From the NCBI GenBank assembly GCA_900547975.1, contig URIX01000004.1, forward strand, positions 2,719 to 66,718: a DNA stretch of 64,000 bases, in the 5' to 3' direction. This DNA is from an uncultured Eubacteriales bacterium (GTDB lineage: Bacteria > Bacillota > Clostridia > Christensenellales > CAG-917). The position numbers and the translations under genes are program-made. This document shows, one piece after another, positions 1-64,000 of this stretch; the first letter of the stretch is position 1, and each line of letters begins with the position of its first letter. A model generated the notes under the pieces. That model did not search any database. It worked only from the letters and a program-made list of their open reading frames with translations, and was not told the DNA's origin.

Positions 1-778
1 CGAGGAACAAAACGACGTTTTGTTTTCTATTGATATACGACGAAATCGTAAGCGCAATCGGTCCCGACAATCCTCTGTTTGTAAACAACATTTCGCCAAA
101 TTGGCTCGCAATCTCTTTGCCGTTTTCGTCGTTTGCGCACAGATTGACGTTTTTAAGGGATATTCCCTGCAAAGCCGACACGTTTTGCTTGACTATTATA
201 GGCGCAAGAGCCTGTCGCGGCTCAACAATTTTAAGTCCGAAAGATTTTGCAAACGCGTATCCGTCGCCCGTCGACCCGGTCGAAGGATAACTCATTCCGC
301 CCGTTGCCACGACGACTTTGTCGCACTTTATATTTTCCCACGCCGTTACGACGCAAAATCCGTCGTCGGTTTTCTTTATTTGCTTGACTTCCGTGCCGAG
401 TTTTACGTCTACGCCGAGATTTTCAATCTCGATTTGCAACGCTTTTATGACGTCGCTCGACTTTTGCGAAAACGGAAAGACTCTGTTTCCCCTTTCCACG
501 ACGAGTTTCAAGCCCAAATCCTCGAAAAACGACATCGTGTTTTGAGGCGTGAATCCGTACAGCGACGAGCGCAAAAATTTCTCGCCTCTGACGACGTTTT
601 GAAACAAATCCGCAAGTTCGCAATCGTTGGTGAGATTGCATCTCCCCTTGCCCGTTATGTAGAGTTTTTTGCCGAATTTCTCGTTTTTTTCGACAAGGAT
701 AACATCACCCCCCTCTCTTGCGAGAAAAACGGAAGCCGTCATACCTGCCGCACCTGCGCCGATTACGCAAACTCTCAT
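1..778 (-). CDS. HI0933/BaiN-like NAD(P)/FAD-dependent flavoprotein. The N-terminal ~259 codons are present and the C-terminus runs off the window start.
   Basis: Absent from the ORF track because there is no stop in the window. Hand translation from ATG 778-776 gives MRVCVIGAGAAGMTASVFLAREGGDVILVEKNEKFGKKLYITGKGRCNLTN...VVATGGMSYPSTGSTGDGY. It has a GxGxxG fold plus the TGKGRCN motif. The start overlaps the surE stop (ATGA). Confidence 0.8.
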   Translation of the reverse strand, partial: MRVCVIGAGAAGMTASVFLAREGGDVILVEKNEKFGKKLYITGKGRCNLTNDCELADLFQNVVRGEKFLRSSLYGFTPQNTMSFFEDLGLKLVVERGNRVFPFSQKSSDVIKALQIEIENLGVDVKLGTEVKQIKKTDDGFCVVTAWENIKCDKVVVATGGMSYPSTGSTGDGYAFAKSFGLKIVEPRQALAPIIVKQNVSALQGISLKNVNLCANDENGKEIASQFGEMLFTNRGLSGPIALTISSYINRKQNVVLFL

Positions 779-1536
779 AACTCGAACTTCGCCTCTTTCA
801 ATTTTTCGATGGTCGGCAAATCGTTTGCGAGCATTTGCACGGGCGTTACGGTTATATATCCGTTGTCGAGTTGATAGCAATCGCCGCCCACAACTTCGTC
901 GACATGCGGTATGCTATGACCGTCAACGCAGAAATACGTCAAGCCGTCCTCGCCGACTTTTTTTACGTACTTTTCCTCATACGGCTGATATGCCACCGGC
1001 GCGATTTTCACACCCTTAATATTTTCCTTTTTAACGCTGGGAATATTCAGATTTATCGTGACGTTTTCGGTTGCGAAAGACAAGAGTCTTTCGAGATTGT
1101 TCGCGGCAAATTCCGCCGCAAACTCGTAGTCGGGAACGCCATGCGTTCTTAATGACACCGCAAGCGAGGGTATACGCTGAAAAGTTCCCTCTTGCGCCGC
1201 GCCGAACGTGCCGGAAAAAATGATGTCGCTTCCCGCATTGAGGCAAGTGTTTATGCCCGACACTACCGCGTCGATTTTCTCGTCTTTGAAAAGGTATTTC
1301 ACGCCGAAAAGCACGCAATCGCCGGGCGTTCCGCTCACGGCGAATGTGGGAATATCGTCGATAATTCCCTTATTTTCGTACGTGATTCCGCTGAAAAAAC
1401 TCACCGAATGGCTCGAACCCGACCTTTCGGACATAGGGGCGACTATGCGCACGTCGTGATTTTTCGAAAGCGTTTTGGCAAGAGTTTTTATCCCTTTCGC
1501 AAAATAGCCGTCATCGTTTGTAATGAGAATTTTCAT
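775..1536 (-). CDS. surE: 5'/3'-nucleotidase SurE
   Basis: The N-terminus MKILITNDDGYFAKGIKTL...RIVAPMSERSGSSHS is the canonical SurE signature. Length is 253 aa. Confidence 0.9.
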   Translation of the reverse strand: MKILITNDDGYFAKGIKTLAKTLSKNHDVRIVAPMSERSGSSHSVSFFSGITYENKGIIDDIPTFAVSGTPGDCVLFGVKYLFKDEKIDAVVSGINTCLNAGSDIIFSGTFGAAQEGTFQRIPSLAVSLRTHGVPDYEFAAEFAANNLERLLSFATENVTINLNIPSVKKENIKGVKIAPVAYQPYEEKYVKKVGEDGLTYFCVDGHSIPHVDEVVGGDCYQLDNGYITVTPVQMLANDLPTIEKLKEAKFEL

Positions 1537-1540
1537 ACGT

Positions 1541-2479
1541 TCACCTTTCTATCGGCTGTTGAATTTTGTTTGCTATTGCATATAGATATGCAATTTCGGA
1601 CTCGTTCAAGGGGCGATACGCCCCTCTTGCAAGACCGCCGAGGCGCAATTCGCCGATAGCGACGCGCTTCAAAAATACGACTTTCTTTTCGACCGCCTCG
1701 AACATACGGCGGATTTCTCTGTTTTTGCCCTCGAAAATGATAACTTCAAGGCGGGTAAACACGCCGCTCGTGTCCTCGTTGCACTCTATTGCCTCTCTTG
1801 CGAGAACGTCTTTGGGGTCGATAACCGCTTTTTTCGTGTCCTTAACCTTTTCGATACCCGTAATTTTAACCTTGCTTCTGCCGTACTTTACACCGTCAAC
1901 CGTGACTCCCTTTCTGAGCGCAGCGAGGTCGCTTTCCTCGATAGTGCCTTCGATTTTTACGACGTATGTTTTGGGAATCTCGCTCGACGGGTGCGTGAGT
2001 TTGTACGTCAAATCGCCGTCGTTGGTCAAAAGAAGCAAGCCTTCGCTGTCGTAATCGAGTCTGCCGACGGGATACAAACGCTTGTTTTTGTAGTCGTCAC
2101 CGATAAAATCGGTGATGATTTTTCGCGGTTTGGAATGTTCCTTTATTTCCTCTACAATGCCTTTTGAAGCAAGTTTTTCGGCGCGATTCTTGATTTCTTC
2201 AAGTTCTTTATCCGTCTTTTTGCGGCCGCTCTTGTTGTCGTTGTCCTCATTGAGAGTGGTCACGCAATTCTTCGGTTTGTAAAACAAAAGATAGTCGTAG
2301 TGTGTGACTCTCACGACCTTTTTTCCGTCCACAAAGACAACGTCTTTGGTTTCGTCAACGTCCGTGCCAACTTCCCTGACGACTTTTTTGTTGACGCTCA
2401 CGCGTCCTTCTTTGACGAGTTCGTCCGCCTTACGACGAGAACATACGCCGCATTCTGCAAGATATTTGTTGATTCTCAT
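1541..2479 (-). CDS. rluB: RluB/RsuA-family 23S/16S rRNA pseudouridine synthase with internal lysine/glutamate-rich insertions
   Basis: S4 domain MRINKYLAECGVCSRRKADELVKEGRVSVN and catalytic motif YPVGRLDYDSEGLLLLTNDG. A ~40-aa insertion sits between the two. Confidence 0.88.
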   Translation of the reverse strand: MRINKYLAECGVCSRRKADELVKEGRVSVNKKVVREVGTDVDETKDVVFVDGKKVVRVTHYDYLLFYKPKNCVTTLNEDNDNKSGRKKTDKELEEIKNRAEKLASKGIVEEIKEHSKPRKIITDFIGDDYKNKRLYPVGRLDYDSEGLLLLTNDGDLTYKLTHPSSEIPKTYVVKIEGTIEESDLAALRKGVTVDGVKYGRSKVKITGIEKVKDTKKAVIDPKDVLAREAIECNEDTSGVFTRLEVIIFEGKNREIRRMFEAVEKKVVFLKRVAIGELRLGGLARGAYRPLNESEIAYLYAIANKIQQPIER

Positions 2480-2582
2480 AGGTCCTCACGCGCTCGCACG
2501 AGGCAAGCGCACATAAATTAATCAAATTATACAAAAAAAATATTAAAAGGGCAAGCAAATGCGCAAAATCCTTAAAAGCACA

Positions 2583-2612
2583 TTAAAAAAAGAAAAGGCG
2601 GTCTGCCTTTCC
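2583..2612 (-). terminator. Putative intrinsic terminator after the DD-carboxypeptidase gene
   Basis: Minus-sense hairpin AAAGGC/GCCTTT followed by TCTTTTTTTT. Confidence 0.5.
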
Positions 2613-2799
2613 AAAAAACGCTATATTTCTGTTTTTATTTCGATTTTGGTGCATTTACGTCGATTTTTGCCACATTTCCCATCGCTTTTACGCAGATTTC
2701 ACGTCGTTGTACGTCGTTACTACGCAGATTTACGTCTTTTTTTAATCTTTTTCAATCGGTTTTTCGTTAGTCGAATCTATCGTTTTAATTCGGTTTCGC

Positions 2800-3867
2800 T
2801 TAAACGAATTCCACGACGAGTTTTTCGCTTCCGTCCTTTTTGAGAGGATATTTGACGTCTTGCCAGTTCGGTGTGACGGTTTGATTGACTTTGACTTTAA
2901 CAACGTTGTTTCCGCTTGTCAAAAGCGCGTTGTCAAGCGGTATCATTTCGTAGTTATCAAAGCCGAAATTCAACATTCTAACCGTGTCGTTCCACATATC
3001 GCCGTGATTCAACACAACGGTTATAAGTTGCATATCCCCTCTTTTTGCGCCGCCCGCGAGACATCTTCCGCTCTTCTTTGTGAAGCCGGTTTTCACGCCG
3101 TTTGCGCCCTCAAAAAGTTTCAAGAGTTTGTTTTTGTTCGCAATATATCTCGCCTCGCCGCTCACTTCGATTTTTCTCTGTTTAGTGCCGGCGATACGCA
3201 CGAAATCGTGATTTTCGTATGCCGTCGCACAAATAAGTGCCAAATCATACGCAGTGGTATAGTGGTTATCGTCGTGAAGTCCGTGCGGATTTACAAAATG
3301 AGAATTGCGTGCGCCGAGCATTTTCGCTTTTCCGTTCATAAGAGAAGCAAACTCGTCGATACCGCCCGCAACTTCAGTTGCAAGAGTAACCGCGGCGTCG
3401 TTTCCGCTTCTGAGCATAAGACCGAAAAGCAAATCTTCAACGGTTATAGTATCGCCCGCTTTCAGATATATGGACGAACCTTCTACGCCTTCTGCGATTT
3501 CGGGCACGGTTACGATTTTGTCGAGCGGCAAACGTTCGAGTGTAATCAACGCCGTCAACACTTTCGTCGTACTTGCAGGGTAGCACACCTCGTCTTTTCC
3601 GTCGGCGTACAGAACGCGCCTTGACGACGCCTCGATACACACCGCGCCGCTCGCGCCTCTTTTCACCGTTTGTAAGATTTTGTCGTTGATTGCATTTTTC
3701 GTGTTCTCATCGAGATTTTTGCTAATATAATTCTCGTTTTTGTCGTTTTTTAGAATACTTTTAATAGGATAAACGACGTTACCTATCGAAAACGAAGAAA
3801 TTATTGCAATCGTCAAACACACTATCGCAATCGCCATAACGACCGCTTTTTTTGAAAAATCGTCCAT
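2800..3867 (-). CDS. Serine-type D-Ala-D-Ala carboxypeptidase (peptidase S11, DacB/DacF-like)
   Basis: ASTTKVLTA (SxxK), SGND and KTGFT motifs, with an N-terminal membrane/signal segment. Start moved to the internal ATG at 3867, preceded by AAGAGGGAAG. The track's 392-aa ORF adds an arginine-rich false extension that overlaps ytfJ. Confidence 0.88.
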   Translation of the reverse strand: MDDFSKKAVVMAIAIVCLTIAIISSFSIGNVVYPIKSILKNDKNENYISKNLDENTKNAINDKILQTVKRGASGAVCIEASSRRVLYADGKDEVCYPASTTKVLTALITLERLPLDKIVTVPEIAEGVEGSSIYLKAGDTITVEDLLFGLMLRSGNDAAVTLATEVAGGIDEFASLMNGKAKMLGARNSHFVNPHGLHDDNHYTTAYDLALICATAYENHDFVRIAGTKQRKIEVSGEARYIANKNKLLKLFEGANGVKTGFTKKSGRCLAGGAKRGDMQLITVVLNHGDMWNDTVRMLNFGFDNYEMIPLDNALLTSGNNVVKVKVNQTVTPNWQDVKYPLKKDGSEKLVVEFV

Positions 3868-3881
3868 ATTCTTCCCTCTTT

Positions 3882-4217
3882 TCAATCCTTTTTCATAACG
3901 TTGGCAACGCTTTTGAGAAGTTCGAGCCACTTGTTTTCTTCGCCGTCTACCCTCACGAATTTTTTTTGCGCGCCGCAAACGAGAAAACCTATCGGGGTTA
4001 CGCTCACCCCACCGCCGCTTACGCCGACGGGCGATTTCACTTTCTTTTCGTTCTCGTACTCAGCGCCGCCCGCGACGAAACCCACGCTGATTTTACTCAC
4101 GGGCAAAACGAGCGTGCCGTCTCCGTTTACGATTGGCTTTCCGACAATCTCGTTAAATTCTGCCGACTTTTTCAAACTTTCTATCGTTTCTCGCAATATT
4201 TCTTCAAAACTTTGCAT
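3882..4217 (-). CDS. ytfJ: Sporulation protein YtfJ (GerW family)
   Basis: MQSFEEILRETIESLKK...IVGKPIVNGDGTLVLPVSKISVGFVAGG...GGGVSVTPIGFLV is the typical YtfJ pattern. SD AAGGGAAGG precedes the ATG at 4217. Confidence 0.85.
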   Translation of the reverse strand: MQSFEEILRETIESLKKSAEFNEIVGKPIVNGDGTLVLPVSKISVGFVAGGAEYENEKKVKSPVGVSGGGVSVTPIGFLVCGAQKKFVRVDGEENKWLELLKSVANVMKKD

Positions 4218-4218
4218 A

Positions 4219-4701
4219 TTACCTTCCCTTGCCGATTGCAATCGCTTTTATAACTTGAACGGCGTTTATCCTTATTCTTATTCCGCACTCTGCGTCGAAT
4301 CTGTCCTTTCTTTCGTCTTGAATCACCGTTTTTGCAAAAATCGGCAACATTTGCACGAGAGCGCACAGTATCGCGCCGTTTTTTGCGTCGTTTGCACCGA
4401 CGTAGGCAATCAAGCCGTTTATATCGACAATCTCGTTTTCTACCAGAAAATACACGATTTTGCCCATTTGGTTTACGCTTACGCCGTTGTCGAGATTTTT
4501 GAGCGTCTTGCCGTTTATTTGCACTTTAAGACCTTCTCGCACGCTAACCTTGATTCTCGCAATCGATATGCCGACAAATTTGAATTGCACGTTCAACGCC
4601 TCGCTTGCAAGCGAAAAATGCATCGTGCAAGACAGTTTTACGGGAAATATGAGCGCGATGAGCAACGCTTGCGCGCAAATCAGTACGACAGCAATCGCCA
4701 T
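4219..4701 (-). CDS. YtfI-like (DUF2953-like) membrane protein, upstream partner of ytfJ
   Basis: Hydrophobic N-terminus. It sits immediately upstream of, and is translationally coupled to, ytfJ, as in the B. subtilis ytfI-ytfJ pair. Family assignment rests on position and general pattern only. Confidence 0.55.
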   Translation of the reverse strand: MAIAVVLICAQALLIALIFPVKLSCTMHFSLASEALNVQFKFVGISIARIKVSVREGLKVQINGKTLKNLDNGVSVNQMGKIVYFLVENEIVDINGLIAYVGANDAKNGAILCALVQMLPIFAKTVIQDERKDRFDAECGIRIRINAVQVIKAIAIGKGR

Positions 4702-4861
4702 AAATCTATTTTGCGTATTATTTTTCTTTTTATGTACTATGAAAAGCGATAGGAAAACACTTAAAAAAATCGACGAAAAAAGTTATTGAAACAACCGTTA
4801 AAAGTTAAAAAACGCATAAAAACCGGATAGTTGTTAAACGGTTAAAAATTATTATAAGCGA

Positions 4862-4900
4862 ATATAAAAAACGGCTTATTTTCGTTAAACAAGCCGTTTT
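4862..4900 (-). terminator. Intrinsic terminator after scpB
   Basis: AAAACGGCTT/AAGCCGTTTT stem followed by a T-run on the minus strand. Confidence 0.65.
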
Positions 4901-4951
4901 AAAAGAAAATAATTTTCTATGTTTTGCAATTCGATTGCAGAAAAAATTTTA

Positions 4952-5641
4952 TCAATCGAACACTTCGAATTGTTCGCCTTCCAAAAATTCGGGGATTTCT
5001 TCCTCTTCCTCGTCAACGTCGGCAGCCGCCGCAAGCGAAAGAGTTTCGTTGTCCGCTTCGTCTTCGTCCATAATGGTGCGGTTGTGGAAAAGCGTTTCTT
5101 GCGAAGGCGCATTGATAAGCATAAGTTTTTCAAGCACTTCGTCGTAGTCGGGCAATTCGTCTATGTTTTCGATTTGGAATTTCTTCAAAAACTCGTCCGT
5201 AGTGCCGTAAAGAAGCGGACGACCGACAGTTTCCTTTCTTCCGACCGCCTCGATAAGCCCCGCTTTCAAAAGTCCGGTGAGAGCGTATTCCGAGTTCTTG
5301 TTGCTTCTCATTTCGTCGATTTCAAGACGAGTTATCGGCTGTTTGTACGCGATTGTGGCAAGCACTTCGAGAAGCGTCTTGGTCAGTTCCTTTTCACGCA
5401 ACGGCGTCAGTACGTCCGCAACGGTGTCGCCGTACTTCGGATTCGAGGAAAACTGAACCTTTCCGTTAAATTCCAAAAGTACGATGCCCGAATTGTCGCC
5501 GTATCGCTTTTGCAAAGATTTGATGATAGAATTGAGTTTTTGCGTGGTGAGTTCAGGCACTTTTTCGCAAATGTCGCTTTTGAGTATCGCCGAACCGCTT
5601 GCAAAAATAATAGCCTCGACAACGTTTTCAATATTTTCCAT
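4952..5641 (-). CDS. scpB: Segregation and condensation protein B
   Basis: VEAIIFASG...LEVLATIAYKQPITRLEIDEMR...GLIEAVGRKETVGRPLLYGTT. Start taken at MENIENV (5641), overlapping the scpA end. Acidic C-terminal tail. Confidence 0.9.
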   Translation of the reverse strand: MENIENVVEAIIFASGSAILKSDICEKVPELTTQKLNSIIKSLQKRYGDNSGIVLLEFNGKVQFSSNPKYGDTVADVLTPLREKELTKTLLEVLATIAYKQPITRLEIDEMRSNKNSEYALTGLLKAGLIEAVGRKETVGRPLLYGTTDEFLKKFQIENIDELPDYDEVLEKLMLINAPSQETLFHNRTIMDEDEADNETLSLAAAADVDEEEEEIPEFLEGEQFEVFD

Positions 5642-6569
5642 CGTCACCCTCCTCGAAGTCAATCGGCACGTCTTCCGTACCTTCTATCGCAAATATCGTT
5701 ATTTCTCCGAAAACTTCCTCTTGCTCGGCGCGAAGTCTGCCGTATTTGAGAAGTTCCAGCACCGCAAGGAACGTCGTCACGATGTCGCTCTTGTCGTAGT
5801 CCGGCTCGAACAAATCCGTAAACTTCATCTGCTTGCGCACGCTTATCATTAGGCGTATGTTTTCCATTTGCTCGTGCACGGAAAACCTATCCTTGACGAC
5901 TTTTTTCGGAATAATCTCTTGCTCGTGTATGGCGGCGTTTGCAAGCACTCTCGCAAAGGCTTCGACAAGTTTGGGAAGCGAAAAATTGACGAGCGCGACT
6001 CTATAATCCTTGTCCGTAAACACGGGCGCGCGATAGAAACGGTTGATTGTTTCGATTTCGCGCAACTTCTCGCTTTGTTCGACGAGCAAGGCGTATTCCT
6101 TGATTTTGTTGATGAGCAGTTGACGCTCGTATTCGGGGTCGTCCTCGGTGATTTCCTCGTCGTCTTTTGGCAGCGTGCGAATGGATTTGAGATACACGAG
6201 TTCTGCCGCCATCGTGATAAACTCGCCCGCATAGTCGAAGTCGAGTTCCTCTTTCGGCGTATTGCGGATTATCTCGACATACTGGCTCGTAACTTCGGAT
6301 ATAAATATGTCCTCGATTGCGATTTTCGCACTCTTTATAAGTTCGTAAAGCAAAGGAATAGGTCCGTCAAAGTCGCTCAAATGGTAGACTATTTCGGGTT
6401 TTGCAACGACAAAATCGCCCTCGATTGCCTCGGGCTCGATTATCTCCGCATTTGCGGGGTTTTGATTCGTCGAAACGCTCTGCTCGTTTGCCGCCGCTTC
6501 CGAATTGCTTTGGGATTCGGAAACGGATTCGTTTTCGACGGATTCGGATTGCAAAACTTCTTCTTGCAT
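5628..6569 (-). CDS. scpA: Segregation and condensation protein A with a ~60-aa acidic/Ser-Gln-rich N-terminal extension
   Basis: FDGPIPLLYELIKSAKIAIEDIFISEVTSQYVEII...FITMAAELVYLKSIRTLP is the ScpA core. Confidence 0.9.
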   Translation of the reverse strand: MQEEVLQSESVENESVSESQSNSEAAANEQSVSTNQNPANAEIIEPEAIEGDFVVAKPEIVYHLSDFDGPIPLLYELIKSAKIAIEDIFISEVTSQYVEIIRNTPKEELDFDYAGEFITMAAELVYLKSIRTLPKDDEEITEDDPEYERQLLINKIKEYALLVEQSEKLREIETINRFYRAPVFTDKDYRVALVNFSLPKLVEAFARVLANAAIHEQEIIPKKVVKDRFSVHEQMENIRLMISVRKQMKFTDLFEPDYDKSDIVTTFLAVLELLKYGRLRAEQEEVFGEITIFAIEGTEDVPIDFEEGDDGKY

Positions 6570-6792
6570 ACGAAATCCTTTTATAAAATAAATAACGTAT
6601 AGATATTAACACGCGCACGCAAAAAAGTCAAAACAAATCGAAATAATGCGTCATACACATCGAAAACCGCTTAAAATAAGCGGTTTTCGCGGTATTTTAT
6701 ATTTGTCAAATCGAATATCATTTAGATTTTCTAATCGTTCTTGTAACTAAATCTGATTTCGATTAATTCCTTCTCGACGCTCTGCAAATCGT

Positions 6793-8016
6793 TTATTTTG
6801 CGGTTGACCAGTTTTTTGCGATTTCGCCGATTGCGTCGAACAAGTTGAGTCTTGCCACGTCCTCGTTTGCGACTACGCCCACTTTGTCGATAACCACGCC
6901 GTCTTTAATAAGATACGCTTCGCCGACCTTGTCGCCCCTCTTTACAGGTGCTTTGACGGACGAGGGCAAATCGAATTTGATTTCATACTTCGCTTTGTCA
7001 TCGCGCGCTACGAATCTTGCCAAGTCGCGTTCCACACCGAGCGCAATATCCTTGCTCTTGCCGCCCGAAACGGCGAGCCTTACGTCGAGATTTTCACCCG
7101 ATTTGAGCATAATCTCGTTTGCGAAGTTTGAAAACGCATAGTCGAACATCGAACTTATCGCGGCGTTTCTTATTTTTGAACTTTCCGCACCGATAACGAC
7201 CGCCACTACGCGCATATCGCTCTTTTTGGCCGTTGCGCAAAGGCAGAATTTCGCCTCGCCGGTGAATCCCGTTTTACCGCCGTCGCAACCTTGATAGAAG
7301 CGCACGAGTTTGTTGGTGTTGGTTATGGTCGTGGTTCTGCCGTCGGGGTGCTTGTAGTCTTCGAGCCAAATTTTTGCGTACTCGAAATACTCTTTATGCT
7401 TGACGAGTTGACGGAACATAACCGAAACGTCCTTTGCGCTCGAAAAACTTTCCGCGGCAGGCAACCCCGTACAGTTTTTGAAAGAAGTGTCGTTCATGCC
7501 GAGTTCTTTTGCCCTCGCGTTCATTTTTGCGACGAAATTTTCGACGCTGCCCGATATGTGTTCGGCAAGCGCAACGCACGAGTCGTTTGCCGACGCGACG
7601 ATAACGGTTTTGAGCAGTTCGCCCGCCTTATGCGTCGTACCTGCGTCCAAAAACACTTGCGAGCCGCCCATACTTGCCGAGTTTTGGCTTATTTCCACAT
7701 CGTCGTCAAGGGATATATCCCCTCTTTCAACCGCTTCGAGGGTCAAAAGCGACGTCATAATTTTCACCATACTCGCAATGGGCAGTCTTTCGTTTTCGTT
7801 GCGTGCGTAAAGCACCGTGTCCGTTGCGTAGTCCACCATATAGGCAGATTTACCGACGGTTTTGAAATCGGTTGCGGCTTCGCATACCGAAGTATTCATC
7901 GCAAATACCGACGCCAAAACGAAAGCGGACACAAGCAAAACGCAAAGCAGTATTCCGCAAACGGTTTTAATCACGCCGTATTTTTCGGATTGTGTATTAA
8001 AGGTATTGTTTTTCAT
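6793..8016 (-). CDS. D-alanyl-D-alanine carboxypeptidase (S11, PBP5-type with C-terminal domain)
   Basis: Signal/TM segment, then ASMVKIMT (SxxK), SANDS and KTGFTGEA motifs. SD GAGGTG lies upstream of the ATG at 8016. Confidence 0.9.
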   Translation of the reverse strand: MKNNTFNTQSEKYGVIKTVCGILLCVLLVSAFVLASVFAMNTSVCEAATDFKTVGKSAYMVDYATDTVLYARNENERLPIASMVKIMTSLLTLEAVERGDISLDDDVEISQNSASMGGSQVFLDAGTTHKAGELLKTVIVASANDSCVALAEHISGSVENFVAKMNARAKELGMNDTSFKNCTGLPAAESFSSAKDVSVMFRQLVKHKEYFEYAKIWLEDYKHPDGRTTTITNTNKLVRFYQGCDGGKTGFTGEAKFCLCATAKKSDMRVVAVVIGAESSKIRNAAISSMFDYAFSNFANEIMLKSGENLDVRLAVSGGKSKDIALGVERDLARFVARDDKAKYEIKFDLPSSVKAPVKRGDKVGEAYLIKDGVVIDKVGVVANEDVARLNLFDAIGEIAKNWSTAK

Positions 8017-8151
8017 TTTTCACCTCACGCTTTTCGTTAGCGTGTATAAAAAGTCGAAAAGTATGCAAAAAGCACGCAGTATTCGCAAAAATGAAACGCA
8101 TTTTTGAGTGAAAAACGCTCGAAAATGTCGTTAAAAGCACGTTTTTTCGCT

Positions 8152-8742
8152 CTAATACAGCGTGACGACGATGACTTTGAAAATCGAACCGACGATGACG
8201 AACAGCACGAACGCAATCGCGACGTTTATCGCAATAATCTTCAACGTGTTGACAAACGACGGTTTGAGACCGCCGTTTTTACAGCCGCAATCAGGCGCAA
8301 CCGTAACCGTTGAGCAAAGCACGAAACAACAAAAAGTACCGAGGAAAAACGGCAGATAAATCAAAAGCAAGTCGATGAGCCCCGTCGTTTCGTATCTACC
8401 TATCAGCGCGACGGAATACCACCCCGTTGCAAAACCGAGCGCGAAAAACGGTAACACTATCAAAAACACGGTTTTGTCGTTGATTCCCGCAATCAAAAAC
8501 ACGGCGTAGCACACCAAAAGCGCAAGCAACGAGATGAAAAACACTTTCACCGCGCCGAATTCCATATCCGCGCGCGCAACTCTTTCGAATCCGTCCTCAC
8601 CAACCGACCTAAACGCAGATATTACGCCGACGATAATGCCCAAAACGAAGATAATACTTGCGCAAATAATAACTTTTTTATTGTCCGAAACAAAAGTTTT
8701 CAAAGCGGATATAATCGACTTCGTTCTGAGAGAGCCTCGCAT
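8152..8742 (-). CDS. Polytopic membrane protein of unknown function (weakly SpoIIM-like architecture)
   Basis: 196 aa with about 5 predicted hydrophobic helices. No motif I can name and no clear SD. Confidence 0.5.
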   Translation of the reverse strand: MRGSLRTKSIISALKTFVSDNKKVIICASIIFVLGIIVGVISAFRSVGEDGFERVARADMEFGAVKVFFISLLALLVCYAVFLIAGINDKTVFLIVLPFFALGFATGWYSVALIGRYETTGLIDLLLIYLPFFLGTFCCFVLCSTVTVAPDCGCKNGGLKPSFVNTLKIIAINVAIAFVLFVIVGSIFKVIVVTLY

Positions 8743-8852
8743 ATATAAAGCATATGAAGCACCAATGACGTTATGACAAAAAAAGCAATTTTGCGTGACG
8801 TTTGGTAGGAATTTGCCAAATAATCCGACTATAAAAATGCTAATATGCGCTT

Positions 8853-9188
8853 GTGAAAGAAAACGAACTCAAAACCAAAGAATACCTTTTGAAACTCGGA
8901 TTTCAACCCAACCTAAAAGGTTACAGACTGCTTGCAAAACTCATTTGTTACGCGCTCGACGGACAAGACATACTGCCTTTGAAGTATAAAGGCTACCAAA
9001 CGCTGTCGGCGGAATTTGCCGCGTCGAAAGCGAGCGTGGAAAAAGACATTCAAAACGCAATTTCGGCGGCGTTTTTGCGCGGACAAGTGGACGTACTTTA
9101 TACGGAATTTGGCGAAACTCTTGACGAAAACAAAGGCAAACCCACAAACAAACAGTTCGTTCTCACCGCTCTCGAACGGATAAAATAG
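8853..9188 (+). CDS. Stand-alone Spo0A C-terminal (DNA-binding) domain protein with no receiver domain
   Basis: Aligns by eye to the B. subtilis Spo0A effector domain: G..PNLKGY (vs GVPAHIKGY), ASKASVEKDIQNAISAAFLRGQVD (vs [22 protein letters not shown]) and KGKPTNKQFVLTALERI (vs KAKPTNSEFIAMVADKL). GTG start with weak SD, so the start is uncertain. Confidence 0.75.
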   Translation: MKENELKTKEYLLKLGFQPNLKGYRLLAKLICYALDGQDILPLKYKGYQTLSAEFAASKASVEKDIQNAISAAFLRGQVDVLYTEFGETLDENKGKPTNKQFVLTALERIK

Positions 9189-9492
9189 AACGCGAACTTA
9201 ACAGCGCGTTTTTGCATTAGAGTGCGTTAGAATATCGGAAACAAATAATTTCGGCAGCTTAAATAATCGATTAACAGCCGAAACGACGGCAGCCGTTACG
9301 GTTTGAAAAAGTAAGACGGGCGGATAAATCCGCCCTATATTTATACGTCGCACAAGTGCAACGGGTAAACTTCTTTATACAATCGATTTTCCAAGTCGCT
9401 TTATTCAAAGATTTTATATATAACCGCTTTGCAAAAACGATAAATTATCGCTTTACGCAACGGATTTATAACCTTTTACGAGATTTCAAACG

Positions 9493-10680
9493 TTACGCAA
9501 CCAACTTGAAATCCTCGATTCGCAAATCGCCGAAACACTCTATACTTTGCGCTTTTTCAAACATAAATCTCGAATGAACGGCGTACCCTCTCGTCGGGTC
9601 TTGCACGAAAACGTGGGTTATCGCGCCTATCAAAATGCCGTCTTGAACGATTGGACTTCCGCTCATTCCCTGCACGATTCCGCCCGTTTTGGCGATAAGT
9701 TCTTTGTCGCTCACCTTTACGACCATACCCTTTTCAGCCGCTTCGCTTTGCGACACGACTTTGACTATTTCAACGTCATAGAACTTGGGTGACGAACCGT
9801 CAATAGTAGTCAAGACTTGCGCTTTTCCCACTCTTGCTTCGCCTTTTGCGGCAATTCTATACAAATCGCCGTCGGGAGTCGCGGTATATTTGCCGTACAA
9901 TCCTATTTCGGTGTTGTCGAAAATCTCGCCTATAGTCATTGAAAGTCTGTTTACGTCGGCAATCAAGCCGCCCGCTTTACCTCTTTCCCCTTTTTCTACG
10001 CCGCTTACGGTTGCGTTGTATATCTTGCCTTCGTTGAGTTCCTTTTCAAGTCCCGTGTCAGCGTCTGCGATTTTATGTCCGAGTGCGGCAAACTTGCCGT
10101 CTTGCGTGACGAAAGTCAGCGTTCCGACGCCCCCTACGTCCTCTTTGAGCGCAAGACCGAGTTTATACTTTTCGTCCGCTTTGTCCTTTGCCAGAACGGC
10201 GGCATCTTTTTTGATTACGTTGTCGTGCAAATACTCAAAAGTGATTCTCGGATTCGTAAGTTCGGATAACGTCTTTTTGAGTTTGTAGAGCGAATCCACC
10301 TTTTCGCCGTTGAGGGAAAGAAGCACGTCGCCCCTATTTATTTGCGATTTTTCAAGCGGATACACATCGCCGTTTTTTGTTGCTACGCTTCCTTTTGCCG
10401 CAACTATAAGACCTTGCGCTCGGATACTTATGCCAATCGGCTTGCCGCCTATTCTGACGTAATTCTTGTCGCCCAGGCCGCAGGTCTGCATTTTGTTGAA
10501 TAACGAATTGTTGCACAAAACCGCTTGATTTTCGGTAAATGTATTCTTAATTTCGATATTTTTTAGAACACTTATATTACAAATCAATGCGCAAAAAGCG
10601 CAAAATAGCAAAATCAGCGTTATTGCCAAGAACGCCCTTCTTTGTGTTTTGATATACTTTTGTTTGTCTTCATTCTGCAT
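9493..10680 (-). CDS. spoIVB: SpoIVB signalling serine peptidase (S55)
   Basis: N-terminal TM, PDZ-like region, then GTLTFVTQDGKFAALGHKI and GMSGSPIVQDGILIGAITHVF catalytic-region motifs. Confidence 0.9.
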   Translation of the reverse strand: MQNEDKQKYIKTQRRAFLAITLILLFCAFCALICNISVLKNIEIKNTFTENQAVLCNNSLFNKMQTCGLGDKNYVRIGGKPIGISIRAQGLIVAAKGSVATKNGDVYPLEKSQINRGDVLLSLNGEKVDSLYKLKKTLSELTNPRITFEYLHDNVIKKDAAVLAKDKADEKYKLGLALKEDVGGVGTLTFVTQDGKFAALGHKIADADTGLEKELNEGKIYNATVSGVEKGERGKAGGLIADVNRLSMTIGEIFDNTEIGLYGKYTATPDGDLYRIAAKGEARVGKAQVLTTIDGSSPKFYDVEIVKVVSQSEAAEKGMVVKVSDKELIAKTGGIVQGMSGSPIVQDGILIGAITHVFVQDPTRGYAVHSRFMFEKAQSIECFGDLRIEDFKLVA

Positions 10681-10727
10681 ACTTCTATGTTGCGCAAAAT
10701 GAAAATTCGTTTGCTTGTAAATTTATG

Positions 10728-10761
10728 TAAAAGAAAAGCGAACGCCAATCGACGTTCGCTT
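10728..10761 (-). terminator. Intrinsic terminator after the flavoprotein gene
   Basis: AGCGAACG/CGTTCGCT stem followed by TTTTCTTTT on the minus strand. Confidence 0.55.
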
Positions 10762-10851
10762 CACTGCCAACCCTTTTACACAAGAACTTAAAAACACATA
10801 GCGCGCAATTTACCTTCTCTTATAAAAAGATTTATATTAAATTGTCATAAA

Positions 10852-12261
10852 TTATTTTTCGGATTCGAGAATATTGCGAGCCATATATACGCCCATAACC
10901 GAAGCCATCATAAGACCTCTCGTCCAACCGCTACTGTCGCCGAGACAATGCAAGCCGTGAATCGAAGTGTTGAGTTTGTCGTCCATTTTGATCTTGTTGC
11001 TGTAAAATTTAAGTTCGGGGCTATAAAGCAACGTTTCATACCCTGCAAAACCGGGGACGACCTTATCGACCGCTTGAATGAAGTTGATGATGTTGAGCAT
11101 TGCTCTGTACGGCATACCCGCGGTGATGTCGCCCGCAACCGCGTCTTTGAGCGTGGGACGAACGTTCGAGAAGCCGAGTTCTCTTTGCCAAGTACGCTTT
11201 CCGCTCAAAATATCGCCGTAGCGTTGCACCATAATCTTGCCTGCGCCGAGCATATTCGTGAGTTCGCCGACGCGCTGTGCGTATGCGATAGGCTCTTTGA
11301 ACGGCTCTGTGAAAGAATGCGAGCAAAGAATCGCAAGGTTCGTGTTGTCGCTTTTCTTTTCCTTGTAACTGTGACCGTTGACGACTGCCAAATCGTTGTC
11401 GTAGTTCTCTTGCGACACGAATCCGCCGGGGTTTTGGCAGAAGATACGCACTTTGTTCTTGAACGGTTCGGGATAACCGATGAGTTTGGACTCGTAAAGC
11501 ACGTCGTTGACTTCTTCCATAATCTCGTTGCGCACTTCGACTCTCACGCCGATGTCGACGACGCCCGGTGCGTGCGCGATGTTGTGTTCGGCGCACATCT
11601 TTTCAAGCCAGTCCGCGCCGCGTCTGCCCGTTGCGATAATGGTTTTGTCCGCAAAGATTTCCTCTTTGTTGCCGCCCTTGCTGTCCTCGATATACACGCC
11701 TTTGCACTCGTCGCCTTCGAGAATGATGTTGGCGCATTGTCTTGCGAAAATGAGGTCAACACCGTTATCTCTCAAATAGTTTTCGATTGCAAGGTACAAA
11801 TCGTGCGCTTTTTCCGTGCCGAGGTGGCGAATGGGGCAATCGACCAGTTTCAATCCTGCCTGAATCGCTTTTTTGCGGATTTCTTTGACTTTTTCCACGT
11901 TTCCGAGACCTTCGATATGCTCGTCCGCACCAAATTCGAGATATATTTTGTCGGTGTAATCGATGAGTTCCTGCGCCTTATCCGCACCGATGAGTTGCGG
12001 AAGTTCGCCGCCGACTTCGTATGAAAGAGAAAGTTTGCCGTCCGAAAACGCGCCTGCGCCCGAAAAGCCCGTCGTTATATGGCAATAGGGCTTGCAGTTG
12101 CGGCACTCGCCGCCGAACGTCTTGGGACATACGCGCTTTTCGACAGGTTGTCCTTTTTCGATTATGCACATTTTTTTCTTGCTTCCGTTGCGCAAAAGTT
12201 CGATTGCGGTAAAGATTCCCGCAGGGCCTGCACCGACGATACAAATATCGTATTTTCTCAT
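10852..12261 (-). CDS. FAD-dependent protein (COG2509-type uncharacterised dehydrogenase)
   Basis: MRKYDICIVGAGPAGIFTAIEL Rossmann start and a Cys cluster CP..FGGECRNCKPYC. The TGFSGAGAFSDGKL motif is typical of this family. Confidence 0.8.
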   Translation of the reverse strand: MRKYDICIVGAGPAGIFTAIELLRNGSKKKMCIIEKGQPVEKRVCPKTFGGECRNCKPYCHITTGFSGAGAFSDGKLSLSYEVGGELPQLIGADKAQELIDYTDKIYLEFGADEHIEGLGNVEKVKEIRKKAIQAGLKLVDCPIRHLGTEKAHDLYLAIENYLRDNGVDLIFARQCANIILEGDECKGVYIEDSKGGNKEEIFADKTIIATGRRGADWLEKMCAEHNIAHAPGVVDIGVRVEVRNEIMEEVNDVLYESKLIGYPEPFKNKVRIFCQNPGGFVSQENYDNDLAVVNGHSYKEKKSDNTNLAILCSHSFTEPFKEPIAYAQRVGELTNMLGAGKIMVQRYGDILSGKRTWQRELGFSNVRPTLKDAVAGDITAGMPYRAMLNIINFIQAVDKVVPGFAGYETLLYSPELKFYSNKIKMDDKLNTSIHGLHCLGDSSGWTRGLMMASVMGVYMARNILESEK

Positions 12262-12468
12262 TTCAACCTCTGAATTTCGTATTTTTCAAACGAACGTATA
12301 AAATAATATATTATTTTACGCCTCGTTTTTTCCGTCGCAAAAAGTTTTGCACCCCCGCGACCTGTTGGATTATAATGCCAAAACGCCGCCTTGTCAACAC
12401 TTCGGGTTCGTTTTGACAAAATGTTTTTTACGCTTTGTCGATAATTGTCAATTTTTGCAAGCCTGCGC

Positions 12469-12477
12469 CATAAAATA
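12469..12477 (+). promoter_or_regulatory. Candidate mother-cell sigma (sigE/sigK-type) -10 element upstream of sigK
   Basis: CATAAAATA matches the CATAnnnTA sigK-type -10 and lies ~20 nt upstream of the sigK start. No good -35 could be assigned. Confidence 0.3.
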
Positions 12478-12496
12478 TACAACTCGGAGGACTTAA

Positions 12497-13192
12497 ATGG
12501 CTTTGGAAAACTTGCTGACTCTTTTGAAAAATCTTATCATATTTTCTTCCTATATGACGGAAAAGAGTTCTTTTCCAAAGCCGTTGTCCAAAGAAAAAGA
12601 GCAAGAATACCTCAAAAAAAGCGCGAGCGGCGACAAGGAAGCAAAGGAAATCCTCGTAAAGCACAATCTGCGCCTCGTGGCGCATATCGCAAAGAAATAC
12701 GCCAACTACGGCGACAACGACGAACTTATATCCATAGGCTCTATAGGACTTATGAAAGCAATCGAGAGTTTCAAAAGCGACAAAGGCACTTCCCTTGCCA
12801 CCTACGCTTCGCGCTGTATCGAAAACGAAATCCTTATGACCATGCGCACGAGCAAGAAACATCGCTCGAACGTGTCGCTCAACGAACCCATAGGCGTTGA
12901 CAAGGACGGCAACGAACTGGTGATTATGGATATGCTCGAATCCGACCAGAACGTCATCGAGGACGTGGAAAACTCGATAATGATGGAAAAACTGTCGCAA
13001 ATCACCAAATCCGCGCTTGACGACAGAGAGTATCAGATAATCAAACTGCGCTACGGACTTGAAAACACGGGCGCGCTCACCCAGCGCGAAGTTGCAAAAA
13101 AATTCAATATTTCACGCTCGTACGTTTCCCGAATCGAGAAAAAAGCCCTCGAAAAAATCAAAAAATCCGTCAACAAAGACGATTTAATGTGA
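12497..13192 (+). CDS. sigK: RNA polymerase sporulation sigma factor SigK (pro-sigma-K), uninterrupted
   Basis: Pro-sequence then FPKPLSKEKEQEYL...HNLRLVAHIAKKY...ASRCIENEILMTMR...ISRSYVSRIEKKAL. Closer to SigK (LRLVAHI) than to SigE (LRLVVYI, found at 15506). SD GGAGG is 6 nt before the ATG. Confidence 0.85.
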   Translation: MALENLLTLLKNLIIFSSYMTEKSSFPKPLSKEKEQEYLKKSASGDKEAKEILVKHNLRLVAHIAKKYANYGDNDELISIGSIGLMKAIESFKSDKGTSLATYASRCIENEILMTMRTSKKHRSNVSLNEPIGVDKDGNELVIMDMLESDQNVIEDVENSIMMEKLSQITKSALDDREYQIIKLRYGLENTGALTQREVAKKFNISRSYVSRIEKKALEKIKKSVNKDDLM

Positions 13193-13202
13193 ATCGCGCA
13201 TT

Positions 13203-13240
13203 AAAAAACGCAAAGCGAACGAGTTTCGCTTTGCGTTTAT
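13203..13240. terminator. Bidirectional intrinsic terminator between sigK and nrdR
   Basis: 12-bp stem ACGCAAAGCGAA/TTCGCTTTGCGT flanked by an A-run and a T-run. Confidence 0.7.
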
Positions 13241-13330
13241 ATTGCATACATAAATTCTAAAAAACCGATAACTAAAATTTAATCGCTTTTTTAAGCAATC
13301 GTTCGTTTTGAAGCCGTCGTTTTTATAAAA

Positions 13331-13810
13331 TCAGTCGTTTTTCTTGGTCATTTCCTCTTTGAGTTTGACAAGGCTTTCGATTTCGTCAAGCAAGGTGTTG
13401 ATGTCCTTGAATTGACGGTGGACGGACGCATAACGGACGTACGCAACTTCATCTATACTCTTTAAGCCTTCCATAACCATATCGCCGAGCGCGGCGGAAG
13501 AAATCTCTTGGTCGAGCGAATTGAGCACCTTGCGCTGAATGTCGCCCACAAGTCTGTCGATTGACGACATCGAAATGGGGCGTTTTTCGCACGCTTTCAT
13601 AATGCCGATTTTGATTTTATTGAGGTCGAACGCTTGGCGAGAACCGTCTTTTTTGATGACCATTACGGGCGTCGATTCGACGGTTTCGTAAGTTGTGAAA
13701 CGCTTGCCGCAAACCACACACTCTCTGCGACGGCGAATGGAAGTGCCGTCCTCGTTTTGGCGCGAATCCACAACCTTGCTGTCCATACTACCGCAATATA
13801 TACATTTCAT
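13331..13810 (-). CDS. nrdR: Transcriptional repressor NrdR
   Basis: MKCIYCGSMDSKVVDSR...RRRRECVVCGKRFTTYE zinc ribbon plus ATP-cone. Start taken at the internal ATG 13810; the track ORF is over-extended. Confidence 0.92.
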   Translation of the reverse strand: MKCIYCGSMDSKVVDSRQNEDGTSIRRRRECVVCGKRFTTYETVESTPVMVIKKDGSRQAFDLNKIKIGIMKACEKRPISMSSIDRLVGDIQRKVLNSLDQEISSAALGDMVMEGLKSIDEVAYVRYASVHRQFKDINTLLDEIESLVKLKEEMTKKND

Positions 13811-14019
13811 TTGTCTACATACCTCGACTTTTATTGCGAATATTATACAATATATTGTAAAAAATGTAAACCTTAATTTTTGAAAAAATACCATATTTAG
13901 TGGGTTTATTGTTCAATCAATCACAACGAGCGTACATTTTTTTGCGCATTTTATACATTTTTTTTGTTCCAAAGCGGATTTTGTCGGAATAAAAAAGGCG
14001 GCGCGGAATATCATTTAGT

Positions 14020-14331
14020 ATGGCACAAAGACAATACTCGTTTGCGGAACTATCAAGAAAAACTGTGATAAACGTTGCCGACGGCAAGGAACTCGGCAAG
14101 GCGTGCGACATTATTTTTACGAATTGCGGAAACGTATGCGGAATCGTCGTGCCCGGCAAAAAGAGCCTTTTGAAAAGCATTACGAGCGCGGAAACAATAT
14201 TTATCCCTTGGAATCGGATTATGAAAATCGGCGCGGATGCGGTTTTGGTGGAACTCGTGGGCAACTACGCAATGACTATGGCGGAAGACGCCGTCCAAAA
14301 CAGCGAGCAAAACAAGGATATATCATATTGA
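14020..14331 (+). CDS. ylmC: YlmC/YmxH-family sporulation protein (PRC-barrel)
   Basis: FAELSRKTVINVADGKELGKACDIIFT..CGIVVPG...IPWNRIMKIGADAVLVE. Confidence 0.85.
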   Translation: MAQRQYSFAELSRKTVINVADGKELGKACDIIFTNCGNVCGIVVPGKKSLLKSITSAETIFIPWNRIMKIGADAVLVELVGNYAMTMAEDAVQNSEQNKDISY

Positions 14332-14369
14332 TAAATTAAACTTAATATATCCTACTATTCACTGTTGTT

Positions 14370-14433
14370 ATCGAACATCATTGCAATCGAACATCATAGC
14401 AATCGAACATCATTGCAATCGAACATCATTGCT
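14370..14433. repeat. Tandem repeat, 16-nt unit ATCGAACATCATTGCA x4
   Basis: Read directly; one or two substitutions between units. Lies in the convergent ylmC/sigG intergenic region. Confidence 0.9.
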
Positions 14434-14450
14434 ATTGAGAATTCATCGAT

Positions 14451-14492
14451 ATTGAAACTTCGGTATTGAAACTTCGGTATTGAAACTTCAAA
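14451..14492. repeat. Tandem repeat, 14-nt unit ATTGAAACTTCGGT x3
   Basis: Read directly; lies 17 nt after the 16-nt repeat block. Confidence 0.9.
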
Positions 14493-14588
14493 CGATATAA
14501 AAAACACGGCGATTTTTGCCGCATTTTTTATTAGTTTTCGCGATAATTTTTTAAGAGTTTTGACGGCTTATATAACGCCGCCGCAAAA

Positions 14589-15359
14589 TCAATTCATACA
14601 CGATTTTATGCGCTTTATCGCGGATTTTTCAAGGCGAGATACCTGCGCTTGCGATATGCCTACGATTTTGCTTATCTCGATTTGCGTTTTACCGTCGAAA
14701 TAGCGCAATCGCACGACTTCCATCTCACGTTCGGGGACGTTTTTCAACGCTTCGTGCAAAGCGATTTTTTCCGTCCAGTTTTCGCTCGTTTCCTTCTTGT
14801 CGGCAAGTTGGTCGATGAGTTCCTGTCCTTCCTCTGCGTCGTTGTAGACGGGTTCGTAAAAGGATACCGGTTCGCTCACAGCGTCGAGCGCGCAAGCCAC
14901 TTCGCAAAGCGGTACGCCGATTTCTTCGGCGATTTCCGTCATAGTCGGGTCGTTTGCGTTGAGTTTGGACAAATCCTCTCTCGCTTTCAATGCCTTGTAC
15001 GCCGTATCGCGCATACTTCTCGACACTTTAATCGTCGTACGATCGCGTATTGCGCGCCTCATCTCGCCTATTATCATAGGCACGGCATATGTTGAAAACC
15101 TGACGTCGAGATTTACGTCGAAATTGTCGAGAGCCTTCAAAAGCCCCACCATTCCTACCTGAAACAAATCGTCCGCGCTTTCCGACGACTTTGAAAATCT
15201 TCCGACGCAGGACAAAACGAGTCGCATATTCGCACGCAAAAACAAATCGCGCGCTTCACCGTCGCCGCGCTTGATTTTCAAAAGCAATTCGTCACATTCT
15301 TTTGCGCTTATCTTGGGTAGCGTTGCGGTATCGATTCCGCATATTTGTACTTTGCCCAT
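14589..15359 (-). CDS. sigG: Forespore sigma factor SigG
   Basis: LPKISAKECDELL...ANMRLVLSCVGRF...FQVGMVGLLKALDNFD...ISQAQVSRLEKSAI. Lies immediately downstream of sigE. SD AAAGGAGG. Confidence 0.9.
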   Translation of the reverse strand: MGKVQICGIDTATLPKISAKECDELLLKIKRGDGEARDLFLRANMRLVLSCVGRFSKSSESADDLFQVGMVGLLKALDNFDVNLDVRFSTYAVPMIIGEMRRAIRDRTTIKVSRSMRDTAYKALKAREDLSKLNANDPTMTEIAEEIGVPLCEVACALDAVSEPVSFYEPVYNDAEEGQELIDQLADKKETSENWTEKIALHEALKNVPEREMEVVRLRYFDGKTQIEISKIVGISQAQVSRLEKSAIKRIKSCMN

Positions 15360-15451
15360 ACAAGCCTCCTTTGAGTATGTACCTGTACGGGCAAATTAAA
15401 TTCAGTGCGTTAGATATGCGATTTTACGACATTCTTAACAGATTTCGACCG

Positions 15452-15520
15452 ATTCCGAGCGAGTTTAGCCGAGTTTAGGCGGATTTCATCCGAGTTTAGA
15501 CGATTTCAGCCGAGTTTCTG
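15452..15520. repeat. Imperfect tandem repeats containing CGAGTTTAG (minus sense CTAAACTCGG), 10/20-nt period
   Basis: Core GAGTTT occurs at 15461, 15471, 15492 and 15512 (GAGTTTAG at the first three, GAGTTTCT at the last). The array starts inside the last codons of sigE and fills the sigE-sigG spacer. Confidence 0.7.
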
Positions 15521-16219
15521 CATATCGCGCTTCAAGTTGTCGACGATTTTCTTTTCGAGTCGAGATATATAAGACTGCGATATTCCCATCATATCGGCAA
15601 TTTCTTTTTGGGTCATTTCGTCCTTGCCGTAAAGTCCGAAACGAAGTTCGAGAATCTGCTTTTCTCGGTCGGGCAACTTGTCGAAAGTGTCCTTCAATAT
15701 CTTCTTTTCGTCGCACGCCTCGACTTTGTCGTATACGGCGTCGGGGTCCGTGCCGATTATGTCGCAAAGAAGAAGCATATTCCCTTCCCAGTCCACGTTC
15801 AGCGGCTCGTCGAGCGACACTTCGGCGCGTTGCTTGCCGGTCTTTCTGAGGTGCATAAGGATTTCGTTTTCTATGCACCGAGAAGCGAACGTGGCAAGTT
15901 TTATGTTTTTGTCGGGATTGTAACTTCCCACCGCCTTGATAAGCCCTATCGTGCCGATGGAAACAAGGTCGTCCATATCAACGCCCGTGTTGTCGAAACG
16001 CTTGGCAATGTACACGACAAGGCGCAAATTATGCTCTATGAGCGACAATCTCGCTTCCTCGTCGCCCGCAAGGAACTTTTTTACCGTTTCCGCTTCCTCG
16101 TCGGGCGTGAGCGGGGACGGCAACGAATTGCCTTGTGATATGTAATTGACAAACGATTTCTCTTTCAGCCCGAGTTTTTCGAGCAACTTTTGAAATAACG
16201 CTTTGATTTTGCCTTTCAT
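15506..16219 (-). CDS. sigE: Mother-cell sigma factor SigE (pro-sigma-E)
   Basis: Pro-sequence MKGKIKALFQKLLEKLGLK..., then LPSPLTPDEE, HNLRLVVYIAKRF, ASRCIENEILMHLR and ISQSYISRLEKKI. Follows spoIIGA. Confidence 0.92.
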   Translation of the reverse strand: MKGKIKALFQKLLEKLGLKEKSFVNYISQGNSLPSPLTPDEEAETVKKFLAGDEEARLSLIEHNLRLVVYIAKRFDNTGVDMDDLVSIGTIGLIKAVGSYNPDKNIKLATFASRCIENEILMHLRKTGKQRAEVSLDEPLNVDWEGNMLLLCDIIGTDPDAVYDKVEACDEKKILKDTFDKLPDREKQILELRFGLYGKDEMTQKEIADMMGISQSYISRLEKKIVDNLKRDMQKLG

Positions 16220-16312
16220 ATATTTTCTCCGTTATTTACGTTTTTATGAGCAGAACCGATATTTTTTGTCTAACGCTCTTTTCCACTATGTCGAATATTG
16301 CTAAATACCCGA

Positions 16313-17072
16313 TTAGAACATCGAATTTTGCAATATTATGTCGTAGTCTCCGAAGTTTTGTTCGCAGAGCGCGCCGAGTGCGTTTTGCGCTTTTTCTCCG
16401 ACCTTTACCGTATCGAAGCGCACGACGGGCATACACTTATCGCCGTTTACGGTGTGCGCGTTGACAAATCCTTCTATGGTGCGTTTACCTATTTTTTCGC
16501 AAGCGGATTTTGATAATATCACGACGGGCAAGCCGCTCAAATCGTCGGTGAGCAGATTTCCGCTGTCGCACAAGCCTTTGAGTTTGAAACTAACGCCGTC
16601 AATATCTATTTCAACGTCTTTTACGACCTTTCCGCGCGTGCTTCTCTTTTTGGCGATTACGAGTCCTACGGCGATACATACGAACGCCGCAGTTGCGACG
16701 ATACCGAGAATCGCATACGACTTTATATCGACGTTAAACGCATAAGACAAGCCGTATACTATACCGCCGACAAAGTACGTGACGAGACAGAAGCACATAA
16801 GCGTTTTGAGATAGTCGCATATCTTCTCTTTTGCTTTGTCGCCTTCGCATTTTGAAAGCAACGCGCACATCAGCGGCGCAAGCAAAACTTTGACGAGGAT
16901 TTGTCCCCATTTCGGCGCAATCGCAAACGCAATCGCCACCGCCGCGCCGGTTATAGCCGTCAGTATAAGACGAATTTTGCCCACTCTCTTTCTTCTTATT
17001 GCAAGCGTTGTGAGAGATATGCACAAATCCACTGCGAGATTGTTGAAAACGACTAGTTCTATGTATACGTTC
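16313..17072 (-). CDS. spoIIGA: Sigma-E processing peptidase SpoIIGA
   Basis: Five N-terminal TM helices and a C-terminal GLCDSGNLLTD aspartic-protease motif. The track ORF starts at 17146, inside the ftsZ terminator hairpin. I prefer GTG 17072 (MNVYIELVVFNN...), but the start is uncertain. Confidence 0.85.
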
Positions 17073-17132
17073 ACGAAAACAAGATAGCGTAAATCAAATG
17101 AAAATTCTTTCTTTCCGTGTCGGTGAAAACGC

Positions 17133-17164
17133 AAAAATCCTCGCAAAAATTTGCGAGGATTTTG
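17133..17164 (-). terminator. Intrinsic terminator after ftsZ
   Basis: AATCCTCGCAAA/TTTGCGAGGATT stem followed by a T-run on the minus strand. Confidence 0.6.
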
Positions 17165-17241
17165 TGGATAACTCTAAATAATATTTTGAATTTTAAGCGT
17201 TTAGATTGCCGTTTTGTGCAAATCTACGTCTCTCGTCTCAA

Positions 17242-18684
17242 TCAGTCTCTGTCCCTTTTCAATCTGCGAAGGAATGCGGGGACTTGCTTTTTGGTGACGT
17301 CGATTCTCGAAGATTGGACTTCGTTTTCTTGCACTGCGGGCTGCGGAGTCGGCGCGACTTGCGGTTGAACTACGGGTTGAACGGGCTCTGCGGGTGCAAC
17401 CGGTCTTTGCATTTGTCCGAAAGTGGGTCTGTTTGCAAAAATGTTTTGATTGAACACGGGTTGCTCTACTTCCGCTTGTTGTTCTTCTTCCTTTTCGTCT
17501 TCTTCAACGTTGGAAGCCGCTTGCGATAGCGCGGTTGCAAAGGATTTGGGCGGTTGCGGCGCGCTGCTTCTTGCAGGCGCAAGGTTTCTGTCCACGAATC
17601 CGGTTGCGATAATCGTGATTTCGATGTCTTTTTTGTCGGGAACGAACGCCGTGCCGAGAATGATGTTTGCGCTGGGGTCAACGACTTGTTTTACGATGTC
17701 GCACGCTTCGGTGACTTCGCCCAAAAGCATATCGTCGCCGCCGGTGATGTTGACGATAATGCCCGTTGCGCCCTCGATGTCCGTTTCGAGAAGCGGACTG
17801 AACACTGCTCCGCGCACTGCTTCGATGACTCTCTTTTCACCCTTGCCGTAGCCGATACCCATATGGGCAAGACCTTTGTTGGAAAGAATCGTGCGAACGT
17901 CGGCAAAGTCGAGGTTGATAAGTTCGGGATTTGCGATGACGTCGCTTACGCCCTGAACGCCTTGACGAAGCACGTCGTCCGCGATTTCGAACGCACGTTT
18001 GAAGGAAATGTTCTTGTCAAGCACTTCGATGAGTTTCTGGTTGGGGATAACCAAAAGCGTATCGACGAAGTTTTTGAGGTTTTTGATGCCTTCTTCGGCG
18101 TTTTTCATACGTTGCGCACCCTCGAAGTTGAACGGCTTGGTTACAACCGCGACGGTGAGAATGTTCATAGATTTTGCAATCTCTGCGATGACGGGGGCAG
18201 CACCCGTACCCGTGCCACCGCCCATACCTGCAGTGATAAACAAAAGGTCGATGTCTTTGAGAGCGGCTTTGATACGCTCGCGAGATTCCTCGGCGGCTTT
18301 TCTGCCGATTTCGGGGTCGGAGCCTGCGCCCAAACCGCCCGTCATATTAGCGCCGAGTTGAATTTTGCAATGCGGAGGAACGAGGGACATATTGAGTGCT
18401 TGCATATCCGTGTTCATAACAACGAAACTTGCGCTCTTGATGCCTGCTCTAATCATATTGTTGACGGCGTTGTTTCCGCCACCGCCCACGCCGACTACGA
18501 CGATGTTCGCCTTGCCGGGTTTCTTTTGAGAAACGGGTTGGAACTGTTCGTGAGTTTGCTCTGGTTCAATTTCCTCTGCAGGCTGTTGTTGAGCCTCCTC
18601 TTGCACGGTTTCTTGCACGGTTTCTTCTTCCTCTTGGGAAGTTTCGTCGTTCGGCGTCCAACCGAATTTTTCAAAATCTATCAT
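17242..18684 (-). CDS. ftsZ: Cell division GTPase FtsZ with an unusual ~55-aa acidic N-terminal extension and long Pro/Gln/Val linker
   Basis: VVGVGGGGNNAVNNM and GGTGTGAAPVIAEIAK tubulin signature, with C-terminal peptide VPAFLRRL. ATGA overlap with the ftsA stop; SD GGAGGT. Confidence 0.95.
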   Translation of the reverse strand: MIDFEKFGWTPNDETSQEEEETVQETVQEEAQQQPAEEIEPEQTHEQFQPVSQKKPGKANIVVVGVGGGGNNAVNNMIRAGIKSASFVVMNTDMQALNMSLVPPHCKIQLGANMTGGLGAGSDPEIGRKAAEESRERIKAALKDIDLLFITAGMGGGTGTGAAPVIAEIAKSMNILTVAVVTKPFNFEGAQRMKNAEEGIKNLKNFVDTLLVIPNQKLIEVLDKNISFKRAFEIADDVLRQGVQGVSDVIANPELINLDFADVRTILSNKGLAHMGIGYGKGEKRVIEAVRGAVFSPLLETDIEGATGIIVNITGGDDMLLGEVTEACDIVKQVVDPSANIILGTAFVPDKKDIEITIIATGFVDRNLAPARSSAPQPPKSFATALSQAASNVEEDEKEEEQQAEVEQPVFNQNIFANRPTFGQMQRPVAPAEPVQPVVQPQVAPTPQPAVQENEVQSSRIDVTKKQVPAFLRRLKRDRD

Positions 18685-19850
18685 TTTTTACCTCCGTTGA
18701 ATAACTTTTTTATAAATGCTCCGAAGTCGAACTTCGACAGATTGTCCGCCATAACCAGAAGCGACGCTTTGGAGCAGTCGTCGGGTTTGACGAATCCGGG
18801 AAGTTTCGGAGTGATGATTTCAATGTTTTTTCCGAGTTGTTCGCTCAGATACTTCTTTGCGCCGCGCATAGAGGCAACGCCCTCGCCCGTGAGATATACG
18901 GGCATATACGACGGTGCGTCTTCCTCGACGCTTTTGAGAATGTCGCCGATGACGTCGGCAAACACGTCGAGCCTGTTCTTTGCAATCTCGCAGGCGTCTT
19001 GCGCGTATACCGCGTTTTCGCCGTCGCTGACAAGCACCGCTTCGTCGCTGTAATTGAGATTGAGATCGACGAGGCGTTTTGCTTCTTCCGCCATATCGAA
19101 AGGCACGTCCAAAGCCTCGAATATATCCGCGCAAATGTGTGCGCCGCCCATAGAAAACGACTTCATATCGAGGATTCCGTCGCCCTTTGCAATGCTTACG
19201 GACGAGGATAAATATCCGATGTCGATGAGCATATACACGTTGTCGCGCTGTTCCTTTTCAAGCATAGCCATACACTCTGCCCAGCAGGTCGCGACGTATC
19301 TGACGTCGGTAAATCCGAGTTCGTTTGCAACGGTATCGAACATCTCGACGAACGCTCTTTCGCAAAGCATATAACTCACGCAAGCCTCAACTTGTTGAGC
19401 GTCCATATCCCTTACGTCGCTGTATATTTTGTCTTGTCCGTCGATGGCAAAATAAATTGCCGACGTGTTGATGGTCAAATATTTGCTTTGGTCGAAATCG
19501 TCGCCTTTTTTGAGAAGATAGGAAATGTCGTCGTCGATGACTCTACGCTGTCTGTCCAGTCTCACGGAAACTTCCTTTGTGACTACGGTGACGAATTCGG
19601 CAGGTACGCCGATAAAAAGACGTTTGGTGCGAGAGTCCGCACTCTTCATCGCTTCCAGAAGAACCTCTTTTGCGATTTGCACGGTTTCCTTGCCGTCGAA
19701 CCACTCGCCGTTTTCATAGCCTTGATGTTGTTTTTCGACAACAGACTTAATGCCGAAAACGCTCTGCGCCCTCTTCGAGCCTACGATTGCGCTCACAAGG
19801 CGAGAGTTGACGTCCAAAACGGCTATGTCTTTTGTGAAAATCGAACCCAT
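18681..19850 (-). CDS. ftsA: Divergent FtsA-like actin-family division protein
   Basis: Sits directly upstream of, and coupled to, ftsZ. Has DIGYLSSSVSIAKGDG and MGGAHI actin-fold motifs and a C-terminal amphipathic helix FGAFIKKLFNGGKK. Confidence 0.8.
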   Translation of the reverse strand: MGSIFTKDIAVLDVNSRLVSAIVGSKRAQSVFGIKSVVEKQHQGYENGEWFDGKETVQIAKEVLLEAMKSADSRTKRLFIGVPAEFVTVVTKEVSVRLDRQRRVIDDDISYLLKKGDDFDQSKYLTINTSAIYFAIDGQDKIYSDVRDMDAQQVEACVSYMLCERAFVEMFDTVANELGFTDVRYVATCWAECMAMLEKEQRDNVYMLIDIGYLSSSVSIAKGDGILDMKSFSMGGAHICADIFEALDVPFDMAEEAKRLVDLNLNYSDEAVLVSDGENAVYAQDACEIAKNRLDVFADVIGDILKSVEEDAPSYMPVYLTGEGVASMRGAKKYLSEQLGKNIEIITPKLPGFVKPDDCSKASLLVMADNLSKFDFGAFIKKLFNGGKK

Positions 19851-20008
19851 ATTCTTCCTCTTTTTCTAAAAAACACGCTATCGCGCGCATTATTTATAAT
19901 ATTATTATATTGAAAATACTTATCGTGTCAACGAATTTTTATCAAAAATTTGCAGAATTCGCCTGTTTTTTGTCTATAAAGGCGTTTTATCGTAAAAAAT
20001 AGGCGCGT

Positions 20009-21286
20009 TTATCTGTCTTTCGTGCGCAGAACGTAACCGCCGAGCGAGCAGAACATATCTTCGATATTCTCGTAGCCTCTGTCTATGTATTCGAGTCCGT
20101 ACACACGGCTTTCACCCGATATTTTGAGTGCCGCGATGCAGAGTGCCGCGCCCCCTCGCAAGTCGCTCGCCGTCATCTGTCCGCCGCTTATCATATACGG
20201 CGAATCGGATTTGCCGCAACCCTCGACAATCGCGGTGTTGTCGGTTATCTTTATTCTCGCACCGAGTTTTGCAAGTTCACGCGCGTGGGCGAAGCGGTTT
20301 TCAAACACGGTTTCGTCGATTACGCTCACGCCGTCCGAAAAACAAGCCGCGCTCAGAAGTTGGGGTTGCATATCCGTGGGGAAAAGAGGATAAGGCGCGG
20401 TCGATACGCGCACCGCGTGCATACGCCCGTCAGAGCGCACGCGAAGATAGTTTTCGTCGCCTTCGATTTTGCAGTTCTTGTTTTGAAGCGCGTTTATCAC
20501 CGCCCCCAAATGCTTTTTGTTTGCGCCGTATATCTGAACGTCGCCGCCGCATACCGCCGTCGCGCAAAGCAAAGTTCCCGCAACGATTCTGTCGCCGACG
20601 GGCGTAAACCTCGCGCCTGACAATTCCTTTACCCCCTCTATCTCTATAACCGACGTACCCTCGCCGCGTATTCGCGCGCCCATTGCGCGCAAGCACTCGA
20701 CGAGCGACACGATTTCGGGTTCTCTGGCGCAATTCACGAGCGTGGTTCTTCCTTTTGCCAAAGCCGCGCACATAAGCAGATTTTCGGTTGCGCCGACGGA
20801 CGGATATTTCATAAGAATTTTCGCGCCGATAAGTTTTGCCGCCTTGCACTTTATACCGCTTTGGTCTACGGTTATTTCCGCGCCCATTTTTTCGAGTCCG
20901 TCAAGGTGAATGTCGAGGGGTCTGCTTCCTATGTCGCAACCACCGGGAAGCGAAGTTTCCACCTCGCCCACCGTTGCCAACAGCGCGCCGAGCATAAACA
21001 TAGACGAGCGCATATCCTTGCAAAGTTCGTCGTTCACGCGCGATGTGCGCGCTTGTCCTCGCACGATTATGCGCCTGCCGTCGCGCGCGACGTCCGCGCC
21101 CGAAGCGGCGAGCATTTTTGTCATCGCTTCGACGTCGGTTATGTAGGGACAATTTTCGACGATTAAGTCCTCTTTGGTCAAGAGTCCCGCGGCGAGTATG
21201 GGCAAAACCGCGTTTTTTGCCGCGTGCACCTCGTACGCGCCGAAAAGTTGATTGCCGCCGATAATTTTTAAGTGTTGATTTGACAT
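20009..21286 (-). CDS. murA: UDP-N-acetylglucosamine 1-carboxyvinyltransferase
   Basis: MSNQHLKIIGGNQLFGAYEVHAAKNAVLPILAA...CDIGSRPLDIHL. Start at ATG 21286 with SD GAGGAA. The 508-aa track ORF is an over-extension into spoVE. Confidence 0.9.
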   Translation of the reverse strand: MSNQHLKIIGGNQLFGAYEVHAAKNAVLPILAAGLLTKEDLIVENCPYITDVEAMTKMLAASGADVARDGRRIIVRGQARTSRVNDELCKDMRSSMFMLGALLATVGEVETSLPGGCDIGSRPLDIHLDGLEKMGAEITVDQSGIKCKAAKLIGAKILMKYPSVGATENLLMCAALAKGRTTLVNCAREPEIVSLVECLRAMGARIRGEGTSVIEIEGVKELSGARFTPVGDRIVAGTLLCATAVCGGDVQIYGANKKHLGAVINALQNKNCKIEGDENYLRVRSDGRMHAVRVSTAPYPLFPTDMQPQLLSAACFSDGVSVIDETVFENRFAHARELAKLGARIKITDNTAIVEGCGKSDSPYMISGGQMTASDLRGGAALCIAALKISGESRVYGLEYIDRGYENIEDMFCSLGGYVLRTKDR

Positions 21287-21315
21287 AATTCCTCGCATTT
21301 TGACGTTTGGTCGTG

Positions 21316-22623
21316 TTATAGTTGCGCAAACGAAGTCGGTTGAAGATAGGGCGCGGAATTTCTTGCGATACTCTGCAATACGCCCACCGCGCACAAGTAC
21401 GCCACGAGCGAACTGCCCCCCGCGCTCATAAACGGCAACGGAAGTCCCGTCGGCGGTATCGCGCCGCATACCACCGCCATATTGAGCATTGCCTGTATGC
21501 TCGTAACCGCAGTTATGCCGAGCGCGAGATAGCAAGAATATCTGTTTGACGCCTCTCTTGCGATTTTCAACCCTCGCTTTGCGAATACGAAAAACAAAAT
21601 CATAATCGCCGCTATGCCGAATATGCCCGTTTCCTCGCCCACTATCGACAAGATGAAATCGCTTTCCGCAAAAGGCAAAAACAGATACTTTTGCCTCGAT
21701 TGAAACAGTCCTACGCCGAAAAGTCCGCCGCTTCCGAGCGCGTAGTAGGATTGAATGAGTTGATAGCCTTCCTCAAGCGGCGATTGCCACGGGTCGAGAA
21801 ACGCCAAAAGCCGTTGCATACGATAGGGCTCGACAAGTATCAGCGCGACCGCGCCGAGTACGACGGGCACGATTAAAAGCGCAAGATGTTTTATCCTCGC
21901 GCCGCTTGCGAACAACATTACGAACACCACCGCCACCGCGCACATAGTTATGGACATATTGGGTTCGAGCATAATAAGCACGCACACCGCGCCGCCCAAA
22001 AACAATACGAACAACACGTTGACAAACTTTTTCATATCCGCTTCGCTCGCAAATCTCGCAATCGCCATAACCATAAAAAACTTGGCGTATTCGCTGGGTT
22101 GTATGGTGAAAAACCCGAGATTGAGCCACCGCTTCGCGCCGTAACTTTCCACGCCCAACACCGGAAGAAAAACCATACCGAGAAGCGCGAGTCCGACGAG
22201 ATACAAAAGCGGCGAAACTTTTTTGAGAGTCGATGATTTGACGTTTGACAAAAGCACGCTCGAAAACACTCCGATAAGCAGCGCGACCGCTTGCGTTTTG
22301 ACGTAACGGAAAGCGTCGCCCGTCTGCACTTTTGCCGAGTAGCAAGAAGCGGAATATATGAACAAAAGCCCCAAAAGACTGAGCAATATCGCAACTATCG
22401 AAAGAACGTAATCCCCTCTGCCGTTTCCGACAAAGGAAAGCGACGGCACACGTTCCGCCTTTCCGAGTCTGCCGTGTGCGCGTTTCTCTCGTGCGAGTGG
22501 CGTGCGCAAAACGCGCGCTCGCTCGTCCGCATACGTACTTGCGCTTGTATGTACGCTCGCGCTCGAATATGCGCTCGCGCTCGATGTGTGCGAGCGCGTA
22601 TAAGAAGCGTTTGCACGATTCAT
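21316..22623 (-). CDS. spoVE: SEDS-family FtsW/SpoVE peptidoglycan polymerase with a ~60-aa Ser/Ala/Thr-rich N-terminal extension
   Basis: About 10 TM helices; LPFMSAGGSSLVAY and PSEYAKF motifs. ATGA overlap with the murD stop. The spoVE versus ftsW choice cannot be made from sequence alone. Confidence 0.85.
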   Translation of the reverse strand: MNRANASYTRSHTSSASAYSSASVHTSASTYADERARVLRTPLAREKRAHGRLGKAERVPSLSFVGNGRGDYVLSIVAILLSLLGLLFIYSASCYSAKVQTGDAFRYVKTQAVALLIGVFSSVLLSNVKSSTLKKVSPLLYLVGLALLGMVFLPVLGVESYGAKRWLNLGFFTIQPSEYAKFFMVMAIARFASEADMKKFVNVLFVLFLGGAVCVLIMLEPNMSITMCAVAVVFVMLFASGARIKHLALLIVPVVLGAVALILVEPYRMQRLLAFLDPWQSPLEEGYQLIQSYYALGSGGLFGVGLFQSRQKYLFLPFAESDFILSIVGEETGIFGIAAIMILFFVFAKRGLKIAREASNRYSCYLALGITAVTSIQAMLNMAVVCGAIPPTGLPLPFMSAGGSSLVAYLCAVGVLQSIARNSAPYLQPTSFAQL

Positions 22624-23924
22624 CTTTTCGAGAGATAATTCGCTATCTGCGAATCGAATTTTTCCGCTCGTTCTTCAAAGTTTTCGTACAAATCGAAACT
22701 CTTGCTCGCGGGCGAGAAAAGTATGCTTTCGCATTTGAGTTCCTTTGCCGTCTCGAACGCTTCGGATATTGCGCTTTCGAGGCTGTCGCAAACTTGCACG
22801 TCGTTAAAGCCGCAAGTTTTTGCCGCCCGATATACAACATCTGCATTTTCGCCTTGCGCCGTGACCGCTTTGACGTTGCTCGGCAAGCGGGAAAACAAAT
22901 TTACAAAGTCCTCGCCGCCCTTTTGTCCGCCGAGCATAAGCACGCAATCGCCCACGCTCGAGCACGCGCACAAGCACGCAGATATGTTGGTGGACTTGCT
23001 GTCGTTGTAGACGTACACACCATCGGCAATCGCTATGAGTTGTCTGCGATAATGCGGACGTTTGAAGTCGGCAAGCGCAGAAGCCGTGCAGAACGCCGAC
23101 ACGCCCTTTATCATACATACGGCAACAGCCGCGAGTACGTTTTGAAGTTCGTCGCCCTTGAAGTCGATTTCCTCGACGGGTATGACGGGATTGCCTCTGA
23201 AACATACGAATCCCGACGAAATGTACGCGCCGCTCGGCTCGGTATGCTCTGTCGAAAACGGAATCTTTTGAGATACCGCCTCGCAAACTATGTTTGCCAC
23301 TTCTTCGTCGTCGGCGTTGAATACGAGATAGTCGCTCTCGCTCTGCGCGCGGAAGACGTTTGCCTTTGCGTTGACGTAGTTTTTCATCGTCGCGTGGCGT
23401 GTCAAATGGTCGGGTTTTATATTGAGCAACACCGCAATATCGGGCGAAAATCCCGCGCTGTTTTCCAGTTGATAACTGCTCGCTTCGATAACCGCCGTTT
23501 CGGTTGCGTCGAGTTTGTCGGCAATCGAGGAAAACGGCACGCCTATATTGCCTACGGCGTGCGAGTGTATTCCCGCCCTTTTGAGAATGTGGTCGATAAG
23601 CAGCGTCGTCGTGGTTTTGCCGTTCGTTCCCGTAATCGCGATTTGCTCTGCAACGCACACGCTCGAGGCGAGATTCAACTCGCTCGTGACGGTTTTGTTT
23701 TCAAGCCTCGCGTCCAAAAGGAAATCCTTGTCGGGATTTACCCCCGGACTCAACACGATTAAATCGGCGTCCTTGAATACGCCTATGCTGCTCGTCGCTC
23801 GCTCGCGCGTCGGGTCGTCATCGTAAATTATCGCCCTCGCGCCCTTTTCTCTCAACAATTCGTATGCGGAAATACCGCTCGCTCCCGCGCCGTATACAAC
23901 GACGTTTCTGCCGACAAGTTTCAT
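22620..23924 (-). CDS. murD: UDP-N-acetylmuramoylalanine--D-glutamate ligase
   Basis: VVVYGAGASGISA, ITGTNGKTTTT and the dcw position between mraY and the SEDS gene. Confidence 0.9.
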   Translation of the reverse strand: MKLVGRNVVVYGAGASGISAYELLREKGARAIIYDDDPTRERATSSIGVFKDADLIVLSPGVNPDKDFLLDARLENKTVTSELNLASSVCVAEQIAITGTNGKTTTTLLIDHILKRAGIHSHAVGNIGVPFSSIADKLDATETAVIEASSYQLENSAGFSPDIAVLLNIKPDHLTRHATMKNYVNAKANVFRAQSESDYLVFNADDEEVANIVCEAVSQKIPFSTEHTEPSGAYISSGFVCFRGNPVIPVEEIDFKGDELQNVLAAVAVCMIKGVSAFCTASALADFKRPHYRRQLIAIADGVYVYNDSKSTNISACLCACSSVGDCVLMLGGQKGGEDFVNLFSRLPSNVKAVTAQGENADVVYRAAKTCGFNDVQVCDSLESAISEAFETAKELKCESILFSPASKSFDLYENFEERAEKFDSQIANYLSKR

Positions 23925-24922
23925 ATTGCCCTCGCAAATATCAGCGTCAGCGCGCCCCCTACCATACTCGCTACAAAGTATATCGTCACGATTTTAGACT
24001 CGTGGTAGCCTTTCATCTCCAAGTGGTGATGAAACGGCGCCATAAGAAAAATACGTTTCTTTGTGAGTTTGTAGTAAAGCACCTGCAATATAACTGATAT
24101 GCCCGATACGACGTACATTATGCCCGATGTGACGATTAAAAGCGGATTTTTTGAAAAAATCGCGACGGTGGCGCACGCCGCGCCCAAAGCGAGAGAACCC
24201 GTGTCGCCCATCATTATCTTTGCGGGGAATCCGTTGAACACCAAATATCCGAGCAGTCCGCCCAACATAGATACGCAAAAAACGCAAAGTGACAGAATCT
24301 CTTTTGCGTAATCGCCGTCGCCGCTCTTTATCGCATCGTCGTAGACGAAGTACAAAAGCATAGCAAACCACAAAAAGTACGCAACCGACGAATAACCCGC
24401 AAGTCCGTCCAGTCCGTCGGTGAGATTCACGCAGTTTGTCGTTGCGACATAGGCAATCACGACGAAAGGAATTATCCCCCAATTCATATTCAGCGTATAG
24501 GTCGTAAACGGCAAATTTATCGCCGTGCCGATGTCCTTTGACGCGTACACGAACCAACCCGCAGCAAAACTGAGTCCGAGTTGCCCGATTATCTTCTGAT
24601 ACGGCTTCAAGCCGAGATTGCGAGTATAGCGGATTTTTATGAAATCGTCGAGGAATCCAAGCACGCAAAAACCGAACGTGACCGCTATTGCCACGAGCGA
24701 GAATCGCTGAAATTCAACGAGCGAAAACACGAGCGTCGGAAGCAAAAATATAAATCCGCCCATAGTGGGCGTTCCGCTCTTGTACTCGTGCTGTTTGACG
24801 TAGCCGAGAACGGTTTGCTTGGCTTTTAGTTTGCTCATCAGTTTTATGACGAGCGGCGCAACCGAAAGCGAGAGCGCGACCGACGCTATAAAATACAATA
24901 AAATTTTTACGAGCGCGCTCAC
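23921..24922 (-). CDS. mraY: Phospho-N-acetylmuramoyl-pentapeptide transferase
   Basis: TPTMGGFIF, NLTDGLDGLA, MGDTGSLALG and APFHHHLE motifs. Confidence 0.95.
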   Translation of the reverse strand: MSALVKILLYFIASVALSLSVAPLVIKLMSKLKAKQTVLGYVKQHEYKSGTPTMGGFIFLLPTLVFSLVEFQRFSLVAIAVTFGFCVLGFLDDFIKIRYTRNLGLKPYQKIIGQLGLSFAAGWFVYASKDIGTAINLPFTTYTLNMNWGIIPFVVIAYVATTNCVNLTDGLDGLAGYSSVAYFLWFAMLLYFVYDDAIKSGDGDYAKEILSLCVFCVSMLGGLLGYLVFNGFPAKIMMGDTGSLALGAACATVAIFSKNPLLIVTSGIMYVVSGISVILQVLYYKLTKKRIFLMAPFHHHLEMKGYHESKIVTIYFVASMVGGALTLIFARAI

Positions 24923-26352
24923 CTTGCGTACCTCGCAATCATATCGAAATCGCTGTACGGAATCTTTTTGCCCTTAATTTCGAGATAGTTTTCGTTGCCC
25001 TTGCCCGCAAGCACGAGTGTGTCGCCTTCTTCCATTTCCGAAAGCGCGAATCTGACCGCTTCGGGTCTGTCTACTATACACTTTACGTCCTTTATCGTCA
25101 CGCCCCATTCGATTTGCCTGATTATGTCGAAAGCGTCCTCGCTTCTGGGATTATCGCTCGTCAAAATTATATAATCGCTGTATTTCGAGGCGATTTTACC
25201 CATTGCCGCGCGCTTGGTTTTGTCGCGCTCGCCGCCGCAACCGAACAAGGTTATAAGCCTCGATTTCGTAATCGTTCTCGCCGTGGACAAAAGGTTTTTC
25301 AAACCCTCGGGCGTATGCGCAAAGTCAACGATTATCGTGCCTTTTTCGGTGTGTAAAACGGAAAATCTGCCCTTAACCGCCTTGATTTTCCTCACCGCGT
25401 GCATTATGGTTTCGCCGTCTATGCCGAGTTCGCGGGCAACGCTCATCGCGCCCAAAAGATTGTATACGTTAAACTCGCCGAACAGCGAGGATTTGACGTC
25501 GATTATCTCATCATTGAGATTGGCGACGAACTTCACGCCGTCTATGTCCTCGACAACGTTCACCGCGAAGCAGTCGGCAGGATTGTACAAGCCGTAACTT
25601 ACGGTTTTTATATCCTTTCTTCCTTCCAACCTCGACAAAAGTATGCGACCGCTTTCGTCGTCTACGTTGATTATCGCCGTCTTGGCGTTGCCGTTCTCGA
25701 AATAGGACATTTTTACGCTTTGATAGTTGGAAAAATCCTTGAAATAGTCGAGATGGTCTTGCGATACGTTCGTCAAAATCGCAACGTCCGCTTTCAAATC
25801 GCCGAGTTTTTCGAGATATATGGCGTGCGCACTGACTTCGGCAATCACCACGTCGACGCCCCTCGTGCGCATTTTGAAAAACAGTTCGTTGAGTTCGTAC
25901 GGGTCGGGCGTGGTGAGGCTCTGTCCCACCTTTTCACCGAGAATATAGTGACCTTCCGTGCCGATAAGTCCCGTTTTCACGCCTGCGAAAGTCAGAACGG
26001 AATCTATATAATGCGCCGTCGAGGTTTTGCCGTTCGTACCCACAACCGCAATGAATTTCATACCTTCCATAGGGCGCAAAAACCGATTCTGACACACTTG
26101 CGCGTACGCTTTGCGCGCGTCGGTCACGAGAACGTATTTTCCGCTTTCGGGTTCTTTTTGAGTGAGCGCGATAAAATCGCAATCTATTTCGCAAAGATGG
26201 TTGTTGCCGTCGTCGTTCACGCCCTCGAGACATACGAACAAATCGCCGTCCTCAACCTTTCTCGAATCGATTTTTATCTCTTTTATTTCCGCGTTCAAAT
26301 CCACGTTCGTCTTTTGAATCTCTACGCCGTAAAGCAAGTTTTCAAGTTTCAT
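24919..26352 (-). CDS. murE: UDP-MurNAc-L-Ala-D-Glu--2,6-diaminopimelate ligase
   Basis: DSRKVEDGDLFVCLEG, GTNGKTST and the DNPR motif (TSDNPRSED), which suggests meso-DAP specificity. Confidence 0.9.
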   Translation of the reverse strand: MKLENLLYGVEIQKTNVDLNAEIKEIKIDSRKVEDGDLFVCLEGVNDDGNNHLCEIDCDFIALTQKEPESGKYVLVTDARKAYAQVCQNRFLRPMEGMKFIAVVGTNGKTSTAHYIDSVLTFAGVKTGLIGTEGHYILGEKVGQSLTTPDPYELNELFFKMRTRGVDVVIAEVSAHAIYLEKLGDLKADVAILTNVSQDHLDYFKDFSNYQSVKMSYFENGNAKTAIINVDDESGRILLSRLEGRKDIKTVSYGLYNPADCFAVNVVEDIDGVKFVANLNDEIIDVKSSLFGEFNVYNLLGAMSVARELGIDGETIMHAVRKIKAVKGRFSVLHTEKGTIIVDFAHTPEGLKNLLSTARTITKSRLITLFGCGGERDKTKRAAMGKIASKYSDYIILTSDNPRSEDAFDIIRQIEWGVTIKDVKCIVDRPEAVRFALSEMEEGDTLVLAGKGNENYLEIKGKKIPYSDFDMIARYAR

Positions 26353-26368
26353 AAGTTGCGTCCTCCAA

Positions 26369-26414
26369 GGGTTGATACACTCATAATAATGAGTGTAGAA
26401 AATATTATCAACCC
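26369..26414 (-). other. Two-tier hairpin immediately 5' of the murE Shine-Dalgarno site
   Basis: GGGTTGATA...TATCAACCC (9 bp) encloses CACTCAT-AATA-ATGAGTG. It ends 2 nt from the GGAGGA SD of murE. Confidence 0.45.
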
Positions 26415-26452
26415 AACCGCAATCTTAGACAAAAACGGAAAATCTTTTCGCT

Positions 26453-28387
26453 TTATTCGGTCAGCAAAAGCACTGCGTTTCGCTTGTCCACTTTCACCCC
26501 CGCGAGCGGATATTGCCCCGTGACAGAGTTGCCCTCGCCGTCCGTTTCGCAGTACAAGCCGAGTTTGCGAAGTCGGTTTTTCGCTTCGTTTACGCTCATA
26601 CCCTCGAAGGACGGAAGGATAAATTCCTCGCCGATAATCTCTTTTTCCTCGCCCGTATACCGAGGCTCGATTCCGAGATAGGCAAACACGCTCTCGAATA
26701 TATCTCCCACCATAGGCGCGGCAACGAGCGAACCGTAATACATATACCCTTGCGGCTCGTCAACTATGAAAAGCACGCCGTAGTTTGCGCCCTCGCTCAC
26801 CGAAAATCCGAGAAAGGACGAGATATATTTGCCTCTTGCAATCTGACCGTTTTCGTACTTTTGCGCCGTACCCGTTTTGCCGAGTATCTTGTAGCCCGCA
26901 ACGTACGCGCCCATGCCGCTTCCCGTCGTGACGACGCGTTGCAAAAGTTCGCGCATAATGTTCGACGTGGATTCGGATATAACCCTATCGCCGCCGGAAA
27001 GCGAGTAATTCGCAATCGTTTGCGAATTTGACTTCACTTCGCTCATAACGTGCGGCGCAACCTTGATTCCGCCGTTTATCACGCTCGAAGTAGAAGCCAA
27101 AAGCCCTATCGGCGTAACCGCGACCGCTTGCCCGAAGCCTATACGAGCAAGGTCCACGTTTTTGACGAGATTGCGGTCAATGAATATGCCGCTCGTTTCA
27201 CCGGTCATATCCACGCCCGTTTTTCGAGTAAGACCGAACGCGGACAGATAGTCGTAAAACGAGTTCGTTCCCATTCGCAAAGCACATTCCATAAACACGC
27301 AGTTGCAACTGCCCTCGACCCCTTGTCCGAAATCGATTGAGCCGTGACCTTTCGCTTTCCAACATCGGATTTTCTTGCCGTCCACCACTTTCGACCCCGC
27401 GCAATAGAATCTGTCGCTCGTGTGCACCTTGCCGGAATCGAGCGCGGCGGCAGACGTCAGAATTTTGAACGTAGACCCCGGTTCGTATACCGTTGAAATT
27501 ATGCGGCTTTTCGAACTTTCGAACAGCAACGTCAAATCGTCGCGCGGCACGTTGTTCAAGTCGAAAGACGGATATTCGCAAAGCGCGGCAATTCCGCCGT
27601 TCGAATAGTCCATAACTATGCAGGCAACCCCTTTGGGATTGAATTTCGCAACCGCGTTGCGCACCGCGCCTTCGACTATGCTCTGTATGCCTGCGTCGAG
27701 CGTGGTTTTCACGTCGAGTCCTGCAACCGCTGGCAAATAGTAGCCCGATTCCTTGTTTAGCGAACGCCCGACAAGGTCGGTTTCCGTCAATATCTTGCCG
27801 TTTACGCCCGTCAGATATTTGTCGTAGTAGGCTTCGAGGCCCGTCTGTCCGAATCCGTCGCTCGAACAGAATCCCAGCACTTGCGTCATAAAATCGCCGT
27901 AGGGATAATAGCGGTAATTGTCCTCCGAATAGTAGATTCCTTTGAGACCCGACTCGTATATTCTGTTGAGTTGCTCTTTGGTCACTTTCGTTGCGACGGT
28001 AACTTCGCTCGTGCGTTTTGAAATCTTTTCGAGAGTGCTGTCGTACGGATAGCCGAAAACGTCGCACAATAAGTTTGCAACCGCCTCTTTGTCGGGCGTG
28101 TTGCTCGGGCGAACGTACAAATTGTATCTCGTTGACGTCGAAGCAAGCACTTTTCCGTTTTTGTCGAGAATCTGCCCTCTCGGCGCGTCGGTTGGCACGT
28201 CACGAAGCCATTGATCGACCGCTTTCACTTGCAAGGATTCACCCTCGACAACTATCACCGCAAACATTTTGGCGAATATTCCCACAAACAAAAAGACCAT
28301 CAGCAATAGAATTGCCGACAGCCTTTTTGTTGGATTATAAAGAAGATTGGGTTTTGTATGCTTTTTTGATTTATACGCGAACTTCAT
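26453..28387 (-). CDS. Class B penicillin-binding protein (SpoVD/PBP2B family) with one C-terminal PASTA domain
   Basis: N-terminal TM, dimerisation domain, STFK (SxxK), SCN (SxN) and KTGTA motifs, with PASTA at the end. Lies in the dcw position after the FtsL slot. Confidence 0.88.
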   Translation of the reverse strand: MKFAYKSKKHTKPNLLYNPTKRLSAILLLMVFLFVGIFAKMFAVIVVEGESLQVKAVDQWLRDVPTDAPRGQILDKNGKVLASTSTRYNLYVRPSNTPDKEAVANLLCDVFGYPYDSTLEKISKRTSEVTVATKVTKEQLNRIYESGLKGIYYSEDNYRYYPYGDFMTQVLGFCSSDGFGQTGLEAYYDKYLTGVNGKILTETDLVGRSLNKESGYYLPAVAGLDVKTTLDAGIQSIVEGAVRNAVAKFNPKGVACIVMDYSNGGIAALCEYPSFDLNNVPRDDLTLLFESSKSRIISTVYEPGSTFKILTSAAALDSGKVHTSDRFYCAGSKVVDGKKIRCWKAKGHGSIDFGQGVEGSCNCVFMECALRMGTNSFYDYLSAFGLTRKTGVDMTGETSGIFIDRNLVKNVDLARIGFGQAVAVTPIGLLASTSSVINGGIKVAPHVMSEVKSNSQTIANYSLSGGDRVISESTSNIMRELLQRVVTTGSGMGAYVAGYKILGKTGTAQKYENGQIARGKYISSFLGFSVSEGANYGVLFIVDEPQGYMYYGSLVAAPMVGDIFESVFAYLGIEPRYTGEEKEIIGEEFILPSFEGMSVNEAKNRLRKLGLYCETDGEGNSVTGQYPLAGVKVDKRNAVLLLTE

Positions 28388-29153
28388 ATTGAGAATCTAT
28401 TGCAAAAGATTCCGTATTATTCGCTTCTTGGCTCGCTTTTATTTGCGAAGTGGGCGTAACCGCCTTGCCTTGATTGATTTTGGTTGCGTTCACAATGATG
28501 AGCGACGCAACGAGCGCGATTACGGCAAGATATACGCCGAGTATGATTTTGCCTTTCGTGTTGAGACGAGCGCGTTGTTTTTGTTCGCTGACGTTTTGAG
28601 TTTTTTGAGCCTTGCGGGCAAAAAGTCCAGTGCGCCCTACCGCTTGTTGCGCGCTATCCTCGAATACGGGCGTGTTGCTCATCTCGTTGTGCGCAAGTCT
28701 TGCGTATAGTTCTTGGTCGCTCGCTCTCTCGGTGTCCTGCGCCGTAAACTCGTAGAATCCTTGATGTGCGGGCGCGGATTGGCGTACTTGCGGCTCGGCA
28801 TATTGCACTTGGTCGTAAGTTTGAACGGGCGCTTGCTCTTGATATTGAACGGGCGCGTATTGCGCTCTTTGTTGCAAGGAATCGTAGAAGGGATATTCTC
28901 TTTGTTGATATTCGACGGCTTGCGGCGCGACGTAAGGACGCGACGCTTCGTAATTTCTCACACTCTCGGTCGAACGAACTTCCCTTGCGGGTGCCATATC
29001 GAAATTATAACGCGAGTTTTGAACGGGTTGTGCTTGCGTATATTGATTTGCGCGCGAAGTCTTGAAGTCTTCGTAAGAGGGAAAACTCTCAACGTTGCCG
29101 CTTGCGACTTCTCTTGTGTTTCTGCCCAACAATTCGTCTAATGTGATTGCCAT
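28371..29153 (-). CDS. FtsL-slot protein: long Gln/Tyr/Pro/Val-rich cytoplasmic region, single C-proximal TM, ~45-aa ectodomain
   Basis: Lies between rsmH and the PBP and overlaps the PBP start by 17 nt. SD AAGGGG. TM is IILGVYLAVIALVASLIIV. No recognisable FtsL leucine zipper. Confidence 0.6.
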   Translation of the reverse strand: MAITLDELLGRNTREVASGNVESFPSYEDFKTSRANQYTQAQPVQNSRYNFDMAPAREVRSTESVRNYEASRPYVAPQAVEYQQREYPFYDSLQQRAQYAPVQYQEQAPVQTYDQVQYAEPQVRQSAPAHQGFYEFTAQDTERASDQELYARLAHNEMSNTPVFEDSAQQAVGRTGLFARKAQKTQNVSEQKQRARLNTKGKIILGVYLAVIALVASLIIVNATKINQGKAVTPTSQIKASQEANNTESFAIDSQYEVRV

Positions 29154-29284
29154 ATCTACCCCTTTTAGATTATCGATTTTCTTTTTTTAACCCTGATAGA
29201 ATATCGATTTCCCTTCTTTATAATTTTCTTGTTTTTTATTTTTGTTTTTGTTTGTTTTTCGTTGTCGTTTTGCCGTTTTATCGT

Positions 29285-30220
29285 CTACAATCTCTCGACG
29301 ATTCTAAGTTTCGCACTTTGCGAGCGCGAGTTGGTTTTGAGTTCTTCCTCGCTTGCGACGATTGGTTTTTTGTTGACCAACTCGACTTCCTTCACCTTTC
29401 CGCATACGCACACGGGAAAGTCGGGCGGACAAGTGCAAGAGAGATTGAGTTCTCGAAACGCCGATTTGACGATTCTGTCTTCGAGCGAATGAAAGGTGAT
29501 AACCGCCATTCTACCGCCCTTTTTAAGACGTCGTGCCATTTGAGTTATCGCTTCGTCCAAAGCGTTGAGTTCGCCGTTCACCGCAATGCGTATCGCTTGA
29601 AACGTGCGCTTTGCCGGGTGTCCGAATTTCCATCTCGTCTTTGCGGGATAACTGTCTTCAACTATCTTTGCAAGTTCGAGCGTGGTTTCAATCGGCTTTT
29701 CCTTTCTTCTTGCGACTATGTTTTTTGCAATAACTCTTGCAAGTTTTTCTTCGCCGTAATCGAAAAGAATGTTTGCGATTTCTCTTTCGTCGTATCCGTT
29801 CACGATGTCGTAGGCGGTGAGAGGTTGCTCTCTGTCCATACGCATATCGAGCGGTGCGTCTTTCATATAACTGAATCCTCTTTCGGCATTGTCCAGTTGA
29901 TAACTGCTTACGCCGAGGTCGAGCAGGATTCCGTCAACCTCGCCTATCCCGAGCGAATCGAGTTCGGATATGAGGTTTTTGTAGTCGTCGTGTACAAACG
30001 TAACCTTGTCTTTGTACGGTGCGAGCCTTTCGGAAGCGGCTTTCAATGCGTCGCTGTCGCGGTCCACCGCAACGAGCCTTCCGCCCTCGCCGAGCCTCTT
30101 GACGATTTCAATCGAGTGTCCCGCGCCGCCGACCGTGCCGTCGACGTAGATTCCGTCGCTCTTGATTTTCAGTCCGTCGAGACATTCGTTCAACATCACG
30201 GGTACGTGTGCAAATTCCAT
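29285..30220 (-). CDS. rsmH: 16S rRNA (cytosine1402-N4)-methyltransferase
   Basis: HVPVMLNECL...DGTVGGAGHS...DLGVSSYQLD...ITFHSLEDRIVK. Confidence 0.95.
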   Translation of the reverse strand: MEFAHVPVMLNECLDGLKIKSDGIYVDGTVGGAGHSIEIVKRLGEGGRLVAVDRDSDALKAASERLAPYKDKVTFVHDDYKNLISELDSLGIGEVDGILLDLGVSSYQLDNAERGFSYMKDAPLDMRMDREQPLTAYDIVNGYDEREIANILFDYGEEKLARVIAKNIVARRKEKPIETTLELAKIVEDSYPAKTRWKFGHPAKRTFQAIRIAVNGELNALDEAITQMARRLKKGGRMAVITFHSLEDRIVKSAFRELNLSCTCPPDFPVCVCGKVKEVELVNKKPIVASEEELKTNSRSQSAKLRIVERL

Positions 30221-30223
30221 TTT

Positions 30224-30667
30224 TTACACCCCGTACTTTTTGAGGTCCTGAATCATCTTGTCGATCTTGCTCGGATCGAGCACGCCGTATCTCGCGTCCC
30301 AAGCCTCCGCCGGCCAAACTTCGAGATAAGTTGCCTTTCCGACAAAAACCATTTCTTTGTCGATGCCGAATTTCTCTTTTATGTTTTTGTCGAGAGAAAC
30401 TCTGCCCTGTGCGTCTTCTTCGAGAGGTCCGCTGAACGAGAACACCGTCGAAGTGAATTCGTCCGTGTCGGACGTGTACGGATTTTGGTTGATGAAAGGT
30501 GCGAACATTTCCTCGAATCTTTCTTCGGGAACGATGTACAAGCAACCGTTCTTGCCCGGAAGGTAATACGGGTTCGAGCCAAGTCCTTCGCGGAACTTGA
30601 CGGGAATCCTGAACCTATTTCTCTCGTCGAGTTGATGACGAGCGTTTCCAAGCATAAATTTCGGCAT
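30224..30667 (-). CDS. mraZ: Division/cell wall cluster transcriptional regulator MraZ
   Basis: Two SpoVT/AbrB-like halves: LDERNRFRIPVKFRE and EDAQGRVSLDKNIKE. First gene of the dcw cluster. Confidence 0.9.
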   Translation of the reverse strand: MPKFMLGNARHQLDERNRFRIPVKFREGLGSNPYYLPGKNGCLYIVPEERFEEMFAPFINQNPYTSDTDEFTSTVFSFSGPLEEDAQGRVSLDKNIKEKFGIDKEMVFVGKATYLEVWPAEAWDARYGVLDPSKIDKMIQDLKKYGV

Positions 30668-30709
30668 TTGCTTTTCCTTTTGAGGGGCGCTTCACCCTTC
30701 ACGCTTGTT

Positions 30710-30738
30710 ATTGTATAACAATATAAACGACTTGTCAA
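30710..30738 (-). promoter_or_regulatory. Near-consensus sigma-A promoter for mraZ/dcw
   Basis: Minus strand TTGACA, 17 nt, TACAAT, located ~45 nt upstream of the mraZ start. Confidence 0.55.
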
Positions 30739-31080
30739 CGAAAATTTTCCAATTTTGACCCAAAATTTTTTCGAGTATTTAGTATGGATTATAGACTTTA
30801 TACAATTTTAATTATGTTCACAAGTAAACTATATACAAACCGCAATTTTTGTCGTATAATCGTTTTCCGAAAAGTCGTCTTTTCAGTGGATTTTGCCTTG
30901 AAAACACGCAAAATCATTATAAATTTTCGCTCGATACAACGCTTATTATCCCCTATTTTCAACCTATATTTGCGCGCGTTTTTGCCACTTTCCGCCACTT
31001 TTCGAGCAGAAAATTTTTGCGTTAGCAACAAAAAATCTCATATCGCATATATTGTGGCAAATATAAAAGGAGGTAAAAAG

Positions 31081-31713
31081 ATGTCTTTTTGCAACAACAA
31101 CTCTACGATAGACAGATGTCCCGGGAACATCAACGGCAATCCGATGAACGGCTTGTGTGAAAAAGTTTGCATTCAGACCACCAAAATCTTCGACGCCTGC
31201 ATGATGCAGACAAGCATAGATTCTACGGTGGCTCTCACGAACATTTCGCCTGCAAACCCCACTCTTCCGCTCACATTCGTCAGCGGCTCGTCAACCTCGT
31301 CGGTCGGCACGATTACCGCCCTCACGATAACACCGATTGCCGACAGAGCGGGACTTTCAAGAGTAACCGCAACGATTTCGATACCCGTTCAAATCGCCTA
31401 CACCGACGCAAACGGCGTTGCAGGCACGGGCACGAGCACCGTGAGTATCGCCCAAGACGTGGTTATGTGCGTGCCGTCGGGCAGCGTAATTTCGCCCGTC
31501 ATCGCGGCAACCGTCAATATGGCTTCGCCGAGAGGTACTTACGTGAGCGACTACACGTTCTCGATAACTTGTTGCGTTACTGTCATTCTCAGCGTGCAAG
31601 CACCCGTCAATCTTCTCGTACCGTCCTACGGCTACTGCAAGATTCCGCCCTGCACGGAATTCAGCCAAGACGCTTGTCAAGGCGTGTTCGATTTGCCCTT
31701 GTTCCCGTCTTGA
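31081..31713 (+). CDS. Uncharacterised 210-aa Cys-containing Ser/Thr/Val-rich protein (no signal peptide)
   Basis: ATG at 31081 preceded by AAAGGAGG. MSFCNNNSTIDRCPGNINGNPMNGLCEKVCIQTTKIFDAC...PPCTEFSQDACQGVFDLPLFPS. The track ORF is over-extended upstream to 30784. Confidence 0.7.
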   Translation: MSFCNNNSTIDRCPGNINGNPMNGLCEKVCIQTTKIFDACMMQTSIDSTVALTNISPANPTLPLTFVSGSSTSSVGTITALTITPIADRAGLSRVTATISIPVQIAYTDANGVAGTGTSTVSIAQDVVMCVPSGSVISPVIAATVNMASPRGTYVSDYTFSITCCVTVILSVQAPVNLLVPSYGYCKIPPCTEFSQDACQGVFDLPLFPS

Positions 31714-32015
31714 CAAACAAGAGCAACCGAACGACAATTCGATAAAATCGAATTGAAACATAAAAGGCGCGAAAAAATTCCGTGCCTTTTATGTCGTTGT
31801 TCGATTTTCAAAACATTTCATATCTTCTATGTTTTTTTGATTTGTCACTCGTCAAAAAATTCAATCGTTTTATTCTTATTATGCCGCTCGATATTTCGTT
31901 TTACCGTATTTTCTATTTGCCGCTCTTTTCTTTTATATCGCATTTTTTTCTTTCGTTATTTCCCGATTTTACGTCAATAATTGATAAATAATAATTTATA
32001 TGTTATATTATCCGT

Positions 32016-32732
32016 ATGAAAGTTTTTGCAATAAGCGATTTACATCTATCCTCTGCCGTCGAAAAACCTATGGACATTTTCGGCGACGGCTGGCAAAACC
32101 ACTTCGCAAGAATAAGCGAGGACTGGGAACGAAAGGTTGCCGACAGCGACCTCGTTTTGCTTGGCGGCGATATGTCGTGGGGATTGACAATCGAACAAGC
32201 AAAACCCGACTACGACAAAATTGCGAAACTCAAAGGCAAAAAATACGTCGTAAAGGGCAATCACGACTATTACTGGGGTTCGCTCGGCAAAATGCGCGAG
32301 ACATTCCCCTCTTTCAACTTCATTCAGAACAATGCGTATAGAGTGGAATCGGAAAGCAATCAGCAAAAAGCGGTTGTCCTCGCCGGCTCTCGCGGTTGGA
32401 ATATTCCGCAAAATGACACGTCGGAAGCGGATTTGAAAATTTACAAAAGAGAATTGATACGCCTCGAACTATCTTTGTCCTACGCCAAAACTATGCAAAA
32501 AGAAGGCGATATTCTCATTGCAATGCTTCACTATCCGCCGTTCGAAGCAACTTATCAGGACACCGAAGTTACCGCGCTTCTTGAAAAATACGGCGTGAAC
32601 TTTGTACTGTACGGACACTTGCACGGCAAGAGCGCAAGGGTAACCCCGACGCTCAAAAAACACGGCATAACCTATATTTTGACGTCTTGCGACCTTGTTG
32701 ACAACAAACTCATAGAAGTGTGCGAAATATAA
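32016..32732 (+). CDS. Cytoplasmic metallophosphoesterase (calcineurin-like)
   Basis: ISDLHL (DxH), GGDMSW (GD), KGNHDYYW (GNHD) and YGHLHG (GHxH). Confidence 0.85.
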   Translation: MKVFAISDLHLSSAVEKPMDIFGDGWQNHFARISEDWERKVADSDLVLLGGDMSWGLTIEQAKPDYDKIAKLKGKKYVVKGNHDYYWGSLGKMRETFPSFNFIQNNAYRVESESNQQKAVVLAGSRGWNIPQNDTSEADLKIYKRELIRLELSLSYAKTMQKEGDILIAMLHYPPFEATYQDTEVTALLEKYGVNFVLYGHLHGKSARVTPTLKKHGITYILTSCDLVDNKLIEVCEI

Positions 32733-32825
32733 GTAAACAGACGTATTTTTGACTAAAGTATTCTAAAACTTATTGATTTTTAGAATAAAAATTGAAAAGC
32801 ATATTGATAAATTATAAAAAAATAA

Positions 32826-32863
32826 CGCTTGCAAAACTTTTGTTTGCAAGCGCTATTTTCTTT
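32826..32863 (+). terminator. Intrinsic terminator after the small metallophosphoesterase gene
   Basis: CGCTTGCAAA/TTTGCAAGCG stem followed by CTATTTTCTTT. Confidence 0.65.
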
Positions 32864-32910
32864 GGGGCGTGGGGCATCGCCCCACCCGCAATTATTAATT
32901 ATTAATTATT
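32864..32910. repeat. GC-rich hairpin plus (AATTATT)x3 element, copy 1
   Basis: GGGGCGTGGGGCATCGCCCCACCCGC followed by AATTATTAATTATTAATTATT. It overlaps the last codons and stop of engB. An inverted homologue lies at 56556-56611. Confidence 0.7.
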
Positions 32911-33504
32911 ACTTTGCTTGGCATTTGCAAGTAGCATTTCTATTCTATCGAGTACACCCTCTTTGCCCGTTTTAGCAGAAGCGGACGTGACGAGGATGTC
33001 TTTCGTACCCACACAGAGCGCGGTTGCAATGACGCTCAAGCACTTTTGTTGTTGCGCTCTTGAAAGTTTATCTGCCTTCGTTGCGATAATCGTAAAAGGA
33101 ATATTGTACGAGTACAAATAGTTTATAAGCATTTTATCGTCATCGGTTGGTTCGTGGCGCATATCGACAAGCACAAAAACGTTTATAAGGCGATTGCTCG
33201 TTCGCAAATAGTTTTCGATAAGTCCGCCCCACTTTTGCTTTTCTTGCTTGTTTACTTTCGCATAACCGTACCCCGGAAGGTCTACAAAATAATACTCGCC
33301 GTTGTTTATCTCGAAATAATTAAGCAAACGAGTTCTGCCCGGTTCTTGCGAGGTTTTGGCAAGTTTGTTTTGGTTCACCATAAAATTGATAAACGAGGAC
33401 TTGCCGACGTTGGATTTGCCCGCAATCGCAATTTCAGGCACGCCGTAGTCGGGCATCTTGCTCGCGTCTGCGACGGACGTTACGAATTTTGCTTGTTTTA
33501 TCAT
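32902..33504 (-). CDS. engB: Ribosome biogenesis GTPase YsxC/EngB
   Basis: IAIAGKSNVGKSSFIN (G1), VDLPGYGYAKV (G3) and ATKADKL (G4). ATG 33504 has SD AGGTG. Confidence 0.9.
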   Translation of the reverse strand: MIKQAKFVTSVADASKMPDYGVPEIAIAGKSNVGKSSFINFMVNQNKLAKTSQEPGRTRLLNYFEINNGEYYFVDLPGYGYAKVNKQEKQKWGGLIENYLRTSNRLINVFVLVDMRHEPTDDDKMLINYLYSYNIPFTIIATKADKLSRAQQQKCLSVIATALCVGTKDILVTSASAKTGKEGVLDRIEMLLANAKQSNN

Positions 33505-33593
33505 CTTTTGCACCTGTTATTCTCTGCCGTTTTTTTGCCGTTTTCAACGCAAAAACTATAAAAATAGCGCATTAGATGCGCTATTTTCGTTTG

Positions 33594-34847
33594 CTATGCG
33601 ATACAATCGGCCGTTTTTTCTATTTGCTTTCTCACCACGATAGGCTTTTCCGTCTTGTCAATGGAAGCCTTTGTGACAATGACTTTTTCGATGTCTTTCT
33701 CAGACGGAATCTCAAACATAAGTTCGAGCAACACATCTTCGAGAATGGCTCTCAATCCTCTTGCGCCGGTGTTGAGTTGAATTGCCTTTGCGGCAACCGC
33801 TCTCAACGCGTCGTCCTCGAATTCGAGCGTAACGCCGTCGATTGCAAATTGATATTTGTATTGCTTTACGAGCGCGTTCTTCGGCTCGGAAAGGATTTTT
33901 ACGAGCGCGTTCTCGTCAAGCGCGTTCAAGCCCACAACGATAGGCACACGACCGACAAATTCGGGGATAAGACCGTATTTGATGAGGTCGGCGGGTTGCA
34001 ACGCCTTGATAAGTTCGTCATAGCGATAATCGACCGTACCTTTTACGGCAGAGCCGAAGCCGAGTTTTGAATTGTCTTTTCTTTGGTCGATAATCTTGTC
34101 CAAATCCACGAATGCGCCGCCGCAAAGGAACAATATATTCGTCGTATCGAGTTGGTAGCACTCTTGATTGGGGTGCTTTCTTCCGCCTTGAGGCGGAACG
34201 TTTGCAACCGTACCTTCGATTATTTTGAGCAATGCCTGTTGCACGCCTTCACCGCTTACGTCGCGCGTAATGGACACGTTTTCGCCTTTCTTTGCGATTT
34301 TGTCGATTTCATCGATGTACACGATACCGATTTCTGCACGCTTCAAATCGCCGTTTGCCGATTGAATGAGTTTCAAAAGGATATTTTCGACGTCCTCACC
34401 GACGTAACCCGCTTCGGTGAGCGTCGTTGCGTCCGCAACCGCAAAAGGCACGTTGAGGATTTGCGCAAGCGTTTTTGCAAGCAAAGTTTTACCCGAACCC
34501 GTAGGACCGAGCAAAAGCACGTTGCTCTTTTCGATTACGACGTCGTCGTTGGACTTCGAGCGCATTTGATTTATACGCTTGTAATGATTGTACACGGCAA
34601 CGGACAATACGCGTTTTGCGCTGTCCTGACCTATGATGTATTCGTCGAGTTTCTCTTTTATCTCTTTGGGCGTATAAAGACTCAAACCGTCGTCGGCGGT
34701 TTTGCCGTCTTTTCCGAGCAAGTAGACGCACTCGTCGATACATTCGTTGCAAATATTTATGCCGTTCGGACCGCTGATGATTTTTTCAACCTCGCTTGCG
34801 CCCCTGCCGCAAAAACTGCAATGTTGTTCTTTATGATAGTTTTCCAT
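33594..34847 (-). CDS. clpX: ATP-dependent Clp protease ATP-binding subunit ClpX
   Basis: Zinc-binding CSFCGR...CNECI, Walker [12 protein letters not shown] and [10 protein letters not shown]. Confidence 0.95.
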
Positions 34848-34937
34848 ATACTTGATTATACTCCTTGTTTGGCAGATTTCTGCCCGCTTCGTCCGCGGCG
34901 CAAACGAGGCGTATTCTCGTATCGCTATTTTTGCTCT

Positions 34938-35534
34938 TTACTTTCTCGAATAGAAGATTTTGTCCACGAGACCGTATTTTTCCGCTTCTTCCGCGTTCAT
35001 ATAGAAGTCGCGGTCGGTGTCAACCTCGATTTTGGAAAGAGGTTGCGACGTGTTTTGAGCAAGAATATCGTTGATACGCTTTTTGGTTTTGAGGATTTCG
35101 TTTGCCTGAATCGCAATATCGCTCGCCTGACCTTGCGCGCCGCCGAGCGGTTGGTGAATCATAATTTTTGCGTTGGGCAAAGAGAATCTCTTGCCTTTTG
35201 CGCCCGACGAAAGCAAGAACGCACCCATCGAAGCCGCCATACCGATACAAATCGTGGATACGTCGCATTTGATGTAGTTCATCGTGTCGTAGATTGCAAA
35301 ACCTGCGGAAACCGAGCCGCCGGGACTGTTGATATAAAGGCTGATGTCCTTTGTGGAATCCTTGCCTTCGAGATATATAAGTTGCGCGACGACGAGGTCT
35401 GCAACGTTATCGTCGATTTCACCTGTGAGGAAGATGATTCTGTCTTCGAGCAAGCGAGAGTAAATGTCGTAAGAGCGTTCGCCTCTGCCTGTTTGCTCGA
35501 CAACCATAGGTATAAGTTGATTTCTGATGTTCAT
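34938..35534 (-). CDS. clpP: ATP-dependent Clp protease proteolytic subunit
   Basis: [11 protein letters not shown]...[11 protein letters not shown]...IMIHQPLGG with the Ser/His/Asp context. Confidence 0.95.
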
Positions 35535-35731
35535 TATATCCTCCGTTCGCCGCGATATACGGAAATTTAAGAGCCGATTTTCGCGACGGATTTACGCTTT
35601 TGCGAATTTTCGATTTTTCAATATCGCAAAAGCCGATTTTATACGCTTTCCGCCTGCGATAAGCAAGCGGAAAGCCTAAACGTTGTTTTCAAGTGCAACG
35701 GCACTCTTATTTTACACAAAACTTTAATCGA

Positions 35732-37141
35732 TTATTCTGCGTCGGTTGCGGGTTTTGCTGTCTTTTTGGTTGTTTTTTTGGCAGCAGGCTTCTTTTCTTC
35801 GACTTTTGCGTCATCGGCCTTGACTTCCGCTTCGCTTTCGGCTTTCTTGGCGGATTTCTTTGCCGCAACGTTCTCTTTTACGAGGAACGCGAGCAATTTT
35901 TCGTTCATAATGGAATTTACGATATAATCGATTTGTTCTTTATGCAAAGTCTTTTTGAATTCCTCGACGGTTTGAGAAGAATCGCTTGCGAATTTCTCGA
36001 TCTTTTCGTCGATTTCCTTGTCCTCGATTTTGAGATCTTCCGCTTTGACGAGCGCTTCCATAACAAGACGTACTTTGACTGTCTTTTGCGCTTGATCTTT
36101 GTATTGGTCTTCGAGTTGTTCTCTGGTCATATTGAGATATTTGAGATAATCGTCGAGTTTCAAGCCTTGATACATAAGACGATATTCAAATTCGTGGACC
36201 ATATCTTCCGCTTCGCGATCTATCATTGCTTGCGGAATTTCAACTGCGGACGCGTCGACAATCTTCTCTACGATTTCGTCTTCGAGATCACGCTCTGCCT
36301 TTTCTTCGGCTTCTTTGGCGAGGTTTGCCTTGACGTCCGCTTTGTACTCTGCAAGAGTGTTAAATTCGGAAACTTCTTTGACGAATTCGTCGTCGATTGC
36401 GGGAAGTTCTTTGACTTTGACCGCTTTAACCGTGCACTCGAACACTGCTTCTTTGCCTGCGAGTTGCTCTGCTTGGTAGTTTTCGGGGAAAGTGACGTTG
36501 ACATTCTTCACGTCGCCTGCTTTTACGCCGACGAGTTGTTCTTCAAAACCGGGAATAAAGGTGTTGCTTCCGAGTTCGAGATCGTAGTTTTCCGCGCTGC
36601 CGCCCTCGAATTTTTCGCCGTTTACGCTGCCCACGAAGTCAATCGTGACGGTGTTGCCGTTTGCTGCCGCGGTGTCGACGTCGATAAGACGCGCTTGCTT
36701 TTCTTGCTCTTGAGCAATCTTTTCGTCAACTTCTTTTGCGGTGACTTTGACCGCTTTCTTTGCAACGGAAAGACCTTTATATTGTCCGAGTGTAACTTCG
36801 GGTTTGACAACCATAACGATGGAATATTTTACGCCGCCGTCTTCGGTCATATCAACGTCGCAAACGCTGTCAACCGCTACGAAATCGTAATCCGCACTCT
36901 TTTCGAGTTCCGCCAAAGAAGAATCGATGAGCTCGTTTACGGCATCGCTGAAAAATACGCCTTGACCGTACATACCCTCGATAACCTTTTGGGGTGCGTG
37001 ACCTTTTCTGAAACCGGGAACTGCATATTTATGCTTTGTTTTTTCGTAGGCTTGCTTGATTGCTGCGTTGAAAGCGTCCTTGTCAACCGTGTAGTTGAAC
37101 TTAACCTGGCTCTTTTCCAACTTTTCTGCTGTGTAGTTCAT
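35732..37141 (-). CDS. tig: Trigger factor with Lys/Ala/Glu-rich C-terminal tail
   Basis: VPGFRKGHAP ribosome-binding motif and an FKBP-type middle domain. The tig-clpP-clpX order is conserved. Confidence 0.9.
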   Translation of the reverse strand: MNYTAEKLEKSQVKFNYTVDKDAFNAAIKQAYEKTKHKYAVPGFRKGHAPQKVIEGMYGQGVFFSDAVNELIDSSLAELEKSADYDFVAVDSVCDVDMTEDGGVKYSIVMVVKPEVTLGQYKGLSVAKKAVKVTAKEVDEKIAQEQEKQARLIDVDTAAANGNTVTIDFVGSVNGEKFEGGSAENYDLELGSNTFIPGFEEQLVGVKAGDVKNVNVTFPENYQAEQLAGKEAVFECTVKAVKVKELPAIDDEFVKEVSEFNTLAEYKADVKANLAKEAEEKAERDLEDEIVEKIVDASAVEIPQAMIDREAEDMVHEFEYRLMYQGLKLDDYLKYLNMTREQLEDQYKDQAQKTVKVRLVMEALVKAEDLKIEDKEIDEKIEKFASDSSQTVEEFKKTLHKEQIDYIVNSIMNEKLLAFLVKENVAAKKSAKKAESEAEVKADDAKVEEKKPAAKKTTKKTAKPATDAE

Positions 37142-37366
37142 TTGTCCTCCAAGTCCGCGCGAGCAAACTCATTGCCTTGCGGATATATGTTTTCTTAACA
37201 AGTGATAGAGATTATAACATAGATAATATTAAAAATCAATTAATTTTGCCGCATAGGATTGCGAGTTTTTATTCTCGCGCCCTTATCTCGACGCCGCAAG
37301 AAAAAAGAAAGTCCTAAAAAGACGTAATTTATTGATTTTAGCGGCAAAAAATACTATACTGACCGT

Positions 37367-39085
37367 ATGGGAAGCGACCTTTTCGCATTGAGTGCGCTCG
37401 CAAAGGAACTCAAAGAAGAACTTGTCGGCGCAAGAATAGACAAAATTCAACAACCCGAAGTTGACGAGTTGCGCTTTTTCGTGCGCGCAAAAGGCAAAAA
37501 TCAATGCCTCGTTGTATCTTGCAACGCAGGCGCGCCCCGTATTCACCTCACAAAAAGCAAAAAAACGAGTCCGCAAGTCGCGCCGAACCTTTGTATGCTT
37601 CTTCGCAAATACTTGCTTTCGGCAACGATAGGCGACGTTTCCGTATACAATTACGACCGTATAATACGCGTTCGTTTCGACGCTAAAACCGAAATGCGCG
37701 ACGAGGCGACTTTCTATCTTTTCGTCGAGATTATGAACAGATACTCGAACATCGTTTTCACCGACGAAAACCTTGTCATTCTCGACGCGGTGAAACATCT
37801 TCCCCTCGATATCGAGCGCAATCACGTCGTGCTTCGCGGCGTTCCGTATTCGCCCGTACAGCAAAAGAAAATCAGTTATCTAACCGATTGTTTTTCGATT
37901 TTCGACGATTTCAACGGCGGCGATTTGCATAGATTCATACAAGACAACATATCGGGATTTTCGGGCGCGACGATTGAAGAATTGTTGCTTAGAGCAAACG
38001 TAAATTCAAACGTCGAAAAACTGTCCGTAAACGAAAAAGAACGTCTTTGCAAAACCGCTAAGGATTTTGCGAGCGTGTACTCGGACGAGCCGAAAATTCA
38101 AATCCAGCCTTGCATAATAAACGGCAAGGAAGTTTATCCTATTCTCTATCGCTCGCTTGTCGATTCGACGGAATCCAACGTCGTGCGCTTCGAGAGTATG
38201 AGCGAGGCGTACGATTCCCTTTTCACCGATTGCGACAAGGATATTCGCAACAAGGCAAGGCTCAAATCGCTTGCCACGATTGCAAAACATTTGCGCCAAA
38301 AAGTCGAGAAAAACATCGCGATAGACCTTCAAAAACTCGCCGAATGCGAGGATATGGACAAATTCAGACTTTGGGGCGAACTTATCGTAAACTACATCTA
38401 TTTGATTAAAAAAGGCGACGAAAAACTCGTCTGCACCAACTATTACGACAATTCACAAGTGGAAATCCCCCTCGATTTGCGCCTTTCGCCGTCCAAAAAC
38501 TCTACGGCATACTACGCAAAATACAACAAACTTAAACGCACAAAAGAATTTGTGAGCCAAAAACTCGAAAAGGATAAAAATTTGCTCGAATACGTCAAGT
38601 CGATAGAGGACGAAATCACAAATCTACCCTACGAAAGCGACGCGGTCGCCATCGAACAAGAATTGACTATGCTCGGCGGCACGAAAAAGAAGTCTGCAAA
38701 GAACAAAGTCCGCAAAGAAACAGCCGACCCCCCCTACGTTTATTTTGTGGACGGATTCTATATTTACAGAGGCAAAAACAATATCCAAAACGACGAATTG
38801 ACGTTCAAAATCGCCTCGTCAAACGATGTATGGTTACACCTCAAAAACGAACACGGCTCGCATACGATAATCATTACGGAAGGACGGCAAGTCCCCGACA
38901 AAGTGCTGAAAATCGCAGGTGAAATAACGGCAAGCAACAAGCAAGCCTCTTGCGAAGTGGACTACACCGAACGTCGCAACGTCAAACGCAAACCCGACGG
39001 ACACCCCGGACAAGTGATATACGTCAATTACAAAACAATGGTGTCCGAACCGAACCCGCACAAAAACCTCGAAACGCGCAAATAA
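37367..39085 (+). CDS. rqcH: Ribosome quality control factor RqcH (NFACT / FbpA family)
   Basis: NFACT-N start ...IDKIQQPEVDELRFFVR..., a coiled coil, and NFACT-R DVWLHLKNEHGSHTII. 572 aa, similar in length to B. subtilis YloA. Confidence 0.85.
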   Translation: MGSDLFALSALAKELKEELVGARIDKIQQPEVDELRFFVRAKGKNQCLVVSCNAGAPRIHLTKSKKTSPQVAPNLCMLLRKYLLSATIGDVSVYNYDRIIRVRFDAKTEMRDEATFYLFVEIMNRYSNIVFTDENLVILDAVKHLPLDIERNHVVLRGVPYSPVQQKKISYLTDCFSIFDDFNGGDLHRFIQDNISGFSGATIEELLLRANVNSNVEKLSVNEKERLCKTAKDFASVYSDEPKIQIQPCIINGKEVYPILYRSLVDSTESNVVRFESMSEAYDSLFTDCDKDIRNKARLKSLATIAKHLRQKVEKNIAIDLQKLAECEDMDKFRLWGELIVNYIYLIKKGDEKLVCTNYYDNSQVEIPLDLRLSPSKNSTAYYAKYNKLKRTKEFVSQKLEKDKNLLEYVKSIEDEITNLPYESDAVAIEQELTMLGGTKKKSAKNKVRKETADPPYVYFVDGFYIYRGKNNIQNDELTFKIASSNDVWLHLKNEHGSHTIIITEGRQVPDKVLKIAGEITASNKQASCEVDYTERRNVKRKPDGHPGQVIYVNYKTMVSEPNPHKNLETRK

Positions 39086-39096
39086 CGCGCGTTTTT
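39073..39096 (+). terminator. Possible intrinsic terminator overlapping the rqcH stop
   Basis: AACGCGC/GCGCGTT stem followed by TTTTT. Confidence 0.5.
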
Positions 39097-39203
39097 AATT
39101 TGTATGTGAATTATAAAATAATAACAACTAAAAAATAGAGTTAATTTTATAAGCAAATAAACACATTAAACGCCGATATTTGGAAATTACTATGTTTCCA
39201 ATC

Positions 39204-39330
39204 CTAAACTGCGCTAAATCGATGGATAACGCGAAAGAGACACCCGAACGGCAACCCTAATTTACTAATCGTAAATGAGTTGTCGGGCGGGTGTCTCTGA
39301 CAAAGTTAGGCGCGATTTAGCGCAGTTTAG
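39204..39330. repeat. Long-hairpin repeat, copy A (type 1)
   Basis: Outer stem CTAAACTGCGCTAAATCG/CGATTTAGCGCAGTTTAG is perfect over 18 bp. The core is ATGGATAACGCGAAAGAGACACCCG...CGGGTGTCTCTGACAAAGTTAGGCG. The 3' end contains the TAA stop of the UPF0210 gene. Confidence 0.9.
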
Positions 39331-40676
39331 TTCTTGTTGGACCAAATGGGGGCAGGAATTCTACCGCCACGAGCAATCAACCTCGAAGGCGAAGTTTGAT
39401 TGATAGGCATAATGGGGGCTGTGCCGAGAAGTCCGCCGAAAGATACGCTGCCCGAATTTTTGCCGTAAACGGGAATTACGCGGACGGCGGTGGTTTTGTT
39501 GTTGACCACGCCGATTGCGGATTCGTCGGCAATCATTGCGGAAATTACGTCGGCGGAAGTGTCGCCCGGGATTGCAATCATATCGAGTCCGACAGAACAA
39601 ATTGCGGTCATCGCTTCGAGTTTTTCGAGGGTTAGAACGCCTTTTTGTGCGGATTCTATCATTCCGATATCCTCGCTGACCGGAATAAACGCGCCGCTGA
39701 GTCCGCCGACGTGCGACGAAGCCATAATACCGCCCTTTTTCACGGCGTCGTTGAGAAGTGCGAGCGCGGCGGTCGTGCCGTATCCGCCAACTACGTCAAC
39801 GCCGATTTCTTCGAGGATATGCGCAACGCTGTCCCCTTTTACAGGTGTGGGCGCAAGGCTCAAATCTATGATTCCGAAATGCGCGTCAAGGCGTTTAGAC
39901 GCTTCTTGCGCAACGAGTTGTCCTACTCTCGTGATTTTGTAAGCAACTTTCTTTATGGTTTCGGCAACGACGGTCAAGTTTTCGCCTTTGACGTGTTTCA
40001 ACGCTTCTTCCACAACGCCGGGACCGCTTACACCTACGTTTATGACACAATCGTTTTCGCCTACGCCGTGGAACGCGCCCGCCATAAACGGATTATCTTC
40101 TACCGCGTTTGCGAACACCACGAGTTTTGCGCAGCCTATGCTGTCGTTTTCCCTTGTTAGATATGCGGTTTCTTTTATAATTTTGCCCATAAGAGCAACC
40201 GCGTCCATATTTATGCCCGCTTTGGTCGAGCCGATGTTTACGCTTGAACATACTTTCTTCGTGCAAGCGAGCGCGGCGGGTATGGATTCGATAAACTTTT
40301 TTTCGTACTCGGTCATACCCTTGTGTACGAGCGCGGAATATCCCCCCACAAAGTCCACTCCGATTTCGTCGGCGCATTCGTCGAGGACTTGTGCAACCTT
40401 TATCGAATCGCCGGTGTGTGCCGTGATTATGCTTATCGGTGTTACGCTGATTCGCTTATTTACGATTGGTATTCCGATTTCGTTTGCGATGTCGTCGCAG
40501 ACTTTGACGAGATTTTTCGCCTTGCTCACGATTTTGTCGTGTACCCTTTGGCATAGAACGTCGATATCGTCGCTCACGCAGTCGAGAAGGGATATTCCCA
40601 TCGTGACCGTGCGCACATCAAGGTGCTCGAAAGATACCATTTTGTTGGTTTCAACCACTTCGTTCGCGTTTATCAT
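39327..40676 (-). CDS. UPF0210 (DUF711) family protein
   Basis: [13 protein letters not shown]..., 449 aa, paired with the upstream small ACT protein as is usual for this family. Confidence 0.85.
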
Positions 40677-40685
40677 TTTCCAACC

Positions 40686-40955
40686 TCAAATACGGTGCAT
40701 CGACGTGAAAACCTGCTCGTTTTGAATGCGAATTTCAACGCCGAGTTCCTCGCCGAGCTTTGAAAGAGATTTGCTTATCGTCGCAAAATCCGCGTTGGAC
40801 TCGGACAAATCGACAAGCATAATCATTGTAAAATAGTCTTGCATAATGGTTTGAGAGATGTCTTGCACGTTGATTGCAAACTCGTAGAGCCGCGTGCTGA
40901 CTCTTGAAATTATGCCTCTTTGGTCTTTGCCGATGACAGATACAACCGCTTTCAT
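40686..40955 (-). CDS. ACT domain protein (UPF0237 family)
   Basis: MKAVVSVIGKDQRGIISRVSTRLYEFAINVQDISQTIM..., 89 aa. Confidence 0.85.
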   Translation of the reverse strand: MKAVVSVIGKDQRGIISRVSTRLYEFAINVQDISQTIMQDYFTMIMLVDLSESNADFATISKSLSKLGEELGVEIRIQNEQVFTSMHRI

Positions 40956-41042
40956 AGTCGTTCCTCTAAATTATTTATACTTGCAAAAAATTGATTGCAC
41001 GTTGAGTTTAGCATTGTAAATGCTATATGTCAATTTGATACG

Positions 41043-41068
41043 CAAAAAGCCCGATTTTTCGGGCTTTT
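41043..41068 (-). terminator. Intrinsic terminator after the PAP2 gene
   Basis: AAAAGCCCGA/TCGGGCTTTT stem followed by TTTTTG on the minus strand. Confidence 0.65.
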
Positions 41069-41134
41069 CGACGTTATTTTGAAGTTTGCCGACCGACAAA
41101 TATTGCGGCGGCATTTTTCTCTCTATACGAAAGA

Positions 41135-42400
41135 TTATTCGATAACCACGCCGTCTTTGAGATTGTCGGCGATTTCCTTGCCTATTTCGTTGGCTTGTTC
41201 GCTGCAAAGCGCGATTTCCTCGTTCTTGTCGTCGGAAACCGTGTTGTCGCTTTCGGTTTCGACTACGCTTTCGTCCGCAAGAGTTTCGAGAGCGTCTTCT
41301 TCGACGGTTTCGACGGGATTTTCAACCTCGATGTCGGCAGGAAGCGTAACCGCTTTCTTGGGTGCGAGGCGCGGGAACAACGCAAAGAAGTGACTTCCCT
41401 TGCACACGAAGATTTCACGCATAATAATGAAAGATACGAATGCGATTGTGCCGCCGAACGTGACGTCGCTCATATAGTGCGCGCCAACGACGATACGGCT
41501 GATTGCAACGAGCATCGTGATGACGATAGGCGTAACCCAGCAAGCGATTTTACCCGCCTTTTTATGCTTGAAGTCCACGACGTCGGGAAGCATAATGAGC
41601 GCGTACGACATACCTGCCGCGCAAGTATGACCTGACGGGAACGACTTGAACGCGTCGCTTGCGCCGGGATATACGTCGATAAACGAATTGATTATCGCCT
41701 CGTCGGGTTGACCGTTGCGAACATACCAAGGCGTATAGCCCTGCACCAACCCTGCGTTGATAAGGCGTTGACCGACGTTCGAGTTGATTGCTCTAAATCT
41801 CATACGACCGACCGGGTCTTTGACGAGGAGGATAATTATGTTTGCAAGCACGCAAGCCGCAAGAGCCGCAACCACCCACCATACGAGCCTTTTGAGCGTT
41901 TCCGCTTTCAAAGTACGAAGCGCAAGCACCGTAAGAGCCTGAATCGTGAGCGCAACGAGAACTTGACTTGCAACCACCGCGCCGTTGTGACGATATTCAT
42001 AAACCGCCGCGCCTGCCGCGCCGATTTCATTTGCGGCGTGCTCGATGACGTATTTCATCATATCTTTGATATAATACCACCAAGCGACCGTTCCCGCAAA
42101 CGCAAAAATGACAGCAAGAGCAATCGCCCATTTCTTTTTGTCAAAGCACTTTGCGAAATACCAACAAAGAATCGCCGTGCATAAACTCAAAAGAATGTAA
42201 ATCGGCGACGTGCCGACAGCCTCGCCCACTACGCCGAACAAATCGTTTGCAAGATATTCGCCGGGTTTCAACGCGTTTTTGGTGAGAATTTTGCTCACTT
42301 GAAAGTCGCAATAAGTCGCAACCAAAACGAGAGAAACAAACAACACCGCAAACAAGCACAGCGCAATTATCGTTTTTGATTTGATATTAAGAGATTTCAT
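41135..42400 (-). CDS. PAP2-family membrane phosphatase with acidic C-terminal tail
   Basis: SFPSGHTCAAG and SRIVVGAHYMSDV are PAP2 motifs C2/C3. Multiple TM helices. Confidence 0.8.
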   Translation of the reverse strand: MKSLNIKSKTIIALCLFAVLFVSLVLVATYCDFQVSKILTKNALKPGEYLANDLFGVVGEAVGTSPIYILLSLCTAILCWYFAKCFDKKKWAIALAVIFAFAGTVAWWYYIKDMMKYVIEHAANEIGAAGAAVYEYRHNGAVVASQVLVALTIQALTVLALRTLKAETLKRLVWWVVAALAACVLANIIILLVKDPVGRMRFRAINSNVGQRLINAGLVQGYTPWYVRNGQPDEAIINSFIDVYPGASDAFKSFPSGHTCAAGMSYALIMLPDVVDFKHKKAGKIACWVTPIVITMLVAISRIVVGAHYMSDVTFGGTIAFVSFIIMREIFVCKGSHFFALFPRLAPKKAVTLPADIEVENPVETVEEDALETLADESVVETESDNTVSDDKNEEIALCSEQANEIGKEIADNLKDGVVIE

Positions 42401-42632
42401 ACAATAACCCCTACAGTTTTTATTACTTTACATATTTTACCATACAACGGCGATTTTATCAATACATACCCTCAAAATTGTATGCAAAATATGCACAAAC
42501 CGTATTTTAATTGCCAATTTGTCCGATTTTTCGTTCAAAAGTATTCGCAAATTCGCTGATTTTTGAAATACTTTTGCCACATTCACTACACATTATCAAT
42601 GCCGAATACAATTCGCAATTGGAGGAAATAAT

Positions 42633-42776
42633 ATGCCGGGCGGCAAAATCCTGCCACCTTCAAAGGATAAAGCAAAGCGCACAGACAAAAATTGGGTATT
42701 GCAATATACAACGGGATATGATATATTAAGAGTAGCAAAAGATTCCTGCTATGTTTGTGATGATGCACTATTTTGA
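42633..42776 (+). CDS. Candidate 47-codon ORF (below the track cutoff)
   Basis: GGAGG lies 8 nt before the ATG. MPGGKILPPSKDKAKRTDKNWVLQYTTGYDILRVAKDSCYVCDDALF. No family recognised. Confidence 0.3.
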   Translation: MPGGKILPPSKDKAKRTDKNWVLQYTTGYDILRVAKDSCYVCDDALF

Positions 42777-42935
42777 ACCACAAATTTTATACGGGATGAC
42801 GCGTCCGACATAAATGCAGCGATGTCAAGCCTCGCAATTCAGTGGAAGACAGCAACTGCACGGCAGTCTTTACCCACCCTGCTATACGGCGGGTTTATAA
42901 AATGGCATCACACGGCGGTGCGGGATGGTCAAGAG

Positions 42936-42969
42936 AAAAACAGTCGCTCAATCGAGCGACTGTTTTTTT
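42936..42969. terminator. Strong bidirectional intrinsic terminator
   Basis: ACAGTCGCTC/GAGCGACTGT 10-bp stem flanked by AAAAA and TTTTTTT. Confidence 0.75.
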
Positions 42970-43047
42970 AAGTAATAAAAATTGATGTTTATATTATGTT
43001 GTGATACTTAAATGTTGATAAAAAAAACAAGCGTAACGTAAGGTTTT

Positions 43048-43169
43048 AAGCGCAATATTTGGATGAAGAACAAGGAAAAGACCTTTTGCGAATCCGCCCA
43101 ACGTACAAGAACGTACGTGACGGGTGAGCAAAATGTCTTTGACGCAGTGATTCGCCAAATAGTGCGCTT
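43048..43169. repeat. Long-hairpin repeat, copy B1 (type 2)
   Basis: Outer stem AAGCGCAATATTTGG/CCAAATAGTGCGCTT. Core ATGAAGAACAAGGAAAAGACC...GTCTTTGACGCAGTGATTCG. Apical stem ACGTAC/GTACGT. Confidence 0.85.
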
Positions 43170-43295
43170 GAGAGACTGCCAAATAGATACATAACGCGAA
43201 AGAGACACCAAAACAGCAATTCCAGTGTACATAGACGTACACGAATTGATGAGTGGGTGTCTCTGACAAAGTTAGGTGCTATTTGGCAGTCTCTC
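43170..43295. repeat. Long-hairpin repeat, copy B2 (type 1)
   Basis: Outer stem GAGAGACTGCCAAATAG/CTATTTGGCAGTCTCTC is perfect over 17 bp. Core ATACATAACGCGAAAGAGACACC...GGTGTCTCTGACAAAGTTAGGTG. Apical stem GTGTAC/GTACAC. It overlaps the aminopeptidase stop by 2 nt. Confidence 0.9.
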
Positions 43296-44520
43296 AAAAT
43301 GCCCAGTTGCCGTTGCGGAAAATGAGTATATCCTCCCCATCTCTCGTATGCGCCGTCACGTTAAGGTCTTGCGAGCCGATCATAAAGTCTACGTGTATGA
43401 TTGAATCGTTGATACCTTTTTGACGACATTCTTCGAGGGTGTATTTGTCGTAATCTTTGATACAATTCTCGAAACCGCGACCAAGTGCGAGGTGACAGCA
43501 GGCGTTCTCGTCGAACAAGGTGTTGAGGAAGGTTATTTCGGAATTGCGAATAGGCGAATCGTAAGGAACGAGAGCACATTCACCGAGATAAGCGGCGTTT
43601 TCGTCCATAGAAATCATTTGTTTGAGAAGTTCCTCGCCTTTTTCGGCGTGGACTTCGACCGCTTTGCCGTTTTCAAAGCGCACGGAAAAATTCTCGATGA
43701 GTTCGCCGCGATAAGATAGCGGGCGAGTTGCATAGACGACGCCTTCCGCTTTGCCCTTCATAGGCGATGTGAAAACTTCCTCGCTCGGAATGTTGGGATT
43801 GAACTCTACACCGCCGAGCGTAAACTCGCTTCCGCCGAGAAAGAGTGCGTCGGGAATGAGCCATACGGTAAAATTAGTGCCGTTAGATGACGTATAATGC
43901 AATGATTCGATGCCGAGCGAATTGAGATAATCGTATCTTGCTTTGAGGTCGGCGTTATGCTCGTTCCAAGCCTGAACGGGGTCGTTGCCGTCCGCTCTTG
44001 ACGTGTAAAGAATGGCGTTCCAAAGTTTTTCGACAGCTTTGCCGACTCTCTCGTTCGGGAACACCTTTTTCGCCCACGCTTCACCGGGGACTGCGGCGAT
44101 ACACCATTGATATTTGTTGTCCATTTGGTCGTGTAGGGGTTTTATGATAGGATAAATCGCTCTTTGCGCCTTTGCGACTTTGGATTGGTCCACGCCTTTA
44201 AGTCCGTCGGGGTCTTCCGATTCGATATATATAACCGCGGGAAGCGCGTCAACCTGATGTTTGAGTTTTTCGACTTGCCACTCGTCCATCATGGAAAGAG
44301 TTTTGAGCGAACGATAGCGATAGTTGACTTTCGTGAGCGGTTGATAATCCCACTCGACCGTAACTTTCTTTGCACCCTTTCGATAACATTCCTCAGCAAC
44401 CATTTTTACAAATTCGGGTTGGTCGAGTCCTGCACGGATGATGACTTCTTGATTTTTCTGCACGTTTACGCCCTTTTGAGCGATAAGACGAGCATATTTT
44501 TGCATAGTTGTTTTTTTCAT
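43294..44520 (-). CDS. Aminopeptidase, peptidase family M29 (AmpS/PepS-like)
   Basis: MQKYARLIAQKGVNVQKNQEVII...; 408 aa with the family-typical N-terminus and a HVDFMIG motif. Confidence 0.88.
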   Translation of the reverse strand: MKKTTMQKYARLIAQKGVNVQKNQEVIIRAGLDQPEFVKMVAEECYRKGAKKVTVEWDYQPLTKVNYRYRSLKTLSMMDEWQVEKLKHQVDALPAVIYIESEDPDGLKGVDQSKVAKAQRAIYPIIKPLHDQMDNKYQWCIAAVPGEAWAKKVFPNERVGKAVEKLWNAILYTSRADGNDPVQAWNEHNADLKARYDYLNSLGIESLHYTSSNGTNFTVWLIPDALFLGGSEFTLGGVEFNPNIPSEEVFTSPMKGKAEGVVYATRPLSYRGELIENFSVRFENGKAVEVHAEKGEELLKQMISMDENAAYLGECALVPYDSPIRNSEITFLNTLFDENACCHLALGRGFENCIKDYDKYTLEECRQKGINDSIIHVDFMIGSQDLNVTAHTRDGEDILIFRNGNWAF

Positions 44521-44609
44521 ACACTACACCTCTGTGCGTTCATATTTTGTGAATATTATATCATCTTTCGTCGTTATTTCAACAACATTTTACGCATTAC
44601 GCCAACAAA

Positions 44610-44995
44610 GGTTTTAAGCGCGGATATTTGAGCGACAGACAAGAAAGGCACATCTTGGATCAATCCTCAAAAAACCGCACATATTCGTAAAGCGCGATAT
44701 TTAGATGAAGAACAAGAAAGAGCCGTCCGAACGGCAACCCTAATTTACTTGTAGTAAATGAGTTGACGGACGATTGGTGATGACATAGTTATTGCCGTTT
44801 TAAGCGCGATATTTGAGTGGCAGACAAGAAAGGACATCTTGAATCAATCCTCAAAAACTGCACATATTCGTAAAGCGCGATATTTAGATGAAGAACAAGA
44901 AAGAGCCGTCCGAACGGCAACCCTAATTTACTATTCGTAAATGAGTTGACGGACGGACGGCTCTGCCGAAGTTATTCGCTAAATAGCGCGCTTTA
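44610..44995. repeat. Array of four long-hairpin repeat copies (type 2), arranged as a 186-bp tandem duplication
   Basis: The unit starting GTTTTAAGCGCG recurs at 44611 and 44797. Each unit is a degenerate copy plus a full copy. The last copy (44871-44995) has outer stem TAAAGCGCGATATTTAG/CTAAATAGCGCGCTTTA and ends 3 nt from the reductase stop. Confidence 0.9.
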
Positions 44996-44998
44996 CAC

Positions 44999-47053
44999 TT
45001 ACAGTTTCATTGCAACATCCCAAGCACCCCAAATTACAGTGCGAAGGTTGCCGACTTTTGCGCTGTCGCCGACGACGTGAACGTGTTTGCTCTCTTGCGC
45101 GACGGGCGCGGGTCTGTAACCGACGGACATAATGACGGAATCTGCGGGAATCTCGAATTCTTTGCCGTCTTTGGACGCAACTTTAACGCCGTTGTCGGTG
45201 ACCGCAACGAGTTTGGTTTCGAGATGCACGGGCACTTTGTGAAGTGCAAAGTATTCTCTCAAATAGGACGAGTTTGCAAGGCATACGCCCTTGACTGCGA
45301 TAAGGTCGTTCTTCATCTCGACGATAGTCGGGTGTTTGCCTTGAAGTTGCAATTCGTATGCGATTTCGCAACCTGTCAAGCCACCGCCAATGATGACGAC
45401 GTTGTCGCCTACTTCTTTGTTTCCGAGCAAGAAATCGCACGCTTCGACGGTCTTTTCGACGCCGGGGACGTTGAAACGTCTTGCCACTGCGCCCGTTGCC
45501 ACGACGACTTCGTCTGCGTCGAGTTTGTTTACGTCGTCAACTTTGACGCCGTACTTCACTTCAATGCCCAAATCTTTGATTTGCTTTTTGTACCACTCGA
45601 TAAGTTCTTTATCTTTCTCTTTGAAAGACGGTGCTGCCGCCGCTACGAAAATGCCGCCGAGATCGTTGGATTTCTCGTAAATGGTGACTTTATGACCACG
45701 CAACGTTGCGACTCTTGCAACTTCCATACCGCCGATACCACCGCCGACGACGGCGATCTTCTTGGATTTGGTTGCGGGAACGATCTTGTATTTCTTGGAT
45801 TGCATCGTGTGCGGATTGAGTGCGCAACGAGCCATTCCTGCGGTATCCGACAAATCCTGATCGTTTGCAACGCCGTTGTAGTGCGCCATATTGAAGCAAG
45901 CGTTATGGCAGCAAATGCAAGGCATAATGTCGTCTTCTCTGCCTTGAATGAGTTTGGTGACCCATTCGGGATCGGTGAGGAATTGACGGGCGACGCCCAT
46001 ACCGTCGATTTTGCCTTCCGCAATAGCCTTTGCGCCGACTTCGGGGGTCATACGACCTGCGCAAACGACAGGAATATCGACTGCTTTTTTGAGTTCTTCA
46101 CAATCTGCGAGGTTGCAGTTTTGCGGCATATATACCGGCGGATGCGCCCAGTACCACGCGTCGTACGTACCGTTGTCCGAGTTGAGCATATCGTAACCTG
46201 CGTCTTGAAGCATTTTGGCTGCGATTTTGCTTTCTTCCATATCGCGACCGACTTCGACGTAATCTTCACCTGGAAGCGCGCCTTGACGGAAGCCTTTGGT
46301 CTTGGATACGACGGAATATCTCAACGAAACGGGATAATCTTCGCCGCATACTCTCTTGATTTCCTTGACGATTTCGATGGGGAAACGGTATCTGTTTTCG
46401 ATTGAACCGCCGTACTCGTCGGTACGTTGGTTGGTGTATTTCATCGTGAATTGGTCGAGCAAATATCCTTCGTGGACCGCGTGGATTTCAACGCCGTCAA
46501 CACCTGCGTCTTTGCACATTTTTGCGGTTTTGCCGAACGCTTTGATAAACTCGTGAATCTCGTCGATAGTCATTGCTCTGGACGGCACTTTGTCACTCCA
46601 ACGGTTGGGATTGGGACTCGCGCTCATCGTGAGTTGATCGATATTGATAAACGGCTTTGCGATTGCACCCAAAACTTTGTTTGTGGCAATCATTTCCATA
46701 AGTCCGGTGATTGCAAAAGAACGTCCGAAACCTGCGGTGAGTTGCACAAACATCTTCGCGCCCGTCTTGTGGATTTCTTCCATAAAGGGTTTGAGGTGTT
46801 TGAAAGAACTCTTGCTTTTGTAAAGCCAGTTTCCGCCGATAACGTTTCTGATGGGTGCGATACCCGGCAAAATAAGACCGACGTTGTTCTTTGCCCTATC
46901 GAGCAAGAAGTTTGCGGCTTCTTCGTCGAAGTGATGCGGTTCCATCCAGCCGAAGATTGAAGTTCCGCCCATAGAAGTCAACACGATGCGGTTTTTTATC
47001 TCGCATTTGCCTATCTTCCAAGGGGTAAACAAACTTTGATATTTGGGATCCAT
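44999..47053 (-). CDS. Old-yellow-enzyme-type NADH:flavin oxidoreductase fused to an FAD/NAD(P) domain (2-enoate / 2,4-dienoyl-CoA reductase family)
   Basis: OYE TIM-barrel N-half, CICCHNAC iron-sulfur motif, then VVGGGIGGMEVA and IIGGGLTGCEIA Rossmann motifs. 684 aa. Confidence 0.85.
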   Translation of the reverse strand: MDPKYQSLFTPWKIGKCEIKNRIVLTSMGGTSIFGWMEPHHFDEEAANFLLDRAKNNVGLILPGIAPIRNVIGGNWLYKSKSSFKHLKPFMEEIHKTGAKMFVQLTAGFGRSFAITGLMEMIATNKVLGAIAKPFINIDQLTMSASPNPNRWSDKVPSRAMTIDEIHEFIKAFGKTAKMCKDAGVDGVEIHAVHEGYLLDQFTMKYTNQRTDEYGGSIENRYRFPIEIVKEIKRVCGEDYPVSLRYSVVSKTKGFRQGALPGEDYVEVGRDMEESKIAAKMLQDAGYDMLNSDNGTYDAWYWAHPPVYMPQNCNLADCEELKKAVDIPVVCAGRMTPEVGAKAIAEGKIDGMGVARQFLTDPEWVTKLIQGREDDIMPCICCHNACFNMAHYNGVANDQDLSDTAGMARCALNPHTMQSKKYKIVPATKSKKIAVVGGGIGGMEVARVATLRGHKVTIYEKSNDLGGIFVAAAAPSFKEKDKELIEWYKKQIKDLGIEVKYGVKVDDVNKLDADEVVVATGAVARRFNVPGVEKTVEACDFLLGNKEVGDNVVIIGGGLTGCEIAYELQLQGKHPTIVEMKNDLIAVKGVCLANSSYLREYFALHKVPVHLETKLVAVTDNGVKVASKDGKEFEIPADSVIMSVGYRPAPVAQESKHVHVVGDSAKVGNLRTVIWGAWDVAMKL

Positions 47054-47216
47054 AATTTTCTCCTTAAATATTTTAATACAAATGTATTTTATAATATATC
47101 GAAATAAAAAGCAATACCGAATTGATATTTTTTTATCAAAACGGACAAGAAATTTCGAAAAAGGCGTAGCGGCGCGGAAAAAGCGATGGATTTTGAGAAA
47201 ATATACATTTTTTTGC

Positions 47217-47245
47217 TTGCATACGACAAGAAATTATGCTATTAT
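47217..47245 (+). promoter_or_regulatory. Sigma-A promoter for tRNA-Glu
   Basis: TTGCAT, 17 nt (ending in TGC), TATTAT. Lies ~20 nt upstream of the tRNA 5' end. Confidence 0.55.
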
Positions 47246-47264
47246 CACAAAGCAATAACGATTT

Positions 47265-47340
47265 GCCCTCATGGTCAAGCGGTTCAAGACGTCGCCCTCT
47301 CACGGCGGAAACTAGGGTTCGATTCCCTATGGGGGTACCA
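47265..47340 (+). tRNA. tRNA-Glu (anticodon CTC), CCA encoded
   Basis: Hand-folded cloverleaf: acceptor GCCCTCA/TGGGGGT (G1-U72 and U5-G68 wobbles), D arm GTC-AAGCGGTTCAA-GAC, anticodon arm TCGCC-CTCTCAC-GGCGG, T arm TAGGG-TTCGATT-CCCTA. Closely resembles B. subtilis tRNA-Glu. Confidence 0.88.
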
Positions 47341-47343
47341 AAG

Positions 47344-47405
47344 AAAAGGCACATCTCAATGATGTGCTTTTTTCATTTCAAATAAATTTCGGGAATCGAA
47401 CGGGC
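47344..47405. repeat. Direct repeat R1 (~60 bp), left boundary of the nucleoside phosphorylase cassette
   Basis: CACATCT..GATGTG-TTTTTTCATTTCAAAT..ATTT..GGAATCGAACG is ~80% identical to 48368-48428. Confidence 0.8.
47349..47373 (+). terminator. Intrinsic terminator after tRNA-Glu (part of direct repeat R1)
   Basis: GCACATC/GATGTGC stem followed by TTTTTT. Confidence 0.7.
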
Positions 47406-47482
47406 GGGAAAACTGAAAATCCGATGAATTGTGCGCCATACTCTAATTTTGCACATTTCATAAATGCAAAAGAATTTTGGCG

Positions 47483-47511
47483 TTTACATCTCGTAGGATA
47501 AATGATATAAT
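47483..47511 (+). promoter_or_regulatory. Near-consensus sigma-A promoter inside the cassette
   Basis: TTTACA, 17 nt, TATAAT. Lies 70 nt upstream of the phosphorylase ATG. Confidence 0.6.
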
Positions 47512-47581
47512 GACCGAAACAATCGGATTATCCGAAAAACAGCACAAAACCTTGCATAACCTTGTACGGAAATAGGAAAAA

Positions 47582-48343
47582 ATGAGCATAATCGATTCAT
47601 TTGACAACAAATCGAAACCATTGATTGATATAAGTGCTTTTTACGGCGAAAAGAAGTTTTTTGCCGACGTTTGCATTGTGTCGTTTTCAAGGCACGTTTT
47701 GGCAATGTTTTTGGAAAAATACGAAAGCCACCCCATAGGTCACTCGGCAACGGCAAACGGACACATCGATATTTATCTGTTTGAAGTCAACGGGAAAAAA
47801 CTTTTGTTTTATATGAGTCCAATCGGCTCGTGCGTTGCCGCGTCCGTTATGTACGAAGCAAATTACGTTTCGGGCGCAACCAAGTTTATCGTATACGGTT
47901 CGTGCGGCGTTTTGGATAAGGAAAAATGTAGCGGAAAACTGATAGTCCCCTCTTATTCCTATCGCGACGAAGGGCTTTCTTATCACTATATGCCGCCGTC
48001 CGATTATATCGAAATAAAAAACTGCGACAAGATTGCAAAAATCTTTCAAAAATACAATTTGCCGTACGTTGTCGGAAGGTCGTGGACGACTGACGCCTTG
48101 TATATGGAAACGCAAGATAAAGCAAGACGAAGAAAAAGCGAAGGTTGCATTTCGGTTGAAATGGAATCATCGGGATTGCAAGCGATTTGCAATTATTACG
48201 GATTTGAATTGTATACGTTTTTCTTTTCGGGCGATTTGTTGAACGACGATTCTTGGGAACAAGCGAATCTCGGCAACGAAGCGGAACACGATATTCAAAA
48301 AGCAACGTTTGACGTCGCATTGAAAATTGCAATGGAAATCTGA
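47582..48343 (+). CDS. Nucleoside phosphorylase family protein (PNP/UDP-1 superfamily)
   Basis: GSCG...RDEGLSYHY...SVEMESSGL pattern, resembling uridine/purine nucleoside phosphorylases. Confidence 0.78.
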   Translation: MSIIDSFDNKSKPLIDISAFYGEKKFFADVCIVSFSRHVLAMFLEKYESHPIGHSATANGHIDIYLFEVNGKKLLFYMSPIGSCVAASVMYEANYVSGATKFIVYGSCGVLDKEKCSGKLIVPSYSYRDEGLSYHYMPPSDYIEIKNCDKIAKIFQKYNLPYVVGRSWTTDALYMETQDKARRRKSEGCISVEMESSGLQAICNYYGFELYTFFFSGDLLNDDSWEQANLGNEAEHDIQKATFDVALKIAMEI

Positions 48344-48367
48344 CTTTGAACGTAATATCAAAGTAAA

Positions 48368-48428
48368 TAAAAACACATCTTTTAGATGTGTTTTTTCATT
48401 TCAAATCGATTTAACGGAATCGAACGAA
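48368..48428. repeat. Direct repeat R2, right boundary of the cassette. Contains a hairpin that can terminate in both directions.
   Basis: See R1. Hairpin is ACACATCT/AGATGTGT with a T-run on the plus strand and an A-run upstream. Confidence 0.8.
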
Positions 48429-48474
48429 CGTTTTGACCCAAACGAAAACGCTGTTTTATTAGAATCCGAAGCGA

Positions 48475-48552
48475 TTAAAACCACAAGCCGCCGAAGAATC
48501 CCAACATACCGAACAATCCGAGTATCGCAAGCATAAGCGCCATAAAATGCAT
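48475..48552 (-). CDS. Candidate 25-aa hydrophobic peptide
   Basis: MHFMALMLAILGLFGMLGFFGGLWF. SD GAGAGGTGG lies ~6 nt before the ATG. The R2 hairpin lies ~50 nt downstream on the same strand. Below the track cutoff. Confidence 0.3.
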   Translation of the reverse strand: MHFMALMLAILGLFGMLGFFGGLWF

Positions 48553-48818
48553 AGTCCACCTCTCTTTTACAATATATGAAACGATTATTGCGTGTTAGCA
48601 CCGTTTCTTTCGACACCATAATATTCAAAGAAAATTTGCGATATTCGTTATCGGACATTAAAGCGTTATCGACATAAAGAAAAGCGGACTGCAAATCGCA
48701 TATCCGTTTTTCTTATAGAATAGGGGAAAATTATGACTGTTTTACGTTTTTAATTGATTGCGCGTTTGTGTGCACTTGTAGCCAAAATTGCACAATTTTG
48801 AATATCTAACGTGGTGTT

Positions 48819-50762
48819 TTACTTTTGTTTGATAAGCGTTTTATAGCCTTTGTTGACGCGCATTGCGTTGAGAATCGCAACGATTGCCACTCCGACGTCG
48901 CCGCAAACCGCAATCCACATCGTCGCACTGCCGAGAACGCCCGTCGCGCTCAACGCCATAATGAGAAGTTTTACGGCAAGAGAGCCGACGATGTTTTCGT
49001 ACACCACTCTCATCGTCTTTTTAGAAATACGTTTTGCAGTGGATATACCCGTCAAATCGTCTTGCATAAGCACTACGTCGCTCGCTTCGATTGCCGCGTC
49101 GCTGCCCACGCCGCCCATAGCAATGCCTATATCCGAACGCATAAGCACGGGTGCGTCGTTTATGCCGTCGCCGACAAAGCACAGCACGTCGCCTTTCTTC
49201 TTCTCTGCAAGCATTTGCTCGACGTTTTCCACTTTATTTTGCGGCAGCAAGGACGCTTTGTATGCCGAAAGTCCGATTTTTCCTGCCACGTCGGAAGCGA
49301 TAGCCTCGTTGTCACCCGTAAGCATAACCGTTTTGCAACCCATTTTGTTGAGTTCGCCGACGGCGGATACGGATTCGTCCTTGATTTCGTCGCTTATGAG
49401 AAGCGAACCGACAAATTCTTTGTTGTGAGCAACGTAAACGACAGTGCCTATTCCCTTGTGCGCAACATAAGGAATATCGTAGGATTTCATAAGTTTTTCG
49501 TTGCCGCAATAGATGCTGTCGTCGTCTTTTGTCGCAAGCACACCGAAGCCCGCTATGTTCGTAAGCGTATAACCGCCCTCTATTTCACCGTTATAACAAG
49601 CCACGATAGAGCGTGCAATCGGGTGATTCGAGTCGTTTTCCGCAATGGCGGCAAGACGAAGAATTTCGTCTTTTCTGTCGGCAGGCGCAACGGTTACGGC
49701 AAAGTTGCCTTTGGTGAGCGTTCCCGTCTTGTCGAACACGAATACGTTTGCCTTGCTCATAAGTTCGAGATAGTTGCTACCCTTGATAAGAATACCGAAT
49801 CTCGAAGCCGCGCCAATACCCGCAAAGAAGGAAAGAGGCACGGAAACGACGAGCGCGCAAGGACAGGAAACAACCAAAAAACTCAAACCTCTGTATATCC
49901 AAGTGTACCAGTCTCTTGTGACCGCACCGCCTATAACCATAAGTAAAACGGCAGCCACGACCACGCTCGGCGTGTAGTATTTTGCGAATCTCGATATAAA
50001 GTTTTCCGCTTTGGATTTCTTGCTCGAAGCGTTCTCAACGAGGTCAAGTATTTTAGAAACCGTTGAATCATAGAATACTTTTGTCACTTCAACTTCGATT
50101 TGCGACGTCAAATTGACGCAACCGCTGATAATCTCTTCACCTTCCGAAAGTTCTCTGGGAAGGGACTCGCCCGTCAGCGCTTTGGTGTCGAGAGTGGTTG
50201 AACCGCTTGTCACGATACCGTCGAGAGGCACTTTTTCACCGGGGTAAACCACGATGACGTCGCCAACCTTGACTTCGCTCGGGTCGACTTGCTCGACAAT
50301 GCCGTCTTCCCTCTTTACGTTGGCGTAATCGGGTCTGATGTCCATAAGTGCGGAAATAGATTTTCTCGATTTGCCCGTCGCGTAACTCTGGAAGAACTCG
50401 CCGACCTGATAGAACAAAAGCACGGCGCAACCTTCGTCGAAGCCCTCTTGTTCTCTGCCCGTCACGCTCGTGTAAATGCCGAGCGCAAACGCGCCGAGAG
50501 AAGCAACGCACATAAGCAAGTTTTCGTCAAGCACTTGACCGTGTACGATTCCTCTCGCCGCCTTGAACAGCACGTCGTAGCCGATGACCATATACACGGC
50601 AAAATAGAGGAAGAACGGCAAAAGCCAACCGTACTGTCCGCCGACCGCCTTTGCAAGTCCGAGCGTTTTGTCAACGATGAGTATAACGAAGAATAAGCAC
50701 AGCGCAACGCTTATGCGAATGAGGTTCTTCTTTTCTTTTCTAGATAGTTTGATTTTTTTCAT
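48819..50762 (-). CDS. cadA: Heavy-metal (Cd/Zn/Co-type) P1B-type ATPase lacking its own N-terminal metal-binding domain
   Basis: CPCALVVSVP (CPC), DKTGTLT, TGDN and VGDGINDAP motifs. Starts directly with the membrane domain. No SD upstream of the ATG. Confidence 0.9.
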   Translation of the reverse strand: MKKIKLSRKEKKNLIRISVALCLFFVILIVDKTLGLAKAVGGQYGWLLPFFLYFAVYMVIGYDVLFKAARGIVHGQVLDENLLMCVASLGAFALGIYTSVTGREQEGFDEGCAVLLFYQVGEFFQSYATGKSRKSISALMDIRPDYANVKREDGIVEQVDPSEVKVGDVIVVYPGEKVPLDGIVTSGSTTLDTKALTGESLPRELSEGEEIISGCVNLTSQIEVEVTKVFYDSTVSKILDLVENASSKKSKAENFISRFAKYYTPSVVVAAVLLMVIGGAVTRDWYTWIYRGLSFLVVSCPCALVVSVPLSFFAGIGAASRFGILIKGSNYLELMSKANVFVFDKTGTLTKGNFAVTVAPADRKDEILRLAAIAENDSNHPIARSIVACYNGEIEGGYTLTNIAGFGVLATKDDDSIYCGNEKLMKSYDIPYVAHKGIGTVVYVAHNKEFVGSLLISDEIKDESVSAVGELNKMGCKTVMLTGDNEAIASDVAGKIGLSAYKASLLPQNKVENVEQMLAEKKKGDVLCFVGDGINDAPVLMRSDIGIAMGGVGSDAAIEASDVVLMQDDLTGISTAKRISKKTMRVVYENIVGSLAVKLLIMALSATGVLGSATMWIAVCGDVGVAIVAILNAMRVNKGYKTLIKQK

Positions 50763-50845
50763 AATATGTTTTGTCTATAATTAAGATTGAGATTAAGATT
50801 TGTTCGCTCACCCATAAAATGAAATATTTGGATGAAGAACTTGGT

Positions 50846-50970
50846 CACAATCGTTCTTTGAGATGAAGAACAAGGAAGACGCTTCTGCACGGCAATTCCA
50901 ATTTACTTGGCGTAAATGAGTTGTCGTGCAGTGGCGTCTGACGCAGTTATTCGCTCAAAGAACGATTGTG
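50846..50970. repeat. Long-hairpin repeat, copy D (type 2)
   Basis: Outer stem CACAATCGTTCTTTGAG/CTCAAAGAACGATTGTG is perfect over 17 bp. Its 3' arm is the last 13 coding nt plus the stop of the HMA gene. Core ATGAAGAACAAGGAAGACGC...GCGTCTGACGCAGTTATTCG. Confidence 0.9.
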
Positions 50971-51173
50971 CAGTCGGGTTCGATTTTACGGCAGGTCTTC
51001 ACAACCCTCTTCATAATATCGTCAAAGTTTGCGTCATCGGCTTCGATTGTGAGACGTTGAGCCATAAAACTGACGGACGCGTTTTGTACGCCGTCAAGTT
51101 TTTGAATGGCACATTCCATTTTTGCGGCGCAATTTGCACAATCGAGATCTTCGAGTTTGTAAACTTTTTTCAT
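50955..51173 (-). CDS. Stand-alone heavy-metal-associated (HMA) domain protein
   Basis: YKLEDLDCANCAAKMECAIQKLDGV is the CxxC ferredoxin-like HMA fold usually found fused at the N-terminus of CadA-type ATPases. Confidence 0.85.
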   Translation of the reverse strand: MKKVYKLEDLDCANCAAKMECAIQKLDGVQNASVSFMAQRLTIEADDANFDDIMKRVVKTCRKIEPDCTIVL

Positions 51174-51253
51174 TTTCGTTTCTCCTTAACCATTTATATA
51201 CTTCCCTTTCGAGACAAATCCTATATCGGTTTGTTTGTTGAACAGTTGGATTG

Positions 51254-51269
51254 TTGAACAACTGTTCAA
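51254..51269. promoter_or_regulatory. Candidate ArsR/CadC operator upstream of the HMA gene
   Basis: TTGAACA-AC-TGTTCAA with 7-bp perfect arms. An extra half-site TTGAACA lies at 51238. Confidence 0.45.
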
Positions 51270-51324
51270 ATATTGCTTCTAAAAAATCAGGGGTTTGCAC
51301 CCTGCGTTTTTAGACGGCGAGGAA

Positions 51325-51654
51325 TTATTTTTCCTCGTTGACGTGAGTCAGACCGCACTGCATTATGAGCGTAACGTGGTCGTCGTCGAGAGAATATCTG
51401 ACTTCCTTACCTTCTTTTGTGCCTTTGACGAGTTTGATTGCGCGAAGCACGCGAAGTTGGTGAGATACGGCGGAAGTGGTCATACCGAGTTTGTCGGCGA
51501 TGTCCCCTACGTTCATATCGCTTGCTTGCAAGCAACTCAAAATTTTAACGCGGGTCGGGTCGCCAAGAGCCTTGAACAATTCTGCAAGCGCAGATACCAC
51601 GTCGTCGGCAGGAAGCGTTGAATTTTGGGTGTTGTCTTTGATTTCTACTGTCAT
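51325..51654 (-). CDS. ArsR/SmtB-family metalloregulator (CadC-like)
   Basis: LFKALGDPTRVKILSCL...VGDIADKLGMTTSAVSHQLRVLR winged HTH. Start at ATG 51654 with SD GGAGAGAAAG. Confidence 0.85.
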   Translation of the reverse strand: MTVEIKDNTQNSTLPADDVVSALAELFKALGDPTRVKILSCLQASDMNVGDIADKLGMTTSAVSHQLRVLRAIKLVKGTKEGKEVRYSLDDDHVTLIMQCGLTHVNEEK

Positions 51655-51669
51655 CTTTCTCTCCAACAC

Positions 51670-51692
51670 TTGAACTGTTATTCAAATGTTCA
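51670..51692. promoter_or_regulatory. Candidate ArsR/CadC operator upstream of the regulator gene
   Basis: TTGAACTGTTATTCAA plus TGTTCA, the same half-sites as at 51254. Lies immediately upstream of the regulator's RBS. Confidence 0.45.
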
Positions 51693-51870
51693 TTTATATA
51701 TTATTCCCGATTAAGTCGTTTGTCAACGAATATTTGCAAAAATATTAATTATTTTTCGGATACTTTTTCCGCTTTTCGGCACTGCGGCAGATTTTCGGCG
51801 CGCAATATCAATCAAAGTGTAAACTATCGAACAAAATCCGATTTCACAGAAAAACTTTTCAGATTCGATA

Positions 51871-51899
51871 TTGATTTTAATTTATATTTAATGTACAAT
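51871..51899 (+). promoter_or_regulatory. Sigma-A promoter for the giant metallophosphoesterase gene
   Basis: TTGATT, 17 nt, TACAAT. Lies 49 nt upstream of the ATG; SD AAGGAGG. Confidence 0.55.
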
Positions 51900-51947
51900 C
51901 GTATAGAAAGAATTATTTGCGCGCGTATGCGTGCATAAGGAGGAAAT

Positions 51948-54900
51948 ATGAGCAACAAAATGCAAAGACATCTGCCTTTGGTGTTCGTCGTCGCTCTCGC
52001 AATCGTTCTTGCGAGCGTTATGACGTTCTCGATTGCAGGCATTGCAAACGCCGACAGTCAAAAGACGCCGACCAACTCTCTTATGATCGGTCAATTCAGC
52101 GACATTCACTACTTCCCCGTCGACGATTGCTATCAAGACATCCAAAGTCCCGACTACAAAACGAGCGACTTCTACAATTCTATGACGGGCGACACCAAAC
52201 TCGTTATGGAAAGCGGTATGATCCTCAAACAACAAATCGAGCAATACATTGCCGACGCGAAGAAAGGAAAAGCACCGCAATACGTTTTCGCTTCGGGCGA
52301 CCTTAGCAAAAACGGCGAGGTCACCGCTCTCGTTGACGTTGCAAACGCATTGCGTTATATGCAAAACGAGATAAGAAAGATATCGGGTTATGAGAACTTC
52401 CAAGTTTTCGCAACGCCGGGCAACCACGACCTTTACAACACGTCGGGCGCGCTCTACTCGAAAACCGACGGTTCTAAACGCGTTTCCGACGCGTTGACGA
52501 CGATGCAATTCGCTCTCGTCTTTGCAGGTTTGGGCTATCCGAACGCAAACCTTGACGGAAGCGACGGCGCAATCAACCTCACAGAGTATTTGCCCGCAGA
52601 GTACTGGTACGGCGAGTACACAACCGATTATATTCCGTCCAAAAACGCGGATACGCTTGAAATCCACTACTACAACGAGCACATCGAAGCGGTCAACAAC
52701 ATGAACGCTTCCAAAACAACCGCCGACAAACTCAACGAATACTATCAAATCGGCGACGTAAACAACGCTCTTTCCTTGTCGGCGGAAATCAAAGTTGCCG
52801 ACTATAAGGATTATGCGCTTATGGTTATCGACGCTCACGATAGAGAGTCGGCGGAAGTCGGCGCATACGTCAGAGTGAACGAAGCGGAATATAACGTTAT
52901 CCGCAACAACAAGCAAGCAAACGGCGAAAATTACACTTTCTACGGCGCAACCGAAGAAGGCGCGGTCGATACCTCGACGACAATCGATGCCGAAGCCGCT
53001 TTCGCTGCAGGTAAAACCGTGTTCCGTTCGACAGGTCTCGACCACCTCTGCGGCGGCAGACTCACCGAAGGCGTGCTCGATTGGATGGAAAAATTCTGTG
53101 ACGCAAGAAACGCTGCCTCTAATCTCGGTGAAGCCACCGTCATCGCTTGCTTCCACCAGAACGCGCTTCCGCACTGGGAAATGGAAGACGAAATCCTCAA
53201 AGACTTCACCATCTACAACTGGGAAAACACCGCAAAACGCTTGCTCGATATGGGCACTCGCTACGTCTTCACGGGACATATGCACGTTTGCGACGCTATG
53301 ACCTACACCGACGTAGAGGGCAGAACGCTCTACGATTTCCAAACGGGTTCTTGCGTAAGTTACTATTCACCCAGAAGATACACCACACTCGAAAGATATA
53401 ACTTTGACGGAAAACTCGGCGAAGCCTGCATTTCTTCCGTATTCTGCCTCGACGACATAAGCGCAACGCCGTTTAAGGAAGTGCCGAGCCACAACGTGTT
53501 CACCGCACCGGCATTCAACGACGAAACTTTCCAAACCGCATACAAGGCGTACAAACTCGACCCCACCGAAGCAAAATGGCAGGCTGTCGTTGCAACCAAC
53601 CCCGACTATCTCGCATATATGATTAACTACGAGAATATGAACGCGCTCGGTTACAACGATTACATCAACGAACAAATCTATTCGATTCTTGTTGAAAGAG
53701 TTGTCGATCATTTCCTCAATCAAAGTACAATAGACGGACTCGTAGGCTCCGTTATGAATATGGTTGGCGGCGACAACACCGTACTCGGAATAGTCCGCAG
53801 CACCTTGTTTGCCGACTTCAAAAAGAGCGAAGACCCCGATTTGTACAAAGAATACGGCAATTTGGACGCCGATGAAAAGGCCGACGCCCTCAACGGACTT
53901 GTCAAATACATTCTCGACACCGTTCTCGAAGGCGTGACGTACGTCCATAACGACACGAATTACAATTCCGCACTCGACCTCGTAAATGCGGTCGTCAACG
54001 AAGTGCTTTCTTGGAAATTCGGCGACGACAGCATCGTATCCGCAGTCAATCCGAGAAATAGCGGCAAGATGCTCATTACCGATATCGCTGCATTCATTAT
54101 GACCGCTCATACGATGGGTATGGAAATTTCTCTCGACGAGACCGCAGAATCCATCAAGGCGATTTTCGGCGAGGAACAAAAAGTCGAAGACGGCAAGGAT
54201 TACCTTTTCAAGCACCCCTACAACCCCACCTATCGTTTGCGTATGGTAGCGGCGGTAAACGATATGCACGAGCAACTCATCAGCGGCAAATTCGTTGAAA
54301 ATTTGCTCACGACGTTGCTGAATCCCATCTTTACCGAAGACGGTTCGTTGCTCAAAACCATTCTCAATCATAAGTTCGATTTCGGCGACGCGGTTGACAA
54401 AGGCTATATGACAGAAGCGGCGTTTGAACACCTCAAAAAAGGTTTGGGCTCGAAACTTCCGTCCGTTTTGAATATGACGGCAGTCAAAAACGTTCTTGCA
54501 AAACTCGGCGTTGAAATTTCCCTTCCCGCAGACTACTCTATCGACGCGGAAAACTTCGTTCTCGTCAACGTTATCAACGATTTGCTTCCCGCAATCAAGA
54601 CTCTCGTTGCGAAACTTCTCGGCTTCTCGCTCGAAGGTCCGGACGTTATATCCATCGTTCAAAATTTCCTCGACAGTTATCTCGTCGACAGTTTCTACAA
54701 GGGACTCGGCGGCATTGCCGACGACATCGTGATTACGTTTGCAACCGACGTCTATCCCGATATGGACGACTTTGCTACCCCCCAAAAGCCTTCATACTAT
54801 CAACCCAACAAAGCGTATGAAAAGGACGGCGTGCGCCTCTCTTACCTCAGCACTCTCAACGAAGGCTCTAAGGTCGGCGCAGAATTCAACGCGGCAACGC

Positions 54901-56516
54901 AAGACAACGGCAGAGTTCCTTCTCGCGTGACTGCAAACTTCGATACTGCCAACTCTACAACTTCCTACACGATTAAGTTCTACACCGAAGAAAACGTGTA
55001 CGGAACGTTCAGACTCTTTGACGAAAACGGCAACAAGATAGGCGATGTAAGCACTTCTAAATCCGCCGCGCTCAAAGCGTATGCGACAAACAAGACCGAT
55101 TATCTCGACACGACGGCTTACAAAGAGTTCTCGAACGGAGTAAAAGCGACGGTATTCACTCAAACCAAACCGCAATACATTCCGCTCATCGACCTCGGAC
55201 TTCTCTGCCTCACTCACGGTCAAATCGTCGACAAGGACAACAACGACAAGCCGTACGTCTACGGTGACCGTGACAAAGCGGTTGCAAACAGCGTTATTTA
55301 CTGGAACGTCCACACCGTCACCATCAACGGTCTCGAAGCAGGCAAAACCTACTACTACGACATTCTCGGCAACTACGAAACCGACGGCGAACCCCTCGAA
55401 TTCTCTTTGGTCGAATACATCAAGACTCAAGGCTACGAAGGCAACGCCCTCACGTTCACGACGGCTGTCGGCAGAGACGTAGACGCATTCGAATTCCTCA
55501 CTATCGCGGACATTCAGGGTATGATTCAGAGTATGTACGACAACAGCCACGAGGCAGTCGACGCACTTCTTAAAGACGAAAGAGTCAACGCCTTCGATTT
55601 CATTCTCAACGCAGGCGATATGTGCGACAACGGCAAGAACTTCAATCAATGGGGTATGGCTCTCGACACCTATCAAGACCTCACGCTCAACACTTCCGTA
55701 TTCTTCACGTCGGGCAACCACGAGAACAATACGGGCGCAATGGGCAGATACTTCAACTACACCGAAAAGGTCGGCGAAGAAATTAAGGCAATAAGCGGCG
55801 AATACTATTCCTTCGATTACGCAAACGCACACTTCACCGTTCTCAACACCAACGACGCGTCCACCGACGGACTCGGCGAGGCTCAACTCGAATGGCTCAA
55901 AAACGACCTTGCGAACACAGACGCTAAATGGAAATTCGTGCTTATGCACAAGAGTTTGTACAGCGCAGGTTCGCACGCGTTCGACGGCGAAGTCAAGGCT
56001 ATGAGAGGGCAACTCACCACTCTCTTTGCAGAGCAAGGCGTAAACGTCGTGTTCGGCGGTCACGACCACTCCTACACCGCCACCTATCTCGTTGACAAAG
56101 ACGGCAAGGTCGTTGACAAAACGAGCAAAGACGGCGTGCGTTACACCGGCGACGGCGTTCTCTACATCACGCTCGGCACACTCGGCACGAAGTTCTACAA
56201 CTATAGAGAGAACGATATGACCACCGACAAATTCAACAAGGACGACAGCATACTTCACACGCTCGATTCTCAAACGTTCGGCAAGGTCAAAGTCGAAGGC
56301 GACACGATCACTTTCACGGGTTACTACTTCAACAGAGCAACCGGCAAAATCGATCAAATCGGCAACAGCACCGTTCTCGGCACAACGCCTATAAAGGACA
56401 ACAAACTTACGGTTATCCTTCTTTCCACCCTCATTCCGGGCGTGGCAGTGATAGGCGTAGGCACAGGACTTGGCGTCTACTTCGCAAAGAAGAAAAAAGC
56501 AAAAATCAGTGCTTAA
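51948..56516 (+). CDS. 1522-aa secreted, C-terminally membrane-anchored protein with two metallophosphoesterase domains (the second is purple-acid-phosphatase-like)
   Basis: Signal peptide MSNKMQRHLPLVFVVALAIVLASVMTFSIAGIANA. Domain 1 has SDIHYF, SGDLSKNG, PGNHD and TGHMH. Domain 2 is preceded by an FN3-like WNVHTVTINGLEAGKTYYYDI and has NAGDMCDNG, SGNHEN, VLMHKSLY and GGHDHSY. The C-terminal TM is ILLSTLIPGVAVIGVGTGLGVYF followed by KKKKAK. No LPXTG motif. Confidence 0.85.
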   Translation: MSNKMQRHLPLVFVVALAIVLASVMTFSIAGIANADSQKTPTNSLMIGQFSDIHYFPVDDCYQDIQSPDYKTSDFYNSMTGDTKLVMESGMILKQQIEQYIADAKKGKAPQYVFASGDLSKNGEVTALVDVANALRYMQNEIRKISGYENFQVFATPGNHDLYNTSGALYSKTDGSKRVSDALTTMQFALVFAGLGYPNANLDGSDGAINLTEYLPAEYWYGEYTTDYIPSKNADTLEIHYYNEHIEAVNNMNASKTTADKLNEYYQIGDVNNALSLSAEIKVADYKDYALMVIDAHDRESAEVGAYVRVNEAEYNVIRNNKQANGENYTFYGATEEGAVDTSTTIDAEAAFAAGKTVFRSTGLDHLCGGRLTEGVLDWMEKFCDARNAASNLGEATVIACFHQNALPHWEMEDEILKDFTIYNWENTAKRLLDMGTRYVFTGHMHVCDAMTYTDVEGRTLYDFQTGSCVSYYSPRRYTTLERYNFDGKLGEACISSVFCLDDISATPFKEVPSHNVFTAPAFNDETFQTAYKAYKLDPTEAKWQAVVATNPDYLAYMINYENMNALGYNDYINEQIYSILVERVVDHFLNQSTIDGLVGSVMNMVGGDNTVLGIVRSTLFADFKKSEDPDLYKEYGNLDADEKADALNGLVKYILDTVLEGVTYVHNDTNYNSALDLVNAVVNEVLSWKFGDDSIVSAVNPRNSGKMLITDIAAFIMTAHTMGMEISLDETAESIKAIFGEEQKVEDGKDYLFKHPYNPTYRLRMVAAVNDMHEQLISGKFVENLLTTLLNPIFTEDGSLLKTILNHKFDFGDAVDKGYMTEAAFEHLKKGLGSKLPSVLNMTAVKNVLAKLGVEISLPADYSIDAENFVLVNVINDLLPAIKTLVAKLLGFSLEGPDVISIVQNFLDSYLVDSFYKGLGGIADDIVITFATDVYPDMDDFATPQKPSYYQPNKAYEKDGVRLSYLSTLNEGSKVGAEFNAATQDNGRVPSRVTANFDTANSTTSYTIKFYTEENVYGTFRLFDENGNKIGDVSTSKSAALKAYATNKTDYLDTTAYKEFSNGVKATVFTQTKPQYIPLIDLGLLCLTHGQIVDKDNNDKPYVYGDRDKAVANSVIYWNVHTVTINGLEAGKTYYYDILGNYETDGEPLEFSLVEYIKTQGYEGNALTFTTAVGRDVDAFEFLTIADIQGMIQSMYDNSHEAVDALLKDERVNAFDFILNAGDMCDNGKNFNQWGMALDTYQDLTLNTSVFFTSGNHENNTGAMGRYFNYTEKVGEEIKAISGEYYSFDYANAHFTVLNTNDASTDGLGEAQLEWLKNDLANTDAKWKFVLMHKSLYSAGSHAFDGEVKAMRGQLTTLFAEQGVNVVFGGHDHSYTATYLVDKDGKVVDKTSKDGVRYTGDGVLYITLGTLGTKFYNYRENDMTTDKFNKDDSILHTLDSQTFGKVKVEGDTITFTGYYFNRATGKIDQIGNSTVLGTTPIKDNKLTVILLSTLIPGVAVIGVGTGLGVYFAKKKKAKISA

Positions 56517-56525
56517 CTAAAAAAT

Positions 56526-56555
56526 GCGCTCACCGAACGGTGAGCGCTTTTTTTT
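56526..56555 (+). terminator. Intrinsic terminator after the giant gene
   Basis: GCGCTCACCG/CGGTGAGCGC stem followed by TTTTTTTT. Confidence 0.8.
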
Positions 56556-56611
56556 AATTAATAATGAATAATTAATAATTAATAATTTTGGGTGGGCTCT
56601 GCCCACACCCG
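56556..56611. repeat. (AATTAAT)x4.5 plus GC-rich hairpin element, copy 2 (inverted relative to copy 1)
   Basis: AATTAATAATGAATAATTAATAATTAATAATTTT followed by GGGTGGGCTCTGCCCACACCC. Its reverse complement aligns with 32864-32910. Confidence 0.7.
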
Positions 56612-56626
56612 ATTAAATATCTGCAA

Positions 56627-56755
56627 GATTCGATGCGCTAAATCGATGCATAACGCGAAAGAGGCACTCGCTCGGCAACCCTAATTTACTAATCGTAAAT
56701 GAGTTGTCGAGCGAGTGCCTCTGACAAAGTCAGGCGCGATTTAGCACATCGAATC
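56627..56755. repeat. Long-hairpin repeat, copy E (type 1)
   Basis: Outer stem GATTCGATGCGCTAAATCG/CGATTTAGCACATCGAATC is 19 bp with one mismatch (C opposing A on the plus strand). Core ATGCATAACGCGAAAGAGGCACTCG...CGAGTGCCTCTGACAAAGTCAGGCG. The 3' arm encodes the last 4 codons and the stop of the HIT gene. Confidence 0.9.
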
Positions 56756-57082
56756 ACTAAGTTTTCGTCCGCCAAGTATATGAATATGCAAATGTCCGAC
56801 CGACTGGCAACCGTCCTCGCCCTTGTTGGATACGAGACGGAAACCGTTTTGAAGTCCCAACTCGTCGGTGAGCGTAGAGAGTTTTTTGAGGCATTTTGCG
56901 AGGGTTTGTGATTGAGAGTCCGTCATCTCGATTATATTTGCGTAATGCTCTTTGGGGATAAGCAAAAGATGCACGGGGGCTTGCGGATTCAAGTCCTTTA
57001 TGATAATCATATCGTCGTCTTCGTAGACTTTCGTTGACGGAATATCGCCTTTTACGATTTTGCAAAAAATGCAGTTGTCCAT
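56741..57082 (-). CDS. hit: Histidine triad (HIT) family nucleotide hydrolase
   Basis: CIFCKIVKGDIPS...VGHLHIHILGG. Confidence 0.9.
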   Translation of the reverse strand: MDNCIFCKIVKGDIPSTKVYEDDDMIIIKDLNPQAPVHLLLIPKEHYANIIEMTDSQSQTLAKCLKKLSTLTDELGLQNGFRLVSNKGEDGCQSVGHLHIHILGGRKLSDSMC

Positions 57083-57100
57083 ATCGATTTCTTCCTTTTA

Positions 57101-58390
57101 TTATTTTACGGTGTCGTCTGCAACGCCGTCGAGATAGATGTGAGTGGGCGTGATAAGACGGATTTCGTTATGCGCGCCGTTTTTCGAGTATACTTTGACA
57201 TAGTTCGGGGAATGTCCGCACCAAGCGCCGTGCGTTTGCGTTTCAAACAGCACGTTTGCAGGCATACCAAGTTGCTTGTTGAGGTAGTTGCGCACAAGTT
57301 CGCGCTTGACTGTGCTCATACGTTTTTGACGGTCGAGCACCACTTCGGGTGGCAGCGTAGGCATACGCCCCGCAACCGTTCCCCTTCTCGACGAATACGG
57401 GAAAACGTGAATATCGGCAAATCCGACTTTTTTTGCAAAAGCAACGCAGTTTTCAAATTCTTCTTCTCTTTCGCACGGAAAACCGACGATGATGTCAGTC
57501 GTAATCGCCGCGTCGGGATAGTATTCTCTGATAAGTTGCACCGCCGCATAGTATTCGTCGCAGGTATAGTGGCGATTCATTGCTTTGAGCACTCTGTCGT
57601 CGCCGCTTTGCAACGACAAATGGAAATGCGGACAGAATCTCTTTATGCCCTTCGTCGCGTCCAAAAACTCTTTTGACACCACGCCGACTTCGAGCGAACC
57701 GAGTCGCACGGCAAAATCGTACTTCGAGAGCATTTTCATAAGTTCGGTAAGCGACGAGCCGTTATCCTTGCCGTATGCGGAAAGGTTTATGCCTGTTACG
57801 ACCACCTCTTTTGCGACGTTTTGCACCTCGTCGAGTTCTCTTTCGATACTCTCGATGGCGCGCGAGCGGCTTCTGCCTCTGACGTAAGGAATCAAGCAGT
57901 AACTGCAAAAGTTGTTGCAACCGTCCTGAACCTTGATAAAATGCCTTGTGCGAAGATTCACGATTCCGTCGTTATCCTCGAAAACCGAACTTATGTCGAA
58001 CTTATCGGGAACGATTTTGTCGAATTGTGCTTCTTCACCCTTAAATTCGGTGACGATTTTGCGAGCGAAATCGAGTTTCCCGTCGCTGCCCGATATGTAT
58101 TGAACATTGTTTTTTGCAAACTGAGAAAAGTTGTTTTGAGAAGCGCAACCGCACACGAAAATCTTTGCGCCTGGATTGACTTTGAGTATTCTTGTCACCG
58201 ATTGACGAGATTTTTTTTCTGCTTCGGCGGTTACTGCACAAGAATTTATGACGTAAACGTCTGCATATTCAAGTCCTTCGGTAATTTCGAAGCCTGCGTG
58301 CTCGAAAATCGCAAGCATTGCGTCCGTGTCGTACTGATTGACCTTGCAACCCAGCGTAAATACGGATATTTTGGGAAGTTTGTCATTCAT
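57101..58390 (-). CDS. mtaB: tRNA t6A37 methylthiotransferase MtaB (MiaB-like radical SAM)
   Basis: TLGCKVNQYDT (UPF0004 domain) and CNNFCSYCLIPYVRG (CxxxCxxC). Lies after rsmE as in the B. subtilis yqeV position. Start at ATG 58390 overlaps the rsmE end; the track ORF is over-extended. Confidence 0.88.
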   Translation of the reverse strand: MNDKLPKISVFTLGCKVNQYDTDAMLAIFEHAGFEITEGLEYADVYVINSCAVTAEAEKKSRQSVTRILKVNPGAKIFVCGCASQNNFSQFAKNNVQYISGSDGKLDFARKIVTEFKGEEAQFDKIVPDKFDISSVFEDNDGIVNLRTRHFIKVQDGCNNFCSYCLIPYVRGRSRSRAIESIERELDEVQNVAKEVVVTGINLSAYGKDNGSSLTELMKMLSKYDFAVRLGSLEVGVVSKEFLDATKGIKRFCPHFHLSLQSGDDRVLKAMNRHYTCDEYYAAVQLIREYYPDAAITTDIIVGFPCEREEEFENCVAFAKKVGFADIHVFPYSSRRGTVAGRMPTLPPEVVLDRQKRMSTVKRELVRNYLNKQLGMPANVLFETQTHGAWCGHSPNYVKVYSKNGAHNEIRLITPTHIYLDGVADDTVK

Positions 58391-59108
58391 AATCAAGTTC
58401 CCCCAGAGTGTCCAAAAGTAAAGCGGAAGCCACGATAGAGGCGGTTTCCGCACGCAAAATACGTCTGCCGAGCGTCACGATTTGCGCGCCCGATTCTTTT
58501 GCGAATTGTGCTTCTTCGGGGGTAAAGCCGCCCTCTGCGCCCACAATCAAAGCAATCTTTTCCCCGCTCAAATCGCAATCTTTTATGCGGTTTTTCTTCT
58601 CGCCCTCGTATGCAAACAGCACTTTATCAAAGTCGCTAAGCGACTTTACGACATCTTGAAAATCGCAAAGTTCTCCCACTTTGGTGAGATATGCCGAACC
58701 GCATTGTTTTGCGGCTTCGAGCGCGATTTTGTCCGCCCTGTCCTTTGCGAATTTGGTTTCCGCCGTATTGCTCGACAAGAACGGACGAACCTCGTCTATT
58801 CCAAGTTCGACCGCCTTTTGAATTGCAAAATCGAGTTTATTGTTCTTCAAAAGTCCTGCAAACAGCGTGACGTGCACCCTCTTTTTGTCCTGCACTTTCT
58901 CATCTTCCACCGACAAAATCGCTTTGTCGCGGTCGATTTGCCTTATCGTGCAGTATCTTTCTATGCCGTCGTTTGCGCAGACAATCGCTTTGTAACCCGT
59001 TTTGTAGCGAAGAACTTTCGTCATATGCAAAAACTCGTCGCCCGAAACGACGATTTCACCGTTTGCGCAAACGTCTTGCGGATTGACAAAAAATCTTCTG
59101 ATTTCCAT
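58383..59108 (-). CDS. rsmE: 16S rRNA (uracil1498-N3)-methyltransferase
   Basis: MEIRRFFV..., PUA-like N-domain, C-terminal IVGAEGGFTPEE...LGRRILRAETA. Confidence 0.9.
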   Translation of the reverse strand: MEIRRFFVNPQDVCANGEIVVSGDEFLHMTKVLRYKTGYKAIVCANDGIERYCTIRQIDRDKAILSVEDEKVQDKKRVHVTLFAGLLKNNKLDFAIQKAVELGIDEVRPFLSSNTAETKFAKDRADKIALEAAKQCGSAYLTKVGELCDFQDVVKSLSDFDKVLFAYEGEKKNRIKDCDLSGEKIALIVGAEGGFTPEEAQFAKESGAQIVTLGRRILRAETASIVASALLLDTLGELDYE

Positions 59109-59120
59109 ATTCTAATCGGG

Positions 59121-60029
59121 TTAATTTTGTTTTCTTATGAGTTTGAGCGCGCGCCAGTCGTCCATTGCAATACGCTCGACGATTTCGTAGCCCGCTTCTT
59201 CATAACATTGTATCACTTCGTCGAGTCTTGTGTCAATTATACCCGACAACACGATAGTTCCGTTTTGGCGCAAATGCTTGCCTATGCTCTTTGAAAAGCG
59301 CATAAGTATGTCGGCGGTGATGTTTGCGAATATGAAGTCCGCTTGTTGGTCGCCTTCGAGCAAATCGGCTTTTTCTATGGTTGCGTCCACTTTGTTGAGT
59401 TCGGCGTTGCGCTTTGCAAATTCCACCGCTTGTTCGTCGATGTCGCACATATACACGCTTTTTGCGCCGCAAATCTTTGCCGCAATGCCCAAAATGCCGC
59501 TTCCGCACCCCACGTCGATGACGTCTTTGCCCTCGACGTCCATAAGTTCGAGGCACATTCTCGTCGTTGCGTGCGAACCCGTGCCGAACGCCATTCCGGG
59601 GTCGAGGCGCATAATCTTTTCGCCCTCGCTCGCCTTATATTCTATCCAAGTGGGAACTATGGTTATATTCTTCGTTTTTATGGGAGTATAGTACTTTTTC
59701 CACTCGTTTTCGTAGTCGGCGGCATCGATTTCGCCAAGCAGTATTTCGCCGAATTGCACGCCGTTTTTCTTCATTTCCTCGAGATTCGCTTCGAGCGCGG
59801 CAAGAAAATCCGCGTCGGTGGGCTCGTACATTGTGGAAACCTTGACCACTTCGCTTTGCTGCAAAACGCTTTCGTCGACGTAGTCCCAGATAACGTCGCT
59901 TTTTACGAGGTCGAGGAAGTCTTGTTTGTCCAAAATAGAAACGCCGCCCGCACCTGCGTCAAACATTGCTGACGAGATGAGGTCGGCGTCGTTATGGTTT
60001 GTAAAAACCGTGATCGTTTTGTATTTCAT
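59121..60029 (-). CDS. prmA: Ribosomal protein L11 methyltransferase
   Basis: LDPGMAFGTGSHATT...DVGCGSGILGIAA. Lies after dnaJ. Confidence 0.9.
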   Translation of the reverse strand: MKYKTITVFTNHNDADLISSAMFDAGAGGVSILDKQDFLDLVKSDVIWDYVDESVLQQSEVVKVSTMYEPTDADFLAALEANLEEMKKNGVQFGEILLGEIDAADYENEWKKYYTPIKTKNITIVPTWIEYKASEGEKIMRLDPGMAFGTGSHATTRMCLELMDVEGKDVIDVGCGSGILGIAAKICGAKSVYMCDIDEQAVEFAKRNAELNKVDATIEKADLLEGDQQADFIFANITADILMRFSKSIGKHLRQNGTIVLSGIIDTRLDEVIQCYEEAGYEIVERIAMDDWRALKLIRKQN

Positions 60030-60082
60030 TCGTTATACTCTCGCATTAAGCGGTTTAGATTGCCGCTTTTGTGTGGTTTATC

Positions 60083-61249
60083 TTATTTTGCCTTTTCGTC
60101 GTACGCTTTTTTGAGCGGATATTGTTTCTTCTGGTCGGAAATCTGGTCGAAGCGTTTGAGGAACTCTTTTTGTTCCTTGCTCACGCTCTTGGGAACTTCA
60201 ACGACGACCTTGACGAACATATCGCCCTTGCCCGTGCCTTTGAGTTTCTTTATGCCGTAATTCTTGATTGTAAACACCGTTCCGCTTTGCGTTCCTTCGG
60301 GGATTTTGACCTCTTTATTGCCGTAAAGCGTAGGCACTTCGATAGTCGTGCCGAGCGTTGCGTCCACGATTGAAATCGGCACTTCGAGCAACACGTCGAA
60401 TCCGTTTCTCGAAAAGAGTTTGTGAGGCGCGACTCTGACTTCGACGTACAAGCCGCCCTTTTCGCCGCCGTTCGAGCCTGCGTGACCTTCGTTGTCGTAT
60501 CTGACTCTTTGACCCGAATCGATACCGGCAGGAATATTCACCTTGACTTCGCTCACCTTTTCGAAGCGACCTACGCCGCCGCAAGAGGTGCACTTGTCGG
60601 TGATAATCTTGCCCGTGCCGTGACAGGTGGGGCAAACGCCTTGCGTGCTGACTTGACCGAACGGCGTGCGTTGAGTCATAGTCACTCTGCCGCTACCCTT
60701 ACATTGCGAGCAGACCTTGAACGCCGTACCGTCTTTTGCGCCCGTACCTTTGCAGTCGGGGCAATTCTCAACTCTCTTGACGTTGACGGTCTTTTGAGTG
60801 CCGAACGCCGCTTCCTCGAACGTAAGATTGACGCCGACGAGAATATCTTGTCCTCTTTGAGGCGCGTTTGCGCGTTGCGCTCTCGACGAGCCACCGCCGA
60901 ATCCCGAAAAGATTGACGAAAAGATGTCGTCCATATCGAATCCGAATCCGCCTGCCCCCGTACCGCCGCTGCCGAATCCGCTAAAACCGCCGAATCCCGC
61001 GCCTGCCTGCGGTCCGTTTTCGTCGCCGTAGGTGTCGTATGCCGCGCGCTTTTGCGGGTCGGAAAGCACTTCGTAGGCGTGGTTTATATCCTTAAACTTC
61101 GCCTCTGCATCCTTCTTTTCCTGCTCGCTCGCCGAAACGTACATATCGGGGTGATATTTCTTTGCGAGTTTACGATAGGCAAGTTTCAATTCGTCTGCCG
61201 TAGCCGTCTTTTCGACGCCGAGTATTTCGTAATAATTTTTTGCTGCCAT
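60083..61249 (-). CDS. dnaJ: Chaperone DnaJ
   Basis: J domain YYEILGV...KYHPD, G/F region and four CxxCxGxG zinc motifs. Confidence 0.95.
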
Positions 61250-61444
61250 AATCTATTCTTCAACCCTATCGGGTTGCCTTTATTCGTATTTGGGTGCTTT
61301 GGGCACGTTATCTCGATAACTCTTTATAATATCGAGTTTCCTTTTATACGTCTCGGCGCAACGGTTGCCCTGATTCTTCAGTCTGCAAAAGTTCTTGATA
61401 CCGGTTGCCCGTTGCGCCTCGATTCGTTATTGTTTTGACCTTTA

Positions 61445-63286
61445 TCAGTCAACCGTTCCGTCTACGCCGCCGTCCGGATTTGCGCCGCCTTGGAAGTCTT
61501 CGGGGTTAATTCCCGCTTGCTTTGCCGCTTCTGCCGCCGCTTCGGGGTTTTGTTGATAGAACTTCGTGAAGATGGGGTCGGTGACTTTCGTCAATTTCTC
61601 GACAACCGCTTTCACGTCGTCTTCGCTCTCTGCTTTTGCAAGTTCTTCGGTTGCGGTCTTCGTCGCTTCGGTGACTTGCGTCTTGTCTGCTTCTTCGAGT
61701 TTCTCGCCGTTTTCGCTTACGAATTTATCGACAGCGAAGATAAGTTGTTCTGCGTTGTTCTTTGCGTCCACGACCGCTCTGCGCTTCTTGTCTTCCTCTG
61801 CGTACTTCTCTGCGTCCTTGACAGCGGCGTCGATGTCCGCTTCGGTGAGGTTAGAAGACGCGGTGATGGTAATGGATTGAGATTTGCCGGTAGCCTTATC
61901 GCAAGCCTTGACGGATACGATACCGTTTGCGTCGATGTCGAAGGTGACTTCGATTTGCGGGATTCCGCGCGGTGCGGGTGCAATACCGACGAGTTCGAAT
62001 CTGCCGAGCGTCTTATTGTCGCGAGCAAATTGTCTTTCGCCTTGCAAAACGTGAATGTCGACTGCGGTTTGGTTGTCTGCCGCCGTGCTGAACACTTGCG
62101 ATTTGCTCGTAGGAATGGTGGTGTTTCTGTCAATAAGTTTGGTGCATACGCCGCCGAGCGTTTCGATGCCGAGCGACAACGGTGTGACGTCGAGCAAAAG
62201 CATATCTTTCACTTCGCCTGCGAGAACGCCGCCTTGAATTGCCGCGCCGAGAGCCACGCACTCGTCGGGGTTGATTCCCTTATACGGGTCTTTGCCGGTG
62301 ATGCGTTTAACGGATTCGTACACTGCGGGAACACGAGTCGAACCGCCGACCATAATGACCTTTGCGATGTCGTTGTAACTGAGTCCTGCGTCTTTGAGCG
62401 CTTGTTGCATAGGACCTTGCGTTGCCTTGACGAGGTCTTCGGTGAGCGAATCGAATTTTGCTCTGGTAAGTTCCATATCGAGGTGCATAGGCACGCCGTT
62501 TTCCATTGCGATGAACGGAAGCGAAATCTTCGCTTTGGTCACGCCGGACAAGTCGATCTTTGCCTTTTCTGCGGCTTCTTTGATACGTTGCATTGCCATC
62601 TTGTCTTTGGTGAGGTCAACGCCGTGCTCTTTCTTGAACTCGCTCGTGATCCAGTCCATAATGCGCTTGTCGAAGTCGTCGCCGCCCAAACGGTTGTTGC
62701 CTGCTGTTGCAAGAACTTCGAATACGCCGTCGCCGAGTTCGAGGATAGAAACGTCGAACGTGCCGCCGCCGAGGTCGAAGATGAGGACTTTCTGATTCTT
62801 GTTCTCGTCCTTATCGATGCCGTAAGCGAGTGCCGCCGCCGTAGGCTCGTTGATGATACGTTTCACTTCCAAGCCCGCAATCTTACCTGCGTCTTTGGTT
62901 GCTTGACGTTGAGAGTCCGTGAAGTATGCGGGAACAGTGATAACCGCTTCCGTAACCTTTTCGCCGAGATACTTCTCTGCATCGTTTTTGAGTTTGGTCA
63001 AAATCATTGCCGAGATTTCTTGCGGCGTATATTCTTTGTTTTCGATTTTAACTTTATAATCGGAACCCATCTCTCTCTTGATGGAACTTACCGTATGTTC
63101 GGGGTTTGCGACCGCCTGACGTTTAGCGATTTCGCCGACGAGTCTTTCTCCGTCCTTTGTGAACGCCACGACGGACGGGGTCGTTCTCATACCTTCGGCG
63201 TTGGGGATAACCACCGCTTCACCGCCTTCCATAACTGCTACGCACGAGTTTGTCGTACCAAGGTCAATACCGATAATCTTTCCCAT
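61445..63286 (-). CDS. dnaK: Chaperone DnaK (Hsp70)
   Basis: [24 protein letters not shown] and [10 protein letters not shown]. Confidence 0.97.
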
Positions 63287-63413
63287 ATTATTTCTCCTTT
63301 TCCCGCTTTGACGGGAAGAAAACTTATTTTCTTTATATTTTTATGTTTTCGCATTGCTGCGGAAATATCTTTTTATTGTTTACTGTTTATTGTTTTGCTT
63401 CTATACTCTTTGC

Positions 63414-64000
63414 TTAGTCTTCCCAATATCCGACTTTTACGCTTGCCGGTCTAAGAAGTTTCGTTCCGAGCATATATCCTTTTGCAAGCACTTCGACCAC
63501 TTTGCCTTGTCTCTGCTCGTCCTTGACTCTTTCAACCGCGCTCATAAACTTTGCGTCGAAGTCTTTGTCTATTGCGTCGACTTCGGTAAGTCCGAATCCG
63601 CCGAGCGCGCCGAGAATCTGACTTTCCATCATATTGAATCCCGTAAGAGCCGCTTCGTCTTTAACGTACTTTCTTGCGAGGTCGCAGTTGTCAAGCACGG
63701 AAAGCATCTTTTCAATCACTATGGATTGTCCGAGTTGCTTCATATCTTCGGCAATGGAATTGTTGCGCTTGCGATAGTTGTCGAAATCCGCTTGCAGTCT
63801 TTGAGTCAAACCTTTGCAGGTTTCTGCCTCTGCGATTGCCTGTCCGAGTTTTTCTTCGAGTGCTGCGATGTATTCCTCGTCGCTAAGCCCCTCGCGGTCT
63901 ATCTCGAAAGACCTTTTCTCGTCCTCTTTGACTTCCGCTTCTACTTGCTCGTCGTTTTGGCTTTCGACTTTATTTTCGTTTTTGTTTTCGTATTTATCTT
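63414..64000 (-). CDS. grpE: Nucleotide exchange factor GrpE; the N-terminus lies beyond the window end
   Basis: RLQADFDNYRKR and the C-terminal beta domain. The frame stays open upstream of the track's TTG start to position 64000 (...EEYIAALEEKLGQAIAEAETCKGLTQRLQ). Confidence 0.9.
   Translation of the reverse strand, partial: DKYENKNENKVESQNDEQVEAEVKEDEKRSFEIDREGLSDEEYIAALEEKLGQAIAEAETCKGLTQRLQADFDNYRKRNNSIAEDMKQLGQSIVIEKMLSVLDNCDLARKYVKDEAALTGFNMMESQILGALGGFGLTEVDAIDKDFDAKFMSAVERVKDEQRQGKVVEVLAKGYMLGTKLLRPASVKVGYWED

Follow-up and report, generated by a model that had tools for sequence, protein, structure and literature searches.

What is a long hairpin doing when it turns up again and again at the ends of ordinary genes, pointing the same way each time? 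The window, meaning the whole 64-kb stretch of DNA that was analysed, comes from an uncultured Eubacteriales bacterium and raises this question five times. A covariance model of the repeat was built from 94 diverse copies and scanned across the full window with filters off. It finds 7 copies in a single orientation, spanning 39203-56755. The first-pass annotation had already put all copies in one orientation, and the six full copies it described agree with the model coordinates within 1-3 nt. It had also reported none in the first 39 kb or the last 7 kb, and with filters off the model has no copy above noise in 1-39 kb or 57-64 kb. The other model matches comprise echoes of five copies on the opposite strand (36-59 bits) and four matches at 13-14 bits (E 0.4-0.9). 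The host genes are identified by Pfam as DUF711/UPF0210, M29, an OYE-type reductase, HMA and HIT, the same five that had been named from the sequence. No transposase or recombinase domain is present in any tested ORF of the window, which bears out another of the annotation's statements. The element is absent at many gene ends of the window, for example those of tig, clpP and clpX.

Copies within the window

The copies, their fragments and one stop codon are given below. The strand is that of the upstream gene.

39171-39183, minus strand: remnant CGCCGATATTTGG, far-side arm of an older copy near copy A
39203-39331, minus strand: copy A, full hairpin directly 3' of the DUF711 gene, 137.5 bits
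39327-39329, minus strand: TAA stop of the DUF711 gene (39327-40676), within copy A's outer arm
43050-43167, minus strand: copy B1, gene-distal, abuts B2, 87.2 bits, z = -5.8
43168-43297, minus strand: copy B2, gene-proximal, at the M29 aminopeptidase gene, 121 bits, z = -11.7
about 44613-44685, minus strand: partial, degenerate copy of about 72 nt, the first of the C cluster's two, weak model match of 13.3 bits
44686-44815, minus strand: copy C1, degenerate full copy, 81.8 bits, z = -3.0
about 44796-44868, minus strand: degenerate partial copy of about 72 nt, duplicate of 44613-44685
44869-44997, minus strand: copy C2, gene-proximal, at the OYE-type/enoate reductase gene, 147.6 bits, z = -10.2
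50821-50840, minus strand: remnant GAAATATTTGGATGAAGAAC, far end of an older copy near copy D
50845-50971, minus strand: copy D, at the HMA gene end, 117.4 bits, z = -9.0
56627-56755, minus strand: copy E, at the HIT gene end, 130.4 bits, z = -14.0

Copy A in the model orientation reads GATGGATAAC...GTTAGGCG on the plus strand. Its outer arms are 39204-39221 and 39313-39330, and its fold energy is -65.4 kcal/mol (z = -10.3 by RNA folding). Copy B1 has a variant apex (..CAACGTAC/GTACGTG..), and B2 has taken the place of the outer end of its near arm. Three further copies had been claimed to run back from C2 to 44610. Copy material is present there, but it is really one degenerate full copy (C1) and two partial pieces. 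C1 has a decayed near-side half and an intact inner hairpin, and the piece at 44613-44685 starts like a far-side arm (AAGCGCGGATATTTGAG...). The C cluster is a 183-nt unit in tandem duplication: 44670-44793 and 44853-44976 are 90% identical at a spacing of 183. The two end fragments that had been listed are real, and both are remnants of far-side arms. The one at 39171-39183 also closes off a partial second copy in L010 and L129, both close relatives, and the gene-proximal copy of L131 has it as an intact arm. The older copy behind 50821-50840 is still full at the same gene end in L002.

Fold and anatomy

The element measures about 130 nt and forms an imperfectly palindromic hairpin with halves of about 60 nt each. 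Outermost are arms that form 16-19 bp. Next come a short helix (GATGAAGAAC / GTTATTCGC) and a 6 x 7-nt internal loop, which is conserved. The middle stem has 10-11 bp and is hypervariable, and the rod ends in a conserved apical hairpin whose loop is closed by invariant TAC/GTA pairs. Arm length peaks at 16-19 nt (86/128 copies). The window and 114 loci of about 20 genomes together have 132 near-full copies. In the fold 93.1% of cells pair, compared with 68.2% in shuffles and 32-40% with slid partners. Double changes are found at 38 of the 42 pairs of the rod fold, and the covariation is very strong and present in every helix. Six of the window copies have fold z-scores of -5.8 to -14.0 by RNA folding, and C1 has -3.0. 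The rod proposed from the window alone holds there, and it holds across about 20 other genomes as well.

Some departures from perfect pairing are kept too. One T-G pair of the short helix, a U-G wobble on the plus strand, is found in 91/94 copies. This pair, an A-G at arm position 13 and a bulged A all persist despite homogenisation of the arms. The unpaired motifs are kept across about 20 species. A kink-turn in the loops and an outward promoter in the apex (TCGACA-16-TAAATT) were both considered and rejected, since by eye neither is kept among the apex variants.

The annotation did not recognise the hairpin as any RNA family, and neither does Rfam release 15. Only tRNA reaches the gathering score in the whole window. 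With E up to 10 the copies in 39-57 kb draw only generic microRNA-precursor hairpins, far below threshold, and ten related loci give tRNA only. A group II intron or other known RNA was rejected, since there is no Rfam match for the hairpin or for the second repeat that follows it in relatives.

Position at the stop codon and orientation

The element sits on the stop codon of ordinary genes, and its orientation is fixed relative to the gene. The stop lies inside the outer arm at 39327-39329 (A), 43294-43296 (B2), 50955-50957 (D) and 56741-56743 (E). In B2 the outer arm TGAGAGACTGCCAAATAG holds the TGA of the M29 aminopeptidase gene. The stop of the OYE-type reductase (44999-45001) is 2 nt past copy C2. 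Each cluster in the window is thus at the stop of a minus-strand gene, as the annotation had it, and the same holds across relatives. A convergent ORF stop falls within -16 to +22 nt of the conserved 3' motif in 102/132 copies versus 15% of random intergenic anchors. On that side a gene tail borders the element in 103/125 copies. Where two genes converge the orientation of the element still tracks its own gene (L017, L104, L040). Copies also stack in tandem, and decayed remnants are always gene-distal of the intact copy.

Several simple causes of this placement can be discarded. A sequence motif in the gene end is rejected as the target because the 30 nt 5' of the stop have zero information content. 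Stops in three frames do not explain the orientation: the entry segment is stop-enriched, but alike in both orientations. Replication-strand bias does not explain it either, as convergent genes a few hundred nt apart hold copies of opposite orientation. Strain-level presence and absence was looked for at site D and is not seen in the places shown, where the spacing is the same in 10/10. The identical HMA protein is found on 21 contigs.

The far arm as an inverted copy of the gene end

Two features escaped the first-pass annotation, namely the far arm as an inverted gene end and the shuffling of modules between copies. Time and again the far arm repeats, in inverted form, the last 16-18 nt of the host gene. 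In copy D the final 16 nt of the HMA gene (CACAATCGTTCTTTGA) make up the near arm, and the far arm (50846-50861) is an exact inverted copy of those 16 nt. At the orthologous site in L015, which is empty, the protein ends in the same DCTIIL*, and the near arm is therefore the gene's own sequence. The far arm of copy E (GATTCGATGCGCTAAATCG) mirrors the last codons of the HIT gene (GATTCGATGTGCTAAATCG). The orthologous sites in L090 and L002 are both occupied. In L090 a 28-nt far arm tracks its own species' gene end with 3 mismatches, and in L002 the far arm matches the gene end in part only. Further arms copied from gene ends are found in L048/L111 (17/17 nt), L062 (18 nt) and L050/L085 (16 nt). 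In L062 a distal remnant of an older copy is retained and still mirrors the old gene end.

The arm extends at least 6 nt into coding sequence in 36% of stop-adjacent copies. In L070 the far-arm extension matches the end of another gene, that of the L013 locus, which suggests that the extension travelled with the element. In one gene the last five codons diverge far more between species than the remainder does. Where 16-18 nt of a far arm match unique coding sequence, point mutation and selection are not sufficient to make them, and templated copying is needed.

Distribution, turnover and mosaicism

The family is restricted to a clade of uncultured gut Clostridia, and is found in about 20 related gut Clostridia MAGs besides this one. 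The NCBI labels of the carriers include 'Christensenella sp. UBA...', 'Firmicutes bacterium CAG:238', 'CAG:475' and 'Clostridiales UMGS...'. There is no match to the element in plasmid and phage collections. An origin from viral contigs was rejected: the four pattern matches are chance, and the element is absent from those contigs.

Copies are replaced and modules reshuffled between close relatives. Cores that are 97-100% identical are found at unrelated, non-orthologous genes in five genomes. Core identity at orthologous sites is 0.60-0.79, about that of random pairs (0.71), even where the flanking CDS are 90-100% identical. At such sites the family member has often been replaced by an unrelated one. 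Locus A has four allelic states among close relatives, and between L129 and L131 the arms there are the same while the inner hairpins have been swapped between conserved boxes. The moved unit is apparently bounded by the foot of the stem and not by a fixed sequence (L070 versus L013). Replacement or presence-absence polymorphism at orthologous sites, together with near-identical copies at unrelated sites, is what marks a mobile element, and both were found. Empty orthologues occur only in distant relatives (L015, L035, L067, L030, L005), where the intergenic DNA is unalignable.

The element is a mosaic. The internal-loop motifs and the apex are conserved, and the outer arms and middle stem are hypervariable and assort independently. 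The outer arms have a mean identity of 0.51 between copies, and some are wholly host coding sequence. Arm identity and middle-stem identity are hardly correlated (r = 0.11). The two sequence subtypes that had been proposed are too simple, because arms, loop motifs, middle stem and apex are combined almost independently of one another.

A non-autonomous mobile element of the REPIN or MITE kind had been suggested. Mobility or turnover is supported by the near-identical cores at non-orthologous genes, the replaced orthologues and the alleles of locus A. The rest is not supported in that form: no consistent target-site duplication was seen in the flanks of the copies, no autonomous partner was found in about 850 kb and no RAYT or transposase in the window, and the arms differ between copies where a conserved terminal repeat would be expected. 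TA at both ends would suit 5/7 members of one young subfamily, but it is inseparable from the palindromic arm end. A TA duplication is contradicted by arms that end in TGA and by gene-derived arms. An autonomous partner was sought in the window and 114 loci (about 850 kb). There are no split half-copies there, and none of the 626 ORFs of at least 120 aa is recurrent or multi-copy. Pairs of copies at least 95% identical within a genome number 2/479, with 7-14 copies sampled per genome. Active MITE transposition would be expected to give more.

What may maintain the element

We argue, with roughly even confidence, for a non-autonomous recombining DNA hairpin element that is co-transcribed as a terminator-like 3' end and whose stems are kept paired by arm-to-arm templating. 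Complementarity of the stems would be preserved, and carried on into the gene end, chiefly by events in the DNA itself, most likely template switching of the quasipalindrome type during replication. Exchange between copies may use the conserved loop motifs as homology. The element would be transcribed with the upstream gene, and its inner hairpin and U-rich tail may act as or replace an intrinsic terminator or a 3'-end protecting hairpin. Co-transcription and a 3'-end role would account for the fixed orientation. The asymmetric loops and mismatches appear to be under selection, because they are kept despite the pull toward a perfect palindrome, and they probably form the binding site of a putative protein.

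The sequence past the inner hairpin bears on the terminator part of this argument. The next 10 nt hold 6.0 U in the gene orientation versus 2.9 in the opposite one. The tail is UUUCUUGUUC or UUUCGCGUUA, a tract broken by C and G. A simple terminator scan flags a small sub-hairpin in C1 and C2 only. Separate canonical terminators follow copy A (39071-39095) and copy E (56526-56547), so a terminator role is unnecessary at these two sites. At an orthologous site in L004 only AGAGCCGTCCG-ATTTT-CGGACGGCTCTTTC is kept. The empty orthologues L035, L067 and L030 have an ordinary terminator shortly past the stop, and L005 has none that is clear.

A different scenario, which we consider unlikely, makes the hairpin the substrate of a structure-guided gene-end system. 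A putative enzyme would read the loops and apex, place the module precisely at an ORF end or exchange it there, and copy a fixed 16-18 nt of upstream flank, inverted, to the opposite side. The stem foot would then set the limits of the mobile unit. The regular copied size, the carriage to a new gene (L070 versus L013), the lack of a sequence target and the sharp pile-up at stop codons are consistent with such a system.

The annotation had offered a structured 3'-UTR RNA module as its other choice. At its fullest this is a host-beneficial RNA at the start of the 3'-UTR, which would stabilise the mRNA, provide a processing site or act as a regulated terminator. The pairing would be kept by selection for the RNA fold, the loops would bind an RNA-binding protein or RNase, and the module would spread by ordinary recombination and not by transposition. 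The orientation fixed to the upstream gene and the U-rich tail support it indirectly, and the position at that gene's stop codon fits. So do the very strong covariation in all helices, the unpaired motifs kept across about 20 species, the one compensated pair by which the orthologous copies in L090 and L002 differ in the middle stem, the constant spacing at site D and the lack of a within-genome burst of identical copies. However, an RNA should leave a wobble signature, and G-U and A-C mismatches turn up about as often on one strand as on the other (127 versus 94 with the conserved T-G pair excluded, and about 99 versus 82 in a hand tally of a second pair table). These counts, near symmetric bar that one pair, do not single out a functional strand. 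Termination at the inner hairpin would also keep the short helix and outer arms out of the RNA, though these are the best paired. The far arms that match unique coding sequence require templated copying, the identical cores at unrelated genes of different species point to movement, and many genes of the window (tig, clpP and clpX among them) do without the module. We find this scenario unlikely as a whole.

A folded single-strand recombination site, like attC or the hairpin substrate of a tyrosine or HUH enzyme, would need a dedicated putative recombinase that installs and exchanges modules at gene ends. The layout is attC-like: a box of 7-9 bp whose inner ends read AAC and GTT, then 6-7 nt of unpaired central spacer per side, and after that a long, variable, bulged stem. 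The copies that the annotation called type 1 carry GCCTAAC and GTTAGGC. attC sites range from 57 to 141 nt, and the core from AAC box to GTT box, about 95 nt by hand count, falls within this. The site at or over the upstream stop in a fixed orientation, the mismatches and bulges that survive arm homogenisation, the inner hairpin swapped between conserved boxes and the moved unit that seems limited by the stem foot would all make sense for such a site. Yet AAC/GTT is not invariant, being compensated to AGC/GCT in 10/94 copies, and attC sites do not have outer arms beyond the box. The host genes are dispersed housekeeping genes 1.5-6 kb apart with no cassette array and no nearby integrase, and the loci examined have no recurrent ORF that could be the recombinase. 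We regard this reading as quite unlikely.

It is very improbable that the functional strand is the one opposite to the neighbouring gene (plus in the window), encoding a small antisense RNA over the stop-codon region: the plus strand folds more stably in A, B1, B2 and D and holds the conserved U-G wobble of the short helix, but it has no terminator-like tail, no wobble asymmetry apart from that one pair and no conserved promoter, only weak 9/12 consensus matches that are not kept among apex variants.

Consequences

The element is locked onto stop codons although it has no recognisable sequence target. The last codons of the host gene are written into its far arm, and its hypervariable stems and conserved loops are exchanged as modules among closely related genomes. 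Should a dedicated mechanism lie behind this, it would be a new way to mark or cap gene ends and could also make the last few codons of proteins vary. It must be noted that there are practical effects too. Several contigs terminate within a copy, and the family breaks assemblies of abundant uncultured gut bacteria. It also gives rise to spurious ORFs, and it could be usable as a strain marker.

Comparison with known systems

Among dispersed hairpin repeats we know of no parallel to the stop-codon lock, the arm copied from the gene end or the module shuffling, and a search of the literature found none. SPRITE is a dispersed non-coding repeat of about 100 nt with an intrinsic-terminator-like fold and a bias to gene 3' ends, so it resembles the present family in size, dispersal, fold and position (PMC3184786). 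Compared by description, it differs in that its hosts belong to another phylum, and the available portion of that review describes it without stop-codon overlap or flank-derived arms (PMC3184786).

ERIC/IRU (127-bp imperfect palindromes of enterobacteria) and Correia/NEMIS (Neisseria) are alike in size, in the single long imperfect hairpin and in having no ORF. They are co-transcribed with neighbouring genes, with effects that depend on orientation, and they have conserved terminal sequences and TA duplications. In contrast, the arms of the present element vary between copies and there is no consistent duplication. We know of no tie of either to stop codons. Consensus pieces of ERIC, Correia and BOX, incomplete and so a weak test, give 0 matches in the window with up to 3 mismatches.

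A REPIN is likewise a hairpin of two inverted halves. REPIN populations are long-lived, show compensatory evolution and depend on a single-copy enzyme in trans. The present halves are about 60 nt, however, and not REP units of 20-40 nt. REP tags are GTAG or CGTC (PMC3733652). Inspection of the aligned copies by eye showed neither tag at their ends, and no RAYT gene was found in the window. The outer arms also differ from the ends of a MITE: they pair within a copy but are no shared, conserved terminal inverted repeat.

The likeness to attC is in structure kept more than sequence and in a similar size range (for example the 123-126-nt repeats of Vibrio cholerae). It extends to AAC/GTT boxes that flank an unpaired spacer, to the bulges of the stem, and to a site at or over the upstream ORF stop in a fixed orientation. 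The differences are the extra outer arms of 16-19 bp, the covariation of AAC/GTT to AGC/GCT and the dispersal among core housekeeping genes with no cassette array or integrase. An integron attC reading was rejected on the covarying boxes and on the lack of an array or an integrase in the window.

Template switching homogenises and extends the arms of inverted repeats (PMC8794818, PMC7202029, PMC13100816). Flank-derived far arms fit one arm copied from the other in this way. A quasipalindrome template switch is a general mutational process, and it leaves the conserved asymmetric loops and the dispersal to many genes unaccounted for. It also gives no account of the first insertions at stop codons or of the regular copied size of 16-18 nt.

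To our knowledge the family is previously undescribed. It belongs with ERIC, Correia, SPRITE and REPIN to the broad class of dispersed hairpin repeats.

Copies in the window and in related genomes

Direct-repeat detection places the hairpin family at ~39.2, 43.1-43.3, 44.6-45.0, 50.8 and 56.6 kb of the window. A covariance model was built from an alignment of 94 diverse copies (window plus related genomes) and run on all 64 kb with filters off. It finds seven copies, with identical orientation in all of them.

Covariance-model matches in the window
39203-39331, copy A
43050-43167, copy B1
43168-43297, copy B2
44686-44815, copy C1, decayed
44869-44997, copy C2
50845-50971, copy D
56627-56755, copy E

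The first-pass annotation had claimed this family and its uniform orientation, and the model confirms both. It had also seen no copies across the first 39 kb and the final 7 kb, and the filters-off scan finds no credible copy in either. Five of the copies also have opposite-strand echoes (36-59 bits), and the only other matches in the window are four at 13-14 bits (E 0.4-0.9). The seven copies are packed into 17.6 kb, and the preceding 39 kb, with similar minus-strand genes, has none. As claimed, gene stops overlap or adjoin the copies: each of the DUF711, M29, HMA and HIT genes has its stop within the outer arm of a copy, and C2 ends 2 nt from the OYE-type reductase stop. Every copy does fold as a single rod, with z-scores of -5.8 to -14 in six and -3 in the decayed C1. 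The C cluster is a tandem duplication of a 183-nt unit, each unit holding a ~72-nt partial piece and a full copy. Older copies left the two short "end fragments", which are remnants of their far-side (gene-distal) arms.

Other genomes were searched with the exact apical-hairpin pattern, one genome per species. More than 114 stretches among the matches listed come from ~20 gut MAGs, with labels including Christensenella sp. UBA6880, UBA7571, UBA7588 and UBA767, Firmicutes bacterium CAG:238 and CAG:475, and Clostridiales UMGS. A match in a Paceibacteria MAG was rejected as chance; the element is absent there. The closest relatives of the window among the matches listed have 89-95% nucleotide identity across syntenic stretches. 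A profile search gives 200 hits, and 132 near-full copies are present across the window and 114 of the loci among the matches listed. The same pattern gave four matches in 2.9 million viral contigs, all chance, and there was no match in the plasmid and phage collections. Rfam, proposed for checking, has no match to the element. Loci from related gut Clostridia genomes are given L-numbers below.

The labels Phascolarctobacterium succinatutens, Butyrivibrio crossotus and Anaeroplasmataceae are attached to assemblies CAVBBF (L007, L016, L107), CAVANK (L015, L037) and CAVKUX (L008, L026). The assemblies are syntenic with the window at 78-94% nucleotide identity (CAVANK lowest, 75-88%), and these labels look wrong. 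Several MAG contigs start or stop within a hairpin copy (L107:1, L015:1, L073:2, L100:1, L076:2651 and others), so the family fragments short-read assemblies of these species.

Position at stop codons

Stop distances were measured from the last C of GTTATTCGC and cluster at four places. Copies outside these clusters are mostly second members of tandem arrays.

Stop position relative to GTTATTCGC
+12 to +16, outer arm end, 57 copies
+4/+5, inside the arm, 8 copies
0/+1, inner arm end, 15 copies
-7, TAAC of the short helix, 12 copies

Proximity to stop codons had been claimed from sequence alone and a tabulation proposed. That tabulation puts a stop within -16 to +22 nt in 102 of 132 copies, against 15% for random intergenic anchors in the same loci. 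A gene tail is the neighbour on the GTTAKKCG side in 103 of 125 copies, all oriented alike. Where convergent genes each have their own copy (L017, L104) the two are oppositely oriented, so orientation tracks the gene and not the replication arm. Arm-end stops are TAA in 52 of 60 cases and TGA in 8. No motif is present in the 30 nt of coding sequence preceding the stop.

Fold and modules

The conserved rod fold is borne out in relatives. Standard pairs fill 93.1% of cells in the 94-copy alignment, against 68.2% in a shuffled control and 32-40% with slid partners, and compensated double changes occur at 38 of 42 pairs. The three TAC/GTA pairs that close the apical loop are invariant in this alignment. 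Conservation of the element is modular.

Mean pairwise identity by module
Short helix plus 6 x 7 internal loop, 0.80
Apex, 0.75 (inflated by the search pattern)
Outer arms, 0.51
Middle stem, 0.47

Arm similarity and middle-stem similarity are nearly uncorrelated (r = 0.11), and middle stems are <60% identical in 69 of 112 copy pairs whose arms are at least 90% identical. The "two subtypes" of the first-pass annotation are therefore two of many module combinations, and that division is too simple. Some mismatches last across species: a T-G pair in 91 of 94 copies, a bulged A, and in many copies an A-G mismatch mid-arm.

Some copies carry a 53-nt insert, GACGCGATTGACGCAAGCGTATCAATCGCTATTCCGTCACTTCGTTCCTTACA, at one same point of the internal loop (L110 ~930-985, L010 ~2260-2320, L129, L131). 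Part of it is also found alone beside other copies (L016).

Arms and copied gene ends

Ungapped arm complementarity beside the core has a sharp peak at 16-19 nt (86 of 128 copies). One young subfamily has similar arms, TAAAACC[G/T]CGCTATTGA, at unrelated genes, so arms normally travel with the element. These arms vary by compensated changes while the core remains identical.

Pairing extends at least 6 nt into coding sequence in 36% of stop-adjacent copies. In these copies the far arm repeats the host gene's own end in inverted form.

Far-arm copies of gene ends
Copy D, 16 nt
L048 and L111, 17/17 nt
L062, 18 nt, one mismatch
L050 and L085, 16 nt extending a 13-nt element arm
Copy E and its L090 orthologue; in L090 a 28-nt far arm follows its own species' codons with 3 mismatches

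The far arm of the E orthologue in L002 matches the gene end only partially. The copied flank segment is regular in size, at 16-18 nt. At D the gene side is the template and the far side the copy, since the C-terminus encoded in the empty orthologue L015 is the same. The far-arm extension of L070 mirrors the gene end at the L013 locus and not that of its own neighbour, which suggests that a captured extension may move with the element. The moved unit would therefore be bounded by the stem foot. Arm-to-arm copying may also rewrite the gene C-terminus, as sequence comparison hints. We consider it unlikely that a dedicated structure-guided mechanism underlies stop-codon locking and flank capture.

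Orthologous gene ends were compared at L024:716, L048:4612, L111:166, L062:4764, L051:5011 and L080:4094. One gene's last five codons (ISSMI*, INAML*, LNEMA*) diverge between species far more than the preceding codons in a 45-nt stretch.

Level of pairing and role at the 3' end

With the conserved T-G pair left out, G-U-type mismatches (127) are about as common as A-C-type (94). A second tally from the 94-copy pair table gives ~45 versus ~36 for the inner stems, and for the outer stem ~54 versus ~46. These counts hold no RNA-style wobble signature on either strand. Since the two types are about equally common, the data fit pairing maintained in DNA. According to PMC8794818, PMC7202029 and PMC13100816, when a polymerase switches templates at imperfect inverted repeats the arms become more alike and longer, and hairpins can be created and maintained. 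Because such switching would drive the arms towards a perfect palindrome, we infer that the lasting asymmetric loops and mismatches are selected.

Only the tail after the inner hairpin (UUUCUUGUUC, UUCCUUGUUC or UUUCGCGUUA) is clearly orientation-specific: it is U-rich on the gene strand (6.0 U of 10 versus 2.9 on the other strand). L004 carries, at an orthologous site, a deleted form reduced to the middle stem and this tail. Three of four empty orthologues (L035, L067, L030) have an ordinary terminator soon after the stop, and L005 has no clear one. On the strength of the tail, the L004 remnant and these terminators, we favour the reading that the element would be co-transcribed with the upstream gene in a terminator-like or 3'-end-protecting role. 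A separate canonical terminator also follows copy A, and another follows copy E.

Turnover and spread

Mean core identity is 0.696 both within and between genomes, copies do not cluster by genome, and of 479 pairs from the same genome just 2 are at least 95% identical. Cores at orthologous gene ends resemble each other no more than random pairs do. Core identity is <0.8 in 8 of 15 orthologous pairs with flanking coding sequence 90-95% identical, and 0.56-0.65 in both pairs with flanks at least 95% identical. Locus A, the DUF711 gene end, has four states among the window and three metagenome contigs. The window's arm and loop type is unlike the contigs', and L129 and L131 have common arms and loop motifs with wholly different inner hairpins. 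All four keep an identical outermost remnant. Remnants of older copies are invariably gene-distal (A, D, L062), and that of L062 still mirrors an earlier version of the gene end. Unrelated genes in five different genomes carry cores that are 97-100% identical. Over the time in which species diverge the family is therefore exchanged and re-seeded, and the sampled copies show no recent burst.

Genomic context

The window is core chromosome from a spore-forming member of Clostridia. It contains the dcw/mur cluster, ftsA, ftsZ, spoIIGA, sporulation sigma factors, tig, clpP, clpX, dnaK, dnaJ and prmA. The window had been said to lack transposase and recombinase genes; this holds among the tested ORFs, none of which has a transposase, integrase or reverse-transcriptase domain.

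Other features in the window
47265-47337 (+), tRNA gene, 58.5 bits, between the reductase and PNP-family genes within the repeat-rich stretch; conserved in L026
42740-42930 (+), weak 6S RNA-like match over the full model length, 29 bits (gathering score 46.4), E = 0.015, located between the PAP2 gene and copy B1; a possible divergent 6S RNA gene
39071-39095, bidirectional terminator hairpin GAAACGCGC-AAATAAC-GCGCGTTTT of the NFACT gene, with that gene's stop (39083-39085) in its loop; many hairpin-element arms have an A-tract plus GCGC portion that is similar to the stem
61490-63454, 35693-37198, 34083-35570, 17554-19053 and 29147-30718 (+), long ORFs opposite real genes

One of these five ORFs matches Pfam NAD-GH, a family we take to be an antisense artefact of dnaK. 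The others face trigger factor, clpX/clpP, ftsZ/ftsA and mraW, and Pfam matches mark the latter as the real genes. The antisense ORFs would misguide a longest-ORF gene caller.

A second repeat family of ~300 nt, unrelated to the hairpin element, is abundant in related genomes and absent from the window (L071:2501-2880, whose reverse complement is the seed, L029:118-380, L107:6146-6418, L067:3100-3371, L019:3181-3471 and ~45 other loci). It has no Rfam match. In most of about a dozen loci checked it lies 40-150 nt gene-distal of the hairpin in the same orientation relative to the gene. At L067 that gene end has no hairpin and the repeat is reversed.

Comparison with known families

The element does not pass the membership tests for REP/REPIN or for integron attC sites. 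Unlike a MITE it is without conserved terminal repeats, a target duplication is not demonstrable, and no autonomous partner was found. It shares a long imperfect hairpin with ERIC and Correia, and with REPINs a hairpin made from two inverted halves. The nearest family in behaviour is SPRITE, which PMC3184786 describes as terminator-like and biased to 3' ends.

Follow-up and report, generated by a model that had tools for sequence, protein, structure and literature searches.

Why does a hairpin that recurs along a bacterial chromosome keep its pairing while the sequence of its stems changes? The question is raised by a 127-nt hairpin in an uncultured Eubacteriales bacterium, located in a stretch of 64,000 nucleotides that was analyzed as a whole and is called the window below. 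A preliminary description of this DNA had claimed that compensatory changes between copies show that the hairpin itself is maintained, either because selection acts on a folded RNA or single-stranded DNA hairpin or because a copying mechanism regenerates both arms from one template. The window is bacterial chromosome with housekeeping genes (NFACT, DUF711, PAP2, M29 peptidase, FMN/FAD oxidoreductase, P-type ATPase, MiaB-like enzyme, RsmE, PrmA). A phage origin was rejected, as there is no megablast match among phage records and the neighbors are housekeeping genes.

Organization of the hairpins in the window

The window contains seven copies of the hairpin, all on the + strand (Table 1), and the repeat has no long open reading frame of its own among those of the window. 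In copy A, a short helix with non-canonical pairs and then a 5x6-nt internal loop lie between the outer and middle stems. The outer stems are perfect over 17-19 bp, with a sequence that differs between the window copies. Copies B1 and B2 overlap by 2 nt and mismatches are more numerous in B1. A remnant of the 5' arm of an older copy is found immediately upstream of copy D (about 50817-50845).

Table 1. Hairpin copies, their parts and the long variant. Positions refer to the window unless a sampled locus (L-number) is named.
Feature	Position	Strand	Size, sequence and context
Copy A, full hairpin	39204-39330	+	127 nt; TAA of minus-strand DUF711 gene (39327-39329) within 3' arm
Copy A, outer stem	39204-39221 / 39313-39330		perfect, 18 bp
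Copy A, middle stem	39236-39246 / 39288-39298		11 bp; AGAGACACCCG / CGGGTGTCTCT
Copy A, inner stem	39250-39255 / 39279-39284		GGCAAC / GTTGTC
Copy A, 4x2 loop			CCTA / GA; between inner and apical stems
Copy A, apical stem	39260-39265 / 39271-39276		ATTTAC / GTAAAT; 5-nt loop 39266-39270
Copy B1, full	43048-43169	+	gene-distal in two-copy array; apical stem ACGTAC/GTACGT
Copy B2, full	43168-43297	+	gene-proximal; TGA of M29 peptidase gene (43294-43296) within 3' arm
Copy B2, outer stem	43168-43186 / 43279-43297		perfect, 19 bp; apical stem GTGTAC/GTACAC
Copy C1	about 44686-44796	+	gene-distal; 3' side degenerate; within 183-bp tandem duplication
Copy C2, full	44870-44996	+	gene-proximal; ends 2 nt short of TAA (44999-45001) of minus-strand FMN/FAD oxidoreductase gene
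Copy C2, middle stem			AGAGCCGTCCG / CGGACGGCTCT
Copy D, full	50846-50970	+	TGA of 72-aa minus-strand ORF (50955-50957) within 3' arm; stem GACGC / GCGTC
Copy D, outer stem	50846-50862 / 50954-50970		atypical yet perfect, 17 bp
Copy E, full	56628-56754	+	last codons and TAA (56741-56743) of 113-aa minus-strand ORF within 3' outer arm
Copy E, middle stem	56660-56670 / 56712-56722		AGAGGCACTCG / CGAGTGCCTCT
Long variant	L092, about 360-540	-	
Long variant	L063, about 3730-3910	-	
Long variant	L007, L022, L058, L068, L073, L082, L087, L098, L111		

All seven copies adjoin or follow minus-strand genes. They are restricted to 39-57 kb, with none at 1-39000 or 57000-64000 despite many + strand gene ends. 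The 183-bp tandem duplication (44610-44976) spans C1 and C2, together with partial 5'-arm-like pieces. Canonical bidirectional terminators are located at 39071-39095 and 56526-56547. They coincide with the stop codons of two + strand genes, NFACT and a gene for a 1522-aa phosphoesterase, respectively, or lie no more than 10 nt away from them. In both convergent gene pairs, the + gene ends in an ordinary terminator and the - gene in the repeat.

Family sample, distribution and variants

A degenerate pattern on the 5' loop region matched at least 115 DNA stretches. All of the matches listed, except those in L106 and L107 (Bacteroidales MAGs), come from about 25 species-level uncultured Clostridia MAGs, and the matched DNA includes a 1.65-Mb ‘Christensenella sp.’ chromosome. 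A covariance model combined with an nhmmer search gave 231 non-overlapping matches, 129 of which are distinct full-length copies. The modelled unit, i.e., the hairpin of ~127 nt with a few flanking bases, measures 133-136 nt in all 129 copies and is almost free of indels. On the modelled strand, its consensus reads (T)AAAAnnGCGATATTTAGATGAAGAACAAGAAAGAGCC..GGCAACCCTAATTTAC-loop-GTAAATGAGTTGACGG..GGCTCTGACGnAGTTATTCGCTAAATAGCGCGnTTTT(A). Genes in the sampled loci were called by a simple ORF heuristic. We should note that the loci were chosen for carrying the repeat, so that neither element densities nor empty sites can be estimated from this sample.

Among the matches listed, the family does not extend beyond one clade of uncultured gut Clostridia with small genomes, whose deposited names are CAG:475, CAG:238 and, for other MAGs, ‘Christensenella sp.’ or ‘Clostridiales’. 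The same repeat family is carried by several H07xxx ‘cleanbin’ MAGs (L019, L020, L012 and others), deposited as Butyrivibrio crossotus, Phascolarctobacterium succinatutens or Anaeroplasmataceae, and two loci from such MAGs (L012 and L060) share 89-94% identity with the window. The deposited names of these MAGs appear to be wrong. A literature search returned no description of this repeat family.

A search of Rfam 15 at the gathering score gave no match at the elements; its only matches are an ordinary tRNA gene in the window (47265-47337) and a cobalamin riboswitch in L075 (993-1200), both unrelated to the repeat. A permissive Rfam search of the elements yielded sub-threshold matches only, mostly to microRNA-type hairpins.

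In a long variant of the element (Table 1), the 3' internal loop carries an additional branch hairpin of ~55 nt (GTAAGGAACGAAGTGACGGAATAGCGATTG..CAATCGCGTCC), and in one copy (L073, 4731-4843) a related hairpin is located in the 5' loop. At site A, the window has the short form and its closest relatives the long variant. In addition, a second, larger conserved repeat of about 350-450 nt occurs in L004, L007, L032, L041 (about 3570-4230), L075, L100 and L103. In these seven loci it contains the 55-nt hairpin module, while its upstream parts are found without the module in L039 and L015. Often it follows just past the far end of a hairpin element, and in L004 a GAPDH-like gene lies immediately downstream of it. 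No match to this larger repeat was found in Rfam, and the window lacks it.

Folding and covariation

The full window copies are much more stable than shuffled sequences, with RNA fold z-scores between -7.6 and -13 on the + strand and between -4.9 and -11.7 on the - strand, and the window copies alone already show double changes in 33 of 49 predicted pairs. The middle-stem sequences given in the preliminary description for copies A, E, C2 and D are all present. For copy E the sequences are right and the coordinates need correction, since 56656-56666 / 56709-56719 lie 3-4 nt off the true positions (Table 1). The swaps of the apical stem as pairs were confirmed, with ATTTAC/GTAAAT common to copies A, C, D and E and other perfect pairings in B1 and B2, and the interval originally delimited (39236-39298) represents only the inner part of the 127-nt hairpin.

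Covariation over the family was evaluated with the 129 copies in a MAFFT alignment (A3) and an RNAalifold structure, using 500 shuffles and partners slid by 1-3 columns as controls. Standard pairs make up 95.3% of the cells, compared to 73.7 ± 0.3% in the shuffles. Changes on both sides are found in 40 of 46 pairs (shuffle mean 32.0) and in 1185 cells (341 in shuffles). The observed covariation score of 0.546 compares with 0.156 for shuffled alignments and is reached by none of the 500 shuffles, and slid partners score 0.098 at most. These counts of pair cells are not counts of independent events, for which the spanning-tree and orthologue analyses below correct partly. Three or four Watson-Crick types are present at many pairs, and the internal-loop columns are almost invariant while the stems vary. 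Each hairpin is built of four covarying helices with nearly invariant asymmetric internal loops between them. It had been proposed that stem substitutions that are not preferentially compensatory in a larger alignment, or arms differing as often as loops, would speak against maintenance of the hairpin. Neither pattern is seen, as stem changes are overwhelmingly compensatory and loops conserved over the 129 copies, and the observation that the hairpin is maintained therefore stands.

Position and orientation at gene ends

Position and orientation at gene ends are the most marked regularity of the repeat. For 123 copies a downstream gene was called, and in 107 of these it converges on the element. 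The stop codon of the converging gene lies between -14 and +7 nt from the element end in 71 of the 107, mostly 3-5 nt inside the element, and most of the remaining converging genes are one element-length off, behind another copy. The opposite end of the element adjoins a gene in one copy only, and the orientation to the gene is fixed. Abutted genes use TAA in 65 of 71 cases, compared to a background of 53%, and the abutted stop is usually the T-AA that opens the element's own A-tract.

Read on the gene strand, the order is stop codon, A-tract (T-AAAA), GC-rich outer stem, long interrupted hairpin and T-tract (TTTT-A). The stem base is GCGC-rich, and T is present at 55-95% in the four positions past the stem. 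In outline, this layout is that of a bidirectional intrinsic terminator whose stem is greatly lengthened. In L039 (about 3400-3480), a 3'-arm remnant and a canonical A-tract/T-tract terminator occupy the site where three other species carry the element; judged from this arrangement, element and canonical terminator are possibly functionally equivalent.

The modelled strand is usually C-rich, in 95 of 112 copies by overall GC skew (loci of at least 6 kb). For the replication component it is C-rich in 36 of 47 mixed-orientation loci, a bias inseparable from the co-orientation of genes with replication.

Turnover and arrays

Eleven loci syntenic with the window (73-96% identity) carry elements at the same gene ends. 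The 78 orthologous pairs are largely bimodal: they show either no double changes, or between 9 and 20 doubles together with loop differences, even at 90-97% flank identity. Highly different orthologous copies represent replacement by another family variant, and most differences at the same site arise in this way and not by compensation in place. Retained orthologous copies are more conserved (96.6% identity) than the coding flank (91.7%) and the far flank (84.4%). At strain level, contigs that encode an identical M29 peptidase show no differences in the intergenic region. Non-orthologous copies can be 95-98% identical, also within one genome, with the similarity bounded by the A- and T-tracts.

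Arrays are frequent (58) and polarized. In 39 of the 58, the member next to the gene has the higher score (p = 0.012), 3' truncation affects 22 distal members versus three proximal ones, and the orientation is uniform within arrays. In L109, a different variant lies precisely at the conserved stop codon; beyond it, the older copy persists as its 5' half. Taken together, the bimodal turnover, the near-identical dispersed copies, the polarized arrays and the nesting in L109 indicate repeated arrival at the stop-codon end, with older copies decaying. One contig (L120) lacks one of the 183-bp duplicate units, which is either a real polymorphism or an assembly collapse; several contigs break inside the repeat.

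We consider it probable, with considerable reservation, that the element is a mobile or recombining palindromic repeat of BOX/SPRITE/MITE-like type that also acts as a gene-end hairpin or terminator, its pairing being kept by selection on the lineages that persist. The family would spread and turn over like a MITE or like BOX and SPRITE repeats, via transposition or ectopic recombination. New copies would land at the stop-codon end, and older ones would be pushed away and decay. Once in place, the element may serve as a gene-end hairpin, i.e., a bidirectional terminator and/or a shield of the mRNA 3' end. The invariant loops would be a putative binding site for some factor, whose sequence-specific recognition maintains them. 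The compensatory pattern would result if only lineages with intact pairing persist and propagate, while individual copies first gain uncompensated single changes.

Several observations stand against this explanation. Neither a transposase nor any other multi-copy protein turned up among the 585 ORFs of the sampled loci (0.87 Mb), and the orthologous loci contain no clean empty site or unambiguous target-site duplication, only the decayed site in L039 and an N-filled one in L007. The ends are the least conserved part of the element (outermost T/A positions at 41-55%), unlike typical terminal inverted repeats. T-A is found at both ends, which is compatible with a TA duplication; since TA is self-complementary and continues the stem, such a duplication is inseparable from the palindrome.

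A more specific reading, which we put forward tentatively and regard as doubtful rather than likely, is that of a mobile ‘terminator cassette’ targeted to the stop-codon junction, possibly to the gene-proximal foot of terminator-like hairpins including its own older copies. The TAA would be rebuilt from the cassette's own A-tract, repeated insertion would give rise to the arrays polarized toward the gene end, and the loops would be read, probably on folded DNA, by a putative recombinase. On this reading, the abutment to stop codons would reflect true targeting.

Constraints on the folded molecule

Where selection acts on the RNA of one strand, G·U is normally in large excess there. One T·G is invariant in 127 of the 129 copies; with this position set aside, the mismatches comprise 97 G·T, 99 A·C and 183 others. 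G·T and A·C are thus equally frequent, and neither strand shows the signature of RNA selection. This also weighs against the preferred reading of a mobile gene-end hairpin, since a terminator or stabilizer working purely at the RNA level would predict a G·U-type excess on the mRNA strand (99 vs 97). In a minimum spanning tree of the copies, transversion-type doubles (304) are as common as transition-type doubles (238), which gives no indication of a route via wobble intermediates. The modelled strand has a folding energy of -58.6 kcal/mol versus -57.0 kcal/mol for the gene strand and folds better in 84 of 129 copies, and the conserved purine-purine mismatches and the T·G pairable only on the modelled strand are a weak hint of strand. 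A K-turn in the internal loop was considered and rejected, as the GA/AG arrangement does not fit when compared by eye with the consensus.

We judge it unlikely that the family is a dedicated structured RNA, i.e., a cis-regulatory 3'-UTR hairpin or antisense small RNA that would be inherited vertically with occasional duplication and be recognized by a specific protein at its invariant purine-rich loops on the modelled strand. Such an RNA would account for the strong covariation around invariant loops, for the optional branch hairpin at a fixed position in the 3' internal loop and for the conservation of copies in place beyond that of their flanks, and the slightly better folding of the modelled strand and its T·G pair agree with it. 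Besides the missing wobble asymmetry, it is opposed by the near-identical copies at unrelated loci, the swapping of variants at orthologous sites and the frequent truncated remnants and arrays, as well as by the lack of an Rfam match and of a conserved promoter in the flanks.

Under the second option of the preliminary description, copying of one arm from the other, matched changes would need no selection. One arm could template the other through template switching at a quasi-palindrome, fold-back priming or repair of a hairpin or cruciform. The perfect outer stems of 17-19 bp with very different sequences would be expected from such a process, as would the absent asymmetry between G·T and A·C and the similar frequency of transversion- and transition-type doubles. 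In addition, the far arm pairs with the last codons of the gene in copies E and D and in L020 (versus L043/L070), L014, L052, L034 and L110, which is poorly explained by point mutation alone; we therefore keep templated extension as an occasional, not a main, process.

As a general explanation, arm-copying seems to us quite improbable. The closest relatives (at most five differences) show 30 single uncompensated stem changes and one double, and doubles versus singles amount to 68 versus 84 and then 473 versus 254 at greater divergence. Copying would moreover erase the invariant T·G, the conserved purine-purine mismatches and the asymmetric loops, and mismatched middle stems persist in two species, namely in the site-A orthologues L092 and L063, where this stem is poorly paired. 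Finally, in a flank-extension test, complementarity beyond the element ends does not exceed the null except in a few copies, and thus generally stops at the ends. The preliminary interpretation is thus supported in part. Maintenance of the hairpin itself is strongly supported; of the two options first offered, selection on RNA lacks its usual wobble asymmetry, and arm-copying is unlikely as the routine mechanism. In our reading, selection keeps the arms paired, and neither arm is routinely copied from its partner.

Comparison with known repeats and terminators

In pneumococci, 36 genes have their stop codon within a BOX repeat, and SPRITE, which is enriched at the 3' ends of genes, resembles an oversized Rho-independent terminator and has presumably been co-opted as one (PMC3049150). 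Like BOX, RUP and SPRITE (PMC3049150), the family described here consists of small non-coding hairpin repeats of Firmicutes that are enriched downstream of genes, follow gene orientation and have modular variants. It differs from them, in a comparison by behavior only and not by sequence, in that about two thirds of the copies lie against a stop codon and invariably turn the same end to it. It also differs in its single long hairpin with 60-bp arms and invariant asymmetric loops, in its arrays that are best kept gene-proximally and in the lack of a related IS in the sampled loci.

Correia elements of Neisseria and ERIC/IRU elements of enterobacteria insert at TA and have orientation-dependent effects on mRNA; the former property would fit the T-A at both ends of our element. 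These MITEs have well-conserved terminal inverted repeats and clear TA duplications, whereas the termini are the least conserved part here. They share with our element a size of 100-160 bp, nearly complete self-complementarity and an intergenic location (see also PMC2229807). Regarding the features that define a MITE, the family shows a small size without coding capacity and occurs at many non-homologous loci with some copies nearly identical, while a parent IS or transposase with matching ends was not found in the 0.87 Mb of loci.

REP sequences and BIMEs are abundant extragenic palindromes at gene ends that have been linked to termination and mRNA stability (PMC3733652, PMC2817692). This class was rejected, as REPs are 20-40 bp long with a GTAG or CGTC tag, alternate in orientation in BIMEs and are associated with RAYT, while the present element has ~127 nt, an A-tract start, uniform orientation within arrays and no repeated protein in the sampled loci.

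With bidirectional intrinsic terminators, the element shares the A-tract, the GC-rich stem base and the T-tract as well as the placement immediately behind a stop codon. Its stem is about five times longer, conserved loops interrupt it and the whole unit is a dispersed repeat. Its arms of about 60 nt are far beyond the short stem (about 5-15 bp) and small loop of ordinary intrinsic terminators, which also counts against the terminator role in the preferred reading, and a terminator scan does not report any element in one piece.

We regard it as highly improbable that the repeat is a recombination site of attC-like logic, formed by folded single-stranded DNA and read by a site-specific recombinase through structure and unpaired bases: structure and unpaired bases are conserved over variable stem sequences, GTTAGGC (fitting GTTRRRY) occurs in one subfamily, the stop codon lies in the proximal arm and arrays are best preserved at one fixed end, but the flanking genes are syntenic housekeeping genes of 400-1500 aa and not cassettes, the GTT motif is internal instead of terminal and missing from the major subfamily (GTTATTC), and no integrase or recombinase candidate is present among the Pfam domains of ten window proteins or the multi-copy proteins of the sampled loci. 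An integron attC in the strict sense was rejected by gene content and motif position, with no terminal R''/R' boxes (RYYYAAC / GTTRRRY).

The family belongs to the known class of small palindromic intergenic repeats as a so far undescribed member, and is not a REP/BIME, attC or Rfam family. It is distinguished by its strict, oriented abutment to stop codons, its arrays preserved gene-proximally and its invariant asymmetric loops.

Implications

For the annotation of uncultured gut Clostridia, the family matters since dozens of genes end in the TAA of the repeat and assemblies break or collapse at the repeats. With 129 full-length copies from about 25 species, both orthologous and paralogous, it provides a natural dataset on how long palindromes keep their pairing, and the evidence from it favors selection on the lineages that propagate, and neither wobble tolerance of the RNA type nor arm-copying. 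If the tentative reading of a targeted cassette is true, targeting of the stop codon would be a rule not described for bacterial MITEs, representing a new site choice for a small mobile element and, with it, a portable gene-end module.

Follow-up and report, generated by a model that had tools for sequence, protein, structure and literature searches.

How can both arms of a long hairpin be perfectly complementary when one of them consists of the last codons of a protein-coding gene? This question is raised by a repeat copy, here called copy D, at the 3' end of a heavy-metal-associated (HMA) gene in the window, i.e., the whole stretch of 64,000 nucleotides that was analysed. The origin and upkeep of long perfect hairpins are a long-standing puzzle. 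One proposed answer, resting mainly on ancestral states reconstructed in eukaryotes, is template switching. This process generates perfect hairpins and preserves their pairing (Loytynoja & Goldman 2017, PMC5453318; Monttinen & Loytynoja 2022, PMC8794818; 2023, PMC10710096), homogenises inverted-repeat arms and inverts spacers in yeast (PMC8604942), and extends the arms of quasi-palindromes (PMC3820800). The repeat family analysed here is a natural bacterial system in which hairpin copying can be read directly at many independent loci, with ancestral, intermediate and derived states coexisting in public metagenomes.

Distribution and fold of the hairpin repeat

Copy D belongs to an undescribed family of rod-like hairpin repeats of ~125 nt on the chromosomes of an uncultured clade of Christensenellales-like gut Clostridia. 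The window contains seven copies, and related Christensenellales-like genomes assembled from metagenomes yielded about 130; the core pattern occurs six times in the window against zero expected. A covariance model built from six sequences, copy B1 among them, retrieved about 127 full-length copies from 100 related loci; despite its use in model building, B1 was not listed when the window was searched with the model. The window copies are 4–6 kb apart between the NFACT, DUF711, M29 peptidase, OYE, P-type ATPase and HIT genes, which are syntenic in relatives. The copies upstream of the HMA locus in window coordinates are the following:

39204–39330, + strand: copy A; the TAA stop codon of the DUF711 gene (39327–39329) lies in the right arm, with one more coding base paired
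43048–43169, + strand: copy B1, the inner of two tandem copies, with a shorter stem of 15 bp
43170–43295, + strand: copy B2; the TGA stop codon of the M29 peptidase gene (43294–43296) is outermost in the right arm, its left mirror being TTGAGAG
44612–44996, + strand: locus C, a 183-nt tandem duplication
44612–44687 and 44802–44870, + strand: truncated left parts of another sub-family at locus C
44688–44802, + strand: copy C1, 3'-truncated
44870–44996, + strand: copy C2, complete

Each copy comprises an asymmetric conserved core of ~88 nt and a closing outer stem of about 19 bp. Strong covariation was revealed in all stems, with 88.9% of 5,983 pair cells being Watson–Crick across 126 distinct copies; among the seven window copies, 33 of 47 pairs were compensated and covariation was not limited to the outer stem. 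A T.G mismatch at columns 23/124 is present in 117 of 126 copies, a G.A mismatch is also strongly conserved, and paired AAC/GTT triplets at columns 28–30 / 117–119 are more than 90% conserved (126 copies). Conservation of the outer stem is confined to its inner ~12 nt, while the outer 4–17 nt track the local gene. In 92 of 129 copies, the better fold is that of the + strand.

Massive covariation in every stem, conserved loops and the better-folding + strand are what a functional RNA would offer, the stems of which would stay paired because selection favours compensatory point mutations that arise independently, without any templated copying. Outside the three conserved mismatch positions, G.T combinations (131) are in only modest excess over A.C combinations (92), unlike in a selected strand-specific RNA, and the evidence from the HMA locus and from locus L096, given below, is also unfavourable; we regard this explanation as scarcely tenable.

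Searching the window against Rfam 15 at gathering thresholds yielded only a tRNA, and with E-values up to 10 the repeat copies in the region 38900–57000 drew chance-level matches only. The conserved loops were not accepted as a ribozyme, K-turn or C/D box because, judged from sequence alone, the motifs do not face each other in the fold. A small ORF on the + strand (ATG AAG AAC ..., 12–18 codons) was likewise rejected, as B2 has no ATG and stem covariation alters the 'codons' freely. For a second repeat family, a group II intron or other known RNA was discarded after no Rfam match was obtained with E-values up to 1.

Many canonical copies terminate in ...CGCGGTTTT(T)A, and many end in AAAAC(N)GCG...CGC(N)GTTTT, resembling a two-way terminator. 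In the gene-sense RNA, as read from the DNA letters, CUUUCUUGUUCUUCAU follows the core hairpin, and no U tract follows the outer stem in copies D and E. The U-rich tract after the core hairpin suggests a candidate role as terminator or 3' stabiliser, for which there are no transcript data. A simple promoter/terminator scan is unsuited to hairpins of 125 nt.

Origin of the two arms at the HMA gene

The HMA locus comprises the following features:

50846–50970, + strand: copy D, on the strand reading GATGAAGAAC...GTTATTCGC (covariance-model match of 124.2 bits, model positions 1–125)
50846–50862, + strand: far arm, CACAATCGTTCTTTGAG, a perfect inverted copy of the gene-side 17 nt, derived
50863–50953, + strand: conserved asymmetric core, with ATGAAGAAC-AAGGAA, stem P2, the apical hairpin, CTGACGCAGTTATTCGC and the conserved columns
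50877–50898 / 50918–50939, + strand: stem P2, within the core
50892–50923, + strand: apical hairpin, carrying GGCAAYYCYAATTTAC...GTAAATGAGTTG
50954–50970, + strand: gene-side arm (template), CTCAAAGAACGATTGTG, the reverse complement of the last five HMA codons and the stop
50815–50840, + strand: fossil of an older element, consisting of a far arm and first core bases (TAAAATGAAATATTTGGATGAAGAAC)
50841–50845, + strand: filler TTGGT, 5 nt, between the fossil and copy D
50955–51173, − strand: HMA gene, 72 aa, ending in ...EPDCTIVL* (Pfam PF00403, 8.9e-12)
48819–50762, − strand: P-type ATPase gene, downstream of HMA (PF00122, PF00702)

Copy D folds as a single rod with −71.6 kcal/mol (z = −11.3) on the + strand and −56.3 kcal/mol on the − strand, its 17-nt arms being 100% complementary and 91 nt apart. 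The earlier note had read the right arm as encoding the end of the HMA protein and the left arm as its reverse-complement copy, and the reading of the right arm was borne out by the − strand ORF, in which this arm corresponds to the last base of TGC followed by ACA ATC GTT CTT TGA. The TGA stop codon is new and was supplied by the canonical TTGAG of the element.

The C-terminus EPDC(T/R)I(V/I/L)(L/R)* was found in 36 of 36 HMA orthologues examined, including element-free ones; its retention in element-free homologues implies that the gene-side arm of copy D is ancestral host sequence. Across relatives, the locus is empty, canonical or D-type. In the close relatives L114 and L121/L003, a canonical element is located outside the HMA ORF and the CACAATCG... 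arm is missing. The fossil at 50815–50840 can be aligned to the canonical far arm of L114, L121 and L003. As the far arm of copy D is missing from these relatives and their own far arm persists as a fossil in the D-type state, the inverted copy is derived. The distal flank is identical in L114 (canonical) and L120 (D-type), and relative to L114 the D-type locus has lost 13 nt on the gene side and gained 31 nt on the far side. The comparison of relatives proposed in the earlier note for deciding which arm is ancestral supports its central claim. The informative HMA states were obtained from a metagenome scan with the HMA protein and those of the HIT locus from contig look-ups; a flank-matched search for empty sites over the first 113 loci gave mostly tandem-versus-single comparisons.

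These states bear on two explanations that do without copying. The first, that the arms are wholly element-borne, differ by sub-family and are merely entered by host ORFs, covers two options of the earlier note. ORFs do end inside a canonical arm in the L041/L035/L028 group (...RTK*) and in L085, and a 133-aa HIT variant (P0008) reads through into the element, so that reading into termini holds for a minority. It fails for D and E, and orthologues with another element or none retain the residues that the arms encode at these two loci as well as at EFEWVD*, KW* and FF*. Sub-families do exist among the cores; they cannot explain arms that follow the codons of the local gene. For D and E this explanation is, as far as the comparison of element-free and canonical-state orthologues reaches, already refuted, and in general we give it next to no credence.

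The second is that the element inserts in the loop of a pre-existing hairpin, e.g., a terminator starting at the stop codon, so that both arms are host sequence and nothing is copied. The closest element-free HMA relatives (L126–L133) indeed have a small hairpin, TAAATGC...GCAaTTTTA, right at the stop codon, which resembles the canonical outer pairs TAAAATGC/GCATTTTA at this locus, and the terminator-like ends of canonical copies described above would also fit. Against it, relatives with a canonical element lack the far arms of the D and E types, which are therefore new, and the stems are of one length, unlike those of terminators. Ordinary terminators in the window lie 4–27 nt past the stop codons, on which account terminator targeting was also rejected as the cause of the adjacency to stop codons. 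At locus L018, the stop codon lies outside any hairpin, yet a 12-nt far-arm remnant is kept; this suggests that 'empty' sites may be secondary losses. Insertion into pre-existing hairpins is therefore judged very improbable.

Two HMA haplotypes, IVL/IVL and IIL/IIL, show three differences in both arms, whereas their cores differ at only two positions; L027 is mixed. Three substitutions mirrored together between such similar cores, and new arms of 8–17 nt arising as blocks with insertions and fossils, speak against independent compensatory substitutions in a functional RNA. The core of copy D, in turn, is strongly unlike the canonical core of its closest relative L114, from which it follows that a new core reached the locus and that snap-back copying alone is insufficient.

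Mirrored codons at the HIT gene and other loci

A second case of recruited codons is found at the HIT gene:

56626–56755, + strand: copy E; the right arm contains the last HIT codons GAT TCG ATG TGC and the TAA stop codon

The left arm, GATTCGATGCGC, mirrors these codons with one mismatch. The C-terminus KLSD(S/T)MC* is conserved in 14 of 14 close homologues read, in the two more distant orthologues L003 and L113 and in 40 population loci. The difference between TCG in the window and ACG in L113 is mirrored in the far arm. A synonymous TCT/TCG polymorphism of recent origin in the coding arm of E has no mirror, which implies that arm correction is occasional and not continuous. Copy E is compatible with a deletion between GCTAA repeats of a canonical arm, followed by rewriting of the outer 8–9 nt of the far arm. 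At this locus, the repeat copy number varies between strains with an identical protein. At both D and E, one arm has changed as a block into the reverse complement of nearby sequence, a state absent in the ancestor; the IVL/IIL haplotypes and the palindrome of L096 are further cases of such block changes.

The locus-specific outer stems quoted in the earlier note were all found, i.e., the arms of D and the distal pairs CTAAACT/AGTTTAG of A (39204–39210 / 39324–39330), GAGAGACT/AGTCTCTC of B2 (43170–43177 / 43288–43295) and GATTCGAT/ATCGAATC of E (56626–56633 / 56748–56755). Its figure of 7–17 variable distal bp needs to be lowered: the variable part is locus-specific as claimed, usually comprises the outer 4–8 bp and reaches 12–17 bp only in a minority such as copy D. 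In L011, the orthologue of A with a different core, the last codon is AAT (AAC in the window) and the far arm has the matching T (C in the window). At one locus, TAA, TGA and TAG stop codons are each mirrored in the far arm.

The right arm faces a gene 3' end in 76 of 104 copies, while the left side has no such relation, and in 62 of those 76 copies the stop codon is within −23 to +6 nt of the element end. At least two coding nucleotides are mirrored in the far arm of 22 of 35 non-redundant gene-adjacent copies (P = 2e-18 versus chance extension). The GTTATTCGC-side arm is whatever adjoins the core, first element sequence, next the stop codon of the gene and beyond that 0–17 nt of its last codons, and the GATGAAGAAC-side arm is the reverse complement of this stretch. 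Non-coding repeats thus recruit protein-coding 3' ends and even supply new stop codons, which matters for the annotation of gene ends and for 3'-end regulation in common human gut bacteria.

Stem length and absence of direct duplications

In copies with the stop codon of the neighbouring gene inside the outer stem, this stem measures 18.7 ± 0.9 bp (range 17–20), independent of the stop position T over T = 1–17 (slope −0.01), and the number of coding nucleotides in the stem equals 16.8 − T (r = −0.98). The stem was 17–20 bp long in 66 of the 71 non-redundant copies of a wider set. Newly made arms measure 17 nt (D), 19 nt (E), 20 nt (L010) and 19 nt (L058), with no pairing beyond; such a precise stem length was unexpected.

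When 122 non-redundant copies were examined for direct repeats at their stem boundaries, the repeat lengths corresponded to the shuffled expectation (0, 1, 2 and 3 nt in 70, 39, 11 and 2 copies versus 83, 28, 8 and 2 expected), revealing no direct target duplication. This agrees with the view of the earlier note that the flank duplication is inverted rather than direct. A palindromic TA duplication was rejected, since it explains 2 bp only and cannot give mirrored TGG TGA or CTT TGA.

The sharp stem boundary, irrespective of stem composition, speaks for an enzymatic explanation. On this view, a dedicated transposase, nuclease or recombinase would recognise the core and either place the element at a gene end or renew it there, copying a fixed length of ~19 nt, possibly by foldback priming that runs as far as a nick or staggered cut made at a set distance. 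The unpaired core nucleotides and the mismatches (T.G in 117 of 126 copies, G.A, AAC/GTT) are strongly conserved, as in a protein-binding site; different sub-family cores are found at exactly the same site in close relatives (HIT, HMA, EFEWVD and A loci), and the orientation is strand-specific. On the other side, an all-against-all comparison of 2,068 ORF fragments from 113 eight-kb neighbourhoods, which does not cover whole genomes, gave no recurrent transposase-like ORF family, and BLAST and pattern searches of plasmid, phage and viral collections gave no match to the element. The fossils, the filler, a 13-nt far-arm duplication and the 43-bp palindromisation of L096 resemble replication errors, not a clean enzymatic reaction. 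We hold such an enzyme to be unlikely without dismissing it. The same doubt applies to a new self-renewing or mobile element, in which an unidentified core-recognising protein and measured foldback-primed synthesis of ~19 nt beside stop codons would yield an inverted target duplication. If true, the inverted target-site duplication and molecular ruler would amount to transposition-like chemistry, and a fixed length made by an enzyme to new integration chemistry.

Direction of copying

GC skew was negative in element orientation at 68 of 81 loci (p = 4e-10). This relation of orientation to GC skew implies that the replication fork reaches the templating arm first. Of the 32 copies with a right-hand gene in the opposite direction, 78% likewise had negative GC skew; as GC skew correlates with gene orientation, replication and transcription can only partly be separated. 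Twelve copies have truncated left-part fossils on the far side, and two have them on the gene side. The copying direction is clear and tied to the direction of replication.

Two loci bear larger rearrangements. In L096, the left half is the reverse complement of the right half, forming a perfect 43-bp palindrome in which the conserved internal loops are erased; this counts against a functional RNA. In L031, one of about 103 copies, the apical domain is inverted. Both are single metagenome assemblies, and assembly error is possible.

Proposed origin of the stems

The hairpins of this family arise by copying and not by point mutation. Template switching, i.e., snap-back copying during replication at the hairpin, is the best explanation and in our estimation the probable one, inferred from end states. 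Of the options in the earlier note, inverted copying by template switching or foldback synthesis fits best; whether it takes place at insertion or afterwards is not settled.

On this template-switch model, the fork would meet the gene-side arm first. The nascent leading strand of the core would fold on itself, and the nascent 3' end would snap back and copy the just-made arm in an intrastrand template switch, before synthesis resumes on the parental template. Such a process would also homogenise the arms after substitutions and would sometimes turn longer stretches of the element into palindromes or invert them. Deletions that the hairpin stimulates between short repeats (stop-like arm triplets and the stop codon of the gene) may erode the spacer and the gene-side arm, ending where coding sequence halts them; erosion up to the coding sequence would explain why the stop codon lies within the stem. 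The course of events in the D lineage itself is shown by the states of the relatives: an earlier canonical element was located just past the HMA stop codon, and its core and gene-side arm were replaced or deleted, so that a new core came to abut the last sense codon. A new 17-nt far arm arose by inverted copying of the gene end, and the old far arm was displaced outward and persists as the fossil.

No template switch was observed directly, and the mechanism is inferred from the end states alone. Pure template switching gives no obvious reason to stop at 17–20 bp, and since the fixed stem length is left unexplained, there is room for an enzyme-driven, ruler-based mechanism. The TTGGT filler (5 nt) of D and a duplicated GATGAAGAAC also need extra steps.

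Comparison with known systems

The bacterial MITE-like palindromic repeats include ERIC/IRU (~127 bp), Correia/NEMIS, RUP, BOX and the terminator-like SPRITE of S. pneumoniae (PMC10969869, PMC2229807). Common to these and the hairpin repeat are a size of about 100–150 nt, a non-coding, intergenic and multi-copy nature, long imperfect hairpins, clustering or nesting, frequent location at gene 3' ends and possible effects on termination or mRNA stability. No sequence similarity to the ERIC, Correia, RUP, BOX and SPRITE families was found in Rfam and BLAST searches. Of the classical MITE criteria, the hairpin repeat meets shortness, lack of coding capacity, multiple copies and presence/absence polymorphism between relatives; it does not meet direct target-site duplication or conserved terminal inverted repeats shared with a parent insertion sequence. 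It differs in that its outer ends follow the neighbouring gene, it makes no direct target-site duplication, and no parent insertion sequence was found for it.

REP/REPIN/BIME elements are likewise extragenic palindromes, often in tandem, with compensatory stem evolution and stop codons often near, and they are presumably processed in single-stranded hairpin form, with a preference for one strand. REP sequences are tagged by a GTAG/CGTC head (PMC3733652), which is missing from the hairpin repeat consensus (126 copies), and the repeat is one asymmetric hairpin of 125 nt, whereas REPINs are inverted doublets of 20–40-nt REPs. No RAYT-like gene was found in the sampled 8-kb neighbourhoods, i.e., no recurrent ORF family at 113 loci.

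Integron attC sites, such as the ~125-nt Vibrio cholerae repeats, share the size, an imperfect hairpin recognised by structure, a start at or overlap with the stop codon of the upstream ORF, a fixed orientation, paired conserved AAC/GTT triplets and the placement of the better-folding strand on the leading-strand template. The latter is also reported for chromosomal integrons. In attC, the R''/R' boxes (RYYYAAC / GTTRRRY) are at the hairpin base, a criterion that the hairpin repeat does not meet: its AAC/GTT is not the outer limit but about 20 bp inside a further perfect stem, and the GTTATTC of the main sub-family does not match GTTRRRY. Variation in attC is greatest at the apex, which in the hairpin repeat is where conservation is highest, and attC sites form cassette arrays, whereas the repeat copies are 4–6 kb apart between syntenic housekeeping genes.

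With template-switch or quasi-palindrome mutations, the hairpin repeat has in common that an arm is rewritten as reverse complement in one multi-nucleotide event, that arm identity is extended into the flank, that arms are homogenised and that a spacer is occasionally inverted (L031). It differs from these mutations in being a dispersed, conserved bacterial repeat family at which the process recurs, in copying directionally from the gene side to the far side in step with the fork, and in yielding one stem length of ~19 bp while recruiting protein-coding 3' ends. Recurrence at a repeat family, directionality, the ~19-bp stem and the recruitment of coding ends are outside the published template-switch descriptions cited here.

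Distribution of the Hairpin Repeat

Seven copies of the element, an approximately 125-nt rod-like hairpin whose asymmetric core is closed by an outer stem, share a single orientation and fall inside 18 kb (39204-56755) of the 64 kb of the window.

Copies of the hairpin repeat in the window, each in the same orientation as the other six
39204-39330, copy A, at the DUF711 gene end
43048-43169, copy B1
43170-43295, copy B2
44688-44802, copy C1, truncated
44870-44996, copy C2, complete
50846-50970 (+), copy D, at the 3' end of the HMA gene
56626-56755, copy E, at the HIT gene end

A degenerate pattern for the apical part matched six times in the window, with zero expected; the reference-genome collection has at least 113 stretches with this pattern, all of them from uncultured Clostridia (record titles including Christensenella sp. 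UBA6880, UBA7588, UBA767 and UBA7571, and uncultured Clostridiales); one of these records is a complete MAG of 1.65 Mb. Using a covariance model trained on six window copies, about 127 distinct full-length copies were identified in 100 of the pattern-bearing loci, and a covariance-model search of 1-39000 and 57000-64000 of the window revealed no hairpin copy. Rfam gave no match to the element even at E up to 10, and it was not found in the plasmid, phage and viral collections searched. Every relative compared was a metagenome assembly.

C1 and C2 occupy the two units of a 183-nt tandem duplication (44612-44996), each unit comprising a truncated left part of another sub-family (AAGCGCGRATATTTGAGYGRCAGACAAGAAAGG...) and then a hairpin copy. 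The left basal motif of that sub-family, GAGCGTCAG, resembles an old inverted copy of the CTGACGC on the right.

An unrelated non-coding repeat of about 320 nt, absent from the window, was present in 70 of the fetched loci (e.g., L196:1210-1535, L017:3322-3648, L015:3621-3921, L092:2543-2852, L059:262-583 and L057:7277-7445). It contains ...ACTTATTCAAGGCGYACTTATWAACGGAATGTGC...GACGGAACACGAGCCGCAAGGCGGCGAG...GAGCTTGACG.ATAGTACAAG... and had no Rfam match even at E up to 1. Where both repeats were close together (about eight loci checked), it lay on the far (left) side of the hairpin element in a fixed relative orientation; in L122, L123, L205-L208, L011, L006 and L013, it interrupts hairpin elements.

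Further features of the window
14370-14449, 16-nt unit ATCGAACATCATTGCA in about five tandem copies
42740-42930 (+), weak 6S RNA-like match (29 bits, gathering score 46.4; E 0.015) within the 650-nt gap immediately left of B1
47265-47337 (+), tRNA gene (58.5 bits), flanked by the OYE-like oxidoreductase gene and the next ORF
56520-56600, two-way intrinsic terminator of textbook form, GCGCTCACC-GAAC-GGTGAGCGC, bearing A and T runs, with an AT-rich repeat of AATAATTAAT type next to it; both separate the 1522-aa metallophosphatase gene from copy E, and several sub-threshold Rfam matches to the terminator (Prevotella-2, Thr leader) looked spurious

Fold and Conserved Core

The whole element forms one rod-like hairpin. 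As RNA, D was predicted to fold at -71.6 kcal/mol (z -11.3) when read from the + strand and at -56.3 when read from the minus strand; A and E were alike. The + strand (GATGAAGAAC strand) gave the better fold in 92 of 129 copies (p = 1e-6). Watson-Crick pairs made up 88.9% of pair cells across 126 distinct copies, with covariation in every stem; among the window copies alone, compensated double changes were seen at 33 of 47 pairs. Conserved positions are largely unpaired or mismatched, namely GATGAAGAAC..G.AAAG on the left and CTGAC..AGTTATTCGC on the right, with a T.G pair kept in 117 of 126 copies and a G.A pair also conserved; the apical GGCAACCCTAATTTAC-loop-GTAAATGAGTTG is conserved as well. 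Outside the conserved mismatches, there was only a modest excess of G.T (131) over A.C (92).

Many canonical copies end AAAAC(N)GCG...CGC(N)GTTTT like two-way terminators, and the gene-sense RNA would carry the core hairpin followed by CUUUCUUGUUCUUCAU. D, which sits within the HMA-ATPase operon, has lost the terminal T run. A simple terminator scan is not suited to hairpins this long, so it gives no verdict on the element.

An Outer Stem of Fixed Length at Gene Ends

With gene positions expressed in the element's own orientation, 76 of 104 copies had an opposite-strand gene with its 3' end towards the right arm, and in 62 of these 76 the stop codon lay -23 to +6 nt from the element end, mostly within the stem; the left side of the 104 copies had no comparable relation to gene ends. 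TAA, TGA and TAG stops all occur in right arms, each mirrored in the left arm, and pairing reaches 1-17 nt into the coding sequence beyond the stop.

Counted outward from the G of GATG, the outer stem measured 18.7 ± 0.9 bp (range 17-20) in 35 non-redundant gene-adjacent copies, while the position of the stop codon within it varied from 1 to 17 (slope of stem length vs stop position, -0.01). Since stem length is independent of stop position, the number of coding nucleotides in the stem equals 16.8 minus stop position (r = -0.98). At least two coding nucleotides were mirrored in 22 of the 35 copies (P = 2e-18 vs chance extension). A stem of 17-20 bp was found in 66 of 71 copies of a wider non-redundant set, extra pairing past the model end amounting to 0-3 bp only. 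This trade-off is displayed directly by the orthologous loci L053 (TGGTGAGCGCGCTATTTGA) and L071 (GTAAAAATGCACTATTTTG): both stems have 19 nt, including 4 nt and 1 nt, respectively, of a conserved Trp codon region.

The Gene-Side Arm of Copy D Is Ancestral

The arms of D, 50846-50862 (CACAATCGTTCTTTGAG) and 50954-50970 (CTCAAAGAACGATTGTG), are 17 nt each, perfectly complementary and separated by 91 nt, which include an imperfect inner stem (50877-50898/50918-50939). The right arm overlaps the 3' end of the 72-aa HMA ORF (50955-51173, minus strand; C-terminus ...KIEPDCTIVL*, asterisk denoting the stop). The earlier note had placed the arms at these positions and equated the right one with the HMA gene's end; both statements were borne out, and the distal pairs it quoted for A, B2 and E were all found in the window.

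Scanning metagenomes with the HMA protein yielded 80 orthologous loci (60-99% identity), 36 of which were read. The C-terminus EPDC(T/R)I(V/I/L)(L/R)* was present in 36 of 36, distant element-free loci included, and thus matches the gene-proximal arm to uninterrupted orthologue ends, a comparison the earlier note had called for. We conclude that the gene-side arm of D is ancestral coding sequence.

States of the HMA locus
Empty: L126-L133 and more distant loci
Canonical: L114 (99% protein identity), L121 and L003, L124, L125
D-type: window, L027, L115-L120

In canonical HMA elements, the TAA stop is the exact starting point; TAAAATGCACTATTTGG/CCAAATATTGCATTTTA is one example of their arms. The distal flank is identical between L114 (canonical) and L120 (D-type). 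Relative to L114, D-type loci lack 13 nt of the gene-side arm, the ORF ending CTT TGA G with TGA supplied by the element's canonical TTGAG, and have gained 31 nt on the far side, consisting of the gene end copied in inverted orientation (17 nt), 5 nt of filler and GATGAAGAAC in duplicate. The older far arm persists in the window at 50815-50840. As the D-type core belongs to another sub-family than that of L114, a new core also came to the locus. The derived far arm of D is hence an inverted duplication of the flank, as had been proposed, and no direct target-site duplication was found at the element.

D-type was present in at least nine independent assemblies. Both arms carry the Ile-Val-Leu version in one haplotype (window, L116-118, L120) and the Ile-Ile-Leu version in another (L115, L119); the two haplotypes have three arm differences, all mirrored, and only two core differences. 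L027 combines the Ile-Ile-Leu coding arm with the Ile-Val-Leu far arm (three mismatches) and may be either an intermediate or a recombinant.

Other Gene Ends

The HIT C-terminus GGRKLSD(S/T)MC* was shared by the window and two orthologues (77-81% identity) and was unchanged in 14 of 14 close homologues read and in 40 population loci. Such conservation of the encoded residues refutes the explanation that the arms are purely element-borne. It also stands against host ORFs simply reading into element termini as a general explanation, an option left open in the earlier note, which does hold for a minority of copies with an ORF entering canonical arm sequence (L041/L035/L028, L085 and P0008, a 133-aa HIT variant whose stop codon is lost and whose frame extends 20 codons into the element).

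HIT clades at 92-96% protein identity have TGC TAA and then immediately a canonical element, of several sub-families, and copy number differs among strains. The window's clade has TGC TAA ATCG joined to the core, which would be the expected product of a deletion between GCTAA repeats at the gene end and within the canonical arm GCGCTAAATCG; its far arm ends ...CATCGAATC, the mirror of GAT TCG ATG. L113 has ACG in place of TCG, matched in the far arm. A TCT/TCG polymorphism within the E clade has no mirrored far-arm change, and four assemblies (L214/L216/L218/L219, around 950-990) carry a 13-nt tandem duplication (CGATTTAGCGCAT) of the far arm of E; arm correction is therefore not continuous.

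At locus A, the gene's final codon reads AAC in the window and AAT in L011, and the far-arm tip is C and T accordingly, the L011 element being otherwise of a different sub-family. The EFEWVD* locus holds five different elements with TAA, TGA or TAG stops, and in all five the far arm is a mirror of that element's stop together with 2-4 nt from the conserved GAT codon. In L018, the site downstream of the ...FF* gene has lost its element; CAAAATATTGCG, a 12-nt match to the canonical far arm, remains just ahead of an ordinary terminator, suggesting deletion as a route of element loss and a secondary origin for some empty sites.

The empty L126 group has a small hairpin where the stop codon lies, a hint that the element may insert into pre-existing hairpins; this explanation fails for D and E and leaves the uniform stem length unaccounted for.

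Orientation and Possible Mechanism

In L096:5243-5367, the basal 43 bp are perfectly palindromic: the left half, along with its internal loops, has been replaced by the reverse complement of the right half, which implies the GTTATTCGC side to be the template. In L031:4057-4181, the apical domain is inverted relative to the base. Both are single observations from one metagenome assembly each, and assembly error is possible. Truncated left parts (arm and core start) adjoin 12 copies on the far side and 2 on the gene side. One such fossil is the L010-type far arm still present in L001, which shares with L010 an inverted copy of coding CAAACAG. Tandem arrays, e.g., L036, contain several successive far arms, all mirroring one gene end. 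Ordinary compensatory substitution, by which stems would be kept paired, cannot explain these data, as it is unable to yield block changes, fossils or the L096 palindrome.

GC skew, read in element orientation, was negative at 68 of 81 loci (p = 4e-10) and throughout the window. Of the 32 copies with an oppositely directed gene on the right, 78% likewise had negative skew; all copies were co-oriented in 21 of 22 multi-copy loci. Element orientation thus tracks strand composition. Given that the leading strand of Firmicutes is usually G-rich, this skew implies that the gene-side, templating arm is the first part of the element to meet the fork.

Template switching at inverted repeats is described to cause block rewriting of arms, extension of arm identity into flanks, arm homogenisation and spacer inversion (PMC5453318, PMC8794818, PMC10710096, PMC8604942, PMC3820800). 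Because the features of the hairpin repeat match these, we propose snap-back copying, inferred and not demonstrated: the nascent leading strand of the core would fold, snap back and copy the just-synthesised arm, and hairpin-stimulated deletions between stop-like triplets would then move the core up to the ORF. Left unexplained by this proposal are the exact 17-20-bp new arms, the new cores at the same site and the filler bases of D. An enzyme making the arms by a ruler-type mechanism is kept alive by the sharp stem length, against which stands that no candidate protein was found in the sampled element neighbourhoods.

Comparison with Known Families

No curated RNA family matches the element. 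Unlike classical MITEs, it has neither a direct duplication nor conserved termini; it lacks the GTAG/CGTC head of REP/REPIN sequences, and it departs from attC sites in having its boxes away from the termini and no cassette array. Its behaviour is that of a MITE or REP-type extragenic palindrome, with stems evolving like those of template-switch hairpins. We rate it as an undescribed repeat family whose closing stem is fixed in length and templated on the neighbouring gene's end.
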